A stretch of 64,000 nucleotides of DNA. It comes from Phycisphaerae bacterium (lineage in GTDB: Bacteria > Planctomycetota > Phycisphaerae > UBA1845 > UTPLA1). The notes under the pieces were generated by a model, which was not told where the DNA came from, ran no database searches, and saw nothing but the letters and a program-made list of their open reading frames with translations. The stretch lies in assembly GCA_035399845.1 (NCBI GenBank), contig DAOPJV010000001.1, forward strand, positions 45,872 to 109,871, written 5' to 3'. The position numbers and the translations under genes are program-made. Position 1 is the stretch's first letter; every line of letters starts with the position of its first letter. This document shows, in pieces, positions 1-64,000 of the stretch.

Positions 1-700
1 ACTTGATGGGCTTGTGGTGCCGGCGCTCGTCGATGTCGGCGACACCGCCGACGATGCTGAACCAGTCCACCGGTCGATATTCGAGTTCGACACCAATGCT
101 CTCGGGCAGCGGCAGCAGCGGATTGTTGTCGAGCGCCTGGGACAGGAACTGCTTGTCCTCGCTGTTCGAGAAGCGATTGCGGTCGACGACCGTCTGCTGG
201 TCCAGGAAGCCGAGGCGCATCCAGAGTTTCTTTTCGATCAGTTCGTGCTCGTAGTAGAGCTGGGCGACATAGAGGTTGCCTTCGCCGTCATTGTCGTCGG
301 CCACCTGGTAGTTGGAGCCGATCCACGGATTGACGCCGCTCCCCATGATGCGCTGAAAGTGGCCGAGAATGCGGCCCCGTTCGACGAGTCCCATCTCGCC
401 GAGATCGAGATGCATCAGGAGGTCCATGGTCGCGGCCGGCTTGCCGCCGTTGGCCAGACCGCCGCCGACGTTCCACAGCGTCGTGTAATTCAGATAGAGC
501 TGCGTGACGACGCCGTGTTCTTCAAGCGTGGTTCGGGCGCCGCCCCAGTCGCCGGTCATGTAGGGCGAGTCGAGGGCAAGCGGCGCGTAGCCGTGTTTCT
601 CTGACGTGGCTTCAGCGCCTTCTTCGGCGAGCGCGTCAGGAGAAAGACCCAGTGCGGCGAACAGAAATACGATGGTTGTGATAGGAGAAGATCGCATCAT
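1..700 (-). CDS. Carbohydrate-selective porin, OprB family (partial; 3' end runs off the window)
   Basis: Absent from the ORF track because there is no stop in the window. The reverse-strand ATG is at 700-698. My translation is MMRSSPITTIVFLFAALGLSPDALAEE (signal peptide), then ...SPYMTGDWGGARTTLEEHGVVTQLYLNY...NPWIGSNYQVADDNDGEGNLYVAQLYYEHEL. The GDWGG.R..L...G start is typical of OprB-type porins. The forward ORF 14..604 is its antisense shadow. Confidence 0.7.
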   Translation of the reverse strand, partial: MMRSSPITTIVFLFAALGLSPDALAEEGAEATSEKHGYAPLALDSPYMTGDWGGARTTLEEHGVVTQLYLNYTTLWNVGGGLANGGKPAATMDLLMHLDLGEMGLVERGRILGHFQRIMGSGVNPWIGSNYQVADDNDGEGNLYVAQLYYEHELIEKKLWMRLGFLDQQTVVDRNRFSNSEDKQFLSQALDNNPLLPLPESIGVELEYRPVDWFSIVGGVADIDERRHHKPIK

Positions 701-932
701 GAGTTTTTTCGGCGGCGGGTTCATCGGCGCCATTCGGCGATCACAGGCGCGAAGGCGCTTCAGGATCAATAGAATCCTCGGAGGTATGAGCGTCAACGGC
801 CTCGACGAATTTTTGTCGACATTTTCGTCGCGTATCGCCGACGCGGTCGTCGGGACGCGATATGATCCAGTTCGGTGAACGGACCTGTTCGCCTGTTTTC
901 GCCGGTCGATCATCACGATCGGGAGTATTGAA

Positions 933-1478
933 ATGGCGCCAAAACATTCCTATTTACGTCGCACGGCGGGCCATCTCCTCGCGGTTTCGCTGTGCGGACT
1001 CATGTCGTTCGCATCGATGTCGTGTGATTCGCCTTCGCGCAGCGACGCCATCCAGAATGTCTCCACGCGGACGGAGCCTGTGTCACACATCAAGCACAGC
1101 GTGAAGCTGCGAACGCTGATGCGCGAAATCAACGAGTTATCGCTCGCGCGCCTCCCGCAGGAGATGGGGACCTCGTTGAGTCAGCGTCGGCGCGTGTCGT
1201 CGGTCGGGGCGATTGCCGAGCGGCTGGCGGCGTCGACGACGGAGCTGCCGAAGATGGTCGACGAGCTGGACCTGACGGAATCGCAGAAAACGAGTTTCGT
1301 CGAACTGGCCGGCTACCTGCGGGAAGAGGCGCAGGAACTCGGTCGAATCGCGCGGAAGGGCGCCGATTCCCGACTCGTCCAGCGGAAGCTCGATGAGATG
1401 GTGACGACATGCAACGCGTGTCATCGCCTCTTCCGCGATCCCGCCGCCGGTACGCTGGTGTCGCCCCGCGAATTCTGA
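933..1478 (+). CDS. Class II c-type cytochrome (cytochrome c'-like), probable lipoprotein
   Basis: N-terminal signal with Cys (LCGLMSFASMSC). It has a single CxxCH heme motif close to the C-terminus (CNACHRLFRD), which is the hallmark position for class II cytochromes c. The rest is predicted to be helical. Confidence 0.6.
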   Translation: MAPKHSYLRRTAGHLLAVSLCGLMSFASMSCDSPSRSDAIQNVSTRTEPVSHIKHSVKLRTLMREINELSLARLPQEMGTSLSQRRRVSSVGAIAERLAASTTELPKMVDELDLTESQKTSFVELAGYLREEAQELGRIARKGADSRLVQRKLDEMVTTCNACHRLFRDPAAGTLVSPREF

Positions 1479-1735
1479 TTGTCGTTTCGCGATCCGAACG
1501 CCGAAGCAACGCCCTGCGCGGCGCGACAGGCGCAGGGCGCCGGCGACATTTCGCTCCGCGGGCGCGTCGTTCCCCCGTTTCATTCACGCGGCCGGTTCGG
1601 ATTTGCTGTTGAATCCGTGTGGCGGTACCTTTAAGTCGACCAGTTTCGACGGAGGCGCCCCGAGGCGGCGCGCGCTTCGCGTATGGGCCGGAGACCGGAC
1701 GTCCGCGCCGGTATTCCCGAAAGGCGCCGTAAGAC

Positions 1736-2317
1736 ATGGCTGAAGATCGCGACGCACAATGGATGGAGCGCCTGGCCGACGGCGATCAGTCCGTGGTGGC
1801 GGAGATTCGCGATCGGTACACGCCCGAGTTGGTCCTCTTCTGCCAGCGGATGGTCTACAACGAAGCCCTCGCCGAAGACATCGTGCAGGAAGTCATGATG
1901 AAGTGCCTGAGCCCGGGTGGCGGCGCCGCGCCGTCGGGTAGCCTGCGCGGCTGGCTCTATCGCGTGGCGCGAAATCGGGCGATTGACGAAATCCGAAAGA
2001 TGAAGCCGGAGGTCCGGCTGAGCGCGATGCAGTCCTCCAGTCGAATCTGGGCGGCGGCCGTGGTGCCGCTCGATCCGACAACGACGCCCGCCGGCAAGGC
2101 CCTCAAGGAAGATCGGGCCCGTCGCGTGCAGGAGGTCGTCGAGGCGATGGACGACGATCTGCGGGAAGTCGTTATCCTCTATTTCTTCCAGGGGCTCAGT
2201 CGGAACGAGGTCGCCGAGGCAATCGGACTGACGCTCTCCGGCACGAAGGCCCGCATTTCCAGGGCGACGCGCGAGCTGCGCACCAAACTTCGCTCGCTGG
2301 ACGACTCCTCTCTGTAA
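1736..2317 (+). CDS. ECF-type RNA polymerase sigma factor
   Basis: Sigma-70 region 2 (ALAEDIVQEVMMKC...RGWLYRVARNRAIDEIRK) and region 4 HTH (LYFFQGLSRNEVAEAIGLTLSGTKARISRATRELR). The partner gene starts 11 nt downstream. Confidence 0.9.
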   Translation: MAEDRDAQWMERLADGDQSVVAEIRDRYTPELVLFCQRMVYNEALAEDIVQEVMMKCLSPGGGAAPSGSLRGWLYRVARNRAIDEIRKMKPEVRLSAMQSSSRIWAAAVVPLDPTTTPAGKALKEDRARRVQEVVEAMDDDLREVVILYFFQGLSRNEVAEAIGLTLSGTKARISRATRELRTKLRSLDDSSL

Positions 2318-2328
2318 GATGCGTTGAT

Positions 2329-5241
2329 ATGAATTGCGAGACCGCCGAAGAGTGTCTTCTCGATTATCTCGAGGGCCAGCTCGACGCGGCGCAGGCCGAT
2401 GCGATGCGCGCGCATGTCGACACGTGTCCGACGTGCCGCCGCGCTCTGCGCGAGACGCGTGAACTGATCGACGCCATCGAGCACGCGCGCCGTCGCCAGG
2501 AGCAGGCGTGGAAGCAGGCGTCGCGCGCGGAGTCGGCCGGCGTGTCCTCGTCGTCGGCGCGCGGCAGGTCGTTCTCCTTTGAGCCCGGACGCCTGCTGGG
2601 CGACTTCGAAATCATCAACGAGATCGGTCGCGGCGGCATGGGCGTCGTCTACCGGGCGCGGCAGGTGACGCTCAATCGCGTCGTCGCGCTCAAGGTGCTG
2701 CCGGCGAACGTCTGCCAGACGGAGTCCGCGATTTCCCGGTTCGTTCGCGAGGCGCAGGCGGCGGCCAAGCTGCATCACACGAACATCGTGCCCGTCTACG
2801 CGCAGGGCGAGGCCGACGGTCACTTCTACTATGCGATGGAGCTGATCGAGGGCCCCAACCTGGGCCGTCTGATGAAGGACGATCGCTCTGCGATCCTCTC
2901 GGGCCTGGACGCCGTCGCCCTGAGCGGAACGGGATCGTCGACCGAACTCAGCGGCATCTCCCGGATGGAGGGATCGGGACCTCGACGCCGGGCCGACTAT
3001 CGACGGATCGCCAATCTGATCGCCTCCGTCGCGGACGCGCTGGAACACGCCCATCGGCTGAACGTGATTCATCGCGATATCAAGCCACAGAACCTGCTGC
3101 TCGGGAAGGACGGCGAGTTTCACATCACGGACTTTGGTCTGGCGCGCCTGCTGGACGAGCCGAACATGACTGTGACGGGCGAGATGCTGGGCACGCCGGC
3201 CTACATGTCGCCGGAGCAGGTGGACGCGGATCGCGAACGAATCGACGCGCGAACGGACATCTACTCGCTCGGCGTGACGCTGTACGAACTGCTGACCGGC
3301 AAGCGGCCCTTCGATGGGACAAGCCGCGAGCAGGTCATTGCGCGGGTGCGCGATCGCGAACCCGTTGCGCCGCGAAGGCACGATCCGAACATTCCGATCG
3401 ATCTGGACACGATCTGCCTGCGCGCGATGGATAAGTCGCCGCATCGCCGGTACCAGACGGCCGAGGCGCTGGCGGCGGACCTGCGGCGTTTTGCCGAAGA
3501 CAAGCCGATTCACGCGCGGCGCGTGAGCGCGTTCGAGAAGGGGATCAAGTGGATTCGGCGACATCCGGCGAAGTTCACGATCGGCGTGCTGCTCCTGGTG
3601 ATGGTCGGCGGCGGAATCGCGTGGTACGCGCAGGTGAGGGCGGAGATCACGCGGAACGCGAATCGAAAGATCGAAGAGGCGTTCAACGAACTCGCCTACG
3701 AGAACTATCGTGACGGCGACAAGGCGAGAGAAAAGATCGCCGAAGCGGCGCCGGATTATTCGGATCAGGCGCTTTACTGGAAAACGTTCGGCCTGAGCCG
3801 TGTGATCGAAAAGCCGGAGGAAGCCGAGGGAGATCTTCGGAAGGCGCTCGACCTGCGGCCGGATGACGTCGAGTGCATGTATCTTCTTGCGTGGACGCTG
3901 CGACGCCTGGAGCAGCCCGACAAATGCGACGCCCTGATTCGAGAGGCGGACAGGATACTGGATTCGAATAGCGCCACGTGGGCGCAGAAGCCGACGGTCC
4001 ATTTCTTCCGGGCGACGGCGATCGTGAGGTCTCAGCCGGAGAAGGCGGAGGAGAGTTACGAAAAGGCCATCGCAACATACAGCCTGATGTCCAAGGGGGG
4101 GGCCTATTACCAGGCGCGGCTGCATCTCGGGCGGGCCAAGAACAACGCGCAGTATCACACGCGCAGCGCCGAGGACTTCACGGCGATCGAAAAGAACCTG
4201 AGCATGGCCTGCACGCTTCATCCCGAGCAGGCGTATCCACACTACCTCCTGTCGCTGGCCTATCGAATCAACGCGGAGATCTATCTCGCCCAGGGGGATG
4301 TTGACCGGGCGCGGCGCCGATTTGCGACGGCGCTGGCGCACGCGGAGAACGCCGTGGATGCGGAACCGAGATCGCCGCGCGGCTACGCGGCGCGCGCCGA
4401 ATTCTGGGAATCCGTCAGTGATCGTTGCGAGCCGCTGGGTCGGCTGAAGAATGACGCCGAGAGAAAGGCGTTTCACGAGTCGCACGCGCAATATGAGCAC
4501 GCCGATGGAACGGGCGCCTGCGAATTCTGCGATTGGCTCGCAGCGCCGGAAGACGAGGCGCTGCGCCGGGCGGTCGCGGAGCGTTCCATCGGCCTGCCGG
4601 GCCTGAACGACAAAGATGAGCTGGAGTTCCACGAGTATCGCTGGCTGGACAATTACTGGCTCGGGGATCTCGTCGCCGCGGATGATGATCTCGGGAAGGT
4701 GGCGGAACTGGCGCCAAAGACGCATCAGAAATGGATCTGGTACACGGGGCTGGCGCCACTGCTGATTGACGCCGAGCGGAGGAGTGTCGACGCAGCAGAG
4801 GCGGCGCTGGATTCCCTCACCAACGCGTCGGCCGGTTCGAAGGACTTTCGTGTGTGTACCGGGATCGCCTGCCTGCGCCACCTGTTCGGGCGGGCGGACG
4901 CGGCGTCGGCGTTTCTGTCGGATCGGCGCGGCGCCGTGGATTTCGGCGACGGCGAAGCGGCGGCGTGGGACATCCTGGTGAATCCAGGCGCGAATGCGGA
5001 TGTCGCCCCCGGCGGCGATCGCGACGTACCGAGGAACGCGCGGGCGTGTTCGCTCTTCTTTCGCGGTGTCGTCGCGCTCGGCGCCGGCGATCGGAAGGCG
5101 GCCCGGGCGTGGCTCGTGGCCTGCGAGGAGTGCTACGACTACGAAGACTACGGCTATCTCGCCCGAATGCTGCGCCGAAGGATGGACGCCGATCCCAGCT
5201 GGCCGAATTGGGCGCCCCGAAACGCCGACATCGGGAATTGA
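2329..5241 (+). CDS. Zinc-finger anti-sigma (zf-HC2) domain fused to a Hanks Ser/Thr kinase, one TM helix, TPR-rich outer region
   Basis: N-terminus MNCETAEECLLDYLEG...HVDTCPTC matches the H-x3-C-x2-C ZAS motif. Kinase motifs are GRGGMGVVYRA, ALKVL, HRDIKPQNLLL, DFGLARL and GTPAYMSPEQ. The TM helix is FTIGVLLLVMVGGGIAWYA, followed by TPR-like helical repeats. Confidence 0.9.
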   Translation: MNCETAEECLLDYLEGQLDAAQADAMRAHVDTCPTCRRALRETRELIDAIEHARRRQEQAWKQASRAESAGVSSSSARGRSFSFEPGRLLGDFEIINEIGRGGMGVVYRARQVTLNRVVALKVLPANVCQTESAISRFVREAQAAAKLHHTNIVPVYAQGEADGHFYYAMELIEGPNLGRLMKDDRSAILSGLDAVALSGTGSSTELSGISRMEGSGPRRRADYRRIANLIASVADALEHAHRLNVIHRDIKPQNLLLGKDGEFHITDFGLARLLDEPNMTVTGEMLGTPAYMSPEQVDADRERIDARTDIYSLGVTLYELLTGKRPFDGTSREQVIARVRDREPVAPRRHDPNIPIDLDTICLRAMDKSPHRRYQTAEALAADLRRFAEDKPIHARRVSAFEKGIKWIRRHPAKFTIGVLLLVMVGGGIAWYAQVRAEITRNANRKIEEAFNELAYENYRDGDKAREKIAEAAPDYSDQALYWKTFGLSRVIEKPEEAEGDLRKALDLRPDDVECMYLLAWTLRRLEQPDKCDALIREADRILDSNSATWAQKPTVHFFRATAIVRSQPEKAEESYEKAIATYSLMSKGGAYYQARLHLGRAKNNAQYHTRSAEDFTAIEKNLSMACTLHPEQAYPHYLLSLAYRINAEIYLAQGDVDRARRRFATALAHAENAVDAEPRSPRGYAARAEFWESVSDRCEPLGRLKNDAERKAFHESHAQYEHADGTGACEFCDWLAAPEDEALRRAVAERSIGLPGLNDKDELEFHEYRWLDNYWLGDLVAADDDLGKVAELAPKTHQKWIWYTGLAPLLIDAERRSVDAAEAALDSLTNASAGSKDFRVCTGIACLRHLFGRADAASAFLSDRRGAVDFGDGEAAAWDILVNPGANADVAPGGDRDVPRNARACSLFFRGVVALGAGDRKAARAWLVACEECYDYEDYGYLARMLRRRMDADPSWPNWAPRNADIGN

Positions 5242-5502
5242 CCTCGCGCCAACCGGGGCCCCGGCGGCCGGGTTATCAGATCGATTTCGGAAGTTCGCGT
5301 GAATTTTCGGCGGCCCGGTAGCCGTTTGTCGTCCCGGATCGTCCTCTTCTGGACGGGAATCGGGTAGAATAGCGGGTCGCGTGGCCGTTGCGCCCGTTCT
5401 TGCTCGATCCGCCAGTCCATCCGTGTATGCCTCGCTCTAGCTCATCGCGGTGGTCGGGTTGTTCGCGCGCCCAGTGATCAGACGGAGGCAGGAGACAGGC
5501 AT

Positions 5503-7311
5503 ATGCGTAAGGCGACTCATCTCCCTATTCGCGCGTTCTTCGTGATGAGTCTTGTCGGCGTTCTCGCCGCGATTCCCTTGTCGACGGCGCATGCGCAGGT
5601 TCCGCACGCCGACGTGCCGCTCGATCCCGTTCAGTTCTCGATCGATGGTATTTCGCCGACGATCGGCGTCGGGGGCATCACACAGGCCGACGTGCTCATG
5701 AAGGCGGGGCCGCATGTGATCATTCCGTCGCTCAGCCTGGGCCTCACGCCGCTCGACGAACTTGATGGCCTTTCCGCCGACGCGGGCGAGTTTCTGCCGA
5801 ATGATCCGTTTGTCTTCATCTTCAGTGTTTCGCGAAATTCGACGGGCATGGCGGCGCCGGATCCGGCGCTCGTCGCGGCGAATCGTCCTTTCAACGTGCT
5901 GAACCAGGCGGGCCTGAATCAGGCCATGGGCGATATCTTCATGACGACGCGCGACTTCGACGCGGGTGGCCTGATCCCCGGCGGCGGCGCTCGAACGTTC
6001 ACGCCGAACAATACGCTGGTCATCAACCAGGGGGATACCGGCGGCGTGGATAATGATCTCATGCCGGAGAAGGCGCCGTCGAAGGCGCAGCTCAGCGGCA
6101 CGATGAAGGATCATGTCGACGCCGTTGTCAGCGCGTCGAGCACATCGACGGGCGCCCGCGCCGGTGGCGTTCGTGGGCCGGGCGGATCCGGCCCGGGAAC
6201 GGATCCGGCGATTCCCTCCTCCATTTTCTTTTCGTTGCGGCGCAACAGCCCGAGCCTTGGGAATCTCCCCGGACTGGGCAGCCCCGCCAACATCTTCTTT
6301 GACGATTCCCCGCTGCAGCCGGGCGGTGAGACGCTCTTTCTTCGCGCCGACCAGATGGGACTGATCCTCACGCCGGACGGGACCGGCGACGACATGAGCG
6401 GGTTCACTGTTTTCCTGGGGGGGCCGGGTCGTGGCGCGCCGGGGCCTGTCGTCCTGTTTACGCTGGCGCCGGGGTCGCCATCGCTGGGGACATCGTTCAG
6501 CCCCGCCGACATCTTCATCTCAACGGGCGGCGGCACGTTTGCCCTGTTCGCCTCGGCGAGCGAGCTGGGGCTGGCGCCGACGGATGCGATCACGGGCTTT
6601 ACGATTCTCAAGACGAGCAATGTCGACCAGCTTGTGCTCGACAGCGCGATCCAGCTTCGTGTTCCCGGCGACTTCGATGGCGATGGCCAGCTGACGGACG
6701 CGGACTGCGAGGCCTTCGTCGGTTGTTATTCGGGCGATGGGACGTCCTATGACGATACCGGCGTCATCACGCACGCGGTCGATGTCGGTCCGGGCGCCGT
6801 CTTCTCGCCGGGATTACTCTCGATCGAAGTCGGCGACGTTGTCTCGTGGTCGTGGCTGGACGGGCCTCACAACATCGTCAGTGGTTCATTGGGTGTACCG
6901 GATGGCGCTTTCAACTCGGGGCCGCCGGCGGGGGCGGGGGCGTCGTTCGACGTGTCGTTCGATATGGCGTTTCTCAACGCCAATCCGCAGGCGAGCTATC
7001 CGTACTTCAGCGAGCCGGACGTCGCGACGGGACTGGCGGGGACGATCGTCGTTCAGCCGCATCCCTGCGCCACGTTCGATCAGGATTTCGACGGCGACGT
7101 GGATTGCGCCGACTGGAATGAACTGAAGTCGCTGTACGTCCAGTTGAACGACGGAATCTGCGTGCCGCTGACGATCCCCGAATTCGTGGCGGCGATTCTG
7201 TGCCAGCCGATTCATCCAGCCCATCTCTGCATCGCCGACATGAACAACGACGGCGCCGCCGATGGCCGCGACATTCAGCCCTACGTGAACTATCTGCTCT
7301 ACGGCGGATGA
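5503..7311 (+). CDS. Secreted protein with a degenerate plastocyanin-like cupredoxin domain and a C-terminal dockerin/EF-hand-like module
   Basis: Signal peptide ...LSTAHA/QV, and a GGAGG-type RBS at 5486-5495. The cupredoxin-like stretch is FSPGLLSIEVGDVVSWSWLDGPHNIVSG...YPYFSEPDVATGLAGTIVVQP. Calcium-type loops are GDFDGDGQLTDAD, DQDFDGDVDCAD and DMNNDGAADGRDIQPYVNYLL. Confidence 0.75.
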   Translation: MRKATHLPIRAFFVMSLVGVLAAIPLSTAHAQVPHADVPLDPVQFSIDGISPTIGVGGITQADVLMKAGPHVIIPSLSLGLTPLDELDGLSADAGEFLPNDPFVFIFSVSRNSTGMAAPDPALVAANRPFNVLNQAGLNQAMGDIFMTTRDFDAGGLIPGGGARTFTPNNTLVINQGDTGGVDNDLMPEKAPSKAQLSGTMKDHVDAVVSASSTSTGARAGGVRGPGGSGPGTDPAIPSSIFFSLRRNSPSLGNLPGLGSPANIFFDDSPLQPGGETLFLRADQMGLILTPDGTGDDMSGFTVFLGGPGRGAPGPVVLFTLAPGSPSLGTSFSPADIFISTGGGTFALFASASELGLAPTDAITGFTILKTSNVDQLVLDSAIQLRVPGDFDGDGQLTDADCEAFVGCYSGDGTSYDDTGVITHAVDVGPGAVFSPGLLSIEVGDVVSWSWLDGPHNIVSGSLGVPDGAFNSGPPAGAGASFDVSFDMAFLNANPQASYPYFSEPDVATGLAGTIVVQPHPCATFDQDFDGDVDCADWNELKSLYVQLNDGICVPLTIPEFVAAILCQPIHPAHLCIADMNNDGAADGRDIQPYVNYLLYGG

Positions 7312-7327
7312 CCCCGCCCAATGGATC

Positions 7328-7573
7328 GCATGCTTGCCCCACAAGGCGACGCTGTCCGGGAATTCGAGTGAGGATTTCCGATTTGCAGAACCGTCGTAAA
7401 CGCCAGTGTTTCCAAGGCCAACACAGCTCCGAAGGAGCGTCAGTTTTTAGCCACGGGTGGAGCGGAGACCGCATAGCGGTCGGAGCGCAACCCGTGGTTA
7501 GCGTTTTTTTCTCGGGTTTAGCCCTGAAAGGGCGACACAATTCCCGGCGGGTGGCATGCTTGCCCCACAAGGC
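7328..7573. repeat. MITE-like intergenic element bounded by a 20-bp direct repeat with 9-bp inverted repeats just inside
   Basis: gcatgcttgccccacaaggc occurs at 7328-7347 and 7554-7573. ccgggaatt at 7356-7364 faces aattcccgg at 7539-7547. The interior carries nested hairpins. Confidence 0.45.
7444..7510. terminator. Candidate bidirectional intrinsic terminator between convergent genes
   Basis: An 11-bp stem (tagccacgggt 7448-7458 pairing with acccgtggtta 7490-7500, one G-T pair) encloses an inner hairpin gaccgc/gcggtc. It is flanked by ttttt (7444-7448) and ttttttt (7504-7510). Confidence 0.5.
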
Positions 7574-7898
7574 AGGCATGTGTAAGTCGCGCAGGCGGTC
7601 GTCTCATGGGTGGCTCATCCCTTCAGGGCTGGCGGCCACGAAGATGCGAGTGCGAGCAAACTGTTGAATCCTGACGAGCGCATGGCCACTCTGGAGGAGT
7701 GGGTACGCCGCGGGTGCAGGAAGGGATTCCTGCAGTGAGGGGTACGAGATGGGAATCTCGTACCAGCATCACCAGCATCACCAGCATCGCGATGATCGAA
7801 CCCTGGAATGTACTCTGGATAAAGAAGTAGGCGGTTCCGTCGCGCGCGTATCGTCGCGCCTCCACCAACAGGAGGTGGTGGTCCACTCGATCACACGC

Positions 7899-9041
7899 TC
7901 ACAGTTCAGTCTGCGTTCGCGCCACGTGAACGTTTCGGCGCCTGAGTCCTTCGATCAGTGTTTCATACGCCTGCGATTGTCCGCCAATCCACTCGGGCGG
8001 ATGGACGCCCGGCGCCCTGAGTTGTCCTTGGGCGAGCATGCGGGCGACGATTGTGCAGGGGAAGGCCGTCGTTCTCGCCATGGAAGACATCCCCGTCGCC
8101 GCGTCCCGCTCATCGAACAGGTCGTAGGTGTGGCGTTCGCGCCGCCCTTCCCGAGTTCCTTCAACGATCACACGAAGGACCGTGAATTCCGGCTCGTCCG
8201 CTTCCAGCAGCCACATGTCCGCCAGGATTTTCGACGTCATGTCGATGGGGCGGATGTCGGCATCCCCGACGCGCATCGGCGACGTGTCGAACAGGCCTGT
8301 CTCTCGAAAGGCCCGCATCAGCGCGCAATGGCCCGGGTAGCGAAGCGTTTTCTCGCGCATGTTCCGGGCGGGAATCGTGTCGAGCAGGCTGCGAAGGCCA
8401 TCCGTGTTGAATCCCTCGAGCGTGCCGACCTGCGGGAAGTCGAGCAGCTCCGGTTCCGTCAGGGCGGGCTTCACGACAGTGGCGCCATTTTCGATCATTC
8501 GCGCCGGTCGCGTGTATTCCTCGATGACATCCGACGGCGCGAAGGGGGCCTTGTAATCGAAGGGCCATTGGCGGCGCCAGGGCAGACCGCCGACGTAATA
8601 GACGACGTCGTCCAGCGCGTCGAGTTCGGCGTGGCTGCGGCCGATGCAGATGTTCGCCAGTCCCGGGGCGACGCCGCAGTCATAGACGATCGTCGCGCCG
8701 CTCGCTCGGGCGAGGTCGTCCAACTGGCGCGGGTCCTCGATCATGAAGGAGATATCCGCGCAGGGCTTGCCGAGCCCGGCGATCGCCTTCAGCGCGTCGA
8801 ACCCGAGGCGGCTCGGCAGGGCGCCGGCGACGGCGTCGAACGGCGTCAGCTTCGCGGAAAGGGCGGGGATGTCGGCGAGATCGGCGATCTCCGTCCGGAC
8901 CGTCGCCGATGCGCGAACGGACGCAAGGTTCTTCTCACTGGCGTCAAAGACGCAGACTTCCAGATCGTTGTCGCCGGCGAGATCGCGCGCGATCGCGGCG
9001 CCGATGCGACCGCAGCCCAGGACGGCAATACGCTTTTTCAT
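7899..9041 (-). CDS. Saccharopine dehydrogenase family NAD(P)-binding oxidoreductase
   Basis: N-terminal Rossmann motif MKKRIAVLGCGRIGAAIARDL. The length (380 aa) and the C-terminal Sacchrp_dh-like region (TLRYPGH...) fit this family. Confidence 0.8.
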   Translation of the reverse strand: MKKRIAVLGCGRIGAAIARDLAGDNDLEVCVFDASEKNLASVRASATVRTEIADLADIPALSAKLTPFDAVAGALPSRLGFDALKAIAGLGKPCADISFMIEDPRQLDDLARASGATIVYDCGVAPGLANICIGRSHAELDALDDVVYYVGGLPWRRQWPFDYKAPFAPSDVIEEYTRPARMIENGATVVKPALTEPELLDFPQVGTLEGFNTDGLRSLLDTIPARNMREKTLRYPGHCALMRAFRETGLFDTSPMRVGDADIRPIDMTSKILADMWLLEADEPEFTVLRVIVEGTREGRRERHTYDLFDERDAATGMSSMARTTAFPCTIVARMLAQGQLRAPGVHPPEWIGGQSQAYETLIEGLRRRNVHVARTQTEL

Positions 9042-9152
9042 TTGATTCCCCGACTCGCGCCGCGTTCATGCGGGCCGCGGCAGATGGACCGCAACGATTG
9101 CGGTGAATCTCCGACGGGAGCATACCGTGGAATGTGCGATGCGGGTACGTGT

Positions 9153-9181
9153 TTGAGTCGCCGTGAAACGTTGGCTATATT
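9153..9181 (+). promoter_or_regulatory. Candidate sigma-70-type promoter for the K+ channel gene
   Basis: TTGAGT (9153-9158), a 17-nt spacer, then TATATT (9176-9181), about 33 nt upstream of the ATG at 9214. This is a motif match only. Confidence 0.3.
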
Positions 9182-9213
9182 CAACGCCGGTTTAGAGAGG
9201 CGATATTCGATCC

Positions 9214-10206
9214 ATGCCGGCCCGACAGAAACTGCTGCTCTCGATCCTCGCGCTGCTCGGCGTCATTTTCGTCGGCTCGCTCGGGTATTACTTCATCGTC
9301 GAGGGGATCTCCTTCCAGCAGGCGGTTTTCCAGACAGTCATTACCGTATCGACCGTCGGCTACGGAAAAGAGTTCAACCTGGACGCCCGCGGAGAGTGGT
9401 GGACGATCCTGGTCATCATCGTCGGCGTGCTCGTCGTTTCGCTGGCCTTCGCCTCGCTGCAGGCTATGATTGTCGGCGGTGAATTCAGGGCCGTACTGGG
9501 GCGTCAGAAATTGAAGGATCGCATCGCAAAACTGCGAGGTCATTTCATCGTGTGCGGCTTCGGTCGCATGGGCAGCCAGATCGCCGAGGAGCTTGTGGGT
9601 CGCGGCAAGCAGGTGGTCGTCGTCGAACACAAGGCGGAGCACACGGCGAAGATCTCCGATCAGCGCATGAGCTACGTTCTGGGCGACGCCGCCGATGAGA
9701 AGATCCTCGAGGACGCCGGCATCGAGCACGCCTCGGCGCTCGTGACCGTGTTGCGGAGTGACGCCGACAATGTGTTTGTCGCCCTGACGGCGCGGGGAAT
9801 GCGGGCGGATCTGCCGATCATCGCCCGCTCCGAGGAGCTGGATACAGAGCGAAAACTGATTCGCGCCGGGGCGACGCGCGTGATCTGTCCGCAGTCGATC
9901 GGCGCCTCGCGAATCGTGAACCTCCTGGCGCGGCCCGCCGTCGCAAAACTCGTCGATCTGACGATGGACGCCACGGAATGGGAGATGGAGGAGATCCTCG
10001 TCGAGAAGGGTTCGTCGCTGGAGGGCAAGTCGCTCAAGGAGCTCGACCTGCGAACGCGCGCGAACCTGATGATCGTCGCCGTTCATGACGCCGCCGGAAA
10101 GTCGCACGTCAATCCCGGACCGAACTACGTGGTGAACGTGAACGATGTTCTCGTCGCGATCGGTCCCGCGGGTTCGGCGAAGTCCCTGTCGGGGCGAGCG
10201 AATTGA
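9214..10206 (+). CDS. Potassium channel with RCK (TrkA-N/TrkA-C) domains
   Basis: Two TM helices flank the selectivity filter TVSTVGYGK. These are followed by the Rossmann-type RCK motif HFIVCGFGRMGSQIAEEL and a TrkA-C-like C-terminus. Confidence 0.9.
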   Translation: MPARQKLLLSILALLGVIFVGSLGYYFIVEGISFQQAVFQTVITVSTVGYGKEFNLDARGEWWTILVIIVGVLVVSLAFASLQAMIVGGEFRAVLGRQKLKDRIAKLRGHFIVCGFGRMGSQIAEELVGRGKQVVVVEHKAEHTAKISDQRMSYVLGDAADEKILEDAGIEHASALVTVLRSDADNVFVALTARGMRADLPIIARSEELDTERKLIRAGATRVICPQSIGASRIVNLLARPAVAKLVDLTMDATEWEMEEILVEKGSSLEGKSLKELDLRTRANLMIVAVHDAAGKSHVNPGPNYVVNVNDVLVAIGPAGSAKSLSGRAN

Positions 10207-10264
10207 TGCGATCGAGCGCGTCGTCGGCGCCCGTTGAATTCCAGGCCATCGGTGTCGTCGCCGC

Positions 10265-11506
10265 ATGATTTCCGAACTGTCAGTGTATTGGATCGTCGCG
10301 GCGCTGTGGCTGCTGGCCGCGCTGCATGCGGCGTATTCGTTCTGGGACGGACTGAAGTTCAATCGGTTCGTCGGCGATGCGCTGCGGCGCGATGACTGTG
10401 TGGATGTGAAGGGAGGCGACGTTCCGCGCGTCGCCGTCATCATGCCGTGCAAGGGCGTCGACGAAAAGCTGCACGAGACGATGCGCAAACTGGCGGCGCA
10501 GACGCTGCGACCCGCGCGCGTGATCTTCACGCTGGAATCGCGAAACGATCCGGCCTGGAAGGCGCTGGAGGGCTGGGCGTCGGAATGGCGGGGCCTGGCC
10601 TACGAGTTCGTCGAAGCCGGGCTGGCGGAACATCGCGGCCAGAAGGTGCACAACCTGCTCGCGGCCGAGGCGCGCGTCGGCGATGACATCGACGTGGTCG
10701 TGTTCCTCGACTCAGACGCCGTGCCGGGGGACGACTGGCTTGCGCATCTCGTGGCGCCGCTGCGCGACGAGCGCGTCGGCGTGAGCACGGGGTATCGCTG
10801 GTACACGGCGTTCGGCGGACTGGCGGCGGGGGTGCGCTGCGCGTGGAACGCGGCGACGGCGTCGCTCCTGGCGGACGAGCGACTGAACTTCTGCTGGGGC
10901 GGCTCGATGGCGCTGCGGCGCGAGGCGTTCGCGTCGATGCGGGTGCGCGACTACTGGAATGGCGCCCTGAGCGACGATTACCAGCTGACGCGCGCCGTGC
11001 GCGACGCCGGGCTGACGATTCGATTCGTCCCGCGGGCGATCGTGGCGAGCGGTGATCGGACGACGCTGTCGGGCTTCCTGGAGTTCGCGCGACGGCAGAT
11101 GATCATCACGCGGATCTGCCATCCGGCGTTGTGGATGTCGGGGTTCATGCTGATCGTGAATCTGACGATCGGCGGACTCGCCGTCGCGGGGCTGACGATC
11201 GCGGGCCTGGCCGGCTGGTATGGGACGCGGACGGCGGGCTGGCTGGCCCTGGCGGGCTGGCTCGTGATCATGGCGCTGGCGGGGGCCCGGGCCGTCGCGC
11301 GGCAGGTGGCGCTGCGGCGACTGTTGTCGCCGCCCGATCTCACGTGGCGGGATTTTGCGTGGGACGTGGGATCAACGCTGAGCTTCGGCGGCGGGCTGCA
11401 TATGAACCTCTTCATGGCGTCGATCGGCAAACGGCGAATCTGGTGGCGGGACACGCAATATGAAATGGTCTCGCCGGCCGAAACGCGGATCGTCAGCCGG
11501 CGCTGA
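10265..11506 (+). CDS. Membrane glycosyltransferase, GT2/GT21 (ceramide-glucosyltransferase-like)
   Basis: VAVIMPCKGVD..., the D-x-D region VVFLDSDAVPGDDWL, GGSMALRREAF, LSDDYQLTRAV, and the Q/RxxRW-like FARRQMIITR, with C-terminal TM helices. Confidence 0.8.
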   Translation: MISELSVYWIVAALWLLAALHAAYSFWDGLKFNRFVGDALRRDDCVDVKGGDVPRVAVIMPCKGVDEKLHETMRKLAAQTLRPARVIFTLESRNDPAWKALEGWASEWRGLAYEFVEAGLAEHRGQKVHNLLAAEARVGDDIDVVVFLDSDAVPGDDWLAHLVAPLRDERVGVSTGYRWYTAFGGLAAGVRCAWNAATASLLADERLNFCWGGSMALRREAFASMRVRDYWNGALSDDYQLTRAVRDAGLTIRFVPRAIVASGDRTTLSGFLEFARRQMIITRICHPALWMSGFMLIVNLTIGGLAVAGLTIAGLAGWYGTRTAGWLALAGWLVIMALAGARAVARQVALRRLLSPPDLTWRDFAWDVGSTLSFGGGLHMNLFMASIGKRRIWWRDTQYEMVSPAETRIVSRR

Positions 11507-11702
11507 ATGCGATACGACGCCGGCGTGCTACAATGCCGCCATTCAGAGCCGCCGTGTCCCCACGGCGACGTCTCGACAGGGACGACAAGAACACGGCCCA
11601 CCCTTTCAGGGGTGGGTTAAGATGAATGCCCCCGATCGTCGCCGTCCCGGAGTGACGGCGTGAGATTCTCGATTGATCCCGACAGGATCCGAAAGAACAC
11701 CC

Positions 11703-12128
11703 ATGCTCGAAGACCTCTTCAAACACCAGGCGGCGCTCAATCGCAAGATCGGCTTCGATCCGGACAAGCTCCACGACAACTTCGATCCGAAGCTGGCGGG
11801 GGAGTGGCTGAACAACTACATCATGGCGGCGGCGAACGAGCTGGAAGAGCTGCGCGACTGCATGTTCTGGAAGCACTGGTGCAAAGAGGCGAAGGATGGC
11901 CGGCGCTTCGAGATCCATGACCTTCAGAACGCCCGCGTCGAAGTCATTGACCTGCTCTTCTTCTGGATCAGCATGGCCCAGTGCGTGGGCCTCAACGCCC
12001 ACGACGTCATGGACCTCTACCAGCAGAAGCTGAAGATCAACAGCGATCGACAGGACAACAACTACTCGATGGCCGGCAAGACGGAAGACGACAACAAGTC
12101 CGTCGTGCTGAAGCGCGAGCAGGAGTGA
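11703..12128 (+). CDS. Dimeric (all-alpha) dUTPase family protein
   Basis: MLEDLFKHQAALNRKIGFD...WLNNYIMAAANELEELRDCMFWKHW...EVIDLLFFWISMA resembles dUTPase_2/MazG-like all-alpha NTP pyrophosphatases. The start was moved from the track's TTG (11673) to the ATG at 11703. Confidence 0.7.
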   Translation: MLEDLFKHQAALNRKIGFDPDKLHDNFDPKLAGEWLNNYIMAAANELEELRDCMFWKHWCKEAKDGRRFEIHDLQNARVEVIDLLFFWISMAQCVGLNAHDVMDLYQQKLKINSDRQDNNYSMAGKTEDDNKSVVLKREQE

Positions 12129-12248
12129 GCGGTGTGGGTTGGGCGCCGCCCGCCCGGCATCAGCACCGGTCTCGTGATCGACGGCGTGCGAAGCCAGAAA
12201 CACGTAAGGTCGGAGGCGCCCACCTTTTGATCTGAGGAGGGGAAACGC

Positions 12249-12455
12249 GTGCAAATCGGGCAATTGGTGGATGGGTTCATACCGTTTGCGCTTGGCATTT
12301 ATCTGCTGCTTCTCGTCCATCAACGACTGCCGGAGAAGCCTGAACATCAGGTCAGGATGGAACAATGGCGTCAGAAATTCGGTGGCATGATGAAGGTCGT
12401 CGCGCCATTCCTGATTGCCTTTGGCGTATTACAGATGGCCCGCGCGTTTTTCTGA
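12249..12455 (+). CDS. Small two-TM membrane protein, unknown function
   Basis: GTG start preceded by AGGAGG (12236-12241). Two hydrophobic helices are present: FIPFALGIYLLLLV and VVAPFLIAFGVLQMA. Confidence 0.5.
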   Translation: MQIGQLVDGFIPFALGIYLLLLVHQRLPEKPEHQVRMEQWRQKFGGMMKVVAPFLIAFGVLQMARAFF

Positions 12456-12519
12456 GCCGTGCAGGGTGGGCGCCATCCGCGCGGCATCGATAAAGGTCTC
12501 TTACAGCATCCCATGTCCG

Positions 12520-12589
12520 CTTCGGGTGTGAGGCGCCAATACTGCAACCTCGCTGCGCTGGCCTGCTTCCTGGCGGGCGCAGTTCGGTT
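12520..12589 (+). repeat. Short REP-like element, copy 1 (contains the 39-nt core module)
   Basis: cttcgggtgtgaggcgcc...tcgctgcgctggcctgcttcctggcgggcgcagttcggt. Near-identical copies lie at 13561-13629 and 14541-14609. This copy ends 10 nt from the stop of the reverse-strand gene at 12600. Confidence 0.85.
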
Positions 12590-12599
12590 GGGGGCCGCC

Positions 12600-13244
12600 C
12601 TACGATCCCGCCTCGACGTCGACCGCCTCCTCGGCGCAGTGGCGCTGCATCTTTCCGAGAACATTCAGCCAATAGAACTTTGCGAAGAGCCTCGCATGCG
12701 GAGTTTCTTCAAGCTGGTGGTGCGTCAGTTGGATGCGCGTTTTCGTCATGTCGCTTTCGGCGGTGTCGAATCGCAATTCGACCCAGGAGCCGCGAAACTC
12801 TTCGCGTTCGACAATTCCCGATCCGCCCGCGTCGATCCGCAATAATGTGGGCGGGGCGACATCCGATCGCGTCGGCAGGCCTCGATTCCAGGTGAACATG
12901 CGAAAGTCAATTGCGAGTGACCTGCCGCAGTCGATCTCGCGCACTTTTGTTTCGTGCATGAACCGAATTGCGTCTTCGGGATTCTCCGGGTCGTTGAACA
13001 TCAGGTAGTAACGACCACCCACTTCGGGTTCGATGATGGCGTCGGCGGCCCAGAACTGCTTGACACCGTATGTCGTCGTCCACAGGTCGAAGGCCTCCTC
13101 GGGGGAGGCGTTGATTGTCATGCCGACGCAAAGCGGCGCATTCGCATCCGCCTCCTCCGTCGGCACGGGCGGAAGACTGATTGATCCGGTGATGAGCAGC
13201 GCCGTCGCGCCAAGCAGGATCGTGACGACGCGTGGGTGTCCCAT
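12600..13244 (-). CDS. SRPBCC/AHSA1-family protein with an N-terminal hydrophobic signal
   Basis: MGHPRVVTILLGATALLITGS..., then TINASPEEAFDLWTTTYGVKQFW...GGRYYLMF...IDF, typical of Activator-of-Hsp90-ATPase-like SRPBCC domains. The track ORF (to 13583) extends upstream through a repeat, so I chose the ATG at 13244. Confidence 0.65.
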   Translation of the reverse strand: MGHPRVVTILLGATALLITGSISLPPVPTEEADANAPLCVGMTINASPEEAFDLWTTTYGVKQFWAADAIIEPEVGGRYYLMFNDPENPEDAIRFMHETKVREIDCGRSLAIDFRMFTWNRGLPTRSDVAPPTLLRIDAGGSGIVEREEFRGSWVELRFDTAESDMTKTRIQLTHHQLEETPHARLFAKFYWLNVLGKMQRHCAEEAVDVEAGS

Positions 13245-13560
13245 TGCTTCAGCAATGGGGGCGCGACGATGGAAACGTGCGTTGGCTCCGATGACTCCCG
13301 CAGGCGCACGATCTCGACCTGGCGTGGATTGACGTTTCTTCGTGGGCGCTTCCCATGCGTGGGTGGAACGTCTGTTCGTTCGATCCTGTGACTCCATGTG
13401 AGGCCTCCTGAATGGAGCGGCGCTGCGATGGATGGTTCCGGCGTTAAGAGTTGCTATGGGTATATAGCGAGATTGGGGCGGCGGGTTGCAGCGGCTGCGC
13501 GCGATATTGTCTTGCGCGTGGCGATGACCGGGCGGCGCGGGAGACGCTCGCCCTGCGAAC

Positions 13561-13629
13561 CTCCGGGTATGAGGCGCCTGCACCGCGGATTCGCTGCGCT
13601 GGCCCGCTTCCTGGCGGGCGCAGTTCGGT
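13561..13629 (+). repeat. Short REP-like element, copy 2
   Basis: ctccgggtatgaggcgcctgcaccgcggattcgctgcgctggcccgcttcctggcgggcgcagttcggt. It lies 26 nt downstream of the stop of the reverse-strand gene 13656..13940. Confidence 0.85.
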
Positions 13630-13655
13630 CCTGGGTAGGCGTTCGCCCCACGAAA

Positions 13656-13940
13656 TCAATAATCGTGAAAGAGCATCCACCAGGCTCCATCCGGAGGAAA
13701 CCTCGCCGCCAGTTCCTGGATTTCGTCTGGCCCGGCGCCTTCCAGGTAGTGGGTCGCCGAGATCTCCAGAATCTCGTCCAGTTGGAGGCGAGCCCAGCAC
13801 TCGAAGCCGATGGCGTGATCCGGATCGCGCCGGAGGACCGATCTCGCCTTCGCGATGGTGTCGCTCATTCCGATCCACGCATCGCAAACGATGGCGCCCA
13901 TCTGCGGATCGAAGATGACGAGATTGACGTCGCTCGCCAT
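13656..13940 (-). CDS. Hypothetical acidic protein (94 aa), second gene of a coupled pair
   Basis: Its ATG (13940-13938) overlaps the TAA of the upstream gene (13942-13940) as TAATG. I recognise no motif. Confidence 0.5.
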   Translation of the reverse strand: MASDVNLVIFDPQMGAIVCDAWIGMSDTIAKARSVLRRDPDHAIGFECWARLQLDEILEISATHYLEGAGPDEIQELAARFPPDGAWWMLFHDY

Positions 13941-14413
13941 TACCTCAGCCTCCGTGAGCAGTAGAGTGAGAGCGCGATCGGCGTTGAAGCATGCCTGGCC
14001 ATCAGATCGGCAAATTCCCGGAGAGTCGCGTCGTGTATCTCCGGTTCGTCGATGTCAATGAGCGCCGTGGCCTCATCGGGAGTGACATTTCCCCACGAGA
14101 GGATCCCCTCGTCGTCGATCTGGGGAGGTCGGCCGATGCAGGTCCTGACGTCGTCGATGGGCAGAAAGAAGTCCATATAGTCGACGATGACGCGTCGTTC
14201 GAGATGGACGACCGCCAGGATGAACTGCCCTGTCGGCGGCGCGGCGGGATCCGGCGTGAGTGAAAGTACCTCAGCAAGGGCGTTCACCACTTGAACCGCC
14301 TGGCCCGGATCGCATCCGGTCATCCGGCGCACCATTGCGACGCAACTGACCTTGCCATGCTCTCGCAGGCACGCGTTGAGGAGCTCGCGTGTTGAATCGG
14401 GTAATTCGATCAC
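13940..14413 (-). CDS. Hypothetical protein (157 aa) with an L7/L12-C-terminal-like N-terminal helix motif
   Basis: GKVSCVAMVRRMTGCDPGQAVQVVNAL resembles the G.KI..IK.VR..TG.GL.EAK..V pattern of the ribosomal L7/L12 C-terminal domain. The rest is unassigned. It is translationally coupled to the 94-aa gene. Confidence 0.55.
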   Translation of the reverse strand: MIELPDSTRELLNACLREHGKVSCVAMVRRMTGCDPGQAVQVVNALAEVLSLTPDPAAPPTGQFILAVVHLERRVIVDYMDFFLPIDDVRTCIGRPPQIDDEGILSWGNVTPDEATALIDIDEPEIHDATLREFADLMARHASTPIALSLYCSRRLR

Positions 14414-14540
14414 GGTTCACCTGTCGTTCGTGCAGCGTGGGCCCCTCCCGCCCGAGATCAACTCAGTCACGCCGACTGTCGCCATTATGGCCGGGGTTGC
14501 GCTGATTCAGCAAAACGCGCGAGGCGCCCATACAGCGAAC

Positions 14541-14609
14541 CTTCGGGTGTGAGGCGCCTGCACCGCGGATTCGCTGCGCTGGCCTGCTTCCTGGCGGGCG
14601 CAGTTCGGT
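14541..14609 (+). repeat. Short REP-like element, copy 3
   Basis: cttcgggtgtgaggcgcctgcaccgcggattcgctgcgctggcctgcttcctggcgggcgcagttcggt, 45 nt downstream of the mfd stop. Confidence 0.85.
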
Positions 14610-14654
14610 TTTGAGGGCTCCCTCGCTACGAGATCAACTGCGTAACGATCGGGC

Positions 14655-17600
14655 CTATCGATTCGACTTCTTGCGGCGGCGCTTGATGGGGGCGTCGGCG
14701 GGGCGGGCGTTGGGGGTGGCTCGCAGGGGGCCCTGTTTCCTGTTGGGCGTCTTTTCCGGCGGCGCCGGCTCGACGGCGGTCGGTCTGGCGGGCGCTGCGC
14801 GTTTGGCGTTGGGCGATTCCAGCGTTGTGTTCTCGCGGCGGAACAGGTTCCGCAGGACGGGCAGCATCGAGTCGCCATGGAAGTAGTGCTCCGGCAGGCG
14901 CCAGTGGAGCGTGTTCGGATCGGGCAGGCTGGCGCGACCGCTGGCGTGGGTGAAGAGCGATTCCAGTTTCTTGATTTCACCATCAAACGTGAAGATCAGA
15001 TCCAGTTCCCTGCGCATGATCGTCCTGATGCCGTACTGCCCGGCGCGGACGCGGATCTCCGCCAGTGTCAGCAGCGTCTGGACTGTCGCGGGCAGATGGC
15101 CGAACGTGTCGCGCAGATCCGTCTCAAGCTGCTCGACCTCCTCCGGCGTGCGGCAGGTGGCGACGCGGCGGTAACAGTCCATGCGCTGTCGATCCGACTC
15201 GATGTATCCCCGCGGTATGTACGCCTCGACGTCCAGCTCCAGGTGCACGCTCGAGCGCGGTTCGACCTTGTCGCCGCGCATGCGTTTGACCGTGCTTTCA
15301 AGGATCTGGCAGTAAAGGTCGTAGCCCACGGCGGCGATCTGGCCGGACTGTTCGGGGCCGAGGATGTTACCGGCGCCGCGAATCTCGAGGTCGCGCATGG
15401 CGATGCGGAAGCCGGCGCCGAGTTCGCTGCACTGCTCGATCGCCTTGAGTCGGCGCGCCGCGTCATCCGTCATGGGGCGCGTCGCGTCCAGCAGCAGGTA
15501 GCAGTAGGCGCGATGCTTGTAGCGACCGACGCGGCCGCGCAGCTGATGGAGATCGGCGAGACCGAAGCGATCGGCGCGATCGATGAACATCGTGTTGGCG
15601 TTGGGAATGTCGAGCCCGGCCTCGATGATCGTGGTCGACACGAGAATGTCGGCCTCGTGGCTGATGAACTTCGCCATCACGTTCTCGAGTTCATCGCCGC
15701 CCATCTGTCCGTGGCCGACGACGATTCGCGCGTCGGGCACGAGAATCTGAAGTTTGTCAGCGATGTCGTAGATCGTCCGGACGCGGTTATGCACGAAGTA
15801 GGCCTGTCCGTCGCGATTCAGCTCTCGCACGAGCGCGTCGCGAATCATCTCGTTGTCCCAGCCGGCGACGCGCGTCGTGATGGCGCGGCGATCCATCGGC
15901 GGTGTGGCGAGGCTGGAGATGTCGCGCAGACCGATCATGGACATGTGCAGTGTGCGCGGGATCGGTGTGGCCGTGAGTGTCAGGACGTCGACCGTCGTGC
16001 GAAGCCGTTTGAGCCGTTCCTTGTGTTCGACGCCGAAGCGCTGTTCCTCGTCAACGATCACGAGACCCAGATCGGCGAACTCGACATCCTTCGAGAGAAT
16101 GCGATGCGTGCCGACGAGGATGTCAACGCGTCCTTTTCGCGTTTCAGAGAGGATGTCCTTGATCTCACTCGTCGAGCGGAAGCGATTGAGGCAGGCGATG
16201 CGGAACGGGTATTCGGCCATGCGCTCGCGGAAGGTGCGTTCGTGCTGGTCGGCGAGGACTGTCGTGGGGACGAGGACGGCGACCTGCCGACCATACTCGA
16301 TGACCTTGAAGGCGGCGCGAATCGCGAGTTCCGTCTTGCCGAAGCCGACATCGCCGCAGATGAGTCGATCCATGGGGCGCTGTTGCTGCTGATCGTTCTT
16401 GATCGCGGCGGCGGCGTCGATCTGGTCCGGCGTCGGCGTGTAGGGGAAGGCGGCTTCGAATTCGCGCTGCCAGTGTGTGTCCGGCGGAAAGGCGACGCCG
16501 TCGCTGCCGGCGCGTTCGGCCTGCACGCGCAGCAGTTCCGACGCGAGATCCGTGATGTTCTCTTCGACCTTCTGTTTGGTCTTGTTCCAGCGGGCGCCGC
16601 CGAGCCTGGTCAGCGGCGGCTTGGCGCCTTTCGCGCCGATGTATTTCTGCACGAGGTCGATCTGCGCGACGGGCACATGCATCGTCGCGCCTTCCGCGAA
16701 GGTGAGCGTGAGGAACTCTTCGCCGAAGCGGGCGCCGCGTTTCTTCATCGTGCGCAGGCCCGCGAAGCGCGCGATGCCATGGGCGATGTGGACGACGAAG
16801 TCACCTTCCTTCAGGTCGAGAAAGGAGTCGATGGCGCGGCCCGTCGTGATCGGTCGAAGCTTGCGGCGCTGAACGTGGCGATGAAAGACCTCGTGATGCG
16901 CGAGCGCGAGGAAGGCGTCGTCGGGCGCGTCGTCGTTGGCCCAGCGGAAGCCCTCCGTCAGGTAACCCGTCTCGATGTGGACGTTGTGGGCGCCGAGGCC
17001 CTGTTCGCCCATGGTTACGGAGATCTCGGCGAGAAGTTCGCCGAGGCGTTCGCGCTCGCCGGCGTTGTCGCAATAGACGATGACCGGCTGGTCGTGCGAC
17101 AGGGCGAGCAGTTGCTGGACGGCGTCGGCGGGCTTCGGGTCGAACTTCGGCGGCGGTTCCGTCCTGACGCGATAGGATGCCGCATCCGTCACCGTTGCAA
17201 GCGGAAAACGGCCGAGATGGAGCTGCGTGAACCTGGCGAGGTTGCGCAGAACGGCTTCGAAGGGGTAATGGCCCTTCGGATGGTCGAGGCGCTCGAGTAC
17301 GGTCTTCGCGACTTCGGCGGCTTCCACGGGCTCGTGGAAAATGACGACGCAGTTGTCGGGGAGGTAGCTCGCGAAGTGCGTTGTCTGATTCGGATCGAGC
17401 GTGGCTTCGTTCGAAACGTGCGTGATCGTCGCGCTGCTGACGGTATGCGTTGAGCGCTGCGTGGCGACGTCGAAACGACGGATCGATTCGATCTCGTCGC
17501 CGAAGAGTTCGATGCGGAGCGGGTCGATGTCCGTCGAGTGGAAGATGTCGAGGATCCCGCCGCGGATGGCGAAGTCGCCCGCCTGTTCGACCTGGTCGAG

Positions 17601-18098
17601 TCGTTCGAAGCCGCGATCGACGAGCCAGCGGGCGACGGCGTCGAGGTCAGTCTCGGCGCCGACGGCGAACTCGAGGGCGTTGGCTGTGAGGGCGGTCGTT
17701 GTCGGTACGGGCTGAATCAGGGCCTGGATGGGCGCGGCAATGATCCAGGGGGTTGCGTCGTTGTTCTTCTTCTGATTGGCAAGTTCCGCACAGAGATGAT
17801 TGCGGGCGTCGGCGATTTCGCCGTCACCGCCCGATTCTCCCGGCAGCGCCTCCCACGCCGGCAGTCCGAGTACATTCCCGCCGATCAGTGTGTCCAGGTC
17901 GTCGAACGACCGATCGGCCTGCTCCAGATGGGGTGTGACCAGGAGCACAGGCCGCCGAAGCAGTTTGGCGACGGCGGCTGTGGTTGCGGGCGCAGAGGAT
18001 CCCCACAGGCCGATTGTGGCGAGGGGGGCGGTCTCGCCCCGAAGTCGCTCACACAGGGCCTGGATCGCGGGATGCCGGCAAACCGCGTCGATGAGCAT
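14655..18098 (-). CDS. mfd: Transcription-repair coupling factor Mfd
   Basis: CarD/RID-like region (GDFVVHIAHGIARFAGL), the SF2 helicase motifs GDVGFGKTE, DEEQRFGV and LTLTATPIPRT, the TRG-type HQLRGRVGR, and a TRCF C-terminal domain. The start was set at the ATG at 18098 (MLIDAVCRHP...). The 71 upstream codons of the track ORF look non-coding. Confidence 0.95.
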   Translation of the reverse strand: MLIDAVCRHPAIQALCERLRGETAPLATIGLWGSSAPATTAAVAKLLRRPVLLVTPHLEQADRSFDDLDTLIGGNVLGLPAWEALPGESGGDGEIADARNHLCAELANQKKNNDATPWIIAAPIQALIQPVPTTTALTANALEFAVGAETDLDAVARWLVDRGFERLDQVEQAGDFAIRGGILDIFHSTDIDPLRIELFGDEIESIRRFDVATQRSTHTVSSATITHVSNEATLDPNQTTHFASYLPDNCVVIFHEPVEAAEVAKTVLERLDHPKGHYPFEAVLRNLARFTQLHLGRFPLATVTDAASYRVRTEPPPKFDPKPADAVQQLLALSHDQPVIVYCDNAGERERLGELLAEISVTMGEQGLGAHNVHIETGYLTEGFRWANDDAPDDAFLALAHHEVFHRHVQRRKLRPITTGRAIDSFLDLKEGDFVVHIAHGIARFAGLRTMKKRGARFGEEFLTLTFAEGATMHVPVAQIDLVQKYIGAKGAKPPLTRLGGARWNKTKQKVEENITDLASELLRVQAERAGSDGVAFPPDTHWQREFEAAFPYTPTPDQIDAAAAIKNDQQQQRPMDRLICGDVGFGKTELAIRAAFKVIEYGRQVAVLVPTTVLADQHERTFRERMAEYPFRIACLNRFRSTSEIKDILSETRKGRVDILVGTHRILSKDVEFADLGLVIVDEEQRFGVEHKERLKRLRTTVDVLTLTATPIPRTLHMSMIGLRDISSLATPPMDRRAITTRVAGWDNEMIRDALVRELNRDGQAYFVHNRVRTIYDIADKLQILVPDARIVVGHGQMGGDELENVMAKFISHEADILVSTTIIEAGLDIPNANTMFIDRADRFGLADLHQLRGRVGRYKHRAYCYLLLDATRPMTDDAARRLKAIEQCSELGAGFRIAMRDLEIRGAGNILGPEQSGQIAAVGYDLYCQILESTVKRMRGDKVEPRSSVHLELDVEAYIPRGYIESDRQRMDCYRRVATCRTPEEVEQLETDLRDTFGHLPATVQTLLTLAEIRVRAGQYGIRTIMRRELDLIFTFDGEIKKLESLFTHASGRASLPDPNTLHWRLPEHYFHGDSMLPVLRNLFRRENTTLESPNAKRAAPARPTAVEPAPPEKTPNRKQGPLRATPNARPADAPIKRRRKKSNR

Positions 18099-18437
18099 CA
18101 CGAGGGGATTATTTGGTGGGTAGCCGCGGGGGACAAGGCGCCTTTGCCAGGAGGCCGTGGCGACGCGGCGGCGACTGCAAAGTTTGCCACATGAAGGGAC
18201 ATTAATGATCAGAATAGGGGTTTTTGTTGAATCAGAGGGGCGTTTCTGATTTACTGGACGCGTAGGTAAGTGGGTAGGTAGCCTTTTCCTGCAGGGTTCT
18301 CGTCCCCTCAACCCTTGCGGTAGTTCGTCGGATTCCCCATTCGGCGTTGGCGTCCCACAGGTGGAGTGGTCTTTTTGGTCGTGCGAGGCCGCATTGGCGT
18401 CTTTGTGCGATTGTTCAGGTTATTGGGAATCAAATCC

Positions 18438-21400
18438 ATGATCAAAAGCAAACGATGTCTGCCTGCGTTCATCGCGGGATGTCTGGTCGTCTCTCTGTTG
18501 TCGTTCGGTCTGATCGCCTCGTTCGATGGCAAATCGGGCGCCCGCGCGGGTGACGCGCAGGCGGCGGCTCAGCCGACGATCGCCGAGATTCCCGCCGGCT
18601 CCGAGGCGGTCGCCTCGGCGCTGGGGCGGATGATCGTGGCGGATACCGGGCGACGCGTGGGGCCTGAACGACTCGCTGAGATGGCCGAGCGGTTTCAGCA
18701 GCGCTGCGATCGCCCCGCGATTCCGATTCCGCAGTTGTGCTTCGCGCCGGATACACCGGATGACGTGATCTCGCAGTACGCCGCGACAGCCGGCCCGCGG
18801 TTCTTTCAGATCGATCGCTGGTCGCTGACGGCGAACGGCCCGACAGGTGGTGCGGGCGATCCGATCACGCTCACGTACAGCTTTCCCCCGGACGGCACGA
18901 CGATTCCCGTGATCGACGGCGTCAGTTTTCCTGCGGGCATCAACTCCTTCCGGGCGTGGATGAACGGCCTCTACGGCAGCGAACTCGTCTGGCGGCCCAT
19001 CTTCGCCGGTGTGTTCGCGCGATGGAGCCAGGTCGCCGGCATCACGTATGTGTACGAGCCGGCCGACGACGGCGCCCAGACGAACTTCTCGCCCGGTATT
19101 CTCGGCGTTCGCGGTGACCTTCGTATCTGCGGCAAGGTGCTGGACGGCAACAGCGGCGTCCTGGCGTACAACAACTTTCCCGATGACGGCGACATGGTCT
19201 TCGACGCCGGCGACAGCTTCTTCAATGACATGAGCAACAGCTCGCTGCGTCTGCGGAATGTCGCGGCGCACGAGCACGGCCATGGCATCGGCGAACTCCA
19301 CGTCTGCCCGCTTGATGAAATCAAGCTGATGGAACCGATCGCGTCCGTCGCATTCGACGGTCCGCAGCACGATGACATTCGCAACGCCCACGGCCACTAT
19401 GGTGATCCGTTCGAACCCGACAACACGCCGGCGACGGCGACGGATATCGGGGCGCTGGCGATTTCGTCGACCCAGACGATCGGTCTCGTCACTTCGCCGG
19501 CCATCAGCTTCGGTTCGCGACTGAGCATCGACGCCAACGGTGAGCAGGACTACTTCCGCTTCACTGTCGCAACGCCGGCTGCCGTGTCGGTGACAGTCAC
19601 GCCGATCGGAACGAATTACGAGGACGCGCCGCAGCAGTGTTCCTTCGGGACGGCCTTCTGCTGCACGGGGACATTCACGAACAGCCAGATTTCGGCGAAT
19701 CTCGGCGTGGAAGTCATCGCGTCAGACGGCTCGACGGTGCTGGGATCGGCCACGAGCGCCGCGGCGGGTGTCGCCGAGTCGCTTTCGGATGTGGTCCTCA
19801 ATCCGGCCGGGAATTACTACATTCGCGTCTTTGAGACGGCGTCGCAGAGTCAGCCGCAGCTCTATTGGCTGACGGTATCGCTCGACACGGTTCCGTTCAT
19901 TCCGTTGTCGCTGGCGCTGCCAGGTGGCGCCCCGACCGAGTTGACGCCCGGACAGCCGGAGACGTTTGTCGTGATCGTCACGCCCGGTGACGACACGCTG
20001 GTCGGAGGTTCCGTCCAGCTGCAGTATCGATTCGACGGCGGCGCGTTCGCGTCGGCGCCGGCCACACCGCTCGGCGGGAATGTCTTCGAAGTGACGCTGC
20101 CGGCCGCCAACTGCGGCGATTCGCCGGAGTTCTATGTTCAGGCGGAAGGCGCCGTCTCCGGAATCGTCACGCTTCCGTCCGGTGGCGCAGGCGCGCCGCT
20201 GACGGCCATCGTCGGATCCTTCGCAACCCAGTTCAGCGATAATGGTGAGACCGACCTGGGCTGGAGCGTCTCCGGCAATGCGACAGATGGCCAGTGGGAT
20301 CGCGGTGTCCCGGAGAACAATGATCGCGGCGATCCGCCGGCGGACTTCGACGGCAGCGGACAGTGCTGGCTGACGGACAACGATCCGAGCAACACCAACT
20401 CCGACGTTGACGGCGGCAGCACGATTCTGACGTCGCCGGTGATCGATCTCTCGGCGCTTCCCGATGCGACGATTCGCTACGCGCGCTGGTTCGACAACAC
20501 GGCCGGCAGCGCCGCTGGCGAAGACACGATGGTCGTCGAAGTCTCGAACAACGGCGGCGGTTCGTGGACGACAATGGAAACGATCGGCCCGTCGACCGCC
20601 GAGTCGTCGGGCGGCTGGTTCGAAGTGGAGTACACGATCTCCGATTTCGTTGCGCCGACGGCTTCGTTCCGGATTCGGTTCACGGCGTCGGACACGGGCT
20701 CGGGCTCAGTGGTGGAGGCGGGCGTTGACGCCATTCAGATCAGCGGCGTTGACTGCAATGTCGTGATTCAGGAGCCCCAGCCGCCGACGGGTGTGAGCGC
20801 GACGGACGCGACATCCTGCGATGATGTGGTCGTGACGTGGACTGCGTCCGCGACGGCTGACGATTACGACGTGTATCGCAATTCTGTCGATGATTCGGGA
20901 ACAGCGATGTTGATCGCGACGGGCCTGGTCGCGACGAATTACGTTGACGCGACGGCGACGCCGGGCGACGTGTCGTTCTACTGGGTCCGAGCCTGCAACG
21001 GCGCCGGATGCAGTGGCTTCAGCCTCCCGGATTCCGGTTCTCGCGCCGATGTTCCGGGGCAGCCCCAGGGCGTGTCGGCGTCGAGCGGCGACGTTTGTGG
21101 CGCCATCGAAGTGAGCTGGTCCGCGCTGGCCGGCGTGACGCAGTATCGCGTCTATCGAAATACAACGTCCGACTTCGGTACGGCGATTGATCTCGCGACG
21201 GTTCCGGCTGGTCAGACGTCACTGGTCGACGCCGACGTGGATATACCCACGCCGTACTTCTACTGGGTGGCGGCCGAGAACACGTGTGGCGTCGGCAATG
21301 AAAGCGCCGCCGCTCAGGGCGCGGCCGCAATTCGTGGTGACTTCAACCTCGATGGGCTTCGCAATGGTGACGACATCAGCGGCATGGTCGCGGCACTGCT

Positions 21401-21503
21401 GGGCGACGCCTCGCTGGCGCCCTGTGCGGACCTTGCGACGCCGCTCGGTGTTGTGGACGCGATGGACGCCGCCGCCTTCGTTTCGATCCTCGTTGGCCCG
21501 TAA
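18438..21503 (+). CDS. Secreted multidomain metzincin: M10-like Zn protease, PPC domain, MAM/lectin-like domain, 2 Fn3-like repeats, dockerin-like C-terminus
   Basis: Signal/TM MIKSKRCLPAFIAGCLVVSLLSFGLIASF. LTYSFPPDG and HEHGHGIGELH match HExxHxxGxxH. The PPC motif is GDPFEPDNTPATATDIG. GQWDRG...DFDGSGQCWLTDND...DVDGGSTILTSPVIDL is MAM/lectin-like. There are two ~95-aa repeats (C..V.V.W....A..Y.VYRN...FYWV.A.N.CG). The C-terminus is GDFNLDGLRNGDDISGMVAALLG. Confidence 0.9.
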   Translation: MIKSKRCLPAFIAGCLVVSLLSFGLIASFDGKSGARAGDAQAAAQPTIAEIPAGSEAVASALGRMIVADTGRRVGPERLAEMAERFQQRCDRPAIPIPQLCFAPDTPDDVISQYAATAGPRFFQIDRWSLTANGPTGGAGDPITLTYSFPPDGTTIPVIDGVSFPAGINSFRAWMNGLYGSELVWRPIFAGVFARWSQVAGITYVYEPADDGAQTNFSPGILGVRGDLRICGKVLDGNSGVLAYNNFPDDGDMVFDAGDSFFNDMSNSSLRLRNVAAHEHGHGIGELHVCPLDEIKLMEPIASVAFDGPQHDDIRNAHGHYGDPFEPDNTPATATDIGALAISSTQTIGLVTSPAISFGSRLSIDANGEQDYFRFTVATPAAVSVTVTPIGTNYEDAPQQCSFGTAFCCTGTFTNSQISANLGVEVIASDGSTVLGSATSAAAGVAESLSDVVLNPAGNYYIRVFETASQSQPQLYWLTVSLDTVPFIPLSLALPGGAPTELTPGQPETFVVIVTPGDDTLVGGSVQLQYRFDGGAFASAPATPLGGNVFEVTLPAANCGDSPEFYVQAEGAVSGIVTLPSGGAGAPLTAIVGSFATQFSDNGETDLGWSVSGNATDGQWDRGVPENNDRGDPPADFDGSGQCWLTDNDPSNTNSDVDGGSTILTSPVIDLSALPDATIRYARWFDNTAGSAAGEDTMVVEVSNNGGGSWTTMETIGPSTAESSGGWFEVEYTISDFVAPTASFRIRFTASDTGSGSVVEAGVDAIQISGVDCNVVIQEPQPPTGVSATDATSCDDVVVTWTASATADDYDVYRNSVDDSGTAMLIATGLVATNYVDATATPGDVSFYWVRACNGAGCSGFSLPDSGSRADVPGQPQGVSASSGDVCGAIEVSWSALAGVTQYRVYRNTTSDFGTAIDLATVPAGQTSLVDADVDIPTPYFYWVAAENTCGVGNESAAAQGAAAIRGDFNLDGLRNGDDISGMVAALLGDASLAPCADLATPLGVVDAMDAAAFVSILVGP

Positions 21504-21762
21504 CGACGTCGTGATCGGTCGTTGGTAGCGTTATCAGTCGGAGTAAATATGGGGCGATCGTCAACCGACGACTGGGGTTTGCGGCTGCGAATCGCCTATA
21601 ATTTATGTTCGTTTCCCGCATTGCGATCTCATCCGGGGGCGTTGCGGGTGGCGGAAGGTGGAGTGGTTTTCGTTCTCAATCGTCAGGGTGGACGTGACAC
21701 GTGCGAGCGGCACGCGCGCAGGATGTCTCGTTGATTCCCCATTCTGATTCTGGAGGTAGTTG

Positions 21763-24700
21763 ATGTTCTCAAAGTTCATGTTCCGCGCGAGCGGTGTGGT
21801 CGGCGCCGTTGCGCTGGTGATGTGGGGGGCGACTGCGCTGACGGCGTCGCGTCAGAATGAAGACAGGGCGGCCCGCGCGGTTCAGGCTGAAGCGCCGAGG
21901 GTGGCGCCTGCGACGGACGTGGACATTGTTGCGGAAGCGGAGACGGAGATTCCGCCCGCGGCGTCTGTGGATGAGAGCATCGCGCGAGTCCAGGAACTCG
22001 CGACGGGGATGACGGCGTCCGGGGAATCGGGCATGCAGGTCTGTTTCCAGGCCGGGACGCCGCAGGAAGTGGTTTCGTCGTTCTGCGAAGTGAATCCTCT
22101 CCTGTGTGGAGAGATGCCCGACGGCAGCCCGCGGTTTCAGTTCGCCTTCCGCTGGCCGGGAACCCTGGGAACTCCTCGTTCGCTGACATGGAGCATTGTG
22201 CCGGACGGCGTGGCGATCACGTCCGTCGGTGGCAGCCCGGGCAGCGAGGTCTTTTCGCGACTGGATTCGCAGTTCTCGAACAATGGTGGCCGCGCCGTAT
22301 GGATCGGCCTGCTCGAGGATTGTTTCGATCGATGGTCCGAACTCTCGGGCACGAGCTACACGCGCATCACGTCCGGCGGCAATGACTGGGATGATGGCGC
22401 CGCATGGGGAACCTCGGGTGGCGCGGGTCGAGGAGACATCCGAATTGCGATGGTCAATCTCGACGGGCCGAACAACGTTCTTGCGTTCAACAGCTTCCCC
22501 GGCAGCGGCACGGGCGGCGACATGGTGCTCGATCGGTCGGAAACGTGGGACCAGACGTCCAACAACTTCCGGTTCCTTCGCGACGTCGTGATGCACGAAC
22601 ACGGCCACGGTCTCGGTTTCGAGCACGTCTGCCCGATTATTCCGACGTCCAACGGCCGATTGATGGAGCCGTTCATCAACACGAATTTCGACGGACCGCA
22701 GCATGACGACATTCGCGTCGTGCAGTTCGCCTACGGCGATGCGTTCGAATCGAATGACACGTCCGCGACGGCGACCAATCTCGGCGCCGTGTCGATCGGC
22801 CAGACGCTCACGCCCGGGACAGTGCCCGCGCCCACGCCCACGTCGGCGAGTTCGCTGTTGAGTATTCACAATAACGGTGATCAGGACTTCTACAGCATCA
22901 CGACATCCGAGCCGACGAGCCTCATCGTCACCGTGTCGCCGCTGGGGTTCTCGTATGACTCAAGCGTTCAGGCGTGCGGCACGTTCGGCGATGACTGCTG
23001 CTCCGGCAACGTCATCAACAGCCTGACGATGGCCGACCTCGAGCTGCAGGTGATTTCGACGAACGGCACATCCGTTCTCGCGACGGCCGACACGCAGGGC
23101 GTCGGGCTGCCGGAAACGATCTCGAACGTCGTTCTCGGCGCGGCCGGCACCTACTTCATCCGCGTTTATGAAGGAAACACGCCGACGGAGAGTCAGCTGT
23201 ACAGCCTGTCGATTCAGGTGCAGACCTCTTCCATCGTTCAGGCGGAGATCTCGCTCCCCAACGGGGCGCCATCCACGCTGACGCCCGGACAGCCGACGAC
23301 CTTCCCGGTTCAGATCGATCCGAACGACGCCACGATTACGCCGGGCAGCGAAGTCCTCGTCTATTCGCTCGGCGGCCAGGTGAACTCGACGCCGCTGACG
23401 CCGCTCGGCGGAAACATGTGGGAGGCGACGTTCCCGCCGGCGACGTGTGATGACACGCCGTCCTTCTTCATCTCGATCTTCGCCACTGTGGCCAACACGT
23501 CGACCTTCGTTCGCATGCCCGTCGGGGCGCCGACGGATCAGTTCCGGCCGATCGTTTCGAGCGGTCAGACGACGTTCTTCTCCGACAACGGCAATACCGA
23601 CATGGGCTGGACGGTCTCAGGCAACGCAACCGCCGGTATCTGGAATCGTGGCGCGCCGCTGGGTGGTGGTGATCGCGGTGATCCCGCCGCCGACTCGGAT
23701 GGTTCCGGCCAGTGCTGGCTGACGGACCGGGCGGATGGCGACACGGACGTGGACGGCGGAACGACGACGCTGACGTCGCCCGTATTCGATCTCTCGAACG
23801 GCGGTGTCATCAGCTACGACTACTGGTTCAATGACACGACGGGCGGCCAGTTCGATTCCGACACGTATGTCGTCGAAGTGGCGACGGACGCCGGAGGTAC
23901 GAACTGGACGGCGCTTCGCACCTACACGACGTCGTCGAGCGCCTGGCGATCCGACTCGATCACTGTCGGCGCCGAAGTCGCGGCGTCATCGACGATTCGT
24001 GTGCGATTCTCCGTGTCCGATCTTGGCGCCGGCACGGTTGTCGAGGGCGGCCTGGACGCCATCGAAGTGACGACCACTGAGTGTGTTGACGCTCAGGTGC
24101 CCCCGGCGGCGCCGACGGGCGTGAGCGCTTCGACCAACAGCTTCTGCGATCGCGTCAGCCTGTCATGGACGGCGTCTGTCGATGCGGATGACTACGACGT
24201 CTATCGAAACACGGTCGATAACTCCGGTTCCGCCACGCTGCTTCAGTCGGGCGTTCTCGGCGTGAGCTATGACGATATGACCGCGACGCCCGGCGTGAAC
24301 TACTTCTACTGGGTGCAGGCGTGCAACGGCGCCGGATGCAGCGGCTTCAGCAGCCCGTCGGCGTCGGGCGCTGCCGCGACAGCCGTCACGCAGGTCACAG
24401 GCGTCAACGCGACGGACACCAACTGCGGAAACGTTCAGGTGACCTGGTCCGCCGTCACGAGCGCGACGAGCTACGAGATCTTCCGCAATACCGTGGATGA
24501 CAGCGGCTCGGCGACGATGATCGGTTCGTCGGGGACGACGAGCTACACCGACAACGCCGCCATCGCCTACACGGGCTACTTCTACTTCGTTCGGGCGACG
24601 AACGCGTGTGGCGCCGGGGCCTTCTCACTGAGCAACCCCGGCATGGCGCTGGCCGCTGGCGCGCCGCCCGCGAATCTGGCCGCCAGTAATGATCGCTGCA

Positions 24701-25641
24701 CCGACGTGAGCGTGACATGGGACGCCGTGCCGGACGCTGTCCTTTACGAGGTGTTCCGAAACACGGTCGACAACTTCGCGACAGCGTCGCTGGCCTATGT
24801 CGTGTTCGCGCCGGACGTGATCGATAACTCGGCCCTCGTGAACACCCCTTACTTCTACTGGGTGCGATCGACCAACTCGTGCGGCGCCGCGACGCCGACG
24901 GTTTCCGCCTCGGGTATTCGCGTCGGCGGGCTGGCGACGGCGCCGTCCAATGTCGCCGCGTCCGACGATCAGTGCGGCATGGTTCGCGTGACCTGGGACG
25001 CCCTCGTTGGCGCCACAAGTTACGAAGTCTTCCGCAACACGGTCGACAACCCCGGCACGGCGACGTCGCTCGGAACGACGGCTGCGACGATGTTTGACGA
25101 CAACACGGCGACGCCGTCCGTGACGTACTTCTACTACGTCTCGGCCAGCAACGCCTGTGCCGCCGGTCCGCTGAGCGCGGGCGACAGCGGCGTCACCTCC
25201 GACGCCCCGATGGCGCCGACGAACGTCGCCGCGACGAATGACGCGTGCGGTCTCGTCGAGGTCACGTGGGACAGCGTCGCCGGCGCGACGAGCTACGAAG
25301 TCTTCCGCAACACGGTCGACGATGGTGGTTCGGCGGTCTCACTGGGGACGATCGGCGTGACGAGCTTTGACGATGCGAGCGCCGCCGACGGCGTGACGTA
25401 TTTCTACTTCGTCAGCGCTTCGACGGATTGTGGTGACACGGGCCTCAGCGCCAGCGCCAGTGGCGAGACAGGTCTCCTCGGCGACATGAATCGCGATGGC
25501 GACATCAACGGTCTCGACGCCCAGGGATTTGTCGGCGCCGCAATCGGAACCTACGACACGTGTGCGGATCTGGTGGCGCCGTTTGGTGTGATCGATAACG
25601 ACGATCTGCTGGCGTTTGCCGCCCTGTTGCTCGGCGCGTAA
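21763..25641 (+). CDS. Paralogous secreted metzincin with 5 Fn3-like repeats and a dockerin-like C-terminus
   Basis: GGAGG at 21753-21757. The signal is MFSKFMFRASGVVGAVALVMWGATALTA. It has HEHGHGLGFEH, the PPC motif GDAFESNDTSATATNLG, GDRGDPAADSDGSGQCWLTDR...DVDGGTTTLTSPVFDL, five repeats of ...C..V.VTW.AV..A.SYE(V/I)FRNTVD..G.A..., and the C-terminus GDMNRDGDINGLDAQGFVGAAIG. Confidence 0.9.
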   Translation: MFSKFMFRASGVVGAVALVMWGATALTASRQNEDRAARAVQAEAPRVAPATDVDIVAEAETEIPPAASVDESIARVQELATGMTASGESGMQVCFQAGTPQEVVSSFCEVNPLLCGEMPDGSPRFQFAFRWPGTLGTPRSLTWSIVPDGVAITSVGGSPGSEVFSRLDSQFSNNGGRAVWIGLLEDCFDRWSELSGTSYTRITSGGNDWDDGAAWGTSGGAGRGDIRIAMVNLDGPNNVLAFNSFPGSGTGGDMVLDRSETWDQTSNNFRFLRDVVMHEHGHGLGFEHVCPIIPTSNGRLMEPFINTNFDGPQHDDIRVVQFAYGDAFESNDTSATATNLGAVSIGQTLTPGTVPAPTPTSASSLLSIHNNGDQDFYSITTSEPTSLIVTVSPLGFSYDSSVQACGTFGDDCCSGNVINSLTMADLELQVISTNGTSVLATADTQGVGLPETISNVVLGAAGTYFIRVYEGNTPTESQLYSLSIQVQTSSIVQAEISLPNGAPSTLTPGQPTTFPVQIDPNDATITPGSEVLVYSLGGQVNSTPLTPLGGNMWEATFPPATCDDTPSFFISIFATVANTSTFVRMPVGAPTDQFRPIVSSGQTTFFSDNGNTDMGWTVSGNATAGIWNRGAPLGGGDRGDPAADSDGSGQCWLTDRADGDTDVDGGTTTLTSPVFDLSNGGVISYDYWFNDTTGGQFDSDTYVVEVATDAGGTNWTALRTYTTSSSAWRSDSITVGAEVAASSTIRVRFSVSDLGAGTVVEGGLDAIEVTTTECVDAQVPPAAPTGVSASTNSFCDRVSLSWTASVDADDYDVYRNTVDNSGSATLLQSGVLGVSYDDMTATPGVNYFYWVQACNGAGCSGFSSPSASGAAATAVTQVTGVNATDTNCGNVQVTWSAVTSATSYEIFRNTVDDSGSATMIGSSGTTSYTDNAAIAYTGYFYFVRATNACGAGAFSLSNPGMALAAGAPPANLAASNDRCTDVSVTWDAVPDAVLYEVFRNTVDNFATASLAYVVFAPDVIDNSALVNTPYFYWVRSTNSCGAATPTVSASGIRVGGLATAPSNVAASDDQCGMVRVTWDALVGATSYEVFRNTVDNPGTATSLGTTAATMFDDNTATPSVTYFYYVSASNACAAGPLSAGDSGVTSDAPMAPTNVAATNDACGLVEVTWDSVAGATSYEVFRNTVDDGGSAVSLGTIGVTSFDDASAADGVTYFYFVSASTDCGDTGLSASASGETGLLGDMNRDGDINGLDAQGFVGAAIGTYDTCADLVAPFGVIDNDDLLAFAALLLGA

Positions 25642-25672
25642 AGGTTACCGTTACATTTCTGTAATAAATGAC

Positions 25673-25706
25673 GCCGCGGGTCGTACGCCGACCCGCGGCT
25701 TTTTTT
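25673..25706 (+). terminator. Intrinsic terminator
   Basis: Perfect 11-bp stem gccgcgggtcg/cgacccgcggc with a 5-nt loop, followed by a run of 7 T, 32 nt after the stop at 25641. Confidence 0.75.
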
Positions 25707-26099
25707 GTTTCGCTGTTGTCGATGCGCCTTGGCGTTTTCGGCGCGCCTATAATTCGAGGCACGAAGCATTTGGGCGACGGGCGTGTCAGCCCACGTTTGA
25801 CCGCGACCTTCCTCTCTCCGGCCCGAACACTCGCGATCGAACAGACATGCCCGCCGCCCGAACTTTTTCCCCGGGGCGCCGGATTCTCCTGGCAACAGAC
25901 GAGTCGTGGACAGGCGTGACTTCGGGGGATTTTCGTGGCGGATTTCACGTCCGAATGTCGGGATCCCAAGCTATCCGAGGCGGCAATTTGTGCCGATAGA
26001 ATCTCGTCGCCCGGTCGAGTTGTTTCGCCGGCGCCCAAAAACGGGGGAAAGGTCCCGAATGTTGTTTCGGGGCCAATCATGGGCCGATAGGATACGGGT

Positions 26100-26585
26100 A
26101 TGACCCAGAATGCATACGGTTACGAGACGGCGGAAGGGTTCGCTTCACCCGGTGTTCGACAGCTGTCGGTCTTCCTGGACGATCGTGTCGGCGCCCTGAT
26201 GCACCTGTTCCAGGCGTTCGAAGGGACGGACATCCGCGTCGTCGGCATGTCGGTCGTCCACGCGATTGACTGTGCGATCGTCCGAATTATCTGTGACGAT
26301 ACGGACCACGCGATCAGCGCCCTCCAGAACCGGAAGTTCGCCGTCAGCCAGGCGGAACTCGTTGTTGTGGAAATGCCCGCCGGACACGGCCTGCGATCCA
26401 TCTGCTCGGCCCTGATCGCCGGCGAGATCAATATCGACTACGCCTATCCGCTTCTGACCCGACCGACGGGGCGCCCCGCCCTGGCGATTCATACGGACGA
26501 CCTGGAGACGGCCGTTCGCCTGCTTCGCGGTCGCAAGTTCACCGTCCTCAGCGAGAACGACCTCGGCCCCGGCGAAATCCGCTAG
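26100..26585 (+). CDS. ACT-domain (amino-acid-binding) protein
   Basis: Two ACT-like beta-alpha-beta-beta-alpha-beta units: QLSVFLDDRVGALMHLFQAFEGTDIRVVGMSV... and VVVEMPAGHGLRSICSALIAGEINIDYAY. Confidence 0.75.
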   Translation: MTQNAYGYETAEGFASPGVRQLSVFLDDRVGALMHLFQAFEGTDIRVVGMSVVHAIDCAIVRIICDDTDHAISALQNRKFAVSQAELVVVEMPAGHGLRSICSALIAGEINIDYAYPLLTRPTGRPALAIHTDDLETAVRLLRGRKFTVLSENDLGPGEIR

Positions 26586-26630
26586 GGGGCCGCGGCGACA
26601 CCCCGATCATTCGACAGTCGTGATCCCGCG

Positions 26631-26658
26631 TGACGAATGCCGGAATGCTCGATAGAAT
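26631..26658 (+). promoter_or_regulatory. Candidate sigma-70-type promoter for tRNA-Val
   Basis: TGACGA (26631-26636), a 16-nt spacer, then TAGAAT (26653-26658), about 50 nt upstream of the tRNA 5' end. This is a motif match only. Confidence 0.35.
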
Positions 26659-26706
26659 CCCGCGTTCGGTGTCGGGGCCGTTTGAGCCCTGCGCCGGAAG
26701 AATGCC

Positions 26707-26780
26707 GGGCGCTTAGCTCAGTTGGCTAGAGCATCTCGCTTACACCGAGAGGGTCGGGGGTTCGAGTCCCTCAGCGCCCA
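26707..26780 (+). tRNA. tRNA-Val (anticodon TAC)
   Basis: Hand-folded cloverleaf. Acceptor GGGCGCT/AGCGCCC, D stem GCTC/GAGC, anticodon stem TCTCG/CGAGA with loop CTTACAC, T stem GGGGG/CCCTC (one G-T pair) with loop TTCGAGT, discriminator A. No CCA is encoded. Confidence 0.9.
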
Positions 26781-28032
26781 ATCCCGCCATTTTGTCTAAA
26801 TACGAATCAGATTGAATAGTGACGAAAACCCCTGTATTTGCAGGGGTTTCCGCGCGTTCGTCGTCGATCGCGTTCTCGTCCGTGCAAGGCGATTCCTGCA
26901 CAGACTGCAGCGCATTCTGCAGCGCTTCGCAGCGCGCCGCCCGATCGAAGTGCTCGTCCGTGATCTGCAGGTAGTGCTTTTGTGCGACCGTCTGCGAGTT
27001 CCCGATCCAGGCGCAGACGACATGGGCCGGATAGGTTTCGGCCAGCTCCGTCTCACGGGTCGATCGGAGATTGTGAAAGAGTTTCGGCCACGGCTGGAGC
27101 TTGGCCCGTGCGATGATCCGCTTGAGCTGGGTCCGCAGGTTGACGGATGTATCCCGATAGCGGGAGATCAGGAATTCCGCCCCCGGCTCGGCCAGCTCGA
27201 AAGCGTCCTCCAGCAGGGGGCGCAACTCGGGAAAGATCGGGATTTCGCGGGACTCGCCCCCGACGTGATGCTCGGTCTTGGGGCTCGGGACCGTGATCCG
27301 GGACCGATCCCAATCGATGTGATCCCAGCGAATCGCCAGTGTCTCGGAGGGGCATCGGACGCCGCCGTATCGCGACAGGCCGAACAGGAGCCGCCATTCG
27401 GCGTCCGGGCATTTGTCGATGATCCGCTCGGCGTCGGCTCGGGAGACGAAATACTCGCGGGTCTTGTTCGCCCGGATCGCCCCGACCAGATGGCCGAATG
27501 GGTTTTCGCGGATCAGCTTCCGACGGACCGCCGCGCGAAAGAACTGTTTGGCAATCCCGCAGCGTCGTCGGCAGGTGTTGTCCGACAGCTCTTCCGTCGA
27601 TTTCAGGTTCGCCCGCCACGCGTCGGCGTCGGCTTCCGTGATCGTCCGCAGGGGCTTGTCCTTGCCGAAGTAATCAATCAGGTTGCGGCGCGTGTGTCCC
27701 CAGATCGTGCGCGTCGAGTCCTTCACGTCGGATCGCTCGGCGAAGTAGGCGTCCAGAAATTCGCCGAGCGTTGCGATGATCGCCTTGGGGATCAGATCGA
27801 CTGCCGCGAGCTTGTTCGTCATTGGGGCGTCGAGCTGGGCGATCCATCGGGCGGTTTCATCGGGGACTGCGTGTCCCGTGATCGACGCCGAGATCAGATC
27901 CTCGACACGCAGCTTGACCGACTCGGCGGCGCGACGCGCGACCTTGCCGAGCCGGATCGTCTGGCGCTTTCCGGCGCGATCGTAGAACTGGATCAGGCGG
28001 CGTCCGTCTTTGAGTTTCGAGATACTGGCCAT
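26740..28032 (-). CDS. int: Tyrosine recombinase (phage-type integrase)
   Basis: SAM-like N-terminal domain. Catalytic-type residues are ...GGVRCPSETLAIRW..., HNLRSTRETELAE and AQKHYLQ (Tyr). The 3' end overlaps the tRNA, and the stop TAA is the reverse complement of the anticodon-loop TTA at 26740-26742. Confidence 0.9.
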   Translation of the reverse strand: MASISKLKDGRRLIQFYDRAGKRQTIRLGKVARRAAESVKLRVEDLISASITGHAVPDETARWIAQLDAPMTNKLAAVDLIPKAIIATLGEFLDAYFAERSDVKDSTRTIWGHTRRNLIDYFGKDKPLRTITEADADAWRANLKSTEELSDNTCRRRCGIAKQFFRAAVRRKLIRENPFGHLVGAIRANKTREYFVSRADAERIIDKCPDAEWRLLFGLSRYGGVRCPSETLAIRWDHIDWDRSRITVPSPKTEHHVGGESREIPIFPELRPLLEDAFELAEPGAEFLISRYRDTSVNLRTQLKRIIARAKLQPWPKLFHNLRSTRETELAETYPAHVVCAWIGNSQTVAQKHYLQITDEHFDRAARCEALQNALQSVQESPCTDENAIDDERAETPANTGVFVTIQSDSYLDKMAGLGAEGLEPPTLSV

Positions 28033-28118
28033 GTTTCAATCCTTCGGTAGTCTGAAGTAGACACTTGTAGTCTACCTTGCGCTTCCGTGCGGCGCAATTC
28101 AATTCCATGCATGATTCT

Positions 28119-30830
28119 CTAATCGGTGCCGATGTAACCCGTGAGTCGCCGCGCTTCGGCTTCGGCGTCGTCGCGCGATAGTCCGCCTTCGTGTTCGAGG
28201 ATGGCGGCGCGTTCTTCGTAGGCGTCGCGCAGCTCGTCCGCAGATTGTTCGGGGATTGAATCGCCCGAATCGCCCATACCGCCCGCGGCTGTTGAATCGC
28301 TCGCATCGGCAGCGCACTGGCTTGCATCGGATTCGGGCGGTACGTCGGGCGGTCCGGGCGGATCGGGGGCGTCAACCGCCCGACGATCGCCCGCCGTTCG
28401 TTCGTCGCCGTTCGCATCGTTTCGACTCTGCACATCGCAACTGGCGGATTGGGCGGTCTGGGCGGTTCGTCGCAGGGAATATCTGCGAGTCTTGTCCGTT
28501 TTGCGCGGGGTGATGACATCAACGCCAACAGCGCCGAGCGCAGGCGCGAGGCGCTTCAGGCGTCCCGACATTGCGCAGGCGTTGCGGGGCCACTTCGGCG
28601 GCGCTTGCTCGGGCGTGATCCGCTTGAGCAGTTCGCCCGCCGGTCCCTCCCATTCGCCGCATGATTGCACGAGCTGGACGATCGCCGCGCCCACGGGATC
28701 GTCGTCGATGATCGTCGCCGCAATCTGACCACGCTGGCCGAGATAAAGGTCGAGCGCATTCGTTCCCAATACGGCGTCCATCGCCGCCAGGATGCGAGAG
28801 AAATCCGCGAGGCGATCCGATGGGGGGATCTCCGTCGATTCGAGTAGATCCATCACGGGCGCGACGATATCGAGAAGCGCTCCAAGTATCCGGGGCCATC
28901 GTTCGGCGAATGCCGAGTGTAGCGCCGACTCGGATCGTCGCCGGGTTTCGTCGATGCGTTCCAGTTCCACGAGCAGCAGACGCGAGCCCAGATCGCCTTG
29001 AAGTGATCCGGCGTCGATGCTCGTGATTGCAACGACTCGCCGGAATTGTGTGATTGCGAGATCGCCGTCAGTGTACAATTTGCGGCGGATATGACCGTCG
29101 CCCGTGGACGCCTTGCAGAGCGCATCACTCCACCAATGCGGAATCGCGGAGACGTTGTCGATCATCACGCCCCAGCTTCCCGCCGCCGCCGTCGCCCAAG
29201 ACTCGATATCTTTCGGTTGCGACCGGCGCGGGACGGGGCTCGGATCGAACAGCGTGACGAGAATGCCGCCAACGGTTGACTTACCGCTTCCCGCCATGCC
29301 GCCAATCATCAGGATCGGGTGATCGATGTCCGGCTTAAATGCCGCTACGAGCCATCCGAGCAGCAGGGGCCAGGAATCGTCCGACACATTCAGCAGCTCG
29401 CGCAGCTCGGCGACATCGCCGCCGGGCAGGGGCTCGGGCAGCTCGTTTGTAAGCGCTGTCCGTCGGAACAGCACAGGCGATTCGCCTGTAACCCGCCACG
29501 CGCCGCGCTCGATGATGATCGCCCGACCGTCGGCGTCGCCGATGTCCACGACGATTCGGCCGTCAGTTTCGACGATCCGCAGGTGGATCGGCTCGCGCTC
29601 CGCGTGATACGCCTGTCCGCTCAGCGCCGTCATTGCGTCATTCAGTGCCGACGCGCTCGGGACCTTTTGGTAGGTCGCAAGATACCGCCGCGACAACTCG
29701 CTTCTTACGGCGTCCCTTCCCCCGCGGAGCATTAGCGCGACGTTGGGACCGCCCCGACGAACAGCGAACGGTTCCCCGTCGTTGGATTGGCCGATGCGGT
29801 ATTCGTCTTGCGCGAGCTGAATCAGCAGCTCCGCCTGCGTCGGCGGTTTTCCGGGCTTCGATTCCTTCGCGTTTTCCTTCAGCGTGGCGAGCAGCTCCGC
29901 CCCCGCCGCCTTGCACGCATCCGCGTTCGACGTATCGAGGCCCGCGGTAAGCCGTTGGGCGAGCCATGCGCGAATGTCCTTTGCGCCATCTGGCGGTAGG
30001 GTCCACGCGACAGGCTCCCGCCATTCGGACGCCAGCCGTTTTGCGATCGACTTCGCGCCATCACGACCGGGCCAGGCGCCGCCGTCCTTCCCGTCATTCT
30101 CACCGACGACGATAACCGCCACGCCGTCCAGCAGCTCCGCGAGCTGTTCACCGCCGCCGGTGTTTGACGGACGCCCGACGGCCCGGAGCTGGAGCGACTC
30201 GCAGGCCGCGACGTCGGACGCGCCTTCGACGATCAGGACGGGGCCGGCGCGATTCCGCAGGGATGTTGGGACAATCAGGCCGCGGCGCGATCCCGTGTCG
30301 CCCTTCGGCGAGCCCTTGGCGCCATCGGGAGCGCGAAGAGATACGCCGACGATCCGCCCGCGTCCGTCCCGCTCGGGGAACGCGCATGCGCCGCTGGGCC
30401 GTTTGGCTTTCCAGGAGTCGCCGCCGCTCGCGCGGTATCGCTTCAGGTCCGCCGTCGTCGCCCAGCCGACGCCGATGGATCGAAGCGCGTCGGGCGAGAC
30501 GCCGAGCGTCGCCGCCAGCTCTGCCAGTGCGCCGTCCGCGAGCTGTCCCGTGAGCCGTTTCGATTCAGTGTTCCAGTCGATCGCCGACGGGGCGGGGGGG
30601 CGAGTATCTTGGCGGATCGGCTTCCGCGACGATCTCCGCGGCGAGCCGCCGCAGTCATCGACGGGCCGGAATATCGCGCCGCCATCCTTCGGCTTCACGA
30701 GCCGCATTCCAGGCGGCGCTCCGGTTGATCGTTCGCACTTCAGTGCGCCATCGTCGGCCCACGCGCACCAGTCCGGCTTCTTGCAGGCGGGACAGGGCTT
30801 GCGCTTAGTAACGGGTGTCCAACGCGTCAT
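28119..30830 (-). CDS. Primase-helicase: N-terminal Zn-binding motif, Toprim domain, P-loop NTPase (P4 alpha / D5-like)
   Basis: CPACKKPDWC...C at the N-terminus. Toprim-like LIVEGASDVAACE...VIVVGENDGKDGG. Walker A MIGGMAGSGKST with a downstream hydrophobic-D (VMIDNV). The ATG overlaps the stop of the upstream HTH gene as ATGA. Confidence 0.8.
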   Translation of the reverse strand: MTRWTPVTKRKPCPACKKPDWCAWADDGALKCERSTGAPPGMRLVKPKDGGAIFRPVDDCGGSPRRSSRKPIRQDTRPPAPSAIDWNTESKRLTGQLADGALAELAATLGVSPDALRSIGVGWATTADLKRYRASGGDSWKAKRPSGACAFPERDGRGRIVGVSLRAPDGAKGSPKGDTGSRRGLIVPTSLRNRAGPVLIVEGASDVAACESLQLRAVGRPSNTGGGEQLAELLDGVAVIVVGENDGKDGGAWPGRDGAKSIAKRLASEWREPVAWTLPPDGAKDIRAWLAQRLTAGLDTSNADACKAAGAELLATLKENAKESKPGKPPTQAELLIQLAQDEYRIGQSNDGEPFAVRRGGPNVALMLRGGRDAVRSELSRRYLATYQKVPSASALNDAMTALSGQAYHAEREPIHLRIVETDGRIVVDIGDADGRAIIIERGAWRVTGESPVLFRRTALTNELPEPLPGGDVAELRELLNVSDDSWPLLLGWLVAAFKPDIDHPILMIGGMAGSGKSTVGGILVTLFDPSPVPRRSQPKDIESWATAAAGSWGVMIDNVSAIPHWWSDALCKASTGDGHIRRKLYTDGDLAITQFRRVVAITSIDAGSLQGDLGSRLLLVELERIDETRRRSESALHSAFAERWPRILGALLDIVAPVMDLLESTEIPPSDRLADFSRILAAMDAVLGTNALDLYLGQRGQIAATIIDDDPVGAAIVQLVQSCGEWEGPAGELLKRITPEQAPPKWPRNACAMSGRLKRLAPALGAVGVDVITPRKTDKTRRYSLRRTAQTAQSASCDVQSRNDANGDERTAGDRRAVDAPDPPGPPDVPPESDASQCAADASDSTAAGGMGDSGDSIPEQSADELRDAYEERAAILEHEGGLSRDDAEAEARRLTGYIGTD

Positions 30831-31024
30831 CGGCCCGCCCCTTCCCGCTGAGCCGCATCAGATTGTTCGGCGATCCACGCGTCAATCTGGGCGGAGGGCC
30901 ATCTAACGGAACGTCCCAAGCGGATCGGTTCGGGTAACTTCCCGGCGGCCAGTAGCTTCCACAATTGGCGTTCTGAGATACACAGTCGCTTGGCGACGGT
31001 TCGAGCAGTTTCGAGTTCGGACAT
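30827..31024 (-). CDS. AlpA/excisionase-family HTH DNA-binding protein
   Basis: MSELETARTVAKRLCISERQLWKLLAAGKLPEPIRLGRSVRWPSAQIDAWI matches the HTH_17/AlpA pattern (...RW....). The start was moved to the ATG at 31024. Confidence 0.7.
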   Translation of the reverse strand: MSELETARTVAKRLCISERQLWKLLAAGKLPEPIRLGRSVRWPSAQIDAWIAEQSDAAQREGAGR

Positions 31025-31092
31025 AACAATTCTCCCGTCGGCAACACACAATCGCGTTGCGGACGAGAGAAAACGTAAGTCCGGATTCGGTT

Positions 31093-31176
31093 CTGCAATT
31101 TGCAATTGCGCTAATTGCAGAATTGCAGTGATTGCCTAGGAATTGCTGCGAAACAAATTCGTAATGATAATTGCGA
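31093..31176. repeat. Iteron cluster: 6-7 copies of AATTGC(A/G/T) at 8-11-bp spacing, plus an inverted copy
   Basis: aattgc occurs at 31104, 31113, 31121, 31141 and 31169. Variants are aatttgc at 31097 and gattgc at 31130. ctgcaatt (31093-31100) is the inverse of aattgcag. The palindrome gcaattgc lies at 31102-31109. Confidence 0.7.
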
Positions 31177-31195
31177 GGCGTGGGTTCTGGCCTTG

Positions 31196-31876
31196 CTACT
31201 TGGCGAATTTGCGAACGTCATCGCGATGGTAGAGTTTTCGTACCTTCTTGCCTTGGTCATCGTGGAAGCCACGTGGAGCTTTTCGGGTACGTATCTTCGG
31301 TGGACAACTGTTTGCCGCCCGCGACAGTTCATGAGGAAGGACGCCGTAATGCTGTTGCGCTTGTGATGCCGTGATGAAGTTCTCATAGGCCCGGCTATCT
31401 CTCTCGCCTGGCTTTATCCGGTTTCGTGAGTGGTCTCCAGTTTCAGCTATCTCGGCTTGACGTTCGAGCAGGTGTCGCAGCTTTGGGAGCCACTTTCGGA
31501 GCGGCTCGATTGTCAAGTCCGTTTCAACGTAAACTGTGTCTGGTGGCGTGTTCCGAAATCCGGCACTAGCGCCGGGAACAATTGGCCTGTGCAAGAAAAA
31601 AGGGGGGGTGTTCCGGTTATTGTGTTTGTACATCGGCTCGACCTGCATTCGCAGGAAGCCAAAACGCTGGTCGATTTCATGCGTATCCGAACGCGGAAGC
31701 CGTCGCCGCAGGATGTCCATCGATCGAGCCGCTTGTAACACAAGCGATGCGATGTCCTTGAAGAAGAATCCCTTCATGCCATTGCCCACTAGATCGAACC
31801 CCGAGTTAGATAGGTAATCGGAGAGTCGCTTCCAGGGGTCGTATAGTAAATCGACTTCGTTGGCTGCGTTTCGCAT
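31196..31876 (-). CDS. Hypothetical island protein (226 aa), possible C-terminal HTH
   Basis: Coding-like composition from the ATG at 31876 (MRNAANEVDLLYDPWKRL...). The C-terminal ITASQAQQHYGVLPHELSRAA...KLYHRDDVRKFA looks HTH-like. I recognise no family. The track ORF's upstream extension overlaps the divergent gene's leader. Confidence 0.45.
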   Translation of the reverse strand: MRNAANEVDLLYDPWKRLSDYLSNSGFDLVGNGMKGFFFKDIASLVLQAARSMDILRRRLPRSDTHEIDQRFGFLRMQVEPMYKHNNRNTPPFFLHRPIVPGASAGFRNTPPDTVYVETDLTIEPLRKWLPKLRHLLERQAEIAETGDHSRNRIKPGERDSRAYENFITASQAQQHYGVLPHELSRAANSCPPKIRTRKAPRGFHDDQGKKVRKLYHRDDVRKFAK

Positions 31877-32042
31877 CGGTGATACCCTCGCCGCCGGATC
31901 GCGCCGAACGCGTCGACAGTCGGGTATCGATGCCGCCGACGCGTCCAGCGCCCCAAAATCTGATTTGGGCCGGTATTTCAATTGTAAGGGGCGGCGCACA
32001 CACCGAGAATACCGTAGAATGGGCGTGAATCGAGGTGGACAT

Positions 32043-33314
32043 ATGAGAATCACGTCAACCGAGCGGGCATGTTTCGGCGTGTCGTTGATCGTCCTATTGG
32101 GTATTGCGTCTTCACTGAGTGCATGTGATCCCGAGTGGACTCTGATTGGAGATGTAGACGGCGCGATATTCGATATTGCGATGATCGATCTGGGGGGAGG
32201 TCCCAGCCTATACGTGGCTGGCGACTTTAGCGCTATTGATGGCGTGAGCGCCAACAACATCGCACGACTGACCAGCTCGGGATGGGAGCCTCTGCCGGGG
32301 GACGGATTCCTAACGGGAAATCAGACGCGAATCCGGGCAATTGGCGAATTCAATGGTGAGTTGTTTATCGGCGGCTCCAGCTTCCCGAGTAACTTCGGGT
32401 GCAATCACGTTGCCAGGTTCGACGGAGCCTTGTGGGATCTTATCTTCGGAGACTGCGTTCTCACGGTTACTACAACAGTCGAGTCGATCGGCGGGCTCCT
32501 GTATATAGGCAGCGACGACGCGCCGGGCGGGCTCCTCACTTGGGACGGATTCGGTGCGAGCACGATTACGACAGATCGCGTGCGAGACATTGTAGAGTAT
32601 TCCAATGGTATCTACGTGGCCAAGTCGTTCGAGAGCGGTGGTGGTGTATGGTCGATCGCGCCCGGAGGTTGGGTTGATATTGCCAACAGCAGCTTCGCAA
32701 CCAATCTCACTACGTGGAACGGCGACCTCTTCGCGGGTGGCGGGTTTGACGCATTTGGTGGCGCTCCAGGGACCAACAACATTTCCGCATGGGACGGTGT
32801 ACAGTGGCGCCGTCTTGGAGCGGGGACAAATGGGCCGGTTCAAGCTTTGTCGGCGGTTGAATCCGGACTCATGAACGGACTATATGTCGGAGGCGATTTC
32901 TCGTTTGCAGGCAGCGCCATCACGAACAAGATTGCGAAATGGAATGGAGTGAATTGGGAGCCAGTTGGAGAAGGTCTGCCAAGCCCAGTAACGAGAATTC
33001 TCGCAACGCCTTCCGCCGTGTTTGCGGCCAGCTACGATGTTTACATGTGGGCCTGCCCGAGCGCCACGAATGATTGCGACGGAGACGGAACGCCAGACGA
33101 TCAGGAGTGTGACTTTGACGGTGATGGCGTCATCGATGATTGTGATGACGATGTGGACGGGGATGGCGTCCCAAACGAGTTTGACCTATGCCAATTCACC
33201 AATCCCGAAACCGCAGTTGACGGTGACGGTCGCCCGCGTGGCGACATGAATGATGATTGTCTCTTGAATGGAGTAGACCTTCAGCTCTACGTATCAGCGC
33301 TCTTAGGTCACTGA
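32043..33314 (+). CDS. Island-borne lipoprotein: repeat (propeller-like) region, thrombospondin-type-3-like Ca loops, dockerin-like C-terminus
   Basis: GAGGTGG RBS before the ATG at 32043. The lipobox-type signal is VSLIVLLGIASSLSAC. Repeated W(D/N)G...W..LG units are present. DCDGDGTPDDQECDFDGDGVIDDCDDDVDGDGVPNEFD is followed by the terminal GDMNDDCLLNGVDLQLYVSALLGH. Confidence 0.7.
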   Translation: MRITSTERACFGVSLIVLLGIASSLSACDPEWTLIGDVDGAIFDIAMIDLGGGPSLYVAGDFSAIDGVSANNIARLTSSGWEPLPGDGFLTGNQTRIRAIGEFNGELFIGGSSFPSNFGCNHVARFDGALWDLIFGDCVLTVTTTVESIGGLLYIGSDDAPGGLLTWDGFGASTITTDRVRDIVEYSNGIYVAKSFESGGGVWSIAPGGWVDIANSSFATNLTTWNGDLFAGGGFDAFGGAPGTNNISAWDGVQWRRLGAGTNGPVQALSAVESGLMNGLYVGGDFSFAGSAITNKIAKWNGVNWEPVGEGLPSPVTRILATPSAVFAASYDVYMWACPSATNDCDGDGTPDDQECDFDGDGVIDDCDDDVDGDGVPNEFDLCQFTNPETAVDGDGRPRGDMNDDCLLNGVDLQLYVSALLGH

Positions 33315-33372
33315 CGCCGATGACGATCCCGCTATCGTTACATCACACGCGTTGCTCGTGTGTATCGTTCCA

Positions 33373-33648
33373 CTAGACAAAAGAAAAGTCCACGCCCCGT
33401 ATTATTTTGGCCGGAACAAGCCGCCCCAGTTCATCGTGACTCCCGCACGACAGGAATGCGAAGACGTCGCTCCCGATTTCGATTTGCGTTATCCCGCCCG
33501 GATCGTAGATGCCCGCCAGGATCGCCGAGAATGCGGCGCGAGCGCAATCTGTGCAAAGCGACATAGCGTGACTTTCAGCGCCCGCGAACGCCACGATGCG
33601 ATCGTTGGCGGGCGTGGCGCCGCAATCGGGACATGCGCAACGATTCAC
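33373..33648 (-). CDS. Small zinc-ribbon protein
   Basis: The GTG start at 33648 is preceded by AGGAG and overlaps the upstream stop as GTGA. The sequence is VNRCACPDCG...(22 aa)...CTDCARAA, i.e. two Cys pairs. Confidence 0.45.
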   Translation of the reverse strand: MNRCACPDCGATPANDRIVAFAGAESHAMSLCTDCARAAFSAILAGIYDPGGITQIEIGSDVFAFLSCGSHDELGRLVPAKIIRGVDFSFV

Positions 33649-33998
33649 GATTTCTCCTGATTCCGCATCGCGGCGATCGCAGCGAATAACGTCGGCATTC
33701 TTTCCCCTCCCGATGTCAAGTCTTGTCGGTCCGACTGCTGTAGGTGTTGCTTGCCGCACCAGATCAGCATCGTCGGGTTTCCGCTGATTGCCGCCGAGTA
33801 TTGCGCCTGCAGGAGCGCCGCCTTGCCCGCCGCTCTTTTTTGGGCGCAAAGTTCCCCGAAATTCCGTCGGAACGTCTCTTCCGCTATCCCCAACGATCGG
33901 GCAATCGTCAGGTCCCGACATTGGGCGACGGCCATCGACTCGACTCTAGCGAGCTGTTCGGCGCTCAACTTCAGCTTGGGGCGTCCACGAGTAGCCAT
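33645..33998 (-). CDS. HTH protein resembling phage small-terminase / gp3-type DNA-binding proteins
   Basis: MATRGRPKLKLSAEQLARVESMAVAQCRDLTIARSLGIAEETFRRNF...AISGNPTMLIWCGKQHLQQSD follows the pattern GRP....E.......G....IA..LGI...TF.......GN....IW..K commonly seen in terminase small subunits. This is from recall only. Confidence 0.5.
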   Translation of the reverse strand: MATRGRPKLKLSAEQLARVESMAVAQCRDLTIARSLGIAEETFRRNFGELCAQKRAAGKAALLQAQYSAAISGNPTMLIWCGKQHLQQSDRQDLTSGGERMPTLFAAIAAMRNQEKS

Positions 33999-34169
33999 GC
34001 CGGAATCCTATGTTTGAGCAATAATGATGATCGAGCCCATTGCTGATGCATCAACGGGGCTTTGAATCAATAGATCCGCTCAATATGATATGCAATTGTT
34101 GGAATCAGGGCACAATTCGAATTAAGACTTGGGGCGCGACAAGGCCGGACATCGATGGGAGGATGTCTC

Positions 34170-35024
34170 ATGGACTTCTGTGCAGTAGATGTCGAAACGG
34201 CGAATCCCGACCTGGCGTCGATTTGCCAGCTTGCTGTCGTAACGTTCAAGGATGGACGCGCCATCGATGAATGGGCGACATACATCGATCCCGATGACTA
34301 CTTCGATCCCTGCAACGTTTCGATACACGGGATTGACGAGGAGACTGTCGATGGGGCGCCGACATTTCAAGAGGTTTCGGAACAGCTACGCGCGGTTCTA
34401 GGGGCGCGCGTGGCTGTTTGCCACACGCATTTTGACCGCGTCGCAATCAACCGAGCTTCCCATGGCTGGAAAGTGCCTGCGCCACAATGCACATGGCTGG
34501 ATTCTGCGTGTGTAGCTCGGAGGGCATGGCCGGAGTTCGCTTCGCAGGGATATGGGCTCAAGAGTATCTGCGAATCGCTTTCCTACGAATTCAGACATCA
34601 CGACGCGCTTGAGGATGCGAAGGCTTGCGGACACATTCTGATATCGGCGGGGAAAAAATGCGGGCTGGAACTAGACGGATGGATGAAACGAGTGCGACAG
34701 CCGATTGACCCCACGGAATCCGAACCGATTAGAAGGGAAGGGAATCCAGAGGGACCCTTATACGGCGAAATCCTGGTCTTTACGGGGGCACTTGAGTTGC
34801 CCAGGCGAGCGGCGGCCGACATTGCAGCGCAGCTCGGTTGTCGTGTGGATAGTGGCGTCACGAAGAACACGACGTTGTTGGTTGTCGGCGATCAGGACGT
34901 GACCAAACTGGCCGGCCACAAGAAGAGCGCCAAGCATCGCAAGGCCGAGCAAATCATAGAAAAAGGGGGGGCCATTCGTATTCTCAGGGAGACGGACTTC
35001 AAGGAGCTTGCATCGCAAGTCTAG
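34170..35024 (+). CDS. DEDDh 3'-5' exonuclease (DnaQ-like) fused to a BRCT domain
   Basis: Exo I FCAVDVETANPD, Exo II VCHTHFDRVAI, Exo III HHDALEDAKACGHIL. The C-terminal ILVFTGAL...RRAAADIAAQLGCRVDSGVTKNTTLLVVGD is BRCT-like. The ATG at 34170 has a GGGAGG RBS, and the track start at 34155 is also possible. Confidence 0.8.
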   Translation: MDFCAVDVETANPDLASICQLAVVTFKDGRAIDEWATYIDPDDYFDPCNVSIHGIDEETVDGAPTFQEVSEQLRAVLGARVAVCHTHFDRVAINRASHGWKVPAPQCTWLDSACVARRAWPEFASQGYGLKSICESLSYEFRHHDALEDAKACGHILISAGKKCGLELDGWMKRVRQPIDPTESEPIRREGNPEGPLYGEILVFTGALELPRRAAADIAAQLGCRVDSGVTKNTTLLVVGDQDVTKLAGHKKSAKHRKAEQIIEKGGAIRILRETDFKELASQV

Positions 35025-35213
35025 CAATCACAAATCTCAACTAGTTGGCAGATCTTTCGTCGCGCGACGTCCGATAGCTTCGGCCAAGCCGCGATGATCC
35101 GAGCCAGATCGGGGTCGATTTCGCCCGAAACTGCAGCGCTCGCAGCGCATTCTGCAGCGCTCGCCTTGGGTGAGATTCGTAAGTCCTTGCAATCACAGCT
35201 CGTTACGTCGCCA

Positions 35214-35235
35214 GGTTCGAGTCCCTCAGCGCCCA
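35214..35235 (+). repeat. attR: duplicated 3' end of tRNA-Val
   Basis: ggttcgagtccctcagcgccca is identical to 26759-26780. Confidence 0.85.
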
Positions 35236-35299
35236 GTTCACTTCTTTTCACGACGTAACGCTTACGAATCAATGACGAACACGCCGGGGTCCTTCCGGA

Positions 35300-35603
35300 T
35301 CGCGCGCCGGTTGTCGCGCGCGATTCCGTGCCGGGCCAGTCATGGCTCGGCCCTTCCGTCGGTCGTTGCGCGGCTCGTCGATCGGTTACGTGCGATTGAG
35401 CGATGGTTGTTGCATGGCGACTGCCGCCTGACTGCGGCGGCTCGGTGTGGGGCGACTCGGCGGCCAGGACGGTGAAGGCGGTGGCTCGGCCTGTCTCGCT
35501 GCGCTGGCCTGTTCCCTGGCGGTCACAGTTCGGTCATGCGCGCCCGGCGTGCGGTTGCGAGCCGGGCCGGTCATGGCTCGGCCTTTCCGTCGGTCGTTGC
35601 GCG
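35300..35603 (+). repeat. Long modular repeat, array 1 (one full ~245-bp unit plus a truncated unit)
   Basis: The unit runs: hairpin ccgagccgggccagtcatggctcgg; ttccgtcggtcgttgcgcgg...; hairpin ccgccgcctgactgcggcgg; then the core cgctgcgctggcctgttccctggcggtcacagttcggt (35497-35534). The second unit breaks after cggtcgttgcgcg at 35603. Confidence 0.85.
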
Positions 35604-35615
35604 TGCTGTTGTCGA

Positions 35616-35906
35616 TCACTCGCCACCATTTATTGTCCGAACGAATCCGATGATGCACCAGACGATTCCCAACACCCACGTCGGTATTACCAGAAACCAA
35701 CCGCCGTAGGACGACGTCAGCCAGTGTGCGTTGTTACGGCGGGAGGACTTCCAATACTCGTATCGAATGCGCAGATCAAAGAATGCAACCAGGGGTCCGC
35801 CGAAGAGCATGACAGTCGAATGGTCAAGACTCCCTCCCCCCAGAATTCCGACGCCATAGACCGAGCCAAGCCCCAATAGCGCCGAACAGAATCCCAATTT
35901 GTTCAT
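35616..35906 (-). CDS. Small membrane protein (about 96 aa) inside an A/T-richer insert
   Basis: MNKLGFCSALLGLGSVYGVGILGG...GGPLVAFFDLRI...GGWFLVIPTWVLGIVWCIIGF has three hydrophobic helices. The start is uncertain, since in-frame ATGs exist upstream as far as 36125. Confidence 0.5.
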   Translation of the reverse strand: MNKLGFCSALLGLGSVYGVGILGGGSLDHSTVMLFGGPLVAFFDLRIRYEYWKSSRRNNAHWLTSSYGGWFLVIPTWVLGIVWCIIGFVRTINGGE

Positions 35907-36246
35907 GAGAAGAAAGCCACCTGTTGAATCAGATGCGAACGACCTATGCAGGTAGTTACGTATGCTCCTCATGACCGACATCCTACCAGAACCAATTCGG
36001 CGACTCATTGAAAACACGGGATATCCGATGGGACCCGACACGATCAGGGGCGGCGGACGGTTCAAATACCGCCGACGGATTAGGGTCCCATCTGGACCGA
36101 ATGGCATTCGATCCCGCAATGCCATTGGAAGTGGGTGGGACGGCCGGGGTCATTCGCACTCGCGATCGGGCAATTCGCTGTCAAACCTCCCTTTGTCACG
36201 GGCATTGTTGATGCGGGGGCGTGATTGGAACTCGAATCGGTCGTTG

Positions 36247-36705
36247 CGCGGTTCGTCGATCGGTTACGTGTGGTTGAGCGATGGTTGTTGCATGGCGACC
36301 GCCGCCTGACTGCGGCGGCTCGGTGTGGGGCGACTCGGCGTGGCGCGAGTCGGCGGCCAGGACGGTGAAGGCGGTGGCTCGGCCTGTCTCGCTGCGCTGG
36401 CCTGTTCCCTGGCGGTCACAGTTCGGTCATGCGCGCCCGGCGCGCAGTTCCGAGCCGGGCCAGTCATGGCTCGGTTTCTCCGTCGGTCGTTGCGCGGTTC
36501 GTCGATCGGTTACGTGCGATTGAGCGATGGTTGTTGCATGGCGACCGCCGCATGACTGCGGCGGCTCGGTGTGGGGCGATTCGGCGTGGCGCGAGTCGGC
36601 GGTCAGGACGGTGAAGGCGGTGGCTTGGCCCGCTGTGCTGGCCTGTTCCCTGGCGGTCACAGTTCGGTCATGTGCGCCCGGCGCGCGGTTCCGAGCCGGG
36701 CCGGT
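36247..36705 (+). repeat. Long modular repeat, array 2 (5'-truncated unit, one full unit, start of a third)
   Basis: The period is about 246 bp: ggtcgttgcgcggttcgtcgatcgg occurs at 36249 and 36486. Core modules are at 36390-36427 and 36631-36668. The array ends 15 nt from the stop of the reverse-strand kinase gene. Confidence 0.85.
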
Positions 36706-36720
36706 AGTGGTCAATGCTGC

Positions 36721-39216
36721 TCATTCAGAAACGGAGTTTCGCTGGCGCCAGGCCGCGGCCTGGTCCGGGGCGTTCACGTTGTCGAACAGGATCGCCAGGT
36801 CGTCTCGAATTCGATGGATCATCGCCGGGTTCACCGGCGCCATCTCCTCGCCGCGCTGCTCGATCGCCAGCAGGATCGTCTTCGCCTCGTCGTATCGCTT
36901 CAGCCGCATGAGGCATTCGCCACGAATCATTTCCACTGTCATGACGGGGGCGCTCGACGCGTCAAAGAACCGTGTTCGCTGGCTCGACGCGTCGTCGAAG
37001 TACTCGAGGGCCTCGGCGAATTTTCCGCGCAGGCACAGGAGTGAGCCGAGATTGAGCAGGTTGGTCGCGAGGTCGGGATGACCCTCCGGATGAACCCGGC
37101 GGTAAATCGACGTCGCCTGGCGAACCAGTTCGATCGCCTCGTCGATGCGATTCTGCTGCGCCAATATCACGCCGAGGTTGTCGAGGCTCTGGGCAATCGT
37201 CGGATGGTCTTCCGGCAGTTGCGCGCGGCGAATTTCCAGCACGCGGCGGCCGAGCGTTTCGGCGCCGGCGAAGTCGCCGCGCGCCCGCAGAGCGCTCCCC
37301 AGGTTGTTCAGCGACTCTGCAAGCTCCAGCGACACGGGTCCGCAGACGCGCTCCCGAATCTCTGCGGACTCTTCCAGCAGCGCCAGCGCCCGATCCAGTT
37401 CGCCCCGCGCACGATGAATCGACGCCAGGTTGTTGAGGTCCTGGGCCGTCGCCGCCGACTCGGCGCCCGAATACCCGCGGCTGATGTCGAGCGCCTTGCG
37501 GGCGTATTGCAGGGCGTCATCCAATTGGCCCGCCTCGTAACAGACGGCGCCAAGCTCACGATGCGCGCCTGCGAGCCGCTCGCTCCGACATCGGGCGACG
37601 TGTTCGTCTTCGGGGACCTGCTCTGCGAACCGAGACTCGATGTCCAGGGCGCGCCGGAGATGTGTCATCGCATCGGCGTAGAGGCCGAGGCCCGCGTACG
37701 TCTTGCCGATGGCCGAGTGGATGGCGGATTCAAGGGCCGGATCGTCAGCCAGCTCGGCGGCCATGTTCGCTGAGGCCGCCTTGAGCACGTCGACGACCTT
37801 GACATCAATTCCGTTTTGAGAGGGATCGGCGGCCGTCATCATCGATTGCAGGAACTCAACGACGGCGGCGGATCGATGCGATTCGGCGTCGGCGAGTTGC
37901 GCCTGTTTCTCCGCGAGTTCGCGGGCCGCGATCGCGCTCGTCCGCTGCGTTGTCGCGACGCGATAGAGCAGGCTCATGCCGATCGTCCCGCCCAGCATCG
38001 CGACGACGGCCAGCAGCGTCGCGATCGTGGCGCCACGATTGCGTTTCACGAATCGATGCAGTCGATAGATCGTCGTCTGCGGTCGGGCCTCGATCGGGCG
38101 CCCCTGCAGATGGTGGCGAATGTCATTGGCGAACTGCTCGACGGATCGGTATCGCTCCTCCGCCGAGCGGCGCATCGCTTTCAGAACAATCGCGTCCAGA
38201 TCACCCGCGAGGCGACGCCGGCGCTGAATGCTCGCCCGCAGCGTCTGCGAATCACTGTCCTGAGCCGCCCGGGCCAGGACCGCGCTGGGCCTGTCGGGAT
38301 CGATTTCACAGATGATCCGTTCCAGTTCGTAGAGCGGCCGATGGGCTCCGTGAAACGGATGGACGTCCGTCAGCAGTTCGTAGAGAACGACGCCGAGCAT
38401 GTAAATGTCGGTCCGCGTGTTGATAGGCTCGCCCAGGATCTGCTCGGGGCTCGCATACGCCGGCGTCATGTGTCGCCCGGCCGTTGTCACGCCGATTGCG
38501 TCATTCGGTTTCTGGTTCACGAGTTTCGCGATGGAAAAGTCGAGCAGTTTGCAGGCGCCATCATCGGAGACGAGGATGTTGCTCGGCTTCAGGTCGCAGT
38601 GAACGATCAGGTTTTCGTGGGCGCACTGCACGGCGTCGCACACCTGCAGAAAGAGCTCAAGTCGCGCATCGATATCGAGGTGGTCCTCCCGGCAGACATC
38701 CGTGATGGTCCTGCCCTCGACATACTCCATCACGAAGTAGGGGCAGCCCTCGGCGCTGACGCCGGCGTCGAGCAGCCGCGCGACGTGAGGATGATCGAAG
38801 GTCGCCAGCGCCTGGCGTTCGCGCTGGAATCGCCGGACCATGGCGCCATTCATCACGTCCTGTCGGATCAGCTTGATCGCGACGATCTTGTCATACTGAT
38901 CATCGGCTCGGCGCGCGGCGAAGACGTGTCCCATGCCGCCGGACGCGATGAACCGCGTGATCTCGTAGGGGCCGAGATGTGCGCCGATCAGCAGCGTCGG
39001 GTCGTCGCCGGGGGCGGGCGAATGATGGCTCAGCTGGAAGACCGGCGTTTCGAAGTGCGACGGCGCTGAGTCGTGGGCGTCGAGCAGCGATTGGAGTTCG
39101 CTCAACATCGACGCGTCATTGTCGCAGGCGCGACGGAGCCAGGGCTGGCGCTTGTCGTGATCCAGTTCACAGGCGGAGTCAAACAGACTCCTCATTCGAC
39201 GCCATCGTTCGTCCAT
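36721..39216 (-). CDS. Ser/Thr protein kinase with TM helix and TPR repeats (ECF-sigma partner)
   Basis: The N-terminal MDERWRRMRSLFDSACEL...LLDAH is typical of kinases paired with TIGR02999-type sigmas. Kinase motifs are GGMGHVFAARR, AIKLI, HCDLKPSNILV, DFSIAKL and TPAYASPEQ. The TM helix is IATLLAVVAMLGGTIGMSLLY. There are multiple TPR units (NNLAS/NNLGS/DNLGV). Confidence 0.9.
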   Translation of the reverse strand: MDERWRRMRSLFDSACELDHDKRQPWLRRACDNDASMLSELQSLLDAHDSAPSHFETPVFQLSHHSPAPGDDPTLLIGAHLGPYEITRFIASGGMGHVFAARRADDQYDKIVAIKLIRQDVMNGAMVRRFQRERQALATFDHPHVARLLDAGVSAEGCPYFVMEYVEGRTITDVCREDHLDIDARLELFLQVCDAVQCAHENLIVHCDLKPSNILVSDDGACKLLDFSIAKLVNQKPNDAIGVTTAGRHMTPAYASPEQILGEPINTRTDIYMLGVVLYELLTDVHPFHGAHRPLYELERIICEIDPDRPSAVLARAAQDSDSQTLRASIQRRRRLAGDLDAIVLKAMRRSAEERYRSVEQFANDIRHHLQGRPIEARPQTTIYRLHRFVKRNRGATIATLLAVVAMLGGTIGMSLLYRVATTQRTSAIAARELAEKQAQLADAESHRSAAVVEFLQSMMTAADPSQNGIDVKVVDVLKAASANMAAELADDPALESAIHSAIGKTYAGLGLYADAMTHLRRALDIESRFAEQVPEDEHVARCRSERLAGAHRELGAVCYEAGQLDDALQYARKALDISRGYSGAESAATAQDLNNLASIHRARGELDRALALLEESAEIRERVCGPVSLELAESLNNLGSALRARGDFAGAETLGRRVLEIRRAQLPEDHPTIAQSLDNLGVILAQQNRIDEAIELVRQATSIYRRVHPEGHPDLATNLLNLGSLLCLRGKFAEALEYFDDASSQRTRFFDASSAPVMTVEMIRGECLMRLKRYDEAKTILLAIEQRGEEMAPVNPAMIHRIRDDLAILFDNVNAPDQAAAWRQRNSVSE

Positions 39217-39221
39217 TCGAC

Positions 39222-39848
39222 CTAATCCTCACGCGTCAGTTCACGATGCAGCCATCCCTTGGCGAACTTCCAGCAGCGATCGACCGATCGCGGGGCCATG
39301 CCGAGGACTTTCGCCGTTTCCGGGACCGTCAGGCCGGCGAAGAATCGCAGCTCCACGACGCGGGCGCATTCTTCGTCGTGCGCGGCGAGCGCCGTCAGCG
39401 CCTCATTCAGTGATAACAGGAACGAATCGGAGACCGCGCCAGGAATTTCGGCCGGATCCATCGCAATCCGCTGACGATCGCCCCCGCGTTTCGCGGCGTG
39501 ACGCGCCTCGGCGTGATTCACGAGAATCTGGCGCATCGCCATCGCGGCGACGGCGTAGAAGTGCCGCCGGTCCCGCCATTGCCCGCGGCCGTTCCGCATC
39601 AGGCGAATCAGCGCTTCGTGCACCAGGGCTGTCGGCTGCAATGTATGGTTCGCCGGTTGCCCGTAAAACGACCTGGCGGCGAGGCGGTGGAGTTCGTCGT
39701 AGACAAGCGGAAAGACGGCGCCGGCGCCATCCATATCACGCAGCGTGGCTTCGCACAGCATTCGCGTGATCGGCGCGCGGTCTTCCTCAGCAATTCGCTG
39801 CGGCGCCAGTTCCGGGGTCACGCTCCGACTTAACACCTCTATGACCAT
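39222..39848 (-). CDS. ECF sigma factor, TIGR02999-like (kinase-associated type)
   Basis: LVYDELHRLAARSFYGQPANHTLQPTALVHEALIRL...RRHFYAVAAMAMRQILVNHA...RVVELRFFAGLTVPETAKVLGMAPRSVDRCWKFAKGWL. The start was set at the ATG at 39848. The stop lies 5 nt from the kinase ATG. Confidence 0.85.
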   Translation of the reverse strand: MVIEVLSRSVTPELAPQRIAEEDRAPITRMLCEATLRDMDGAGAVFPLVYDELHRLAARSFYGQPANHTLQPTALVHEALIRLMRNGRGQWRDRRHFYAVAAMAMRQILVNHAEARHAAKRGGDRQRIAMDPAEIPGAVSDSFLLSLNEALTALAAHDEECARVVELRFFAGLTVPETAKVLGMAPRSVDRCWKFAKGWLHRELTRED

Positions 39849-40180
39849 CAGTCTGTCCTCTGTGTGTGGGCACACGCCTGTTTCGACGGTGTGTGTTGGC
39901 ACATGTGTGAACTCGTTGCGGGCGTCAACGCGCCGTGGGTCTCGCATTCGTGCTAACTGTCTTCTCCACGTTTGTTTGCGCCGTTGATGCGCCTTGCACA
40001 TTCGCGTCGTCGCCGTTTGGCACATGGATTCCATGCAATCGACATACCGGCCGTCGCTCGGATTTCGAGGAGGCGGCGCGAAGTCGCAGAAAAATCGTTG
40101 GCGCGATTGTGGCGGGGTTCCTGTTTCTCCTCCTGAACGAGAGTCCGGAATGCTGGTCTTCAAGTTGCGAGGAACGAAAC

Positions 40181-41437
40181 ATGGCAATGTCTGAAATTAC
40201 TCGGCGTCAGTCGCACCCGTGGGGCGTGTTGGCCTCCCGAGTCGCGGCGGTTCTGGTCGGCTGCGTCATTGCGTCGAACGCGATCGCCGGGACGGTTAGC
40301 TACACGGCCGTGAATCTGGGGGCGCCTCCGGGGGCGGACTCCGTGGTGGGTGTTCGCCTGAACAACCGCGGCCAGGTGGCGGGTTGGTCGCAGTACTTCG
40401 GTCAAGGTGAGCCCAGCATCAAGGGCTGGGTCTGGTCGCCCGGAACAGGCTTCGAAATTCTGCCTCCTCCTCCCGGGTTCTTCTTTGGCCGTTCGCGCGC
40501 CATGGACATCAGTGATACCGGGATCGTCGCGGGCGACGGCGGCTTCGACATTGGTCTCGCGTGGCGATACGAGAACGGCGTCTACACCGTGACGGGCGAC
40601 GCCGAAGGCCTGCCCATTGCCTACCTCGGCGGTGTCAACGACGCGGGGGATCTGGCCGGAACCGCGAAGGACTCGCAGATCACAACATCCGACTACGGCT
40701 GGCTCGACGTCAACGGTGGGGCCCTGCAGTCGCTGACGCCGTTAGGAGGTCGCGCGACCGACCTCAATAACCATCGCCAGGTCTGCGGTTACTTCTCCTC
40801 CCCGAGCGGATTCGCCGCCTATCGATGGGACGCCACGAACGGCGCCCAGCCCCTTGGAACGCTCGGGCTGTCCTTCAGCTTTGCAACCCGGATCAACGAA
40901 TCCGGCGAAGTTGTTGGATACGCCGCCTCGAGCACAGGCAATACGCGGCGAGCGTGGATCTACTCGGACACAGAGGGCATGCGGGAGATTCCGTCGGCGC
41001 TGCCGAACACGAGCGCCGCTGTTTCGGTCAATCGATATGGCCACGTTGTCGGGATCTCGACGCGATCGGGCCTGGATCTCAACTGGCTGTGGACCGGTGG
41101 CGCCGGCTCGACGGACATCGCAACGCTCATAGATACCGTCGCCGAGAACTTCAACATCCTCGCCGTGAGAGATATCAACGACGCGGGGCAGATCCTTGTC
41201 CAGGTTTTCGACAACAACGTCCCCGATTACCGCATGGTTGTTCTCACGCCCATTCGGCAGGCGGGGGATATCGATGGTGATGGCGACGTGGATGTCGTCG
41301 ATCGCGATCTGTTCATCGCCGTCCTGCTCGGAAACAACACGAACCCTGTCGACATTCAGCGCTGCGATCTGAACGGCGACAGCGTGGCCGACGGCGGCGA
41401 CGCCCAGATGTTCGTCGCCGCCCTGTTGGGAATGTAA
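40181..41437 (+). CDS. Secreted HAF-repeat protein with C-terminal dockerin-like module
   Basis: GAGGA RBS. Signal VAAVLVGCVIASNAIAG. About seven repeats of the type (I/L)N..G(Q/E/H)V(A/V)G (RLNNRGQVAGW, GVNDAGDLAGT, RINESGEVVGY, VNRYGHVVGI, DINDAGQILV). The terminal module is GDIDGDGDVDVVDRDLFIAVLLG...CDLNGDSVADGGDAQMFVAALLGM. Confidence 0.8.
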   Translation: MAMSEITRRQSHPWGVLASRVAAVLVGCVIASNAIAGTVSYTAVNLGAPPGADSVVGVRLNNRGQVAGWSQYFGQGEPSIKGWVWSPGTGFEILPPPPGFFFGRSRAMDISDTGIVAGDGGFDIGLAWRYENGVYTVTGDAEGLPIAYLGGVNDAGDLAGTAKDSQITTSDYGWLDVNGGALQSLTPLGGRATDLNNHRQVCGYFSSPSGFAAYRWDATNGAQPLGTLGLSFSFATRINESGEVVGYAASSTGNTRRAWIYSDTEGMREIPSALPNTSAAVSVNRYGHVVGISTRSGLDLNWLWTGGAGSTDIATLIDTVAENFNILAVRDINDAGQILVQVFDNNVPDYRMVVLTPIRQAGDIDGDGDVDVVDRDLFIAVLLGNNTNPVDIQRCDLNGDSVADGGDAQMFVAALLGM

Positions 41438-41515
41438 CGCCGTCAAAGCCCTCCGAAACGCGCCAATTGAAACCAGTTGTGAGTCCTGTCGGACCACAGA
41501 ATACGGAGTTGACCC

Positions 41516-44500
41516 ATGAACATACGCCTTCAGACCATGACATGCCTGCTTGCGATCTGCGTCGTGAGCGCGAATCGACTCTCGGGCCAGACGCTTTACC
41601 AACAGGACTTTGAGACGATTTCGACGCCGTCCGGCTCGAACCACGGTCCCGCCGAACTGATCGCAGCGGGATGGCAGTTTCGCAATCAGAGCGATCCAGC
41701 GTCCAGTGGCGACTGGGACCGCGCCGCCTGGGCCTATCAGGGTGGTCGATCGATGCTCATCTACCAGTCCGTCGCGTTCTACAGCGGCGCCAACGCTGAG
41801 GCGAGCAGTTGGGCGATCCTACCGGCCGTCGCCGGGCAATCCGCCGGCGACACGCTTCGATTCTTCTACTTCAATTCCCCCGCGCCACCCCTGGTACCGA
41901 ATGGCCGGCTTCAGGTGCGTTACTCGCCCTCGGGTGGAACAGGAACGGGATCGAATTCTGACGACGTCGGTTCGTTCACCGTGCTGCTCGCCGAAACGCC
42001 GGCGACAGACGCCGCCTGGACGGAGATGAACGTTTCCCTGCCCGGCAGCGGCCGGATCGCGCTGCGTTACTACATTCCCGCCGGCACATCGCAGAACGGT
42101 TTCTGGGCCTACTACTATCTTGATAACCTGACGATCGGACCTGCCGGACCTCCCTGCGCGCAGCCGCCGATTCCGAATCCCGGCGAATCCGTCATGTGGA
42201 CGGCCGCCGGTGGTCCCTACGAAATCTGCGAGAACGTCACAATTCCCGCCACGGCGACAGTGACGCTTGAGCCCGGCGTCGTTGTGGACATTCTTCAGAC
42301 CGCTCAATTGACAGTTGCCGGAAGCATGGTCGGAATCGGTACGCCTTCGCAGCCGATTACGCTGACGGGCTCGTCAGTGTTTCCGACACGGATGATTGTG
42401 GCCGGGAACCTGCAACTCGATCACGCCATCGTCAACGTGCTGATTCAGCCGGTGAGTGGATTCCAGTCCTTTCTGAACACGACGTTTCAGTCAAACGGGT
42501 ACGTCTTCGGCGGCGGCGCCGCCCCCATGATCGAGTTCGACGGATGCGACTTCGACAGCTCATACGTCCGCCTGGGCGGGAGCACCGTGCGCATGGCCAA
42601 CACATCCTTCACGGGGAACTTCTGCGAGATCAACGGCTCGTTATTGAATATGGATGACGTCACGGTCGACGGCGCCCCGTTCACCGGGCTGTCACTCTGG
42701 GAGTTTGACAATCAGCCCCTGCATATCAACAACGTCAGCGTAACGAACTGCGGCGCCTCCGCCCTGGATCTTGTCGGGGGGAACTTCTTCATCGGCGGTT
42801 CCGTCAACCTGGAGGGCAACCAGTACCCGGCCCGCGTCGGGGGATCCGGGATACTCGCCGGAAGCGCACTGCCGGCGACGGGCAACACAAACAACTATGC
42901 GCTGGTGGAAGACCTGAGTGTGGCGGCGTCCAATCTGGTGTGGACGGATATCGGCGTTCCCTACGTGATCGAGGAACCGTCGTACACCGGCGGTCGATTG
43001 CGCATCGACCCAGGTGTTGTCGTGCAACTCGGACCCGATACGACATTCTGGGGAGAGCCCGGCTTCGTCCAGGTTCGCGGTCTTCCCGATGCCCCGGTCA
43101 TTGTCGAACGCCTCGATCCGCTGCAGGCGTGGCAGGGGCTGCAGTATTTCAATCGAATTGAGAACTGCCAGATTACGGGCGGGCAGATCGGCGCTCGCTT
43201 CCATTCCAACAGTCTCGTCGGCTACCTCGACAACTGTGTCATCAAGGACTGCGACTTCGGCACGCAGAATGATGTCGTTGTTCGGAAAACGCATTTCGTC
43301 AACAACGGTATCGCCTCCTGGGGTGACAACTGGACGGACGCGCTGGACGGCGCCGTCGGGGCCAACAGTTTCGAAGGCAACACGCAGGCGGTTGAGTCTA
43401 ATGGTCAACTGATCGACGCCCCCAACAACTGGTGGGGGGATCCTTCGGGGCCCGCGTCGCCGAACAATCCCGGTGGAACCGGGCAGCCCGTCCCGGGGCC
43501 CGGCGTGAATGTGTTTCCGTTCCTCACCGCCGCGCCGGACTTCAATGACAATCCGCCAGTCGTGCGAATGAACCGCCACTCCTTCATGCTGGAGCCCGGT
43601 GCGAAGGTGATCTTCACCTGGCGGGCGGAGGATGATCTCGGCATTGTCTCGCAGCGCGTCGAATTCGATCACCCGATCCAGGGCGTATCGATCCTGGCCG
43701 ACAACATCCCTGCGGGACAACGCGGTTTTGAATGGACGGTTCCGGATGTCGGGTTCATCGTGAACAACATCGCGCCAACGGTGCGCGTCGTCGCGATCGA
43801 CGCCGCGGGCCAGGAGGGCTGGGATGAGGAGGCGTTTCTCATTCCCACGGGCGACGTGCAGGGAACGTTGAACATCACGACCGATCTGTCGAGTCCATTC
43901 GTCGCGGGCCAGCCCATCGGTGAAATCTGCTGGACGCCCGAGGGTACAAATCCGCTTGGCTTCACGGTCGGCGCCGCCATCCTTTACGACGGCGACATGC
44001 GAAGCAAGGGGCTTGGTGGTGTGACATCCAACCTGACCTGCCTTTCCGGCGTGAAGCAGGCGCCGTTCGTCAGTACCGATACGGCCCGCATCGCCCTCGT
44101 GATCCAGGAGAGCCTGAACAATGTGAAGTACTTTCTGAGTGATGAATTCGTGATTCGCCCCGACACCCGCTTCGGCGACGCGCCGCCGATCGTGAACATG
44201 ACCTCTCCCACGGCCGGCGCGAGCATCCCGGGTGGTTCCGTGGTTCACATCGCCTGGACCGCGTCGGACGATCAGGCGCTGCGATCGTTTGATATTCAGG
44301 CGACCTACGATGGTGGTCGAACGTGGCACAACATCGCGGAGTCGCTGCCGGCGGACGCGACGGCGTATGACTGGCTTCTGCCCCCCAGCGAGGGTATTGA
44401 AGACCTTCGCGTGCGCGTGCTCGCGATTGATATGCGATACCAGAGCACGTCGGACGGCGGGCATCGCGTTCTTTCGATCCTGCCGGGCGTTGGCGCGCCT

Positions 44501-44677
44501 GTCGGCGATATCAATGGAGACGGGCTCGCGAACATCGACGACGTGTCTCCCTTCGTGAGCGTACTGCTCGGCTCGCCGATCGAACCGCTGCACGTGGGTC
44601 GCAGTGATTTGAATGGCGACAGCGCCGCGAACGGCCTGGACATTGCGCCGTTCCTGAATGCGATCGTCAGCCCCTGA
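41516..44677 (+). CDS. Secreted right-handed beta-helix protein with N-terminal lectin/MAM-like domain, Asp-box and C-terminal dockerin-like module
   Basis: Signal MTCLLAICVVSANRLSGQ. The N-terminal domain ends YYYLDNLTI. It has long runs of beta-helix-type repeats (NTSFTGN, NNVSVTNCG, IENCQITGG, LDNCVIKDC), the Asp-box YDGGRTW, and the terminal GDINGDGLANIDDVSPFVSVLLG...SDLNGDSAANGLDIAPFLNAIV. Confidence 0.85.
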   Translation: MNIRLQTMTCLLAICVVSANRLSGQTLYQQDFETISTPSGSNHGPAELIAAGWQFRNQSDPASSGDWDRAAWAYQGGRSMLIYQSVAFYSGANAEASSWAILPAVAGQSAGDTLRFFYFNSPAPPLVPNGRLQVRYSPSGGTGTGSNSDDVGSFTVLLAETPATDAAWTEMNVSLPGSGRIALRYYIPAGTSQNGFWAYYYLDNLTIGPAGPPCAQPPIPNPGESVMWTAAGGPYEICENVTIPATATVTLEPGVVVDILQTAQLTVAGSMVGIGTPSQPITLTGSSVFPTRMIVAGNLQLDHAIVNVLIQPVSGFQSFLNTTFQSNGYVFGGGAAPMIEFDGCDFDSSYVRLGGSTVRMANTSFTGNFCEINGSLLNMDDVTVDGAPFTGLSLWEFDNQPLHINNVSVTNCGASALDLVGGNFFIGGSVNLEGNQYPARVGGSGILAGSALPATGNTNNYALVEDLSVAASNLVWTDIGVPYVIEEPSYTGGRLRIDPGVVVQLGPDTTFWGEPGFVQVRGLPDAPVIVERLDPLQAWQGLQYFNRIENCQITGGQIGARFHSNSLVGYLDNCVIKDCDFGTQNDVVVRKTHFVNNGIASWGDNWTDALDGAVGANSFEGNTQAVESNGQLIDAPNNWWGDPSGPASPNNPGGTGQPVPGPGVNVFPFLTAAPDFNDNPPVVRMNRHSFMLEPGAKVIFTWRAEDDLGIVSQRVEFDHPIQGVSILADNIPAGQRGFEWTVPDVGFIVNNIAPTVRVVAIDAAGQEGWDEEAFLIPTGDVQGTLNITTDLSSPFVAGQPIGEICWTPEGTNPLGFTVGAAILYDGDMRSKGLGGVTSNLTCLSGVKQAPFVSTDTARIALVIQESLNNVKYFLSDEFVIRPDTRFGDAPPIVNMTSPTAGASIPGGSVVHIAWTASDDQALRSFDIQATYDGGRTWHNIAESLPADATAYDWLLPPSEGIEDLRVRVLAIDMRYQSTSDGGHRVLSILPGVGAPVGDINGDGLANIDDVSPFVSVLLGSPIEPLHVGRSDLNGDSAANGLDIAPFLNAIVSP

Positions 44678-44712
44678 CACAACGTGATTTGAGATGTGAA
44701 CGCGCCATAACG

Positions 44713-44742
44713 AGCCGGGCCAATGATGGCCCGGCTTTTTTT
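44713..44742 (+). terminator. Intrinsic terminator
   Basis: Stem agccgggcc/ggcccggct with loop aatgat, then 6 T, 36 nt after the stop at 44677. Confidence 0.75.
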
Positions 44743-44747
44743 GTTCT

Positions 44748-45103
44748 GCGGTTGCGAGCGCCGGCGCGCGGTACCGAGCCGGGCCAGTCATGGCCCGGTC
44801 ATTTCACCGGACGATGCGCGTTTCGGCGAACACTAGAGTGCGAATAAGCGATGGTCGTTGCATGTCGACCGCCGCATGACTGCGGCGGCTCGGAATGTGG
44901 CGACGCGCGGGATTTCTGATCGGCGGATGCGCCCTGCTGTGCTGCTCGGCGAAGCAGTCTTACTGCGCTACTTGGTGGCGCGTCTTGTTCCGCTGCGCTG
45001 GCCTGTTCCCTTGCGGTCACAGTTCGGTTGTGCGAGCCGGCGAGCGCGCGACGCTCCGAGCCGGGCCAGTCATGGCTCGGTCGTTCCGCCGGACGATGCG
45101 CGT
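44748..45103 (+). repeat. Long modular repeat, array 3 (diverged unit plus a truncated unit)
   Basis: The same module order as arrays 1 and 2 but diverged: ccgagccgggccagtcatggcccgg; gcgatggtcgttgcatgtcgaccgccgcatgactgcggcggctcgg; core 44991-45028. The second unit breaks after ggacgatgcgcgt at 45103. Confidence 0.8.
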
Positions 45104-45149
45104 CTGGTCGGGCTGGTGTTCATTGGGCACGATGGCGCCACTCGGCCGC

Positions 45150-45863
45150 CTAACGACGCCGCTTCTCGAACACAATGGCCGCAAGCGGAACCGCGAGCAT
45201 GCAGAGGCTGGTGGGCTCCGGCGTGGCGATGAGTTGGTAGGCTGTGTCGGAGGAGAGCGTTGAGTGTCTCCAGTCACCCGTCGCGGCGTTCATGAACGCC
45301 TGACCGTTTGCATCGCTCTGGCTGAATTCCCAACGAAACGCGGTTTCCAGATCGCCGATTTGTTGCACTTCCAGCCAATAGGTCCTATTGGCCGCAAGCG
45401 AGACAGGCGAGGATAGGACGACCTCATAGAGGTACTCCGCCGGGTCGACTCCAACGAAGACATGCTCCCCAGTTACTACCCGCGATGGATTCGCGACGAT
45501 TGCTTCATAGACAACGTTGCTGTCATCAGGAAGCCCGTCTCCTGAACGCGCCTCCAGAAAGCGAATCTGGAATGATTCCGCCATGGGAGGATTGTCCAGG
45601 TTATAAAAGCCCCACCAGCGAAGCGCGGCGATATCCGTTGATTCGACAAGCGCGAAGTCATCGGCCACGCGATTCGAATACGGATCGCCGAAATTGTCGC
45701 GAAATAGTGAGTCAGCCGCTCCGCCCCCGACACGTGTCGGCTGATGATCGACGACGATCAGGTCATCCATCGTCCCTGGTCCGGCGAGAACAGGCGCCGC
45801 CGAAAGTGAGATACCGACCGCGATGATTGATACGATGATTGCCGTGCGCATGCTCTGGCCCAT
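45150..45863 (-). CDS. PEP-CTERM-anchored secreted protein
   Basis: Signal MRTAIIVSIIAVGISLSAAPVLAG. The C-terminal ATPEPTSLCMLAVPLAAIVFEKRRR is a PEP motif, a hydrophobic helix and a basic tail. Confidence 0.8.
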   Translation of the reverse strand: MGQSMRTAIIVSIIAVGISLSAAPVLAGPGTMDDLIVVDHQPTRVGGGAADSLFRDNFGDPYSNRVADDFALVESTDIAALRWWGFYNLDNPPMAESFQIRFLEARSGDGLPDDSNVVYEAIVANPSRVVTGEHVFVGVDPAEYLYEVVLSSPVSLAANRTYWLEVQQIGDLETAFRWEFSQSDANGQAFMNAATGDWRHSTLSSDTAYQLIATPEPTSLCMLAVPLAAIVFEKRRR

Positions 45864-46027
45864 CGTGTCGCTTTCCCCGTGTTCTCCGGCGTCCCTCGAC
45901 CTATTTTACGGCGACGGCGCCCGAGAATCCAAGTGGGCTGGCAATTGGCGCCACAAGAATCCAGCGGATTATTGGGCGCTTGCCACCATTGGCGTGCGTT
46001 TGGCAACCAACAACGCCACCCGGTCGC

Positions 46028-46262
46028 GCCGGCGAGCGCGCGACGTTCCGAGCCCGTCATGGCTCGGTCTTTCCGTCGGGCGATGCGCGTTTCGGCGAAC
46101 AGTTGAGTACGAATGAGCGATGGCTGTTGCATGTCGACCGCCGCATGACTGCGGCGGCTCGGAGTGTGGCGACACGTCTTGCTGCGCTACTTGGTGGCGC
46201 GTCTTGTTCCGCTATGCTGGCCTGTTCCCTTGCGGTCACAGTTCGGTTGTTTGAGCGCGCGC
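46028..46262 (+). repeat. Long modular repeat, copy E (one diverged full unit)
   Basis: ccgagcccgtcatggctcgg...gatgcgcgtttcggcgaac...ccgccgcatgactgcggcgg...core 46210-46247. It ends about 25 nt from the stop of the reverse-strand gene at 46288. Confidence 0.8.
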
Positions 46263-46287
46263 CACCAGCGGCGCGCGTCGTACGGCG

Positions 46288-47016
46288 TTACTCTTCCGCG
46301 GGGAAACGGAACTGTTCATCGCCATTGAGGATGACGAGGCGATCGAGGGTGGCGAAGTCGAAGAAGTGCTTCGTTGTGATCCTGCTCGTGTCAATCGTCA
46401 TCGACGGAGCGCCGAAGAACACGCCCTTGTCGAAAACGAATTCCAATGCCGGCTCGTTCACCATGGCGTTCTTCGGTGGGTTGTTCGCCTCTGAATTCCT
46501 GGGTTTCTCCAGCCCCATGCTGTAGGCGCGGCCCTGGTCGTCGAGTTTGGTGTTTTCGAGTGTCCCGCAGTTCTCTTTGATCCAGGCCTCGAATTCCCGC
46601 AGTTCGTCGTCACTCACGGCGTCGGACACGCTCTGCGTCATTCTGGCGCGGGCGCCTTCCAGATCGTCGGCCTCCAGGCGCTCGATGAATCCGCGAACCG
46701 TGGATACCAGCATGACCCGCGTCCGATGGACCACGTACAGCATGCCGCCGATGTCGACGGCCAGGACGATCAGCGAGAGGACCAGCGCCGTGATGGTGAT
46801 GCCCCTGCCGCGAAGCCGACCATTCGCGCCGGCGATCGAGATCAGTGCGACCGCCGCCAGAATCGCGCCGATCAGCGGCGCGGCGTACGGAATGCAGACG
46901 AGCAGCGAGAAGACAAGGGCGGCGATTGCGAGTTTGCTCGTCGAGGCGGGGCCCGTGTCGTCCGTTGTTGATGCGTCTGAGTCTGGCGCCGGCGGGTGGG
47001 ATGGGAACTGCGTCAT
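46288..47016 (-). CDS. Membrane protein with DUF4190-like N-terminal TM pair
   Basis: LAIAALVFSLLVCIPYAAPLIGAILAAVALISI and ITITALVLSLIVLAVDIGGMLYVV are followed by a soluble domain of unknown function. Confidence 0.6.
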   Translation of the reverse strand: MTQFPSHPPAPDSDASTTDDTGPASTSKLAIAALVFSLLVCIPYAAPLIGAILAAVALISIAGANGRLRGRGITITALVLSLIVLAVDIGGMLYVVHRTRVMLVSTVRGFIERLEADDLEGARARMTQSVSDAVSDDELREFEAWIKENCGTLENTKLDDQGRAYSMGLEKPRNSEANNPPKNAMVNEPALEFVFDKGVFFGAPSMTIDTSRITTKHFFDFATLDRLVILNGDEQFRFPAEE

Positions 47017-47097
47017 TTCGGCGGCTCCTTTCAGAGCGGCGTTGGGACTAAATCCGGCGATAGACGCCGTTATTCGGCGCGCCAGTGTACAGGAAGG

Positions 47098-48252
47098 TCA
47101 TGTCCCCCGCGCGCCCATGGCGCGACTCGGCTCGACTGGCGTTTCCGGAATCGCCGCAATGAGCTTGCGCATGGCCGTGGAGCGTCCGACGCGCTCGGCG
47201 GCGTTGTTACTGAGCCACTTAAAGGGCGTCGCCATGTCTGTGCGGACCCGGGCGCCGGGCGCGTGCGCCCGATAGGCCACAAACCTGACGAGACGATGCG
47301 TCAGCTGGTGGCTCACTTCGCAGAGGCGGCGTCCATCGACGGTAACAGACTCTCCAAAAATATCGCGCGCCAGGGCCACGGCTGTCGCGTGGGCTGACGC
47401 GCCGCTGCTGACGGCGCTGGGCAATTCCCAGAGACTCGCCCAGAGTCCCTTTGCGGGCCGCTGGCGCCAGAGGCGTTTGTTGGCGCGATCGGCAACGATC
47501 ACAACGTGCGTCTCTTCCCGGACGCGCGTCTTCTTCAGTTTGACGGGCAGGCGGGCGACGTTTCCCGCGGCGAGCGCGTCGCAGTGATTGCGAAGCGGGC
47601 AGGTCAGGCATTGCGCCGCGTCGCCGGGGCGACAGATTGTCGCGCCGAGTTCCATGAGCGCCTGGTTGAAGTCGCCGGCGCGCGATCGAGGCAGCAGCGA
47701 CTCGGCCGTCTCCCAGATGCGCCGTTCGCCCGCCGGAGATCTGATGTCGAGATGAATGTCGAAGAGCCGCGACAGGACGCGCGAGACATTGCCGTCGACG
47801 ACGGCGGCGCGTTTGTCGTAGGCGATGGACGCCACGGCGCCGGCGGTATAGCGACCGACGCCGGGGAGGGTGCGCAACAGTTCCACGGAATCGGGAACGC
47901 GACCTTTGTAACGATTGGTAATCTCGATCGCGGCGCGATGGAGGTTTCGGGCGCGCGAGTAGTAGCCGAGGCCCGCCCAGAGGCGCAGCACGTCATCAAG
48001 TGGCGCGGCGGCGAGGTCGCTCACGTTCGGGTAACGTTTGAGGAATCGCTCGTAGTAGGGGATGACCGTCGCGACCTGCGTCTGCTGGAGCATCGTTTCG
48101 CTAAGCCAGATTGCATAAGGACTTTCGGTCCGGCGCCACGGAAGATCGCGGCGATGCGCGTCGTACCAGGCGAGCAGTCGGCGTCGAATGGCGGCGAGGC
48201 GACGCGCCCCGAGGGCGCCGCGTGAACCAGTTGACGTCTTCGAAACGGGCAT
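47098..48252 (-). CDS. mutY: A/G-specific adenine DNA glycosylase MutY
   Basis: DLPWRRTESPYAIWLSETMLQQTQV, the HhH-GPD region LPGVGRYTAGAV, the Fe-S cluster loop C-x7-C-x2-C-x5-C (CRPGDAAQCLTCPLRNHC), and a NUDIX-like C-terminal domain. Confidence 0.9.
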   Translation of the reverse strand: MPVSKTSTGSRGALGARRLAAIRRRLLAWYDAHRRDLPWRRTESPYAIWLSETMLQQTQVATVIPYYERFLKRYPNVSDLAAAPLDDVLRLWAGLGYYSRARNLHRAAIEITNRYKGRVPDSVELLRTLPGVGRYTAGAVASIAYDKRAAVVDGNVSRVLSRLFDIHLDIRSPAGERRIWETAESLLPRSRAGDFNQALMELGATICRPGDAAQCLTCPLRNHCDALAAGNVARLPVKLKKTRVREETHVVIVADRANKRLWRQRPAKGLWASLWELPSAVSSGASAHATAVALARDIFGESVTVDGRRLCEVSHQLTHRLVRFVAYRAHAPGARVRTDMATPFKWLSNNAAERVGRSTAMRKLIAAIPETPVEPSRAMGARGT

Positions 48253-48453
48253 CGGGGCGATTGTAACGAGCTGTCAGCGGCGTCGGGATGGGGCTCTGCG
48301 ATCGATGGCAAATCTTGCCGGAAGGAGGGGGTTAATCTAGAATCCGGGGTTCCTCCGGAAGGTCGTTCGCCAAAGCCAGGGCGTGGGCCTTTCGAGTCGC
48401 GCGAGGCCGGCGCGACGCATGGCAAGACAACCTCGCCCACACTGGAGTTGGCA

Positions 48454-48696
48454 ATGAAACGCCGCATGCGAATCTATCGATGGCGAAACAGGCTCCTGCT
48501 GCCGCTCGCGGCCTTTCCCTTGTTGCAGGCTGCGACGTGTACGACGAACGACATTGCGGGCGCCGTCTTCGGTCAGTTGGCCAGTGGCACGCTTTCGCTC
48601 GTGGTCGGCGCCGTGAATGCGACGATTCTGCAGTTGTTGCCCGAGGCGGATGTGATTCAGATTCTGTTGGGCGGCAATCGCTCGCCGTTCTTTTGA
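48454..48696 (+). CDS. Small secreted/lipoprotein-like peptide, paralog 1
   Basis: GGAG RBS. The sequence MKRRMRIYRWRNRLLLPLAAFPLLQAATCTT... has a basic n-region, a hydrophobic h-region, and a conserved Q..(T/Q)CTT junction shared with the next ORF. Confidence 0.5.
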   Translation: MKRRMRIYRWRNRLLLPLAAFPLLQAATCTTNDIAGAVFGQLASGTLSLVVGAVNATILQLLPEADVIQILLGGNRSPFF

Positions 48697-48763
48697 GAAA
48701 CAGGCGGCGTCGCGCGGCGATTCGCTCGCGCATTCGTCCGGCATTGACGAGGTTATCTGACTT

Positions 48764-48970
48764 ATGAAGAAATCCACGCTTCGACGGGTGAAGATCGCTC
48801 GGACTGTCGCCATCTTTGTGGCCGCTGCGCCGCTGTTTCAGTTGTCGCAGTGCACGACGTTCTCGAGCATGGTCGGCCAGACGGTCGTCAACGGTCTGCC
48901 CAACCTGTTCTTTTCAACGTTCCAGTCACTCCTGCTGCTGCCATTGCAGTCCCTGCTCGCGTCGATCTGA
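48764..48970 (+). CDS. Small secreted/lipoprotein-like peptide, paralog 2
   Basis: MKKSTLRRVKIARTVAIFVAAAPLFQLSQCTTFSS... has the same architecture as 48454..48696. Confidence 0.5.
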   Translation: MKKSTLRRVKIARTVAIFVAAAPLFQLSQCTTFSSMVGQTVVNGLPNLFFSTFQSLLLLPLQSLLASI

Positions 48971-49019
48971 CGTCGTTGCCGCCGGGTGTGCGCCGCCGAG
49001 TCGCTGCGCGCTGTGAATC

Positions 49020-49574
49020 TCACGCTGCGGATTCAGACAGGAACTGCGGGGCAAGATCCTTCAGGACATGCGCGTCGCAGTAGGCGCCACGGCTGATGAG
49101 GAACAGGCACGCTTCTTCGACTTCGGAATCAGAAAGTCCGCAGGCGCTCAGCGTCTGTCGCGTGGCGTCGAATCGCATGATGGATGGCGCGCCCGAATTC
49201 TCTTCGAAGTGAGTGCGCAGGGCGGAGAAGAAGCCGGCGTCGCGAAGCTTCGACTCGAGGGCCGCTTCCTTGTCGCGGATGTCGATGGCGCGGGCCATCT
49301 TCATCAGGTCCATGCCCGTTTCACTGGGCGCGAGTTCGAACCAGACAATTCCTTTTCGCAGTTCGTTGTTGTAGAGATCTTCGGGAATTGCGCGCACGAC
49401 ATGGTGAAAACGCTGCTCGGCGAGCAGGCCTGTGAATTGTTTACTGGTGACGACGATATTCACACCCTTGTAGTGAATGTTCTCGCCGACCTCGACGGTA
49501 ACATCGTCGAACACAGGCTTTAGATAAGCGACAAGCTGAGTTTGAATTCGCTTGAAGTCGCTTTTTTTCATCAT
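49020..49574 (-). CDS. Hypothetical protein, possible BolA-like N-terminal half
   Basis: VTSKQFTGLLAEQRFHHVVRAI weakly resembles the BolA F.G....RHR.V motif. The C-terminal half is unassigned. Confidence 0.5.
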   Translation of the reverse strand: MMKKSDFKRIQTQLVAYLKPVFDDVTVEVGENIHYKGVNIVVTSKQFTGLLAEQRFHHVVRAIPEDLYNNELRKGIVWFELAPSETGMDLMKMARAIDIRDKEAALESKLRDAGFFSALRTHFEENSGAPSIMRFDATRQTLSACGLSDSEVEEACLFLISRGAYCDAHVLKDLAPQFLSESAA

Positions 49575-49823
49575 GGTTCACCTCTGTAGATAAGCTGTGA
49601 ATCTTCCGTGACCACGACGAGATTATACGTGTGGGTGTCACGCGCATGGAAGTGATTCCTGCAGTTATCGCACCTTGATTCGAATTCGGTTGCACGCCCC
49701 AGGGCGCCTCGCTAGTCTCTCGCTTACCTCTCAGGAAGTAATTCGCCGCACAAGTTGTTTGGTTGGCCTTTCGCGATTCGCCGTATCGCGCGAGGCGCCT
49801 GATGGATTGGGAGTGAACCTGTC

Positions 49824-50600
49824 ATGATGACACGCGTAACGAAACGCTGTGCGCGCTCGCGCGCGACTGTGGCGCTGATGTCCATTGTGGTTTCGATGTC
49901 GGGCGTTGTGGGTTGCTCGGCGTCACGAAGCGACGTGGCGATCGAGTCGAAGAAAATCAGCGCGCCGAAACTCATCGAGCGATGCGCATCAAAGTACGCC
50001 GAGGCGGAGACGATTCGCGCCCGCGGGCGATTGATTCTGCATGGAGACGCCGAATCGCACACGCGGCTCGTGACCTGGGACTTCGCCAGGCCGCAGCGCA
50101 CGCGGCTTCGCGTGGGTGAACGCGTCGCCGTGATTCGCGATGGCGAGTGGTTTCGCTACGACCCGATGCGCGACGCCTACCATCGACATCCAGGGCTCGG
50201 CGGCGACCCGATTCAGACGGCCGTCTATTTTATGACGGACGGCGCCCCGATGCCGGAGATCGCGCTGCCGATCGAAGGGCCCGCGGCCCTCGGCGCCAGC
50301 GCCGCGTCCGAGTGGCGCCTGGACGGTGTGCGCTGGGTCAGCCAGCGACCCTGCCACGTCCTGACCCATCCCTATTCCATCGATCGCGAGGATCTCATGA
50401 TGGCGATCTGGATCGATCAGGACACGAACCTGCTGCGCGGGTGGGCCGTCCAGCGCAGGGGGGCGGATGTCGATGATCCCCCGATCGTCTCCTGCGAATA
50501 TGACTCAATCGAGCTGAATGCGCCGATCGCCGAGGATCAGTTCGCCGTCGGGCGGGATCGCTCCCGGGCAATCGCCCGCGCGAACGTTCAGGCGGAATAG
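49824..50600 (+). CDS. Lipoprotein, LolA-like/DUF2092-like fold (tentative)
   Basis: Lipobox VSMSGVVGC. The size and beta-rich pattern (RGRLILH...RLRVGERVAVIRDGEWFRY...WRLDGVRWV...MAIWIDQDTNLLRGW) are reminiscent of LolA-fold proteins. Confidence 0.5.
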   Translation: MMTRVTKRCARSRATVALMSIVVSMSGVVGCSASRSDVAIESKKISAPKLIERCASKYAEAETIRARGRLILHGDAESHTRLVTWDFARPQRTRLRVGERVAVIRDGEWFRYDPMRDAYHRHPGLGGDPIQTAVYFMTDGAPMPEIALPIEGPAALGASAASEWRLDGVRWVSQRPCHVLTHPYSIDREDLMMAIWIDQDTNLLRGWAVQRRGADVDDPPIVSCEYDSIELNAPIAEDQFAVGRDRSRAIARANVQAE

Positions 50601-50609
50601 CCGCGCCGG

Positions 50610-52238
50610 CTACGGGTTTTCGGGCGCGAGGCGCTGTGACGCCTCTCCGACGCTTCGGCCGCTCCCCGCGATGGCGCGACGGCCGGACAATCTGCCGACA
50701 ATCGCCGTACGCAGGTGTTTCGGTACGACGACGCGCCAGTAGATCGGCAGCGTGATGGCGCCACCGACGCCGAGCCCGACGATGAGCGCGACGACGTCTG
50801 AATGCAGCGTCAGGCGCGCGGCGACGAGGCAAAGCGTGAAGGGAATCGCCGCCAGCGACGGACCGACGAGAATCTCCCGGAAATAGCTCAGCGTGGAGAC
50901 ATTCAGCAGTCTGCACGCGTAGATCGGCATGACGAGGCCGCCTGTCAGCATCATGGGGACAGCGAGCGCGATGGCGGCGCCGATCATGCCCATGTTCGCC
51001 GGGACCATCAGCACCCAGCCCAGCGCGAAACTCAGCGCGACACCGATCCAGTCGAAGATGGCCACGCGGCCGTGGCGGTTCATGCCGAGCAGGACGGAAT
51101 ACACGCCCTGTTGCGGGACGAGCAGCGCATGCCCGAGCGCGATGATCGCCAGCACGATGGGTCGTTCGTAGCCGGGGCCCATCCAGAGGCGAACGATGAT
51201 GTCGCCCATGACGCAGAAGAGGGCGATCATCGGCAGCGTCGTATAGAGACCGTACTTGGAGGTTCCGATCAGGAGTTTCCCCAGCGCCTTGTGATCGGCG
51301 CCGGCGTCGAGGGCGCTGCTTCGTGGAATGAAGACCTGCGCATACTGCTTCATGAAGCGAAGCGCATGCTTCAGCAGGGCGCCCTGTCGGGAGTAGATGG
51401 CGAGTGACTCGGCGCCCCCCAGATACCACGTGACGAGCAGTCGGTTGATGTCGTACAGGCTTCCGCGCGCGAGCCCCTGCGCGACAGTCTTGCTGCCATA
51501 GGCGAGCAGGGACTTGAGCGTGGCCCAGCGATAGTACGTCGGGCTGAAGGAGAGCAGCGGGCAGATGCGTCGCGCGACGATGATCTTGGCGACATCGCCG
51601 AGGACTTCGCCGATCAGGTAGGCCCAGGCGGCGTGAATGAGGGTTCCGCCCCGGTAGAGGATGACGCCGATGGCGACGAGCACGGCGCCGTCGCGCGCGA
51701 TGCGAATGGCGTTGAGCAGATCGAATCGTTCGTAGCCCGTGATAACGGCGTTGAAGACGCCGCCGGGGAGCTGGAAGGCCGCCGTCAGCGAAAGCAGGAC
51801 GACGACCACCTGCGCCTCTGCGATCAGTTCGGACGCGGACTCCCGGAGCATGTGCGGCACGAACCAGTAGAACGCGGCCGACGCCACGGCGCCCAGGACG
51901 CAGGCGGAGGAGAGAATCGCGAGGCTCGTGTTGAAGACGGCGTTGAGGTCATCGAGATCGTCGCGGGCGCGACTGTGGGCGATGAAGCGATTGACGGAGG
52001 AGGTCACGCCGAGCTGAAGCCAGCGGACGAAGAACACGAAGGTCCAGCCGAGATCCCAGGCGCCGAGTTGTTCCTTGCCGAGCCGATCGGAAATCAGGCG
52101 CGGAATGACGAATCCCGAGGCCAGGACGAGGAGGTACCAGAGCCAGTTTGCGATGACGTTCTTTGTGGTCGACGGGGCGGCGGCGCCGCGATTAGCGGAC
52201 GAGGCGTTGGGCGCCGGCGTTGGGGGACCTGCGGTCAT
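50610..52238 (-). CDS. Polysaccharide flippase (MOP/Wzx family)
   Basis: About 12-14 TM helices. The N-terminal NVIANWLWYLLVLASGFVIPRLISDRLGKEQLGAW is typical of the Polysacc_synt family. Its ATG overlaps the upstream stop as ATGA. Confidence 0.8.
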   Translation of the reverse strand: MTAGPPTPAPNASSANRGAAAPSTTKNVIANWLWYLLVLASGFVIPRLISDRLGKEQLGAWDLGWTFVFFVRWLQLGVTSSVNRFIAHSRARDDLDDLNAVFNTSLAILSSACVLGAVASAAFYWFVPHMLRESASELIAEAQVVVVLLSLTAAFQLPGGVFNAVITGYERFDLLNAIRIARDGAVLVAIGVILYRGGTLIHAAWAYLIGEVLGDVAKIIVARRICPLLSFSPTYYRWATLKSLLAYGSKTVAQGLARGSLYDINRLLVTWYLGGAESLAIYSRQGALLKHALRFMKQYAQVFIPRSSALDAGADHKALGKLLIGTSKYGLYTTLPMIALFCVMGDIIVRLWMGPGYERPIVLAIIALGHALLVPQQGVYSVLLGMNRHGRVAIFDWIGVALSFALGWVLMVPANMGMIGAAIALAVPMMLTGGLVMPIYACRLLNVSTLSYFREILVGPSLAAIPFTLCLVAARLTLHSDVVALIVGLGVGGAITLPIYWRVVVPKHLRTAIVGRLSGRRAIAGSGRSVGEASQRLAPENP

Positions 52239-53137
52239 ACGTATCCATATCGTCGATTCTGCACGCCTGCAACGCTTTCGAAGATTCGCTCGGATCGCTG
52301 GTCCATTTCATGCCGCCACGTCTCGTCCAGTTTGATCGCGTCGATGGCGCCGAGACGCATGGCGTTGCCGAGGATGTGATGCGGCGTTTCGTCCATGGCC
52401 AGTGTCGCCTTCGACGGTTCGAGTCCGAGAAACGCAAAGATGGACTCGCACTCCACGGCGGTCCCCTTGCAGAGGTCCTCATAACGAACCTGTCGGTAGA
52501 CGCCCTCGGGCAGCCTGGCGGCGAGCCGGTCGATCTGCTGATGCGTTCGCGACCAGTCGCGCGCGGCGGCCTCGGCGTCGAGTCCCTTCTTCTTCATCGT
52601 GGAGTTGATGACGCCGCGGGCGTCTCGGATGAGGTGCAGGACGCGGACGTTGTAGTCGCCCGTGTTCATGAGGTGCATGAGCCGCACGGGATCCTTGGAG
52701 GCGTCGAGCAGAATACGGCCCTTCTGCAGAAACAGAATCGCTTCCATCGCCGCCTTGTTGACGGCCCGCGCCGTCTTCATCCGCTTGCCACATTTCGGCA
52801 GGATGGACATGGCGGCCCCGCGAAAACCCTCAAACAGGGGGCCCCGATTGCGGGCGCGCATGACGCGATCGCCGATCGACTTGTTGTGCAGGCGGAAATC
52901 CGTCGGTGGTCTCTCGAAGTCGAAGGGCAGGCCCTTCTGATTGACGCGCGCCTTGATGCTGAGCCAGAACGCGCAGTCGATGAGTCGCTCGCCGCAGGAA
53001 CAGCGATAGCTGCTCGTGTCGATCGTTCCCCATTTGAGTTCGCCGACCGTGGCGATGTCCGGATGCGTGTTCAACAGAAATGTCAGCAGCGTCGAGCCGG
53101 AATAGCTCGGCGCCGCGATGTACGTCAGTTCAATCAT
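52235..53137 (-). CDS. Sulfotransferase
   Basis: The 5'-PSB-like loop is APSYSGSTLLTFLL and the 3'-PB-like motif is VLHLIRDARGVINS. Start and stop are both coupled to neighbours. Confidence 0.75.
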   Translation of the reverse strand: MIELTYIAAPSYSGSTLLTFLLNTHPDIATVGELKWGTIDTSSYRCSCGERLIDCAFWLSIKARVNQKGLPFDFERPPTDFRLHNKSIGDRVMRARNRGPLFEGFRGAAMSILPKCGKRMKTARAVNKAAMEAILFLQKGRILLDASKDPVRLMHLMNTGDYNVRVLHLIRDARGVINSTMKKKGLDAEAAARDWSRTHQQIDRLAARLPEGVYRQVRYEDLCKGTAVECESIFAFLGLEPSKATLAMDETPHHILGNAMRLGAIDAIKLDETWRHEMDQRSERIFESVAGVQNRRYGYV

Positions 53138-54540
53138 GCGCCGTCAACCTGTCCATCAATAAGTGGTTCTGTCATGATCGGACGCGCTGCGGCGGACTTC
53201 CTCGCCGCGACGTAGGCCCGTTGTTCGGCGGCGACGCGCAGTACGACGCCCCAAACGCACAGATATGGTACGGCGCTTTGCGTCGGATAAAAACTCGAAC
53301 CCGTCAGGGCGGCCGTCAGCTCGACGACGACGGCGGCCAGACCGATCCCGCCAAGGACGGCCAGCAGCGGATCGCGGCGATTGCGGAGCAGTGTCCAGCT
53401 TGTCCAGGCGATCGCGCCGAAACAGGTCATGCAGATCACGAAACCGATGCTGCCGGCGTCCAGAAGGATTTCCAGGTAGGCGCTGTGGGGATGCTGCGGC
53501 ACGCCGCGGGCGCCGGCGGCGATCATCGCGTCGTAACAGTCGGTCCGGAGAATGCCGTAGCGGCCGTGGCCGACAATGGGGGATTCTCGAATCTGTTCCA
53601 TCGTCGGCGGCCAGAGGTATGTCGTGCGTCCCGCCGAGACTTCATCCCAGTTCGTCTGATAGCTGTGGGCGCCGACCCCCTGAAGGGCGCGGTCCAGCAC
53701 GCTCGGATTGATGGCGATGACGAATACGACGGCGGCCGGCAGCAGCAGCAGCAGCTTTCGGTATCGCAGGACACCGAGGGTCAGACCGCCGAGACAGAAG
53801 GCGAGAAAGCCCGCTCTCGATTTCAGGGCGACGAACGCGGGGATTGCCGCGACGGCGATGGAGAGCCACAGCGCCTTCAGCCAGGCGGGTCGGATAATCA
53901 GGACGAGCAGGCACGCCGCCAGCAGCGTGAAGGCCGTGAGCTCGGCGAGGTCGTTGGCGAACAGGCCGATGATCTTGTCCGTGACGCGTCGCGCCTGGCT
54001 GTAATTGATCGTGAAGACCTTCTCACGGAGCGATTTGAACATCAGCAGCGAGTAACACAGACCACTGCCGACGGCGGAAAAGAGGGCGAGCTTCACGCGG
54101 TTGCGCGTCAGGGCGCCGTCGTAGAACATGACGCCGACAGCGAGGTACTTCAGCGGGTTGATCATTGTTTCGATAATGACGTCCTTGCGCGTGAATCGGC
54201 CGGCGTACTCGCCGCGGAATCCGCCGACATCGAAGGCGGCGATCAGGCCGATCACACAAAGCAGCGCCACATACATCATGACCAGCATGACCACCTGGGG
54301 CGACGCGCCGGCTCGCTTCGGATCGCGTCGGCGATCGAGCAGCCATGCGAAAGCGATGAACGCGAACGTGGCGTTCCAGGGGTTGAGGCCCTGCACGCCG
54401 CCGATCATCGTCGGCATGCTCGGGTTCTGCGTGAGGACCGTGACGAAGAGCAGACCGCAGAGCGACCAGTACCACTTGCGCAGCGACACGCCGGCGAGGA
54501 CGGCGATCAGGATGTACAGGACGACCAGGCGGATGCTCAT
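53134..54540 (-). CDS. O-antigen polymerase/ligase-like (Wzy/WaaL family) membrane protein
   Basis: Multi-TM protein with a periplasmic loop carrying the motif GVPQHPHSAYLEILLDAGSIGF. Confidence 0.75.
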   Translation of the reverse strand: MSIRLVVLYILIAVLAGVSLRKWYWSLCGLLFVTVLTQNPSMPTMIGGVQGLNPWNATFAFIAFAWLLDRRRDPKRAGASPQVVMLVMMYVALLCVIGLIAAFDVGGFRGEYAGRFTRKDVIIETMINPLKYLAVGVMFYDGALTRNRVKLALFSAVGSGLCYSLLMFKSLREKVFTINYSQARRVTDKIIGLFANDLAELTAFTLLAACLLVLIIRPAWLKALWLSIAVAAIPAFVALKSRAGFLAFCLGGLTLGVLRYRKLLLLLPAAVVFVIAINPSVLDRALQGVGAHSYQTNWDEVSAGRTTYLWPPTMEQIRESPIVGHGRYGILRTDCYDAMIAAGARGVPQHPHSAYLEILLDAGSIGFVICMTCFGAIAWTSWTLLRNRRDPLLAVLGGIGLAAVVVELTAALTGSSFYPTQSAVPYLCVWGVVLRVAAEQRAYVAARKSAAARPIMTEPLIDGQVDGA

Positions 54541-54561
54541 GAGCCGCTCGTTTTCCTTCCG

Positions 54562-55398
54562 TCATGCGCCGGGTTTTCGGGCCCGGATGACCATCGTACA
54601 GGCGAGTCGCTTTGTCAGGACGCCGGGGATCGGCCAGCGGCGCGACAGGCTTGCGGACATCGAGCGCATCGCGCGAATGCGACCGAGCCGGCCCCACGGA
54701 CCGTATGAATTCAGCAGCATCGCATCGAACTGCAGGCCGGCCCGGGCGAGGAGCGAGGCGGCCTGGGCGGGCGTGTACTGCGTGTGTTTGTATTGCGAGG
54801 CGTAGGCGTCGGCCTTGTTCGTGCCCTGGATCATGTCCCGCAGGCGGACCAGTGACTTCTCCGCCGCCCGCTCGGCGCGAAGCAGCTTTCTGAAGAGACT
54901 CGAAAAGTTCGGAAAGGAGACGATCAAGTGTCCGCCCGGTCGGAGGATGTCCGCCATGCCTTTGATGGCGTCGATCGGATTGGGCACGTACTCGAGCACC
55001 CCCAGCGAAGTCACGATATCGGCTGAGTCCGTGGCGAAGGGCAGGCGCGTCGCGTCCCCCTGCAGGAATGTGTCGTTTGGATGCGTCGCGCTGGCCTGGC
55101 GCGCCATCTCGCGCGAGAAATCCATCCCCGTCACGCGAATCACATCCCGCGGCAGCCCGTCGAGAACGTCTCCGGAACCGCAGCCGACGTCGACCACCTG
55201 CAGCGTGCGATCGGCGGCGGCCAGCAGCGGGCGAATGAGCTGGTGCACGTTCTGGCGGCGCAGGTTCAGATCGAGATCCGCCATGCTGCGGGGTTCGCCG
55301 CCGTAGCGATTCGTCCAGTCGGCGCTGGCGCCGTCGAAGTGCTGCTGCACGACGGCTGCGAGGGCTTCCCTGTCCTGTTGCGCGGGGCGCGTCGTCAT
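54562..55398 (-). CDS. Class I SAM-dependent methyltransferase
   Basis: Motif I VVDVGCGSGDVL, post-I MDFS, and motif II/III ADIVTSLGVLEYV...LRPGGHLIVS. Confidence 0.85.
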   Translation of the reverse strand: MTTRPAQQDREALAAVVQQHFDGASADWTNRYGGEPRSMADLDLNLRRQNVHQLIRPLLAAADRTLQVVDVGCGSGDVLDGLPRDVIRVTGMDFSREMARQASATHPNDTFLQGDATRLPFATDSADIVTSLGVLEYVPNPIDAIKGMADILRPGGHLIVSFPNFSSLFRKLLRAERAAEKSLVRLRDMIQGTNKADAYASQYKHTQYTPAQAASLLARAGLQFDAMLLNSYGPWGRLGRIRAMRSMSASLSRRWPIPGVLTKRLACTMVIRARKPGA

Positions 55399-56135
55399 TG
55401 TGTCGCCTCCGCGCGATCGATCGGCTTGTTGAACACGCCGAGGATCATGTGCTGCAGCCCCTCGATGGGGCGGATGACGCGTTCGAGCAGAATGCCGGCG
55501 CGATAGGCGATCGTCGAGAACATCAGGTAGTGCGGATGATGCGGCATGTAGCGCAGCTCATCGACCGTGAAACCCGCGTCGTGGGCCGCACGCTTCAGGG
55601 CCTGCGTCGTGTTGGCGCGATAGTAGGCCGGGAACGTGTCCTCGTGCGCCGTTCCGGAGGCGACGCGATTCGCAATCTGTCGCAGGCTGTGCGGCATCAG
55701 TCGCGCCGCGGCGATCGGCGGGAACCACTGGTTGACAGTCATCACAACGAGCCGGCCGCCGGGCTTCAGCACGCGCCGGCACTCGGCGAACGTTTCCGCC
55801 GGCCGCTCGAGATGCTCGGCGACGTTCGCCATTGCGACGACATCAACACAGGCGTCCTGCAGCGCGATGCAGTGACCGTCGCCGTGAATCAGCCGGGCGT
55901 GGTCGGTCGCCGTGTATCGGCCGGCGACTTCCAGGTCGATGCCGACGCCGCGGGCGAAGGCCTGCGCCATTCGCTTCAGACGCTTTGCTTCGCGGCCGCA
56001 ACCCAGTTCCAGCAGGACGCCGTCGCCGTTGTGACGGCGCATGACGGCGTTCTCGTACTGAATCCCGGGCCATTCGGCGCGGGGATAGTAGCGCTCGCGA
56101 ATCGTTGTGCAGCGTTGTACGGGCGTCGTCGTCAT
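55395..56135 (-). CDS. Class I SAM-dependent methyltransferase
   Basis: LLELGCGRE..., VDVVAMANVAEHL and LKPGGRLVVMT. Its stop overlaps the next gene's ATG. Confidence 0.8.
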   Translation of the reverse strand: MTTTPVQRCTTIRERYYPRAEWPGIQYENAVMRRHNGDGVLLELGCGREAKRLKRMAQAFARGVGIDLEVAGRYTATDHARLIHGDGHCIALQDACVDVVAMANVAEHLERPAETFAECRRVLKPGGRLVVMTVNQWFPPIAAARLMPHSLRQIANRVASGTAHEDTFPAYYRANTTQALKRAAHDAGFTVDELRYMPHHPHYLMFSTIAYRAGILLERVIRPIEGLQHMILGVFNKPIDRAEATQ

Positions 56136-56159
56136 GGGTTCGTCATCTGCGATCGTTCG

Positions 56160-58355
56160 TCAGTCATTCTCACATTCGTCCGTCTCGCGCATCACGTCGT
56201 CGCATCGCACGGGGACCTCCGTCAGCAGGGATGTCGCGATCGCAAAGGTGGCGGCGGTGCACGCCACGGCGTCGCCGAACGGGAGACACGCGTCGCTGCC
56301 GCTGCGAACGGCGTTGATGAACGCCTCCATCTCTGCGGCGTGCCCCTTGCCAGTGGCGCCGGCGCTGAGTTTGCGTGACTTGCCCTTGCTTGTGATCGTC
56401 GCCGTGCGCCAGTTGTCGATGACGGCCGATCGATTCTGGCCGAAGACTTCGACACGTTCCTTGCCGGATGTCGTGTCGCCGTTCGCGACATAGATCAGTG
56501 TGCCGATGGAGCCGTCGCTCAGGCGCAGCGTCGCGACGCAGTTGTCATTCGACTGTCCGGCGAGTCCGCCGACCATCTCGGCGTAGGCGCGCTCAACTGT
56601 CGCGCCGGCGATGAACTGAATGAGATCGACCCAGTGGCAGCCCTCGCTGACGATTCGCCAGCCGCCTTCGTCGGCGTCCTGATACCAGGAGTCGGCCTTG
56701 ATCTCGCCCGCGTTCACGCGGCACACAATCTCGATCGGGCTTCGGGCGCCGGCGAATTCGTCCCGCACGGCGATGGCGAGCGGGCTGAAACGCCGGTTGT
56801 AGCCCGGCATCAGGATCCGGCCGGACGCCGAATGCGCCGCGATCACGTCGCGCAGGTCGACCGGCTTCAGGGCGATCGGTTTCTCAACAAAGACGTGCTT
56901 GCCCGCGCGGAGCGCCTGCGCCGAGAACGCCGCGTGCGTGTCGTGCCGCGTCGCGATGACGACGGCGTGGACGTCGTCGTCCTTCAGAATGTCGTTGATG
57001 TCGCTCGTGCAGTAGTCGAATCCGTGTCTGCTCCCGGCGCTGCGCGCCGAAAGACCGCCCGCCGAGCAGATGCCGCGAAGCGTCGCGCCATGCGCCTTCT
57101 TCAGGGCCGGAATGAGCGTCGCCGTCGCGAAGTTGCCGGCGCCGATGAGACCGATACCGATGTCGCCGTGCGCCTTGGTGTCGCCAACGCGTGAATCTGG
57201 CAGTTCAATGCGCGTCGCGAGCCGGGCGTCGCGCGGGTATTCAAACAGGATCGCGACGCCGGCGTGTCCGCCGCCTTCGTGCAGCCTGCGGTAGGCCTCG
57301 GGCGCCTCGTCAAATGGATAGGTCGTCGGCTTCAGGAGGGAAGGCCGCACGGCGCCGCCCGCCACGAGCCGCAGGAACTCCTCCATGTTGCGGTTCTCCG
57401 TCCAGCGGACGTAGCCGATCGGGTAGTCGATGCCGCGGCGTTCATAGTTGGCGTCGTAACGCCCGGGGCCGTAGGAGCGCGACATGACAACACGCAGCTC
57501 CTTGTCGTAATAAACGCGCCAGTCGGCCTCGACCGGAACCATGCCGACGATGGCGACAGTCCCTCGATCGCGGACGACTTCCCCCGCGAGCGCCATGGGA
57601 TCGTTCGACTTTGTGCTGGCGGCGATGTAGGCGGCGTCAATTCCGGCGCCGTCCGTGAGCTGGCGAATCGTGTCCTTCAGCGCCGGATCGTTGCGATGCA
57701 GGGCCGCCTCGGCGCCGCACTGTCGCGCGAGATCAAGCTTGTCTTCCGCAATGTCCACACCGATGACGCGGCATCCGGCGGCCTTGAGAATCTGAACGCC
57801 GAGCAGACCGACAAGCCCGAGCCCCACGACGAGGACGCTGTCGCCGAGTTTCACATCGGCCTGGCGCACGCCGTGCATGGCGATGGCGCCGACGGTCGTG
57901 AAGGCGGCGTCGCGAAGATCGGTCGCGTCGTTCACGCGCGCGACGAGATTGCGAGGTACGAAGACGAATTCCGCGTGACAGGCGATTCCCTCGCCCGCGC
58001 AGGCGACGAGGTCGCCGACGTGGATGTCGTCGATGCCGGCGCCGACGGCCTCAACGCGGCCCGCCATGCTGTAGCCCAGCGGCGTCAGCGCTTCCAGACG
58101 CTCGCGGACCTTGTTCATGGACTCGACGATACCGACCTGCTTGACGCTCTCGATGACCTGTCGAACCTTGTCGGGCCGGGCGCGGGCCTTTTCGATGAGG
58201 CTCATGCGGGCCTGCTGGACCTTCATGCGCTCCGTGCCCGTGCTGACGAGGGAGTAGCAGGTGCGCACGAGGACGCCGCCGGCGCGGCAGAGCGGCGCAG
58301 GGACATCCTCCAGCGAGAGCGATCCGTCGCGATAATTCTGAACCACCTGCTTCAT
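56160..58355 (-). CDS. Bi-domain oxidoreductase: MDR zinc-type dehydrogenase N-terminal half, Gfo/Idh/MocA C-terminal half
   Basis: The N-terminal half has MKQVVQNYRDGSLSLEDVPAP...SLVSTGTE and the Rossmann motif VLVVGLGLVGLLGVQ. The C-terminal half has IGIGLIGAGNFA...EKP, typical of Gfo/Idh/MocA. The start is at the ATG at 58355, overlapping the upstream stop. Confidence 0.85.
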   Translation of the reverse strand: MKQVVQNYRDGSLSLEDVPAPLCRAGGVLVRTCYSLVSTGTERMKVQQARMSLIEKARARPDKVRQVIESVKQVGIVESMNKVRERLEALTPLGYSMAGRVEAVGAGIDDIHVGDLVACAGEGIACHAEFVFVPRNLVARVNDATDLRDAAFTTVGAIAMHGVRQADVKLGDSVLVVGLGLVGLLGVQILKAAGCRVIGVDIAEDKLDLARQCGAEAALHRNDPALKDTIRQLTDGAGIDAAYIAASTKSNDPMALAGEVVRDRGTVAIVGMVPVEADWRVYYDKELRVVMSRSYGPGRYDANYERRGIDYPIGYVRWTENRNMEEFLRLVAGGAVRPSLLKPTTYPFDEAPEAYRRLHEGGGHAGVAILFEYPRDARLATRIELPDSRVGDTKAHGDIGIGLIGAGNFATATLIPALKKAHGATLRGICSAGGLSARSAGSRHGFDYCTSDINDILKDDDVHAVVIATRHDTHAAFSAQALRAGKHVFVEKPIALKPVDLRDVIAAHSASGRILMPGYNRRFSPLAIAVRDEFAGARSPIEIVCRVNAGEIKADSWYQDADEGGWRIVSEGCHWVDLIQFIAGATVERAYAEMVGGLAGQSNDNCVATLRLSDGSIGTLIYVANGDTTSGKERVEVFGQNRSAVIDNWRTATITSKGKSRKLSAGATGKGHAAEMEAFINAVRSGSDACLPFGDAVACTAATFAIATSLLTEVPVRCDDVMRETDECEND

Positions 58356-59788
58356 GCCGAATGCGCCCCCGCCTCGATTCGCCCAACGTCCGGTATGCGC
58401 TGGTCGACGAACGTCGTCTTTCCGCGATGCGTCAGTTCTATTTCGTCGCAAAGCGCGACGTCGAACACGATCCGTCCTTCGAGTTTTCGGTCCAGGCTTC
58501 GCTTGATCTCGCGCGTCCGGGAAGAATCAAACCCTGCCCCCGGAACGAGACGCAGCGTGGCCACGCCCGGCGTCGTCTGCCGGAACTGAAATCGCAGCAC
58601 GCCGTCGAACGTGCGATCGTGCATGTTGACGGCCGTCCAGCTGATCTCGGCGCCGTCGGCGCAGATGAGCATTTCCTGCGTGCGATGCCCCTGGATGTCG
58701 GCGAGCAACATGTGATCTCGGCCACAGGCCTCGCAGCGCAACCCCGCCAGCGTCGCAAAGTCGCCGGTGCGATAACGGATGAACGGCATGACGCGATTGA
58801 TGAAGCCAGTGCCGACGATCTCGCCGCGCTGGCCGATCGTCGTGACCGGCCGGCCCGCTTCGTCGAGCAGTTCGCAGTGGCCGTAGGTCGGCCAGACGTG
58901 ATAGAGCGACGAATGCTCGCACTCGGCCGCGAGGACGAGCTTTTCGGAGTGACCGTACCAGGAGTAGTAGCGCAGTCCCGTCAGTCGTTCCGTCGCTTCG
59001 CGATCGGTCTCGTAGACGATTTCCGATCCGGCCAGAATGCCGCGAACGTTGCCGGGAAGCCGTCGCTTTGCGCGCTGCAGGTAGCGCGTCAGTGTCGCCA
59101 TCGACGACGGATAAACATGGAGATGGCAGTCGCCGATCGTCGCGAGATGATCGAGGTAGCGATCCATGTTGTCGTCCGTCATATGGAAGTTGCTGTAGTA
59201 ATGACGGCGCAGGATCGGATCGAAGGTGTGACGCAGGCCCGTCCGATCCGGCGCGACGACCTGGCCGCGGAAGACGGCCTGCGTGTCGTTCGGACCAAAG
59301 CCGGCGCGACGCCAGCCGGCGACGAGATAGGCGTACTCGATGGCCGAGCGATCGGCGCCGATGTGGAAGCCCATGGGAGCGCCGCCGGAGCCCCCCGTCG
59401 TGACGTAGTCGACGCCCGGGGTGTTCTTCGACTGCGTCAGCATCGTGTCGCCGTGTTCCCGGATCGTGGACTTGTCAATCGTTGGCAGGCGACTCAGATC
59501 GTCGAGCGACTTCAGGTCCGCCGCGTCGAAGCCGGCGTCGGCAAAGTGTCGCGTGTAGAACGGCGATCGGTCAGCGGCGAGGCGAAGGATGTCGCGAAGT
59601 CGCTCCAGCGTCCACGCGTCCGCCTTGTCCCGCGACCAGTGCTGCGACGCCTCGGCAAAGGCGAGCTGTTCGCGGAAGGCGCGACCCAGCCAGAATGTCG
59701 GCGGAGCGACGCTCAACGCGGCGCCGAGCGCTCGCTTCACGCGAGTCGGTGTCTTCTCCCAGAGATTCTTGCGCGAGAGGGCGCTCAT
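58352..59788 (-). CDS. Adenylate-forming enzyme, PaaK/CapK (F390-synthetase-like) family
   Basis: TTGGSGGAPMGF (a P-loop-like AMP-binding motif), ...YGHSE..., and GEIVGTGFINRVMPFIRYRTGD. The start at the ATG at 59788 overlaps the upstream stop as ATGA. Confidence 0.75.
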   Translation of the reverse strand: MSALSRKNLWEKTPTRVKRALGAALSVAPPTFWLGRAFREQLAFAEASQHWSRDKADAWTLERLRDILRLAADRSPFYTRHFADAGFDAADLKSLDDLSRLPTIDKSTIREHGDTMLTQSKNTPGVDYVTTGGSGGAPMGFHIGADRSAIEYAYLVAGWRRAGFGPNDTQAVFRGQVVAPDRTGLRHTFDPILRRHYYSNFHMTDDNMDRYLDHLATIGDCHLHVYPSSMATLTRYLQRAKRRLPGNVRGILAGSEIVYETDREATERLTGLRYYSWYGHSEKLVLAAECEHSSLYHVWPTYGHCELLDEAGRPVTTIGQRGEIVGTGFINRVMPFIRYRTGDFATLAGLRCEACGRDHMLLADIQGHRTQEMLICADGAEISWTAVNMHDRTFDGVLRFQFRQTTPGVATLRLVPGAGFDSSRTREIKRSLDRKLEGRIVFDVALCDEIELTHRGKTTFVDQRIPDVGRIEAGAHSA

Positions 59789-61119
59789 GACTTGGCCCCC
59801 GACAGCGCGTGATTGGAGATGCCCGGCGGCTCGTTCGGCTCGCGATTGGACTTGCCGACGAGCGCCCGATACATCGACGCGATCGGCGCCGTCGCCAACG
59901 GCAGCAGCGCCATGACGATCGGAAGGCTGAACCGCGACGAATGCACGATCACAACGGCGTAGAGCAGCATGAACGCCAGAACAAGAATGGCGATCAGCTC
60001 GGCGCTCGCCGTTTCTCGACGATGGAGTTCGCGCCAACCGACAAGCGCGAGAAGCAGCGTTGCGATATTCACGACGCCGTTCCCGAGCGACTTCATCGGG
60101 CTTGACGAGAAATACCAGAATCGCGCGCTGTTGATGGCGATCTTGCGGAACAGCAGCGTCGGGTTCTCGCGGAACATCCCGATCGCGGCGCGGCCGTAGG
60201 TCTGATCGATGGTGCGCGGCACGTCGAGATGACCGTCGGTATCCAGGGCGCCGAGGTCGATCGCGATGCTGTCATGCTCACGCAGATAGTCCACGGCCGC
60301 GTTGCGGGCGTACTTCAGGCTGGCGTCGCAGTCCCCGCCCCGATCGATCATGAAGTTGCCGAGCAGCAGGTTGAATCCGCCGCCGCCCGACACGGGGGTG
60401 AAGGCGCCCGTCGCGTTGTAGTTTCGAAGCGTCCATACGCCGACGAAGGCGACGCCCAGCGTCATGGCCACGATCGACTGCGGCAACGCGCGGCGATTGC
60501 GAACCGCGGCGAAGACACAGACGAGCGGCGCCATCGGGAGGATGACAGCCTTGGTCAGCGCCGTGAGGGCGAAGGCGGCGGCCGTTCCGAGACTCTGCGG
60601 CCAACGCGGCGTTCGCATGAGGGCGATGAGCCCCCAGAGATAAAGCGCGATCGTCAGCGTGAGGAATGTGTCGGAAAAGCTGTTGGCGCAGTAGTAGATC
60701 GATAGCGGGAAGAGAACGATCGGCGCCGCCCACGCGGGCGTGACGCGTTCCGCGAAAAGGCGTCGCGCCAGCAGGAAAATGACAACACACGCCGCGGACG
60801 ACGCCAGGCAGTTCACGATGAGGATCGCGCGGGCGGCGTCACCGACAATGGCGTAGGCGATGGCGAGGACGGCGGGGTACGCGGGTCCGCGATAACTCGT
60901 CGGCGGCGCGTCCGCCGCGAAGGCGTAGACGCCATGATCGACGAGGTTCACGGCGAGATCGATGTAACCGTCTGTGGACGTGAAGAAGTCGCTCCGATTG
61001 GGGCCGATGTTCAGATGGAGCAGCGGTATGGCGACAAAACAGAAGACCGCGCGCACGATCAGCGCTGCCAGGAAGACCCAGACGAGTTGACGCCGATTGG
61101 TTCGCGATTCGGTTCGCAT
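59785..61119 (-). CDS. Membrane glycosyltransferase, GT39/ArnT-like (PMT_2)
   Basis: It has 10 or more TM helices. The N-terminal RRQLVWVFLAALIVRAVFCFVAIPLL...SDFFTSTDGY is typical of ArnT/PMT-type enzymes. The ATG at 61119 is preferred over the track's TTG at 61143. Confidence 0.65.
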   Translation of the reverse strand: MRTESRTNRRQLVWVFLAALIVRAVFCFVAIPLLHLNIGPNRSDFFTSTDGYIDLAVNLVDHGVYAFAADAPPTSYRGPAYPAVLAIAYAIVGDAARAILIVNCLASSAACVVIFLLARRLFAERVTPAWAAPIVLFPLSIYYCANSFSDTFLTLTIALYLWGLIALMRTPRWPQSLGTAAAFALTALTKAVILPMAPLVCVFAAVRNRRALPQSIVAMTLGVAFVGVWTLRNYNATGAFTPVSGGGGFNLLLGNFMIDRGGDCDASLKYARNAAVDYLREHDSIAIDLGALDTDGHLDVPRTIDQTYGRAAIGMFRENPTLLFRKIAINSARFWYFSSSPMKSLGNGVVNIATLLLALVGWRELHRRETASAELIAILVLAFMLLYAVVIVHSSRFSLPIVMALLPLATAPIASMYRALVGKSNREPNEPPGISNHALSGAKS

Positions 61120-61123
61120 CGTC

Positions 61124-62452
61124 TTATCGATCGCTCCCGGCAACGGCGCCCGTCAGCGGCGCTTCGGGTTTTGCCGATTGGTTGGTTCGCGCCGTCCTGC
61201 GCGAGGCGTCATCGTTGGAAAGGCCGCTGAGCGCCACAGACCACTTGGCGGCGACCGCCGCCGTCGATGCAAACTCGGTCACGATTCTGCGCCCGTTGGC
61301 GCCCATGCGCGCGAGTGTCGCATCATCGTCGAGCAGGGCGTCGAGCTTCGTCGCCGCCGTATCGTATTGCTCCGGATCGATCACGACGCCCGTGCCGCCT
61401 TCACGCAGCAGGTTCGTCAGTTCGCCGACATCCGGCGCCGCGACGGCGAGTTCCGCCGACATCGCCTCCATCATGGCGATTGACTGGCCCTCACTCGCGG
61501 ACGTCAGAATGAAGATGCGGGCCTGCGGCAGCAGATTGGCGACGTCGTTGCGCCGGCCCATGAATCGCACGTTGTCAGAGACGCCCAGTTCGGCCGCCAG
61601 GGTTTCGAGTTCGCCGCGAAGGGGGCCTTCGCCGACGATCGCGCAGCCGATGTTGGGTCGGCGTCCGACCAGTTCGGCGACAATTCGCAGCAGTCGGTCG
61701 TATCGCTTGACTTCCACGAGTCGACCGACGCTGATGAGTTCGTATTCCGCGCGCTGTGGCGCCGCGGAGGCAAAGCGCTCCGTATCGATGCCGGCGGGAA
61801 TGATCGCCGTGCGCCCTTCGGCGCCGAGCGAACGCATGTAGCGGAGCCCCAGCTCGCCGCGAACGATGACAAGATCGAACTGTCGAGCCAGGCGCTGCAT
61901 GAGGCGCTCACGAATGCGGCCGCTCTTACGCTGACGTCGCAACAGTGTGTTCTCGCTTCCCACGCCGCCGCCGATGAGCTGAATGGGGCCACCGGTCATC
62001 TGATAGGCGCACTGTCGGCCGAGCATCCGGGCGACGATGAGGCAGATGAGGGCGTTGGGCATGATGTGATAGCCCATGAGCAGATCGCATCGATCGGCGC
62101 GCGCCGCCCCGAAGACCTGCAGAAGGCGCGCCAGTGTTCGCCCGAAGATGCGCGTGCGCGTTCGGGAAGGAATGGCGTAGGTGACGCCCGGCGACGGTCG
62201 AAGCGCCTTATCCGTGACGACAGTGATGTGCTCGACGCTGTCGCAGGCGAGCAGCGGGGCAATGTGAGCGTCGAACCAGGCGTCGTTGTAGAACGTGCCG
62301 ACGAGCATCAGGCGACGGCGATTCGTGTCGGGAGGGGCGGCGGGGCGGTGAAGGCGACGCGCGGCGGCGCTGACGACGGCCGTCGCTGAGAGGATCAGCG
62401 TGACGGCGAGTCGAGCGGCGATCGATTCGATGGTTCGCAGCGTTGCGTGCAT
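61124..62452 (-). CDS. Glycosyltransferase family 4 (GT-B, group 1)
   Basis: LISVGRLVEVKRYDRLL...VGEGPLRGELE...VRFMGRRNDVANLLPQARIFILTSASEGQSIAMMEAM carries the E-x7-E region. The start is uncertain (62452 or 62524). Confidence 0.8.
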   Translation of the reverse strand: MHATLRTIESIAARLAVTLILSATAVVSAAARRLHRPAAPPDTNRRRLMLVGTFYNDAWFDAHIAPLLACDSVEHITVVTDKALRPSPGVTYAIPSRTRTRIFGRTLARLLQVFGAARADRCDLLMGYHIMPNALICLIVARMLGRQCAYQMTGGPIQLIGGGVGSENTLLRRQRKSGRIRERLMQRLARQFDLVIVRGELGLRYMRSLGAEGRTAIIPAGIDTERFASAAPQRAEYELISVGRLVEVKRYDRLLRIVAELVGRRPNIGCAIVGEGPLRGELETLAAELGVSDNVRFMGRRNDVANLLPQARIFILTSASEGQSIAMMEAMSAELAVAAPDVGELTNLLREGGTGVVIDPEQYDTAATKLDALLDDDATLARMGANGRRIVTEFASTAAVAAKWSVALSGLSNDDASRRTARTNQSAKPEAPLTGAVAGSDR

Positions 62453-62535
62453 GGTTGCCCAGGGCGTCTCGCCTCGTTCCCGTGTTTCGTGTCGGCCTTT
62501 GTCGTCATTGCCGGCTCGCGTCATTCGCCGTGATG

Positions 62536-63903
62536 TCAGATATGCCGGAGCACGTCAGAAATCGTGTACAGGTGCTTGCCGCCGGGCCGCTTCGGAATGC
62601 TGTCCACGATGTGCAGCGCGACATTGAACTGGCTCTGATAGTCCTCGCTGATCTTCCTGCACGACGCCGCGAGATAGTCGCGACGTTCCTGTGTCAGTGT
62701 TCCGTCCGGCACGACGTACAGATCGATGTGATCGGCCGTCGTCTGATGGAACTGATAGCTTTTGAATCCTTCCTGGTAGTAGAAGTAGTACAGGAAGTAG
62801 GTGCCGTTCACGATGCGACCGTCCGGCGTGATGAAGTTGTTGCACACGCGACCCCGGCAGCCTGTCATCAGCGGTAGGGCGCGACCGCACGGGCAGGCGC
62901 CGTCGATCGGCGACGCTTCATCGCCGCCGCGATAGCGGAACAGCGGCATCGCCTCGTTATCGAGTGGCGTCACGACAATCGCGTTCAGATCGCCGCCCAC
63001 TTCGCTGACGGGCGCGAATTCCACGAGGTTGACGTCGGCGTAGATGTGATGACCGCCCTCGGGGCACTGCATCGAGATCGACAGAACCTCTCGGCTGCCA
63101 TAGCGATCGTAGACGTTGGCGCCAAAGACGTCGCCGAGCGTCTTTCGATGCTGCGGCGTCTGCTGTTCAGAGGTCGTGCTGACGGCGCGGACGCTCGGCC
63201 AGTCTGTCAGGCCGTTGTCCCGCGCGAACTCGGCGACTGTCACGCAGCTCGTCGTGTAGCCGTGAACGTGGACGGGATTCAGCTTGCGCGCCTGGATGAG
63301 CTGATCCCGCATCTTCGCCGGATCCAGATGAAACGCGTCGAGAATGTAGCCATTTTCCAGCCACGCCCGCGCGCCACGGAAGAGTCGCGTCTTGCGCGTC
63401 ATGTGGGCGCCGTGCGCCTGGATCGACAGGTAAGGTTCGCCGGGCTGCACGCCCATCCATGCGCGCGATCGGTACTCCATCGCGGCGTGAAGCTGACGAT
63501 AGTGGCGCGTCTGGTAGAAGTTGATCTGCATGCCCGTCGAGCCGCTGGACGTCTCGTGGACCACATCGCCCTGCGGCAGGTGCGTTGACCGCATGCGCTT
63601 CCAGTTGGCGCGGATTTCATCCTTTGTGAGGACGGGCAGCTTGGCGAGTTCGACAAACGGATCGCCGGCGTTCGGGTTGACGCCGAACTCCGAGAACCTG
63701 GCGGTCCAGTAGGGATTGTGTTCGCGACACATGCGAAAGAGCGACGTCAGCCGTTCGGCCTGATGGGCGCGGATCTGATCCAGCGTCCATGTGTCGCGTT
63801 CCAGGACCTTGTCCAGAAGCGCGAAGCGCGCGTCGCGCACGAGCGCGTAGGCGGCCGGAAGAACCACGCCCCTGCGCACCTTGCTTGCCATCGTCGTCGT
63901 CAT
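62536..63903 (-). CDS. Adenylate-forming enzyme, PaaK/CapK (F390-synthetase-like) family, second copy
   Basis: ETSSGSTGMQINFY, ...YGSREV..., and AIVVTPLDNEAMPLFRYRGGD. Its ATG overlaps the upstream stop as ATGA. Confidence 0.75.
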   Translation of the reverse strand: MTTTMASKVRRGVVLPAAYALVRDARFALLDKVLERDTWTLDQIRAHQAERLTSLFRMCREHNPYWTARFSEFGVNPNAGDPFVELAKLPVLTKDEIRANWKRMRSTHLPQGDVVHETSSGSTGMQINFYQTRHYRQLHAAMEYRSRAWMGVQPGEPYLSIQAHGAHMTRKTRLFRGARAWLENGYILDAFHLDPAKMRDQLIQARKLNPVHVHGYTTSCVTVAEFARDNGLTDWPSVRAVSTTSEQQTPQHRKTLGDVFGANVYDRYGSREVLSISMQCPEGGHHIYADVNLVEFAPVSEVGGDLNAIVVTPLDNEAMPLFRYRGGDEASPIDGACPCGRALPLMTGCRGRVCNNFITPDGRIVNGTYFLYYFYYQEGFKSYQFHQTTADHIDLYVVPDGTLTQERRDYLAASCRKISEDYQSQFNVALHIVDSIPKRPGGKHLYTISDVLRHI

Positions 63904-64000
63904 GCGTTCTTCCCCGCTCCCGATCGTCCCGCGACCTTCGCGGCGCCTTTTGCGCGCAGCGCGTCGAGGTACACCTCGCCGGTCCTTCGCCCGAGGGCCT
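63900..64000 (-). CDS. 3' end of an upstream operon gene (partial, unknown product)
   Basis: The open reverse frame ...ALGRRTGEVYLDALRAKGAAKVAGRSGAGKNA* ends in a TGA that overlaps the ATG at 63903. It is too short to assign. Confidence 0.3.
   Translation of the reverse strand, partial: ALGRRTGEVYLDALRAKGAAKVAGRSGAGKNA

Follow-up and report, generated by a model that had tools for sequence, protein, structure and literature searches.

The class 3 TnpA-Y1 transposases are a group known from one comparative study only, in which their genes were described together with REP-like hairpins (Quentin, Siguier, Chandler and Fichant 2018, BMC Genomics 19:475; PMC6006769). Class 3 genes are flanked by weak hairpins that carry a 5' CnGA foot, and in the Solibacter usitatus example (ABJ87398.1) the repeat, given in Table S1 of that study as CCGAGCCGCGACTGTCAAGGAGCGGTTG, is present in about 600 copies; binding or cleavage of the hairpin as single-stranded DNA has been reported for no class 3 member (PMC6006769). 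In the insertion sequences of the IS200/IS605 family, recognition depends on subterminal hairpins that have a short guide on the 5' side, and orientation is tied to the lagging-strand template (PMC3333891, PMC6006769). The REP, BIME and REPIN repeats that accompany the class 2 enzymes (RAYT) of E. coli and Pseudomonas are short intergenic imperfect palindromes found mostly after genes (PMC3333891, PMC3733652), a description that also fits the repeats analysed here.

These repeats were examined in a stretch of 64,000 nucleotides from a Phycisphaerae bacterium, referred to below as the window. Their core is very probably the REP-type repeat of a class 3 Y1 HUH (IS200-like, RAYT-type) transposase which has a single gene elsewhere in the genome of this bacterium. 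The original prediction listed eight co-oriented cores, and all eight were recovered as plus-strand matches, at 12551, 13592, 14572, 35497, 36390, 36631, 44991 and 46210. A search of the whole window with a core 15-mer, allowing up to two mismatches, gave 10 matches against 0.41 expected, a number that was reached in no shuffle; the two surplus matches, at 16755 (minus strand) and 55084 (plus strand), are weak, having two mismatches each, and are intragenic.

The short and long forms that had been proposed are both present, with lengths of about 94 nt and 241-246 nt, respectively. The short form, in which the core is joined to a flank containing GAGGCGCC, occupies 12495-12588 on the minus strand, with sister units sharing the same ~94 nt at 13536-13629 and 14516-14609; the three copies are 68-89% identical over this length, and their cores lie at 12551-12588, 13592-13629 and 14572-14609, again on the minus strand. 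The long-form cores, all on the minus strand, are located at 35497-35534, 36390-36427, 36631-36668, 44991-45028 and 46210-46247. Those at 36390 and 36631 belong to two tandem mosaic units that span 36191-36720 (minus strand) with a period of 241-246 nt, and partial long-form units are found at about 35302-35611, 44750-45110 and 46019-46262. The eight copies do not represent eight independent events, because they are in part local duplicates.

On the plus strand the long-form unit reads hairpin A, module B, a variable stretch and the core, and both of the additional hairpins that had been claimed for it were found. Hairpin A, a palindrome of the form CCGAGCC-N11-GGCTCGG with CCGA at the 5' end of both strands, occurs at six sites (36450-36474, and in other copies at 35331-35350, 35562-35581, 44774-44798, 45056-45080 and 46048-46067). 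Module B is a second repeat type, represented on the minus strand at 36533-36569, where its DNA fold has an energy of -13.7 kcal/mol (z -3.9), and by other copies at 35409-35445, 36287-36323, 44857-44893 and 46126-46162; its minus strand reads CCGA-G-CCGCCGCA-GTCA-TGCGGCGG-TCGCCATGCAAC, so that the CCGA foot is found here too. The hairpin CCGCCGC(C/A)TGACTGCGGCGG is found at five positions (35409, 36287, 36533, 44857 and 46126), and the C-to-A change previously noted in it is present and adds one pair to the stem.

On the minus strand the core consists of a foot, CCGA(A), followed by a hairpin in which a 2+2 internal loop separates a 4-bp from a 2-bp stem and the terminal loop has 4 nt. The consensus obtained in this analysis is CCGAACCGCGACCGTCAGGGAGCGG and the version found in the window is CCGAACTGCGCCCGCCAGGAAGCAG; in copy 1 the foot and hairpin occupy 12563-12587 and read CCGAA-CTGC-GC-CC-GCCA-GG-AA-GCAG on the minus strand. 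The stems are of the types CCGC/GCGG, CTGC/GCAG and CTGT/ACAG, the last being the compensatory variant found at 35497, while the copy at 13592 combines CTGC with GCGG through a T.G wobble on the minus strand. The covariation analysis that had been suggested for the repeats showed the hairpin to be retained in 97.5% of cells across 34 distinct copies, five of which have C-G to U-A changes, with a covariation score that was reached by none of 500 shuffles. All of 74 distinct copies carry the CCGA foot, and a conserved GT[AG]G tetranucleotide 5' of it, the tag of canonical REPs, is lacking. GTAG does occur near the opposite end of some core copies, where it is variable.

The core is the sole conserved part of the approximately 45 distinct copies found in the window and in 22 metagenome loci; the flanks differ. 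Its ~20-nt heart is near-invariant across distant phyla (Acidobacteria, Planctomycetota, Legionellales and others), and the pattern CCCTGNCGGTCGCNGTTCGG was found at no fewer than 120 loci from Bryobacterales, Phycisphaerales, Planctomycetaceae, Pirellulales, Gemmataceae, Legionellales and others, a spread that is the host range published for class 3. The Solibacter repeat CCGAGCCGCGACTGTCAAGGAGCGGTTG is the same motif as CCGAACCGCGACCGTCAGGGAGCGG, and the likeness extends to the 4-bp stem, the GA/GA-type internal loop, the CC/GG pairs and the 4-nt loop, with near-identical sequence in the same host phyla. The repeats differ from published class 3 examples in having stem variants of their own (CTGC/GCAG and CTGT/ACAG), a 12-nt 3' extension, GGCCAGCGCAG, and the added hairpin A and module B, which produce units some 94 and 245 nt long. 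They differ from class 2 REPs in having a CCGA foot in place of GT[AG]G and a much weaker hairpin.

As in class 2 REPs, the cores occur singly, as inverted pairs or in alternating arrays with linkers, the arrays lying outside the window. At some loci inverted cores are separated by 35-54 nt, and alternating inverted arrays of BIME-like character were found at L010/L025, where plus- and minus-strand cores alternate with a period of 213 nt, and at L027, which has, together with L015 and L016, a period of 291-294 nt. The inverted pairs, and the short, non-coding, dispersed and modular nature of the copies, are also what would be expected of a MITE, an element that is derived by deletion from a DDE-type insertion sequence and moves by means of the inverted repeats at its ends. 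This origin is nevertheless highly improbable, because no inverted core partner was found for any window copy, all eight of which are solitary and direct, because the flanks diverge right up to the core and thus leave no unit bounded by terminal repeats, and because the sole transposase found beside cores belongs to the Y1 type, whose members work without terminal inverted repeats.

That transposase is encoded, at loci L021, L028 and L150, by an ORF of 175-190 aa. In L021 the ORF (322-894) is surrounded by inverted cores with the CCGA foot, at 53-94 and 157-199 on the minus strand and at 962-1004 on the plus strand. It scores 31.1 bits against Pfam Y1_Tnp (cutoff 23) and 23 bits against NCBIfam REP_Tyr_transpos, below the 80-bit cutoff of the latter; the enzyme belongs to a class separate from the class 2 RAYTs, and many of its 958 homologues are called 'REP element-mobilizing transposase RayT'. 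In alignments of 10 and 42 homologues NHVH (SNHVH), W, HGST and Y-x4-Q (YVRDGQ) are invariant. No solved structure was matched by the transposase sequence; the AlphaFold model has a pLDDT of 91, and the 30 PDB entries that match its fold best are without exception IS200/IS608/ISDra2 TnpA proteins or the RAYT 4ER8, indicating the same enzyme fold as in IS608 and ISDra2. The protein resembles class 3 in NHVH, Y-x4-Q and an extended N-terminus, and its gene resembles class 3 genes in lying between weak hairpins with a 5' CCGA foot whose copies are dispersed (about 45 in the window and the 22 loci). The flanking copies are inverted here and direct in a related Phycisphaerales genome (L029). The gene is single-copy and lies between housekeeping genes, and, as in class 2 systems, one domesticated Y1 transposase gene is found between repeats; in contrast to IS200/IS605, the repeats are dispersed hairpins and not the ends of a gene-carrying mobile element. 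The transposase gene lies outside the window, to which it is tied by co-occurrence and not by a closed genome: it is present in four assemblies (ERZ27257452, ERZ795053, Ga0116151 and Ga0116152) that hold the window contig and core loci.

Within the window a minus-strand stop codon lies to the right of the core at all seven loci, as the original prediction had it, at distances of 11, 26, 45, 81, 52, 121 and 40 nt, the two longest gaps (81 and 121 nt) being mostly occupied by conserved long-form sequence. The minus-strand genes concerned include an AHSA1/SRPBCC-family gene (12600-13244, 11 nt beyond the core at 12551), a 94-aa gene (13656-13940, 26 nt beyond 13592), mfd, which encodes the 1218-aa transcription-repair coupling factor (14655-18311, 45 nt beyond 14572), an 831-aa Ser/Thr kinase gene with TPR repeats (36721-39216, 52 nt beyond 36631), a DUF7901 protein gene (45150-45863, 121 nt beyond 44991) and a DUF4190-like gene (46288-47016, 40 nt beyond 46210). 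Because they lie between convergent genes, the loci at 12551, 35497 and 44991 are also 3' of a plus-strand gene.

A series of co-oriented repeats, each placed just 3' of a gene and each an imperfect palindrome able to fold as a single strand, recalls the attC sites of integrons or other site-specific recombination sites that bound gene cassettes. An integron attC array was considered and rejected: the series does not consist of cassettes in one orientation, since the preceding genes include the large mfd and kinase genes and plus-strand genes are interleaved over 34 kb. With an associated enzyme that is a Y1 HUH transposase and not a tyrosine recombinase, and with tandem and inverted arrays that have no intervening ORFs, sites of this kind are very improbable here.

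The same placement would suit a cis-acting 3'-UTR RNA element (a terminator, an mRNA-stabilising hairpin or an sRNA) co-transcribed with the upstream minus-strand gene, and REPs of other bacteria are known to act on mRNA 3' ends (PMC3733652). In addition to the window loci, six others (L018, L022, L012, L015, L019 and L025) have an opposite-strand gene that ends 6-150 nt past the TTCGG end of the core; across phyla, gene ends are nearer on this side (median 61 vs 143 nt), and the one-sided stem changes give T.G on the transcribed minus strand, where they would give C.A on the other. Such a role is nonetheless unlikely to explain the family, and could at most be a secondary one for some copies. 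The repeats gave no Rfam match, even at E <=10, in the search that had been proposed for them; no T-run is found at the cores, which a terminator scan does not detect; and the core hairpin is small, with 4+2 pairs, the long-form cores folding no better than shuffles (z >= 0). The conservation of the sequence, including the loop, across phyla points instead to recognition by a protein.

The gene-relative rule itself, on which the original prediction based its proposed functions, does not hold beyond the window, where other loci of the organism show mixed contexts. Cores follow or precede co-oriented genes (L023, L014), or lie in the gap between divergent ones (L006, L020:2426) or within a long ORF (L024); they also occur in inverted pairs and around the transposase gene. 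Apart from the copies that follow a gene, these contexts speak against a 3'-UTR element. Location 3' of a reverse-strand gene is the case in the window and at most other loci, not at all of them, and outside the window the gene-relative bias is weak (22:13 in unidirectional contexts). The contrast that had been drawn with forward-strand genes, said to end in ordinary terminators, was likewise overstated, because only two plus-strand genes have a convincing hairpin and T-run (25673-25699 and 44712-44737). The second of these, on the plus strand 3' of the gene at 41516-44677, has a stem closely related to hairpin A. A position immediately after stop codons is typical of REPs, and such sites would be tolerated ones. 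Of the options offered earlier, REP/BIME elements and a recombination site were near the mark, given a REP-like core and a Y1 enzyme, but the premise of a fixed gene-relative orientation was not sustained.

The shared orientation of the cores tracks the replication strand, for which GC skew is a proxy only, more consistently than it tracks neighbouring genes. The plus strand of the core is the G-rich strand in all 12 informative loci of this organism, and the skew is equal in plus- and minus-strand genes. Across phyla, core orientation agrees with the sign of the skew in a ratio of 40:9 at |skew| >= 0.04, and of 32:12 (p 0.004) when gene-balanced skew is used. No mention of such a strand bias is made in Quentin et al. 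2018 (PMC6006769). The 5' foot is borne by the C-rich strand, which is not the one that IS608 would lead one to expect on the lagging-strand template, so that either the foot convention or the IS608 analogy is incomplete.

Under the REP-type interpretation, the class 3 Y1 enzyme is predicted to recognise the core as single-stranded DNA. The short and long forms are BIME-like mosaics of the core, modules with a CCGA foot (hairpin A and module B) and lineage-specific linkers. The enzyme would nick and rejoin the hairpins on single-stranded DNA, as a result of which copies would spread and arrays would grow or shrink, as has been proposed for REP/BIME and IS608. Because single-stranded DNA would be exposed chiefly on one of the two templates of a replication fork, solitary copies would be co-oriented along a replichore, as are the eight of eight in the window. 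The excess of copies behind lagging-strand genes may reflect access to single strands where head-on genes are transcribed, or else selection that acts on the transcript. A more tentative suggestion, which we regard as possible though doubtful, is that class 3 hairpins are strand-asymmetric in general, inserting or surviving with a fixed strand on the G-rich (lagging-strand-template) side of every replichore and with a preference for sites past the stops of head-on genes; at such genes transcription or R-loops would then expose the foot strand as the non-template strand.

The repeats are a lineage-specific REP/BIME-type family of a kind known since 2018. The candidate "new RNA or recombination element" is accordingly struck off, as the repeats are the REP-like sequences that accompany a class 3 Y1 transposase. 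What is added to the knowledge of this group is a resolved hairpin model with compensatory changes, a stretch of about 20 nt that is near-invariant across distant phyla, BIME-like mosaics in a planctomycete, and a consistent orientation relative to GC skew. Only the last of these, the strand bias, merits pursuit. If the orientation relative to skew holds true on closed genomes, it would tie class 3 enzymes to replication-coupled processing of single-stranded DNA, as in IS608; and if class 3 hairpins are strand-asymmetric, they would provide a natural read-out of single-stranded DNA access for a domesticated Y1 enzyme, and the host could make use of those copies that follow head-on genes.

The repeats form a real family and were correctly described in the original prediction. 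All eight of the co-oriented copies of the REP-like core that it listed were found on the plus strand of the window (at 12551, 13592, 14572, 35497, 36390, 36631, 44991 and 46210), and a 15-mer search of the window that allowed up to two mismatches returned 10 core sites compared to an expected 0.41, a count which no shuffled sequence reached. Three copies share a short-form unit of about 94 nt (12495-12588, 13536-13629 and 14516-14609), while five lie inside a long-form unit of 241-246 nt, which stands in tandem at 36191-36720 and occurs in part at three further places; both of the extra hairpins ascribed to the long form were confirmed, and they fold well when single-stranded (z -3 to -3.9). 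A stop codon of a minus-strand ORF is present beside every window locus, as had been claimed, at a distance of 11-121 nt from the core, with the longer gaps occupied by long-form sequence, and the loci at 12551, 35497 and 44991 are flanked by convergent genes. The accompanying claim that forward-strand genes end instead in hairpin/T-run terminators is convincing for two plus-strand genes (25673-25699 and 44712-44737) and for those two only. The stem of the second of these terminators (GAGCCGGGCCAATGATGGCCCGGCTTTTTTT, belonging to the plus-strand gene 41516-44677) is nearly that of hairpin A (CCGAGCCGGGCCAGTCATGGCCCGG), one of the long-form modules, which lies 40 nt further on; either hairpin A arose from a terminator or the terminator arose from hairpin A.

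Two other features of the window were observed. Repeats of 273-279 nt at 20864-25373 (families D6, D8 and D10), within and between the large plus-strand genes 18366-21503 and 21760-25641, are repeated protein domains of Peptidase_M10/fn3 proteins, with no relationship to the intergenic repeats. The stretch 32001-36000, which runs up to the first long-form repeat and includes an RNase_T/BRCT exonuclease gene (34155-35024), has a GC content of 0.57, compared to about 0.63-0.65 elsewhere, and may be acquired DNA.

The window contig is also present in the activated-sludge metagenome-assembled genome GCA_964488975.1 and in ERZ27257452, ERZ27257486 and JGI 3300009779, and proteins identical to one that adjoins repeats elsewhere in the genome carry the Phycisphaerae label. 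In a core-pattern scan of JGI metagenome contigs, the window's own samples and related ones gave 22 loci (numbered here with the prefix L), and a core profile yielded about 45 distinct copies, which have in common only about 31-36 nt (CTGGCCTGCTTCCTGGCGGGCGCAGTTCGGTCC), the flanks varying by locus. The organism-specific pattern has no match in the species-representative genomes, so the window species is not among them. Several loci carry arrays made up alternately of full cores and of inverted cores that have diverged, with periods of 213 nt at L010/L025 and 291-294 nt at L027, L015 and L016, which is the known arrangement of BIMEs and REPINs. Module B, the second repeat type of the long form, recurs at L007/L011, L009, L014, L017, L020 and L008, either co-oriented or head-to-head with the core, and it shares its CCGA start with hairpin A. 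A further mosaic type was seen at L023 (2940-3740), where three cores, two of them diverged (GGGGGCGGTTCGG), each follow a common stretch of about 45 nt (GATGGYTGGCTGTGTTGTYGWGTYAWGTTGAGATAC), and the copies flank a 126-aa membrane-protein ORF on both sides. Because the contigs of L010, L012, L013, L015, L016 and L019 end within repeat arrays, the arrays break assemblies, and copy numbers in assembled genomes of the window organism are therefore underestimates. Array periods of 192, 213, 294 and 354 nt, all multiples of three, together with a plus-strand frame reading LRWPASWRAQFG, had prompted a coding reading; this was set aside, as the periods in the window are 241/246, the flanks have no common frame or start codon, and identity as REP sequences accounts for the conservation.

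The core sequence was without a match in the full text of papers, and its counterpart was located in the supplement of PMC6006769. “Class 3” is a small group of Y1 transposases with the HuH motif NHVH and a Y-x4-Q motif, present in Planctomycetes, Acidobacteria and Proteobacteria (Quentin, Siguier, Chandler, Fichant 2018, PMC6006769), and the associated repeats of Solibacter are given in Table S1 of that work as CCGAGCCGCGACTGTCAAGGAGCGGTTG and AGCCGCGACCGTCAGGGAGCGGTCG. Read on the minus strand, the short-form window core is CCGAA-CTGC-GC-CC-GCCA-GG-AA-GCAG and the long-form core CCGAA-CTGT-GA-CC-GCCA-GG-GA-ACAG; foot and architecture are identical to those of the Solibacter repeat, and the sequence is mostly so. 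Among 74 distinct copies the inner CC/GG pair does not vary, while the outer stem is CCGC/GCGG in 60, CTGC/GCAG in six and CTGT/ACAG in two, with two copies each of CTGC/GCGG and CCGT/GCGG, both of which place a T.G on the foot strand, and of the mismatched CTGC/GCCG. Covariation across copies, which the original prediction had proposed as a check, supports this 4+2-bp structure: in 34 distinct copies from the window organism alone, collected without any stem constraint, 97.5% of cells pair, two pairs are changed on both sides, and the score was reached by none of 500 shuffles. The 4+2-bp class 3 hairpin is for this reason preferred to a longer one, with CTGCGC/GCGCAG as its outer stem and an additional GCC/GGC, which is the minimum free energy fold of the short-form copies, but in which only 81% of cells pair, no better than shuffles. 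Since the long-form cores fold no better than shuffled sequence, the conservation of the core lies mainly in its sequence, loop included, as is expected of a protein recognition site.

A gene for a Y1-type transposase accompanies the repeats. At L021 (also at L028, L150 and L152) cores enclose an ORF of 175-190 aa, those at L021 standing at 53-94(-), 157-199(-) and 962-1004(+). The L021 ORF scores 31.1 bits against the Pfam Y1_Tnp model (cutoff 23) and does not reach the cutoff of either the IS200 or the REP_Tyr_transpos model of NCBIfam. It has 958 homologues, mostly from Planctomycetota and Acidobacteriota and many of them JGI-named “REP element-mobilizing transposase RayT”; one is encoded by the cultured planctomycete Botrimarina colliarenosi. 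NHVH, a W, HGST and Y-x4-Q are invariant among the aligned homologues. A sequence-profile search with the family found no relative among PDB sequences, and relatives emerged by fold search only, the best 30 matches of the AlphaFold model (pLDDT 91) being IS200, IS608, ISDra2 and Sulfolobus TnpA and the E. coli RAYT 4ER8. The gene is flanked by an aminotransferase gene and moeA, on contigs as long as 338 kb, and it is present in ERZ27257452, ERZ795053, Ga0116151 and Ga0116152, assemblies which also contain the window contig and core loci. At L028 a PhdYeFM/ParE toxin-antitoxin pair (4224-4843) lies about 5 kb upstream of it. The homologue in Phycisphaerales GCA_020639075.1 (locus L029; 60% identity) has direct 186-nt repeats on both flanks (2710-2895 and 3562-3747, 87% identical, each with a core at its end, GCGACCGNNCTCCCTGACGGTCGCRGTTCGGT), an IS-like layout, whereas the flanking cores in the window organism are inverted.

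REP families are normally species-specific, and conservation that reaches into the loop is unusual for them. In species-representative genomes, at least 120 loci match CCCTGNCGGTCGCNGTTCGG, and those listed include Bryobacterales, Phycisphaerales, Planctomycetaceae, Pirellulales, Gemmataceae, Legionellales, a “delta proteobacterium” and Anaerolineaceae. Across phyla the consensus is (T)CCGC-TCCCTGACGGTC-GCGG-TTCGG, and 20-25 nt (CCGCTCCCTGACGGTCGCGGTTCGG), loop included, are almost invariant at these loci, for example in metagenome-assembled genomes of Acidobacteriota (Bryobacterales) and Planctomycetota.

The orientation of the copies can be referred either to the neighbouring genes or to the replichore. 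GC skew on the plus strand of the window is positive in almost all 2-kb bins, and its value is +0.045 in plus-strand genes and +0.049 in minus-strand genes, so that it behaves as a replication-type skew. The G-rich strand is the strand reading CTGGCC...GCAGTTCGG in all 12 informative independent loci of the window organism (each 3.8 kb or longer; the transposase locus and the uninformative L009, of 1.1 kb, are left out), with a weak signal at L006, L018 and L010/L025. Among the listed matches of the representative-genome scan, orientation agrees with skew at 68 single-orientation loci and disagrees at 34, the ratio becoming 40:9 for |skew| of at least 0.04, 27:4 for at least 0.06, and 32:12 (p 0.004) when the mean skew of plus- and minus-strand genes is used. 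The fixed gene-relative orientation of the original prediction, in which an opposite-strand gene ends just past the TTCGG end of the core, is seen at all seven loci of the window as well as at L018, L022, L012:9700, L015:424, L019 and L025, and loosely at L017 and L020:1546, but fails at others: L023, where the genes around the three copies are co-oriented with them; L014, L020:2426 and L006 (divergent genes); and L024, where the core (7126-7165) is in frame within a 614-aa ORF. This last ORF (6164-8005) is membrane-protein-like, with the core in a Gly/Arg-rich stretch, and may represent an in-frame insertion or two genes fused by the ORF call. Across phyla, unidirectional contexts favour the gene-relative rule by 22:13, the remaining contexts being 20 convergent, 8 divergent and 15 intragenic. 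Given the agreement with skew at all informative loci and the exceptions to the gene rule, a replichore-wide strand bias best accounts for the common orientation of the eight copies, with a weaker tendency towards the 3' ends of lagging-strand genes superimposed on it.

Some copies may nevertheless have a dedicated RNA role in 3'-UTRs, as would be suggested by their closeness to stop codons and by single-sided stem changes that give T.G on the transcribed strand only; against this, copies occur in other contexts too, the hairpin is weak and has no T-run, and there is no Rfam match, the search (whole window at gathering thresholds, both repeat regions at E <=10) having returned only noise and the window's single tRNA gene (26707-26780, plus strand; RF00005, 69.7 bits). 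The three sequencing runs found for the region are all DNA metagenomes. Among other candidates, an integron attC site conflicts with the gene content and a MITE with the absence of inverted partners, and both with the Y1 type of the enzyme; a sigma-54 promoter (TGGC..TTGC/TGGC) has, by eye, a spacing one base too long.

By analogy with IS608/ISDra2 and E. coli TnpA-REP (PMC3333891, PMC6006769), the class 3 enzyme would recognize the hairpin with its foot in single-stranded DNA, cutting and rejoining the strand close by, so that copies could spread, and arrays grow or shrink, via single-strand intermediates; if single strands arise mainly on the lagging-strand template, orientation would thereby be fixed. 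The analogy is imperfect in that the 5' foot lies here on the C-rich strand, whereas the active strand of IS608 is the one on the lagging-strand template (PMC3333891, PMC6006769). The repeats are class 3 Y1-transposase REP-like sequences arranged in BIME-like mosaics, a known kind of element of which this lineage-specific member is new, and only the strand bias adds to the published account of class 3.

Follow-up and report, generated by a model that had tools for sequence, protein, structure and literature searches.

Does the gene of a tRNA-targeting integrase end where its reading frame runs into the tRNA gene, or does its true 3' end lie at the far side of the island, to be rejoined to the rest of the gene upon excision? 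This question is raised by an 8.46-kb integrative element that occupies positions 26759-35235 of the window (the whole 64,000-nt stretch of Phycisphaerae DNA analysed here), with the 3' end of a tRNA-Val gene as its target. The original prediction placed attP inside the integrase gene int, took the far end of the island for the true 3' end of int and proposed that integration swaps the C-terminus of the enzyme. Here we report that this arrangement is general among the relatives of the element. It is very probable that the element belongs to a Planctomycetota-wide family of lambda-Int-like integrases, in which the whole attP lies within the 3' part of int and integration exchanges the C-terminus of the protein. 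The features from which the question arises are as follows.

26707-26780, plus strand: tRNA-Val(TAC) gene, the integration target (called by ARAGORN; the sole tRNA called within the window)
26759-26780: attL copy of the core, equal to the 3' 22 nt of the tRNA-Val gene (exact repeat; read in the int translation as (L)GAEGLE(P))
35214-35235: attR copy of the core, a displaced tRNA 3' fragment (exact repeat)
26740..28032, minus strand: int in its prophage form, a tyrosine recombinase of 430 aa, ending in ...MAGLGAEGLEPPTLSV and a stop
26781..26827, minus strand: AT-rich segment adjoining the core within the int ORF (conserved as DNA, with a collapse of GC3)
35272..35021, minus strand: attR-side ORF, reading ...SELGAEGLEPGDVTS...QLVEICDC and a stop
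35021..35213, minus strand: separated 3' end of int, 63 codons and a stop, in frame with int only in the excised (attP) state

The core is the 22-mer GGTTCGAGTCCCTCAGCGCCCA, and a repeat search of the window returned its two copies, 8455 nt apart, as the only long exact repeat bracketing the island. In the prophage, the final five codons of int (PTLSV) and its stop derive from antisense tRNA; the TAA at 26742..26740 falls on U33 and anticodon bases 1 and 2 of tRNA-Val and is, as had been claimed, the reverse complement of anticodon-loop bases. Translation of the window confirmed that int and the 35021-35272 ORF read the core in one phase. Excision had been expected from the core spacing to fuse int to the sequence from 35213 to 35021, and joining int via the core to 35213 downward indeed rebuilt a single ORF of 488 codons, with a tail of 63 residues in place of 5. 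A frame-shifting crossover had been named beforehand as the outcome that would speak against the fusion; any crossover within the identical core preserves the frame. The factual statements of the original prediction on coordinates, repeat and frames are all correct.

The window alone cannot tell a real fusion from chance, because stop-free stretches make up 34.8% of the 64-codon windows that this GC-rich island offers over all frames, and the GC content of the whole tail is flat by codon position (0.60 / 0.54 / 0.59), as compared with a GC3 of about 0.8 in the body of int. The support for the fusion thus comes from related elements and not from the window by itself. The island recurs, in integrated form, in several assemblies, and no excised-circle junction was observed for it; among the samples with the island are ENA ERZ27257452, ERZ795053 and ERZ27257486 and JGI 3300010349. 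In L163, the contig with the closest int relative, the AT-rich segment at 26781..26827 is near-identical to that of the window, as against just 70% identity between the two int proteins; the attR of this relative was not found within its 11-kb contig. A hairpin with a T-run at 26826-26850 was considered as an int terminator or protein site and rejected, since the palindrome is absent from the closest relative and a terminator scan made no call there.

Int carries the Pfam domains PF00589 (E = 7e-9, above cut-off) and PF13102, and the residues R226, K252, R323/R326, H337, W342 and Y354, which make up the catalytic set of a tyrosine recombinase, are invariant in the family alignments. The N-terminus of the AlphaFold2 model consists of strands at residues 3-6, 12-17 and 23-28 and a helix at 33-52, all with pLDDT above 95, and the best Foldseek matches of the model are full-length lambda Int (1z1b and 1z1g), with 384 aligned columns including the N-terminal domain. 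The architecture is predicted to be lambda-Int-like, with three domains, among them a separate N-terminal arm-binding domain. All three domains and the catalytic Tyr354 are retained in the prophage form. In the model of the fused protein, residues 372-453 are disordered and two helices are formed at 459-470 and 473-486 (pLDDT ~95); the tail folded alone gave the same hairpin, with pLDDT of 94-98.

A search with the rebuilt 488-aa protein produced 5,498 homologues. Among the best 120, three proteins match 99% of the query length, with alignments that take in the rebuilt tail: P0026 (500 aa), P0031 (507 aa) and P0096 (484 aa). No tRNA gene is present on the respective contigs, L001-L003, where int is flanked on either side by element or phage genes, among them those for AlpA, Prim-Pol, a PemK toxin and a Mu-like capsid protein; judged by this gene content, they are elements in the unintegrated (attP) state. 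None of these three contigs, when checked, had terminal overlaps, so a circular topology is unsupported. Phage genes are present in L002 and in a further contig, L164, where a terminase gene adjoins the fused int, and the IMG/VR viral contig L158 contains a fused ORF of 524 codons. Int and tail form one ORF in four contigs and about 37 database proteins of unintegrated relatives. These 37 or so proteins, one of them that of L164, are among the 120 best matches to a profile spanning the catalytic end, the core and the tail, and each covers at least 90% of the profile in a single ORF. These single-ORF proteins contain HVVCxWIGNS..HYLQVTD, ALQNPxQ, GxxGLE, GGAESGA and DPDLAxVIxAWPxLPxxxRxAILAxV, and no stop between int and tail was found in any attP-state contig examined.

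Related loci were collected by a scan of one genome per species, which gave 80 loci, 70 of them with a complete int ORF; nearly all of the 80 bear a Planctomycetota label (Phycisphaerae, Planctomycetia, Pirellulales and others). The int ORF enters an antisense tRNA gene in 55 of the 70 loci, ending within it in 53 cases and running through it in two, and 48 of 50 share one phase of reading through the T-loop, as G-L-E. The targets comprise eleven tRNA types: Val, Glu, Leu, Asn, Tyr, Lys, Met, Ile, Gln, Phe and one tRNA-SeC call. In the loci with a distal core within 10 kb (L005, L036, L065, L070 and L072), reconstruction gave an in-phase ORF in five cases out of five, which stays open for 60-73 codons beyond the core and ends just after the tail motif, while the remaining two frames usually close earlier. 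Homologues ending at the catalytic-domain boundary had been anticipated as evidence against the swap. They exist as a minority: int stops before the tRNA gene in 5 of 70 loci, and some homologues have only 378-392 aa, so that the protein terminates close to where the catalytic domain does. The tail is therefore not universal and, in some lineages, dispensable.

Three other genes of the island were annotated.

30827..31105, minus strand: AlpA/HTH_17 protein (Pfam PF12728 and PF05930), candidate excisionase (recombination directionality factor)
28119..30830, minus strand: 903-aa protein upstream of int, candidate element replication protein by its position only
34155..35024, plus strand: cargo gene for an RNase_T-type exonuclease with a BRCT domain (Pfam)

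The 903-aa protein has no Pfam or NCBIfam match, and its candidacy as a replication protein follows from the primase or replication gene that relatives have at this position, where Prim-Pol or DUF3987 is encoded. The exonuclease gene converges on the int tail, with one CTAG common to both stop codons.

The part of the tail that is conserved as protein lies at its very end.

35024..35116, minus strand: C-terminal helical hairpin DPDLARIIAAWPKLSDVARRKICQLVEICDC (codon positions, AlphaFold2 model and GC pattern)

The tail pattern AAWP.L....R..I..LV, which the original prediction suggested seeking in homologous integrases, coincides with the conserved motif of the family, and its conservation is of the protein type. 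The motif reads DPDLAxVVxAWPxLPExxRxxIxAxV in the codon analysis and, more loosely, DPDLAxVVxAWPxLPxxxRxxIxAxV at the end of the rebuilt ORFs, and in the collected family tails the ORF always ends 0-15 codons past the motif. Codon statistics were derived from 66 distinct tails, most of them gathered by a search seeded with the GAESGAVG word and confirmed by tblastn, a choice that inflates the apparent protein conservation; in these, the hairpin columns are conserved at codon positions 1 and 2 and have a third-position information content of 0.05-0.6. Tail sets found through int homology alone agree with the word-seeded set. The synonymous difference pS in the hairpin motif reaches the level of the unconstrained linker, where pN/pS is about 0.9, and pN is lower. 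This freedom at third positions indicates selection acting on the hairpin as protein. Between the window and L162, its closest tail relative, the DNA diverges after AAWP and the pattern xLSxxxRxxxxxLxx persists. The proposed check of GC3 gave a divided answer: the whole tail is flat, against expectation for a coding region, and the hairpin codons (0.645 / 0.452 / 0.613) match those of a neighbouring island gene (0.624 / 0.448 / 0.614). In the window, the linker and arm-site portion of the tail has no coding GC pattern, and the flat GC3 of the whole is explained by one part being constrained as DNA and another as protein.

A profile of the tail matched 253 proteins in a word-indexed search, and an exhaustive search gave 10,798 clusters (50% identity). 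In nearly all of the best 150 tail clusters the match leaves 0-3 C-terminal residues uncovered, and the best matches are mostly short ORFs with N-termini that begin arbitrarily in or before the antisense-tRNA core. To judge from this layout, the short tail ORFs annotated as hypothetical are what split int genes leave on the attR side. A second tail-like match on the host side of attR scored 0.4 bits and was dismissed as spurious. Neither Pfam nor NCBIfam has a match to the tail, its model has no Foldseek match, and a PDB sequence search with the long-form protein P0026 matched just its catalytic domain, to a Xer recombinase; consequently, no function can be transferred to the tail from a known protein. 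The tail of the window ends in ...EICDC, and the C-termini across the family are variable, with no common tag-like ending.

On either side of the core, the ORF contains a repeated word.

26896..26926, minus strand: P-arm repeat inside int, EALQNALQSVQ, a putative arm-type Int-binding site, with the 19-mer GCGCTGCAGAATGCGCTGC at 26907-26925
35131..35161, minus strand: P'-arm repeat inside the tail, SAAECAASAA, a putative arm-type site, with the same 19-mer at 35142-35160

This 19-mer occurs exactly twice in the window, as against 0.07 occurrences expected, and its P and P' copies are read in different frames. In the family, the apparent peptide motif GGAESGAV(GA) corresponds to the DNA word GGTGCAGAATCCGGTGCAG, which consists of two direct GGTGCAG units 12 nt apart. 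Third positions of the word are near-invariant among the 66 tails (GAA in 64, TCC in 57 and GCA in 64), and the synonymous difference pS is 0.35 in the arm-word columns compared with 0.65 in flanking columns. GAA, TCC and GCA are unusual codon choices in a GC-rich genome. A weight matrix built from the tail word found one site per int in about 50 of 78 loci, located between 32 and 110 nt past the Tyr codon in the same orientation and in another frame, with A(L/V)QNPVQ as its translation; almost no matches were found elsewhere in the loci. Each word has 19-27 nt. Between word and core lie 85-119 nt in the case of P, which comes first, and 41-52 nt in the case of P', which follows the core. Within each element the P and P' words co-vary (permutation p = 2e-4 to 6e-4), the word present in both copies being GCGCTGCAGAATGCGCTGC in the window, GGCGCAGAAT.CGGCGCA in L072 and GCGGCGCAAAA.GCGGCGCA in L002. 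These recurring, co-varying words are probably arm-type binding sites, a reading in keeping with the predicted lambda-Int-like body of the protein. The tail, described as protein-like in the original prediction, divides in two: its AAWP part is conserved as protein, and the mid-tail SAAECAA is conserved as DNA and not as protein.

These observations have to be weighed against readings that give the fusion less meaning. The segment 35021-35213 could be only the P' arm DNA of attP, which happens to be open in phase and yields a tail without function as protein. Such a reading would account for the 35% of 64-codon island windows that lack stops, for the flat codon-position composition of the whole tail, and for the top-conserved peptide, GGAESGAV, being a DNA word that is also present in int in the other frame and co-varies with it. 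It is nonetheless highly improbable, given that hairpin codons are conserved at positions 1 and 2 and free at position 3, that the residue pattern outlasts DNA divergence between the window and L162, that the ORF always stops 0-15 codons beyond the motif, that the phase of int is kept in all attP-state and rebuilt cases, and that the hairpin is modelled confidently by AlphaFold2. We also regard it as very unlikely that the tail is an independent small protein (about 65-100 aa), such as a regulator or directionality factor, which is translated, in either state, from a start of its own close to the core and is fused to int only incidentally. Gene callers do call thousands of such short ORFs, and for many of these an ATG or GTG that lies in frame at the core serves as the start (MGDEGLE..., VGDKGLE...); however, neither the starts nor the N-termini are conserved, many of the ORFs extend into the host flank, the start-like GTG is the antisense acceptor stem of the tRNA, attP-state contigs have no stop between int and tail, and the sole in-frame start in the window (TTG at 35272) is outside the island.

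The swap may also be real and yet neutral, a by-product of attP drifting into the 3' region of int with no regulatory effect. The relatives whose int ends before the core and the unconstrained linker (pN/pS about 0.9) are compatible with such drift, but an open linker of 130 codons and a selected hairpin have been kept over thousands of clusters and eleven tRNA target types, which would be hard to explain if the hairpin had no function, and we therefore hold neutrality to be rather unlikely.

The reading that we prefer is that of one int gene, split by integration and rejoined by excision. Computationally, the split and rejoined ORF is conserved in the family, the hairpin is selected as protein, and the arm words are constrained as DNA and co-vary. 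In the excised or incoming circle, int would be one ORF of 488 codons, beginning with the arm-binding, core-binding and catalytic domains, the last with Tyr at residue 354. The P arm site (ALQNALQ) would come next, and then the disordered linker, the 22-nt core (GAEGLE) and the P' arm site SAAECAA, which is the same DNA word in another frame; the last part before the stop would be the conserved hairpin DPDLARIIAAWPKLSDVARRKICQLVE, which has the shape of a helix-turn-helix. When the circle recombines with the tRNA gene, the ORF would be cut at the core, producing the 430-aa prophage enzyme with whole catalytic domains and without the hairpin, and excision would return the long form, with a disordered linker of roughly 100 residues and the hairpin regained.

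The hairpin may then change the activity, assembly or directionality of Int. Since a two-helix hairpin with one hydrophobic face is expected to pair with a copy of itself or with a partner, we favour a tethered assembly module, and our guess is that this oligomerisation or partner-binding module promotes attP x attB integration. Its loss would leave a less active prophage enzyme that awaits an excision signal. By analogy with Mx8, the exchange of C-termini between integration and excision may serve as a regulatory 'built-in switch'. A fuller proposal, which we put forward tentatively and at somewhat less than even chances, is that the hairpin is a physical sensor of the integration state that sets directionality or activity in a phylum-wide family (thousands of integrases, >10,000 tail clusters), with a complete attP inside the int ORF and an arm word used in two frames (ALQNPVQ/GAESGAV).

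The arrangement can be set beside several characterized systems. Lambda Int is the best structural match of the predicted protein, and repeated words on both arms are a further likeness; in lambda, attP lies outside int and the Int protein is unaltered by integration. In phage Mx8, attP lies inside int, and integration creates a new 3' end of this gene (PMC6070905; noted also in PMC4383910). The two features of the conversion of intP to intX in Mx8, and also in Mx9, namely an attP within the int coding sequence and the 3' end of a tRNA gene as target, were both found here. As in Mx8, integration trades a C-terminal tail (112 residues in Mx8) for a few residues and leaves the catalytic domain intact, the element has a gene for an HTH protein (uoi in Mx8, AlpA-like here), and the core is read in the same T-loop phase, as STGLEPV in Mx8 Int. 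The prophage form of the Mx8 enzyme is said to be less active (reportedly shown by Magrini et al. in 1999). In contrast to Mx8, the arrangement is the rule across the family here, a conserved hairpin closes the long protein, identifiable arm words flank the core inside the ORF, and the hosts belong to another phylum, Planctomycetota. Mx8 was absent from the tblastn matches at E <= 1e-3, and the Mx8 tail lacks the AWPxLP hairpin motif. The window int and Mx8 Int would thus work alike and, by sequence comparison, are not detectably related beyond the tyrosine-recombinase fold.

In the SSV-type archaeal integrases, attP likewise lies inside int, so that integration alters the gene (PMC8371274; PMC4383910). 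There, the integrase gene is split into two separated parts, whereas here the catalytic domains remain whole and only a C-terminal appendage is exchanged. The defining SSV-type feature, disruption of the enzyme by integration, was not found, as the prophage int keeps its three domains and Tyr354. In the mycobacteriophages BPs and Brujita, attP reportedly lies in the 3' end of the repressor gene, and integration is said to remove a degradation tag (Broussard et al. in 2013). The likeness to BPs is an attP in the 3' end of a gene, such that integration changes the C-terminus and behaviour of the encoded protein; the difference is that the gene is a repressor there and the part removed is a degradation tag, whereas here the gene is int and the tails have no common tag. 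Integration-dependent immunity of the BPs type was not recognised in the element, where the split gene is int and the tail end reads ...EICDC.

The Mx8-type arrangement was thus already known, and what is new is its Planctomycetota-wide occurrence as a family rule; literature searches found no description of a Planctomycetota family with int spanning attP. The self-rewriting integrase gene was previously a curiosity of Mx8-like myxophages and archaeal SSV-type elements; in Planctomycetota, it is standard in a very large group of mobile elements with many tRNA targets. The design must accordingly have arisen repeatedly, or else its age and distribution are much greater than thought. Thousands of orphan metagenomic 'hypothetical proteins' would become the separated 3' ends of int genes at attR, and a simple rule becomes available for locating both ends of such islands. 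The ORF, with its putative arm sites, offers a clear case of DNA-binding sites overlapping coding sequence in two frames. With two lengths of enzyme to compare, and with hairpin and arm words both delimited, the family would provide a clean system for studying how a C-terminus tunes the directionality of a recombinase.

Within the integrase gene int (26740-28032, minus strand), the AT-rich stretch at window 26781-26827, which adjoins the 22-nt core, is nearly identical to positions 11200-11250 of L163, the locus carrying the closest relative of int. Because this near-identity holds despite the integrases themselves being only 70% identical, the sequence comparison suggests that the stretch is under constraint at the DNA level, and it perhaps contains core-type sites or sites for a DNA-bending protein. 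Also inside the int ORF, between the putative arm-type P site and the core, lies a perfect 9-bp inverted repeat (aaacccctg / caggggttt, window 26826-26850), followed on the minus strand by a short run of four T residues; this palindrome is not kept in L163.

At the opposite end of the island, a single CTAG (window 35021-35024) provides the stop codons of both the minus-strand tail ORF, which is the separated 3' end of int, and the convergent plus-strand exonuclease-BRCT cargo gene, thus leaving no intergenic space between the two. Two assemblies of the same island (L169 and L170) have internal breaks, located in the exonuclease gene and the 903-aa gene upstream of int; these breaks could reflect mixed populations of integrated and excised forms, or only low coverage. 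In the flanking host DNA, three direct-repeat families of 57-171 nt, with three copies each at 61-93% identity, are located just past attR (window 35316-36737) and may represent small repeat elements. On the other side of the island, a 1293-aa host protein (window 21760-25641) includes repeated units of approximately 273 nt (YEVFRNTVDN...) and has a peptidase_M10 domain, the Pfam match being recorded for the corresponding gene of L167.

In five family members (L007, L019, L047, L048, and L054), int stops 21-94 nt short of the tRNA gene, making fusion to a tail impossible there. Six loci (L090, L112, L139, L143, L144, and L154) have two tail copies each, as would be expected if elements had inserted in tandem at the same tRNA gene, or if earlier elements had left their ends behind there. 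In L166 (positions 10001-10717), int is 5'-truncated yet still joined to a tail, on a 48.7-kb contig with chromosomal-looking neighbours; this locus may represent an element that has decayed and become fixed in its attP configuration. Outside this Planctomycetota family, IntP of Myxococcus phage Mx8 (L161, positions 5208-6809) is not detectably related to the family integrases at the protein level, but in both the tRNA-derived core is read in the same T-loop phase (STGLEPV in Mx8).
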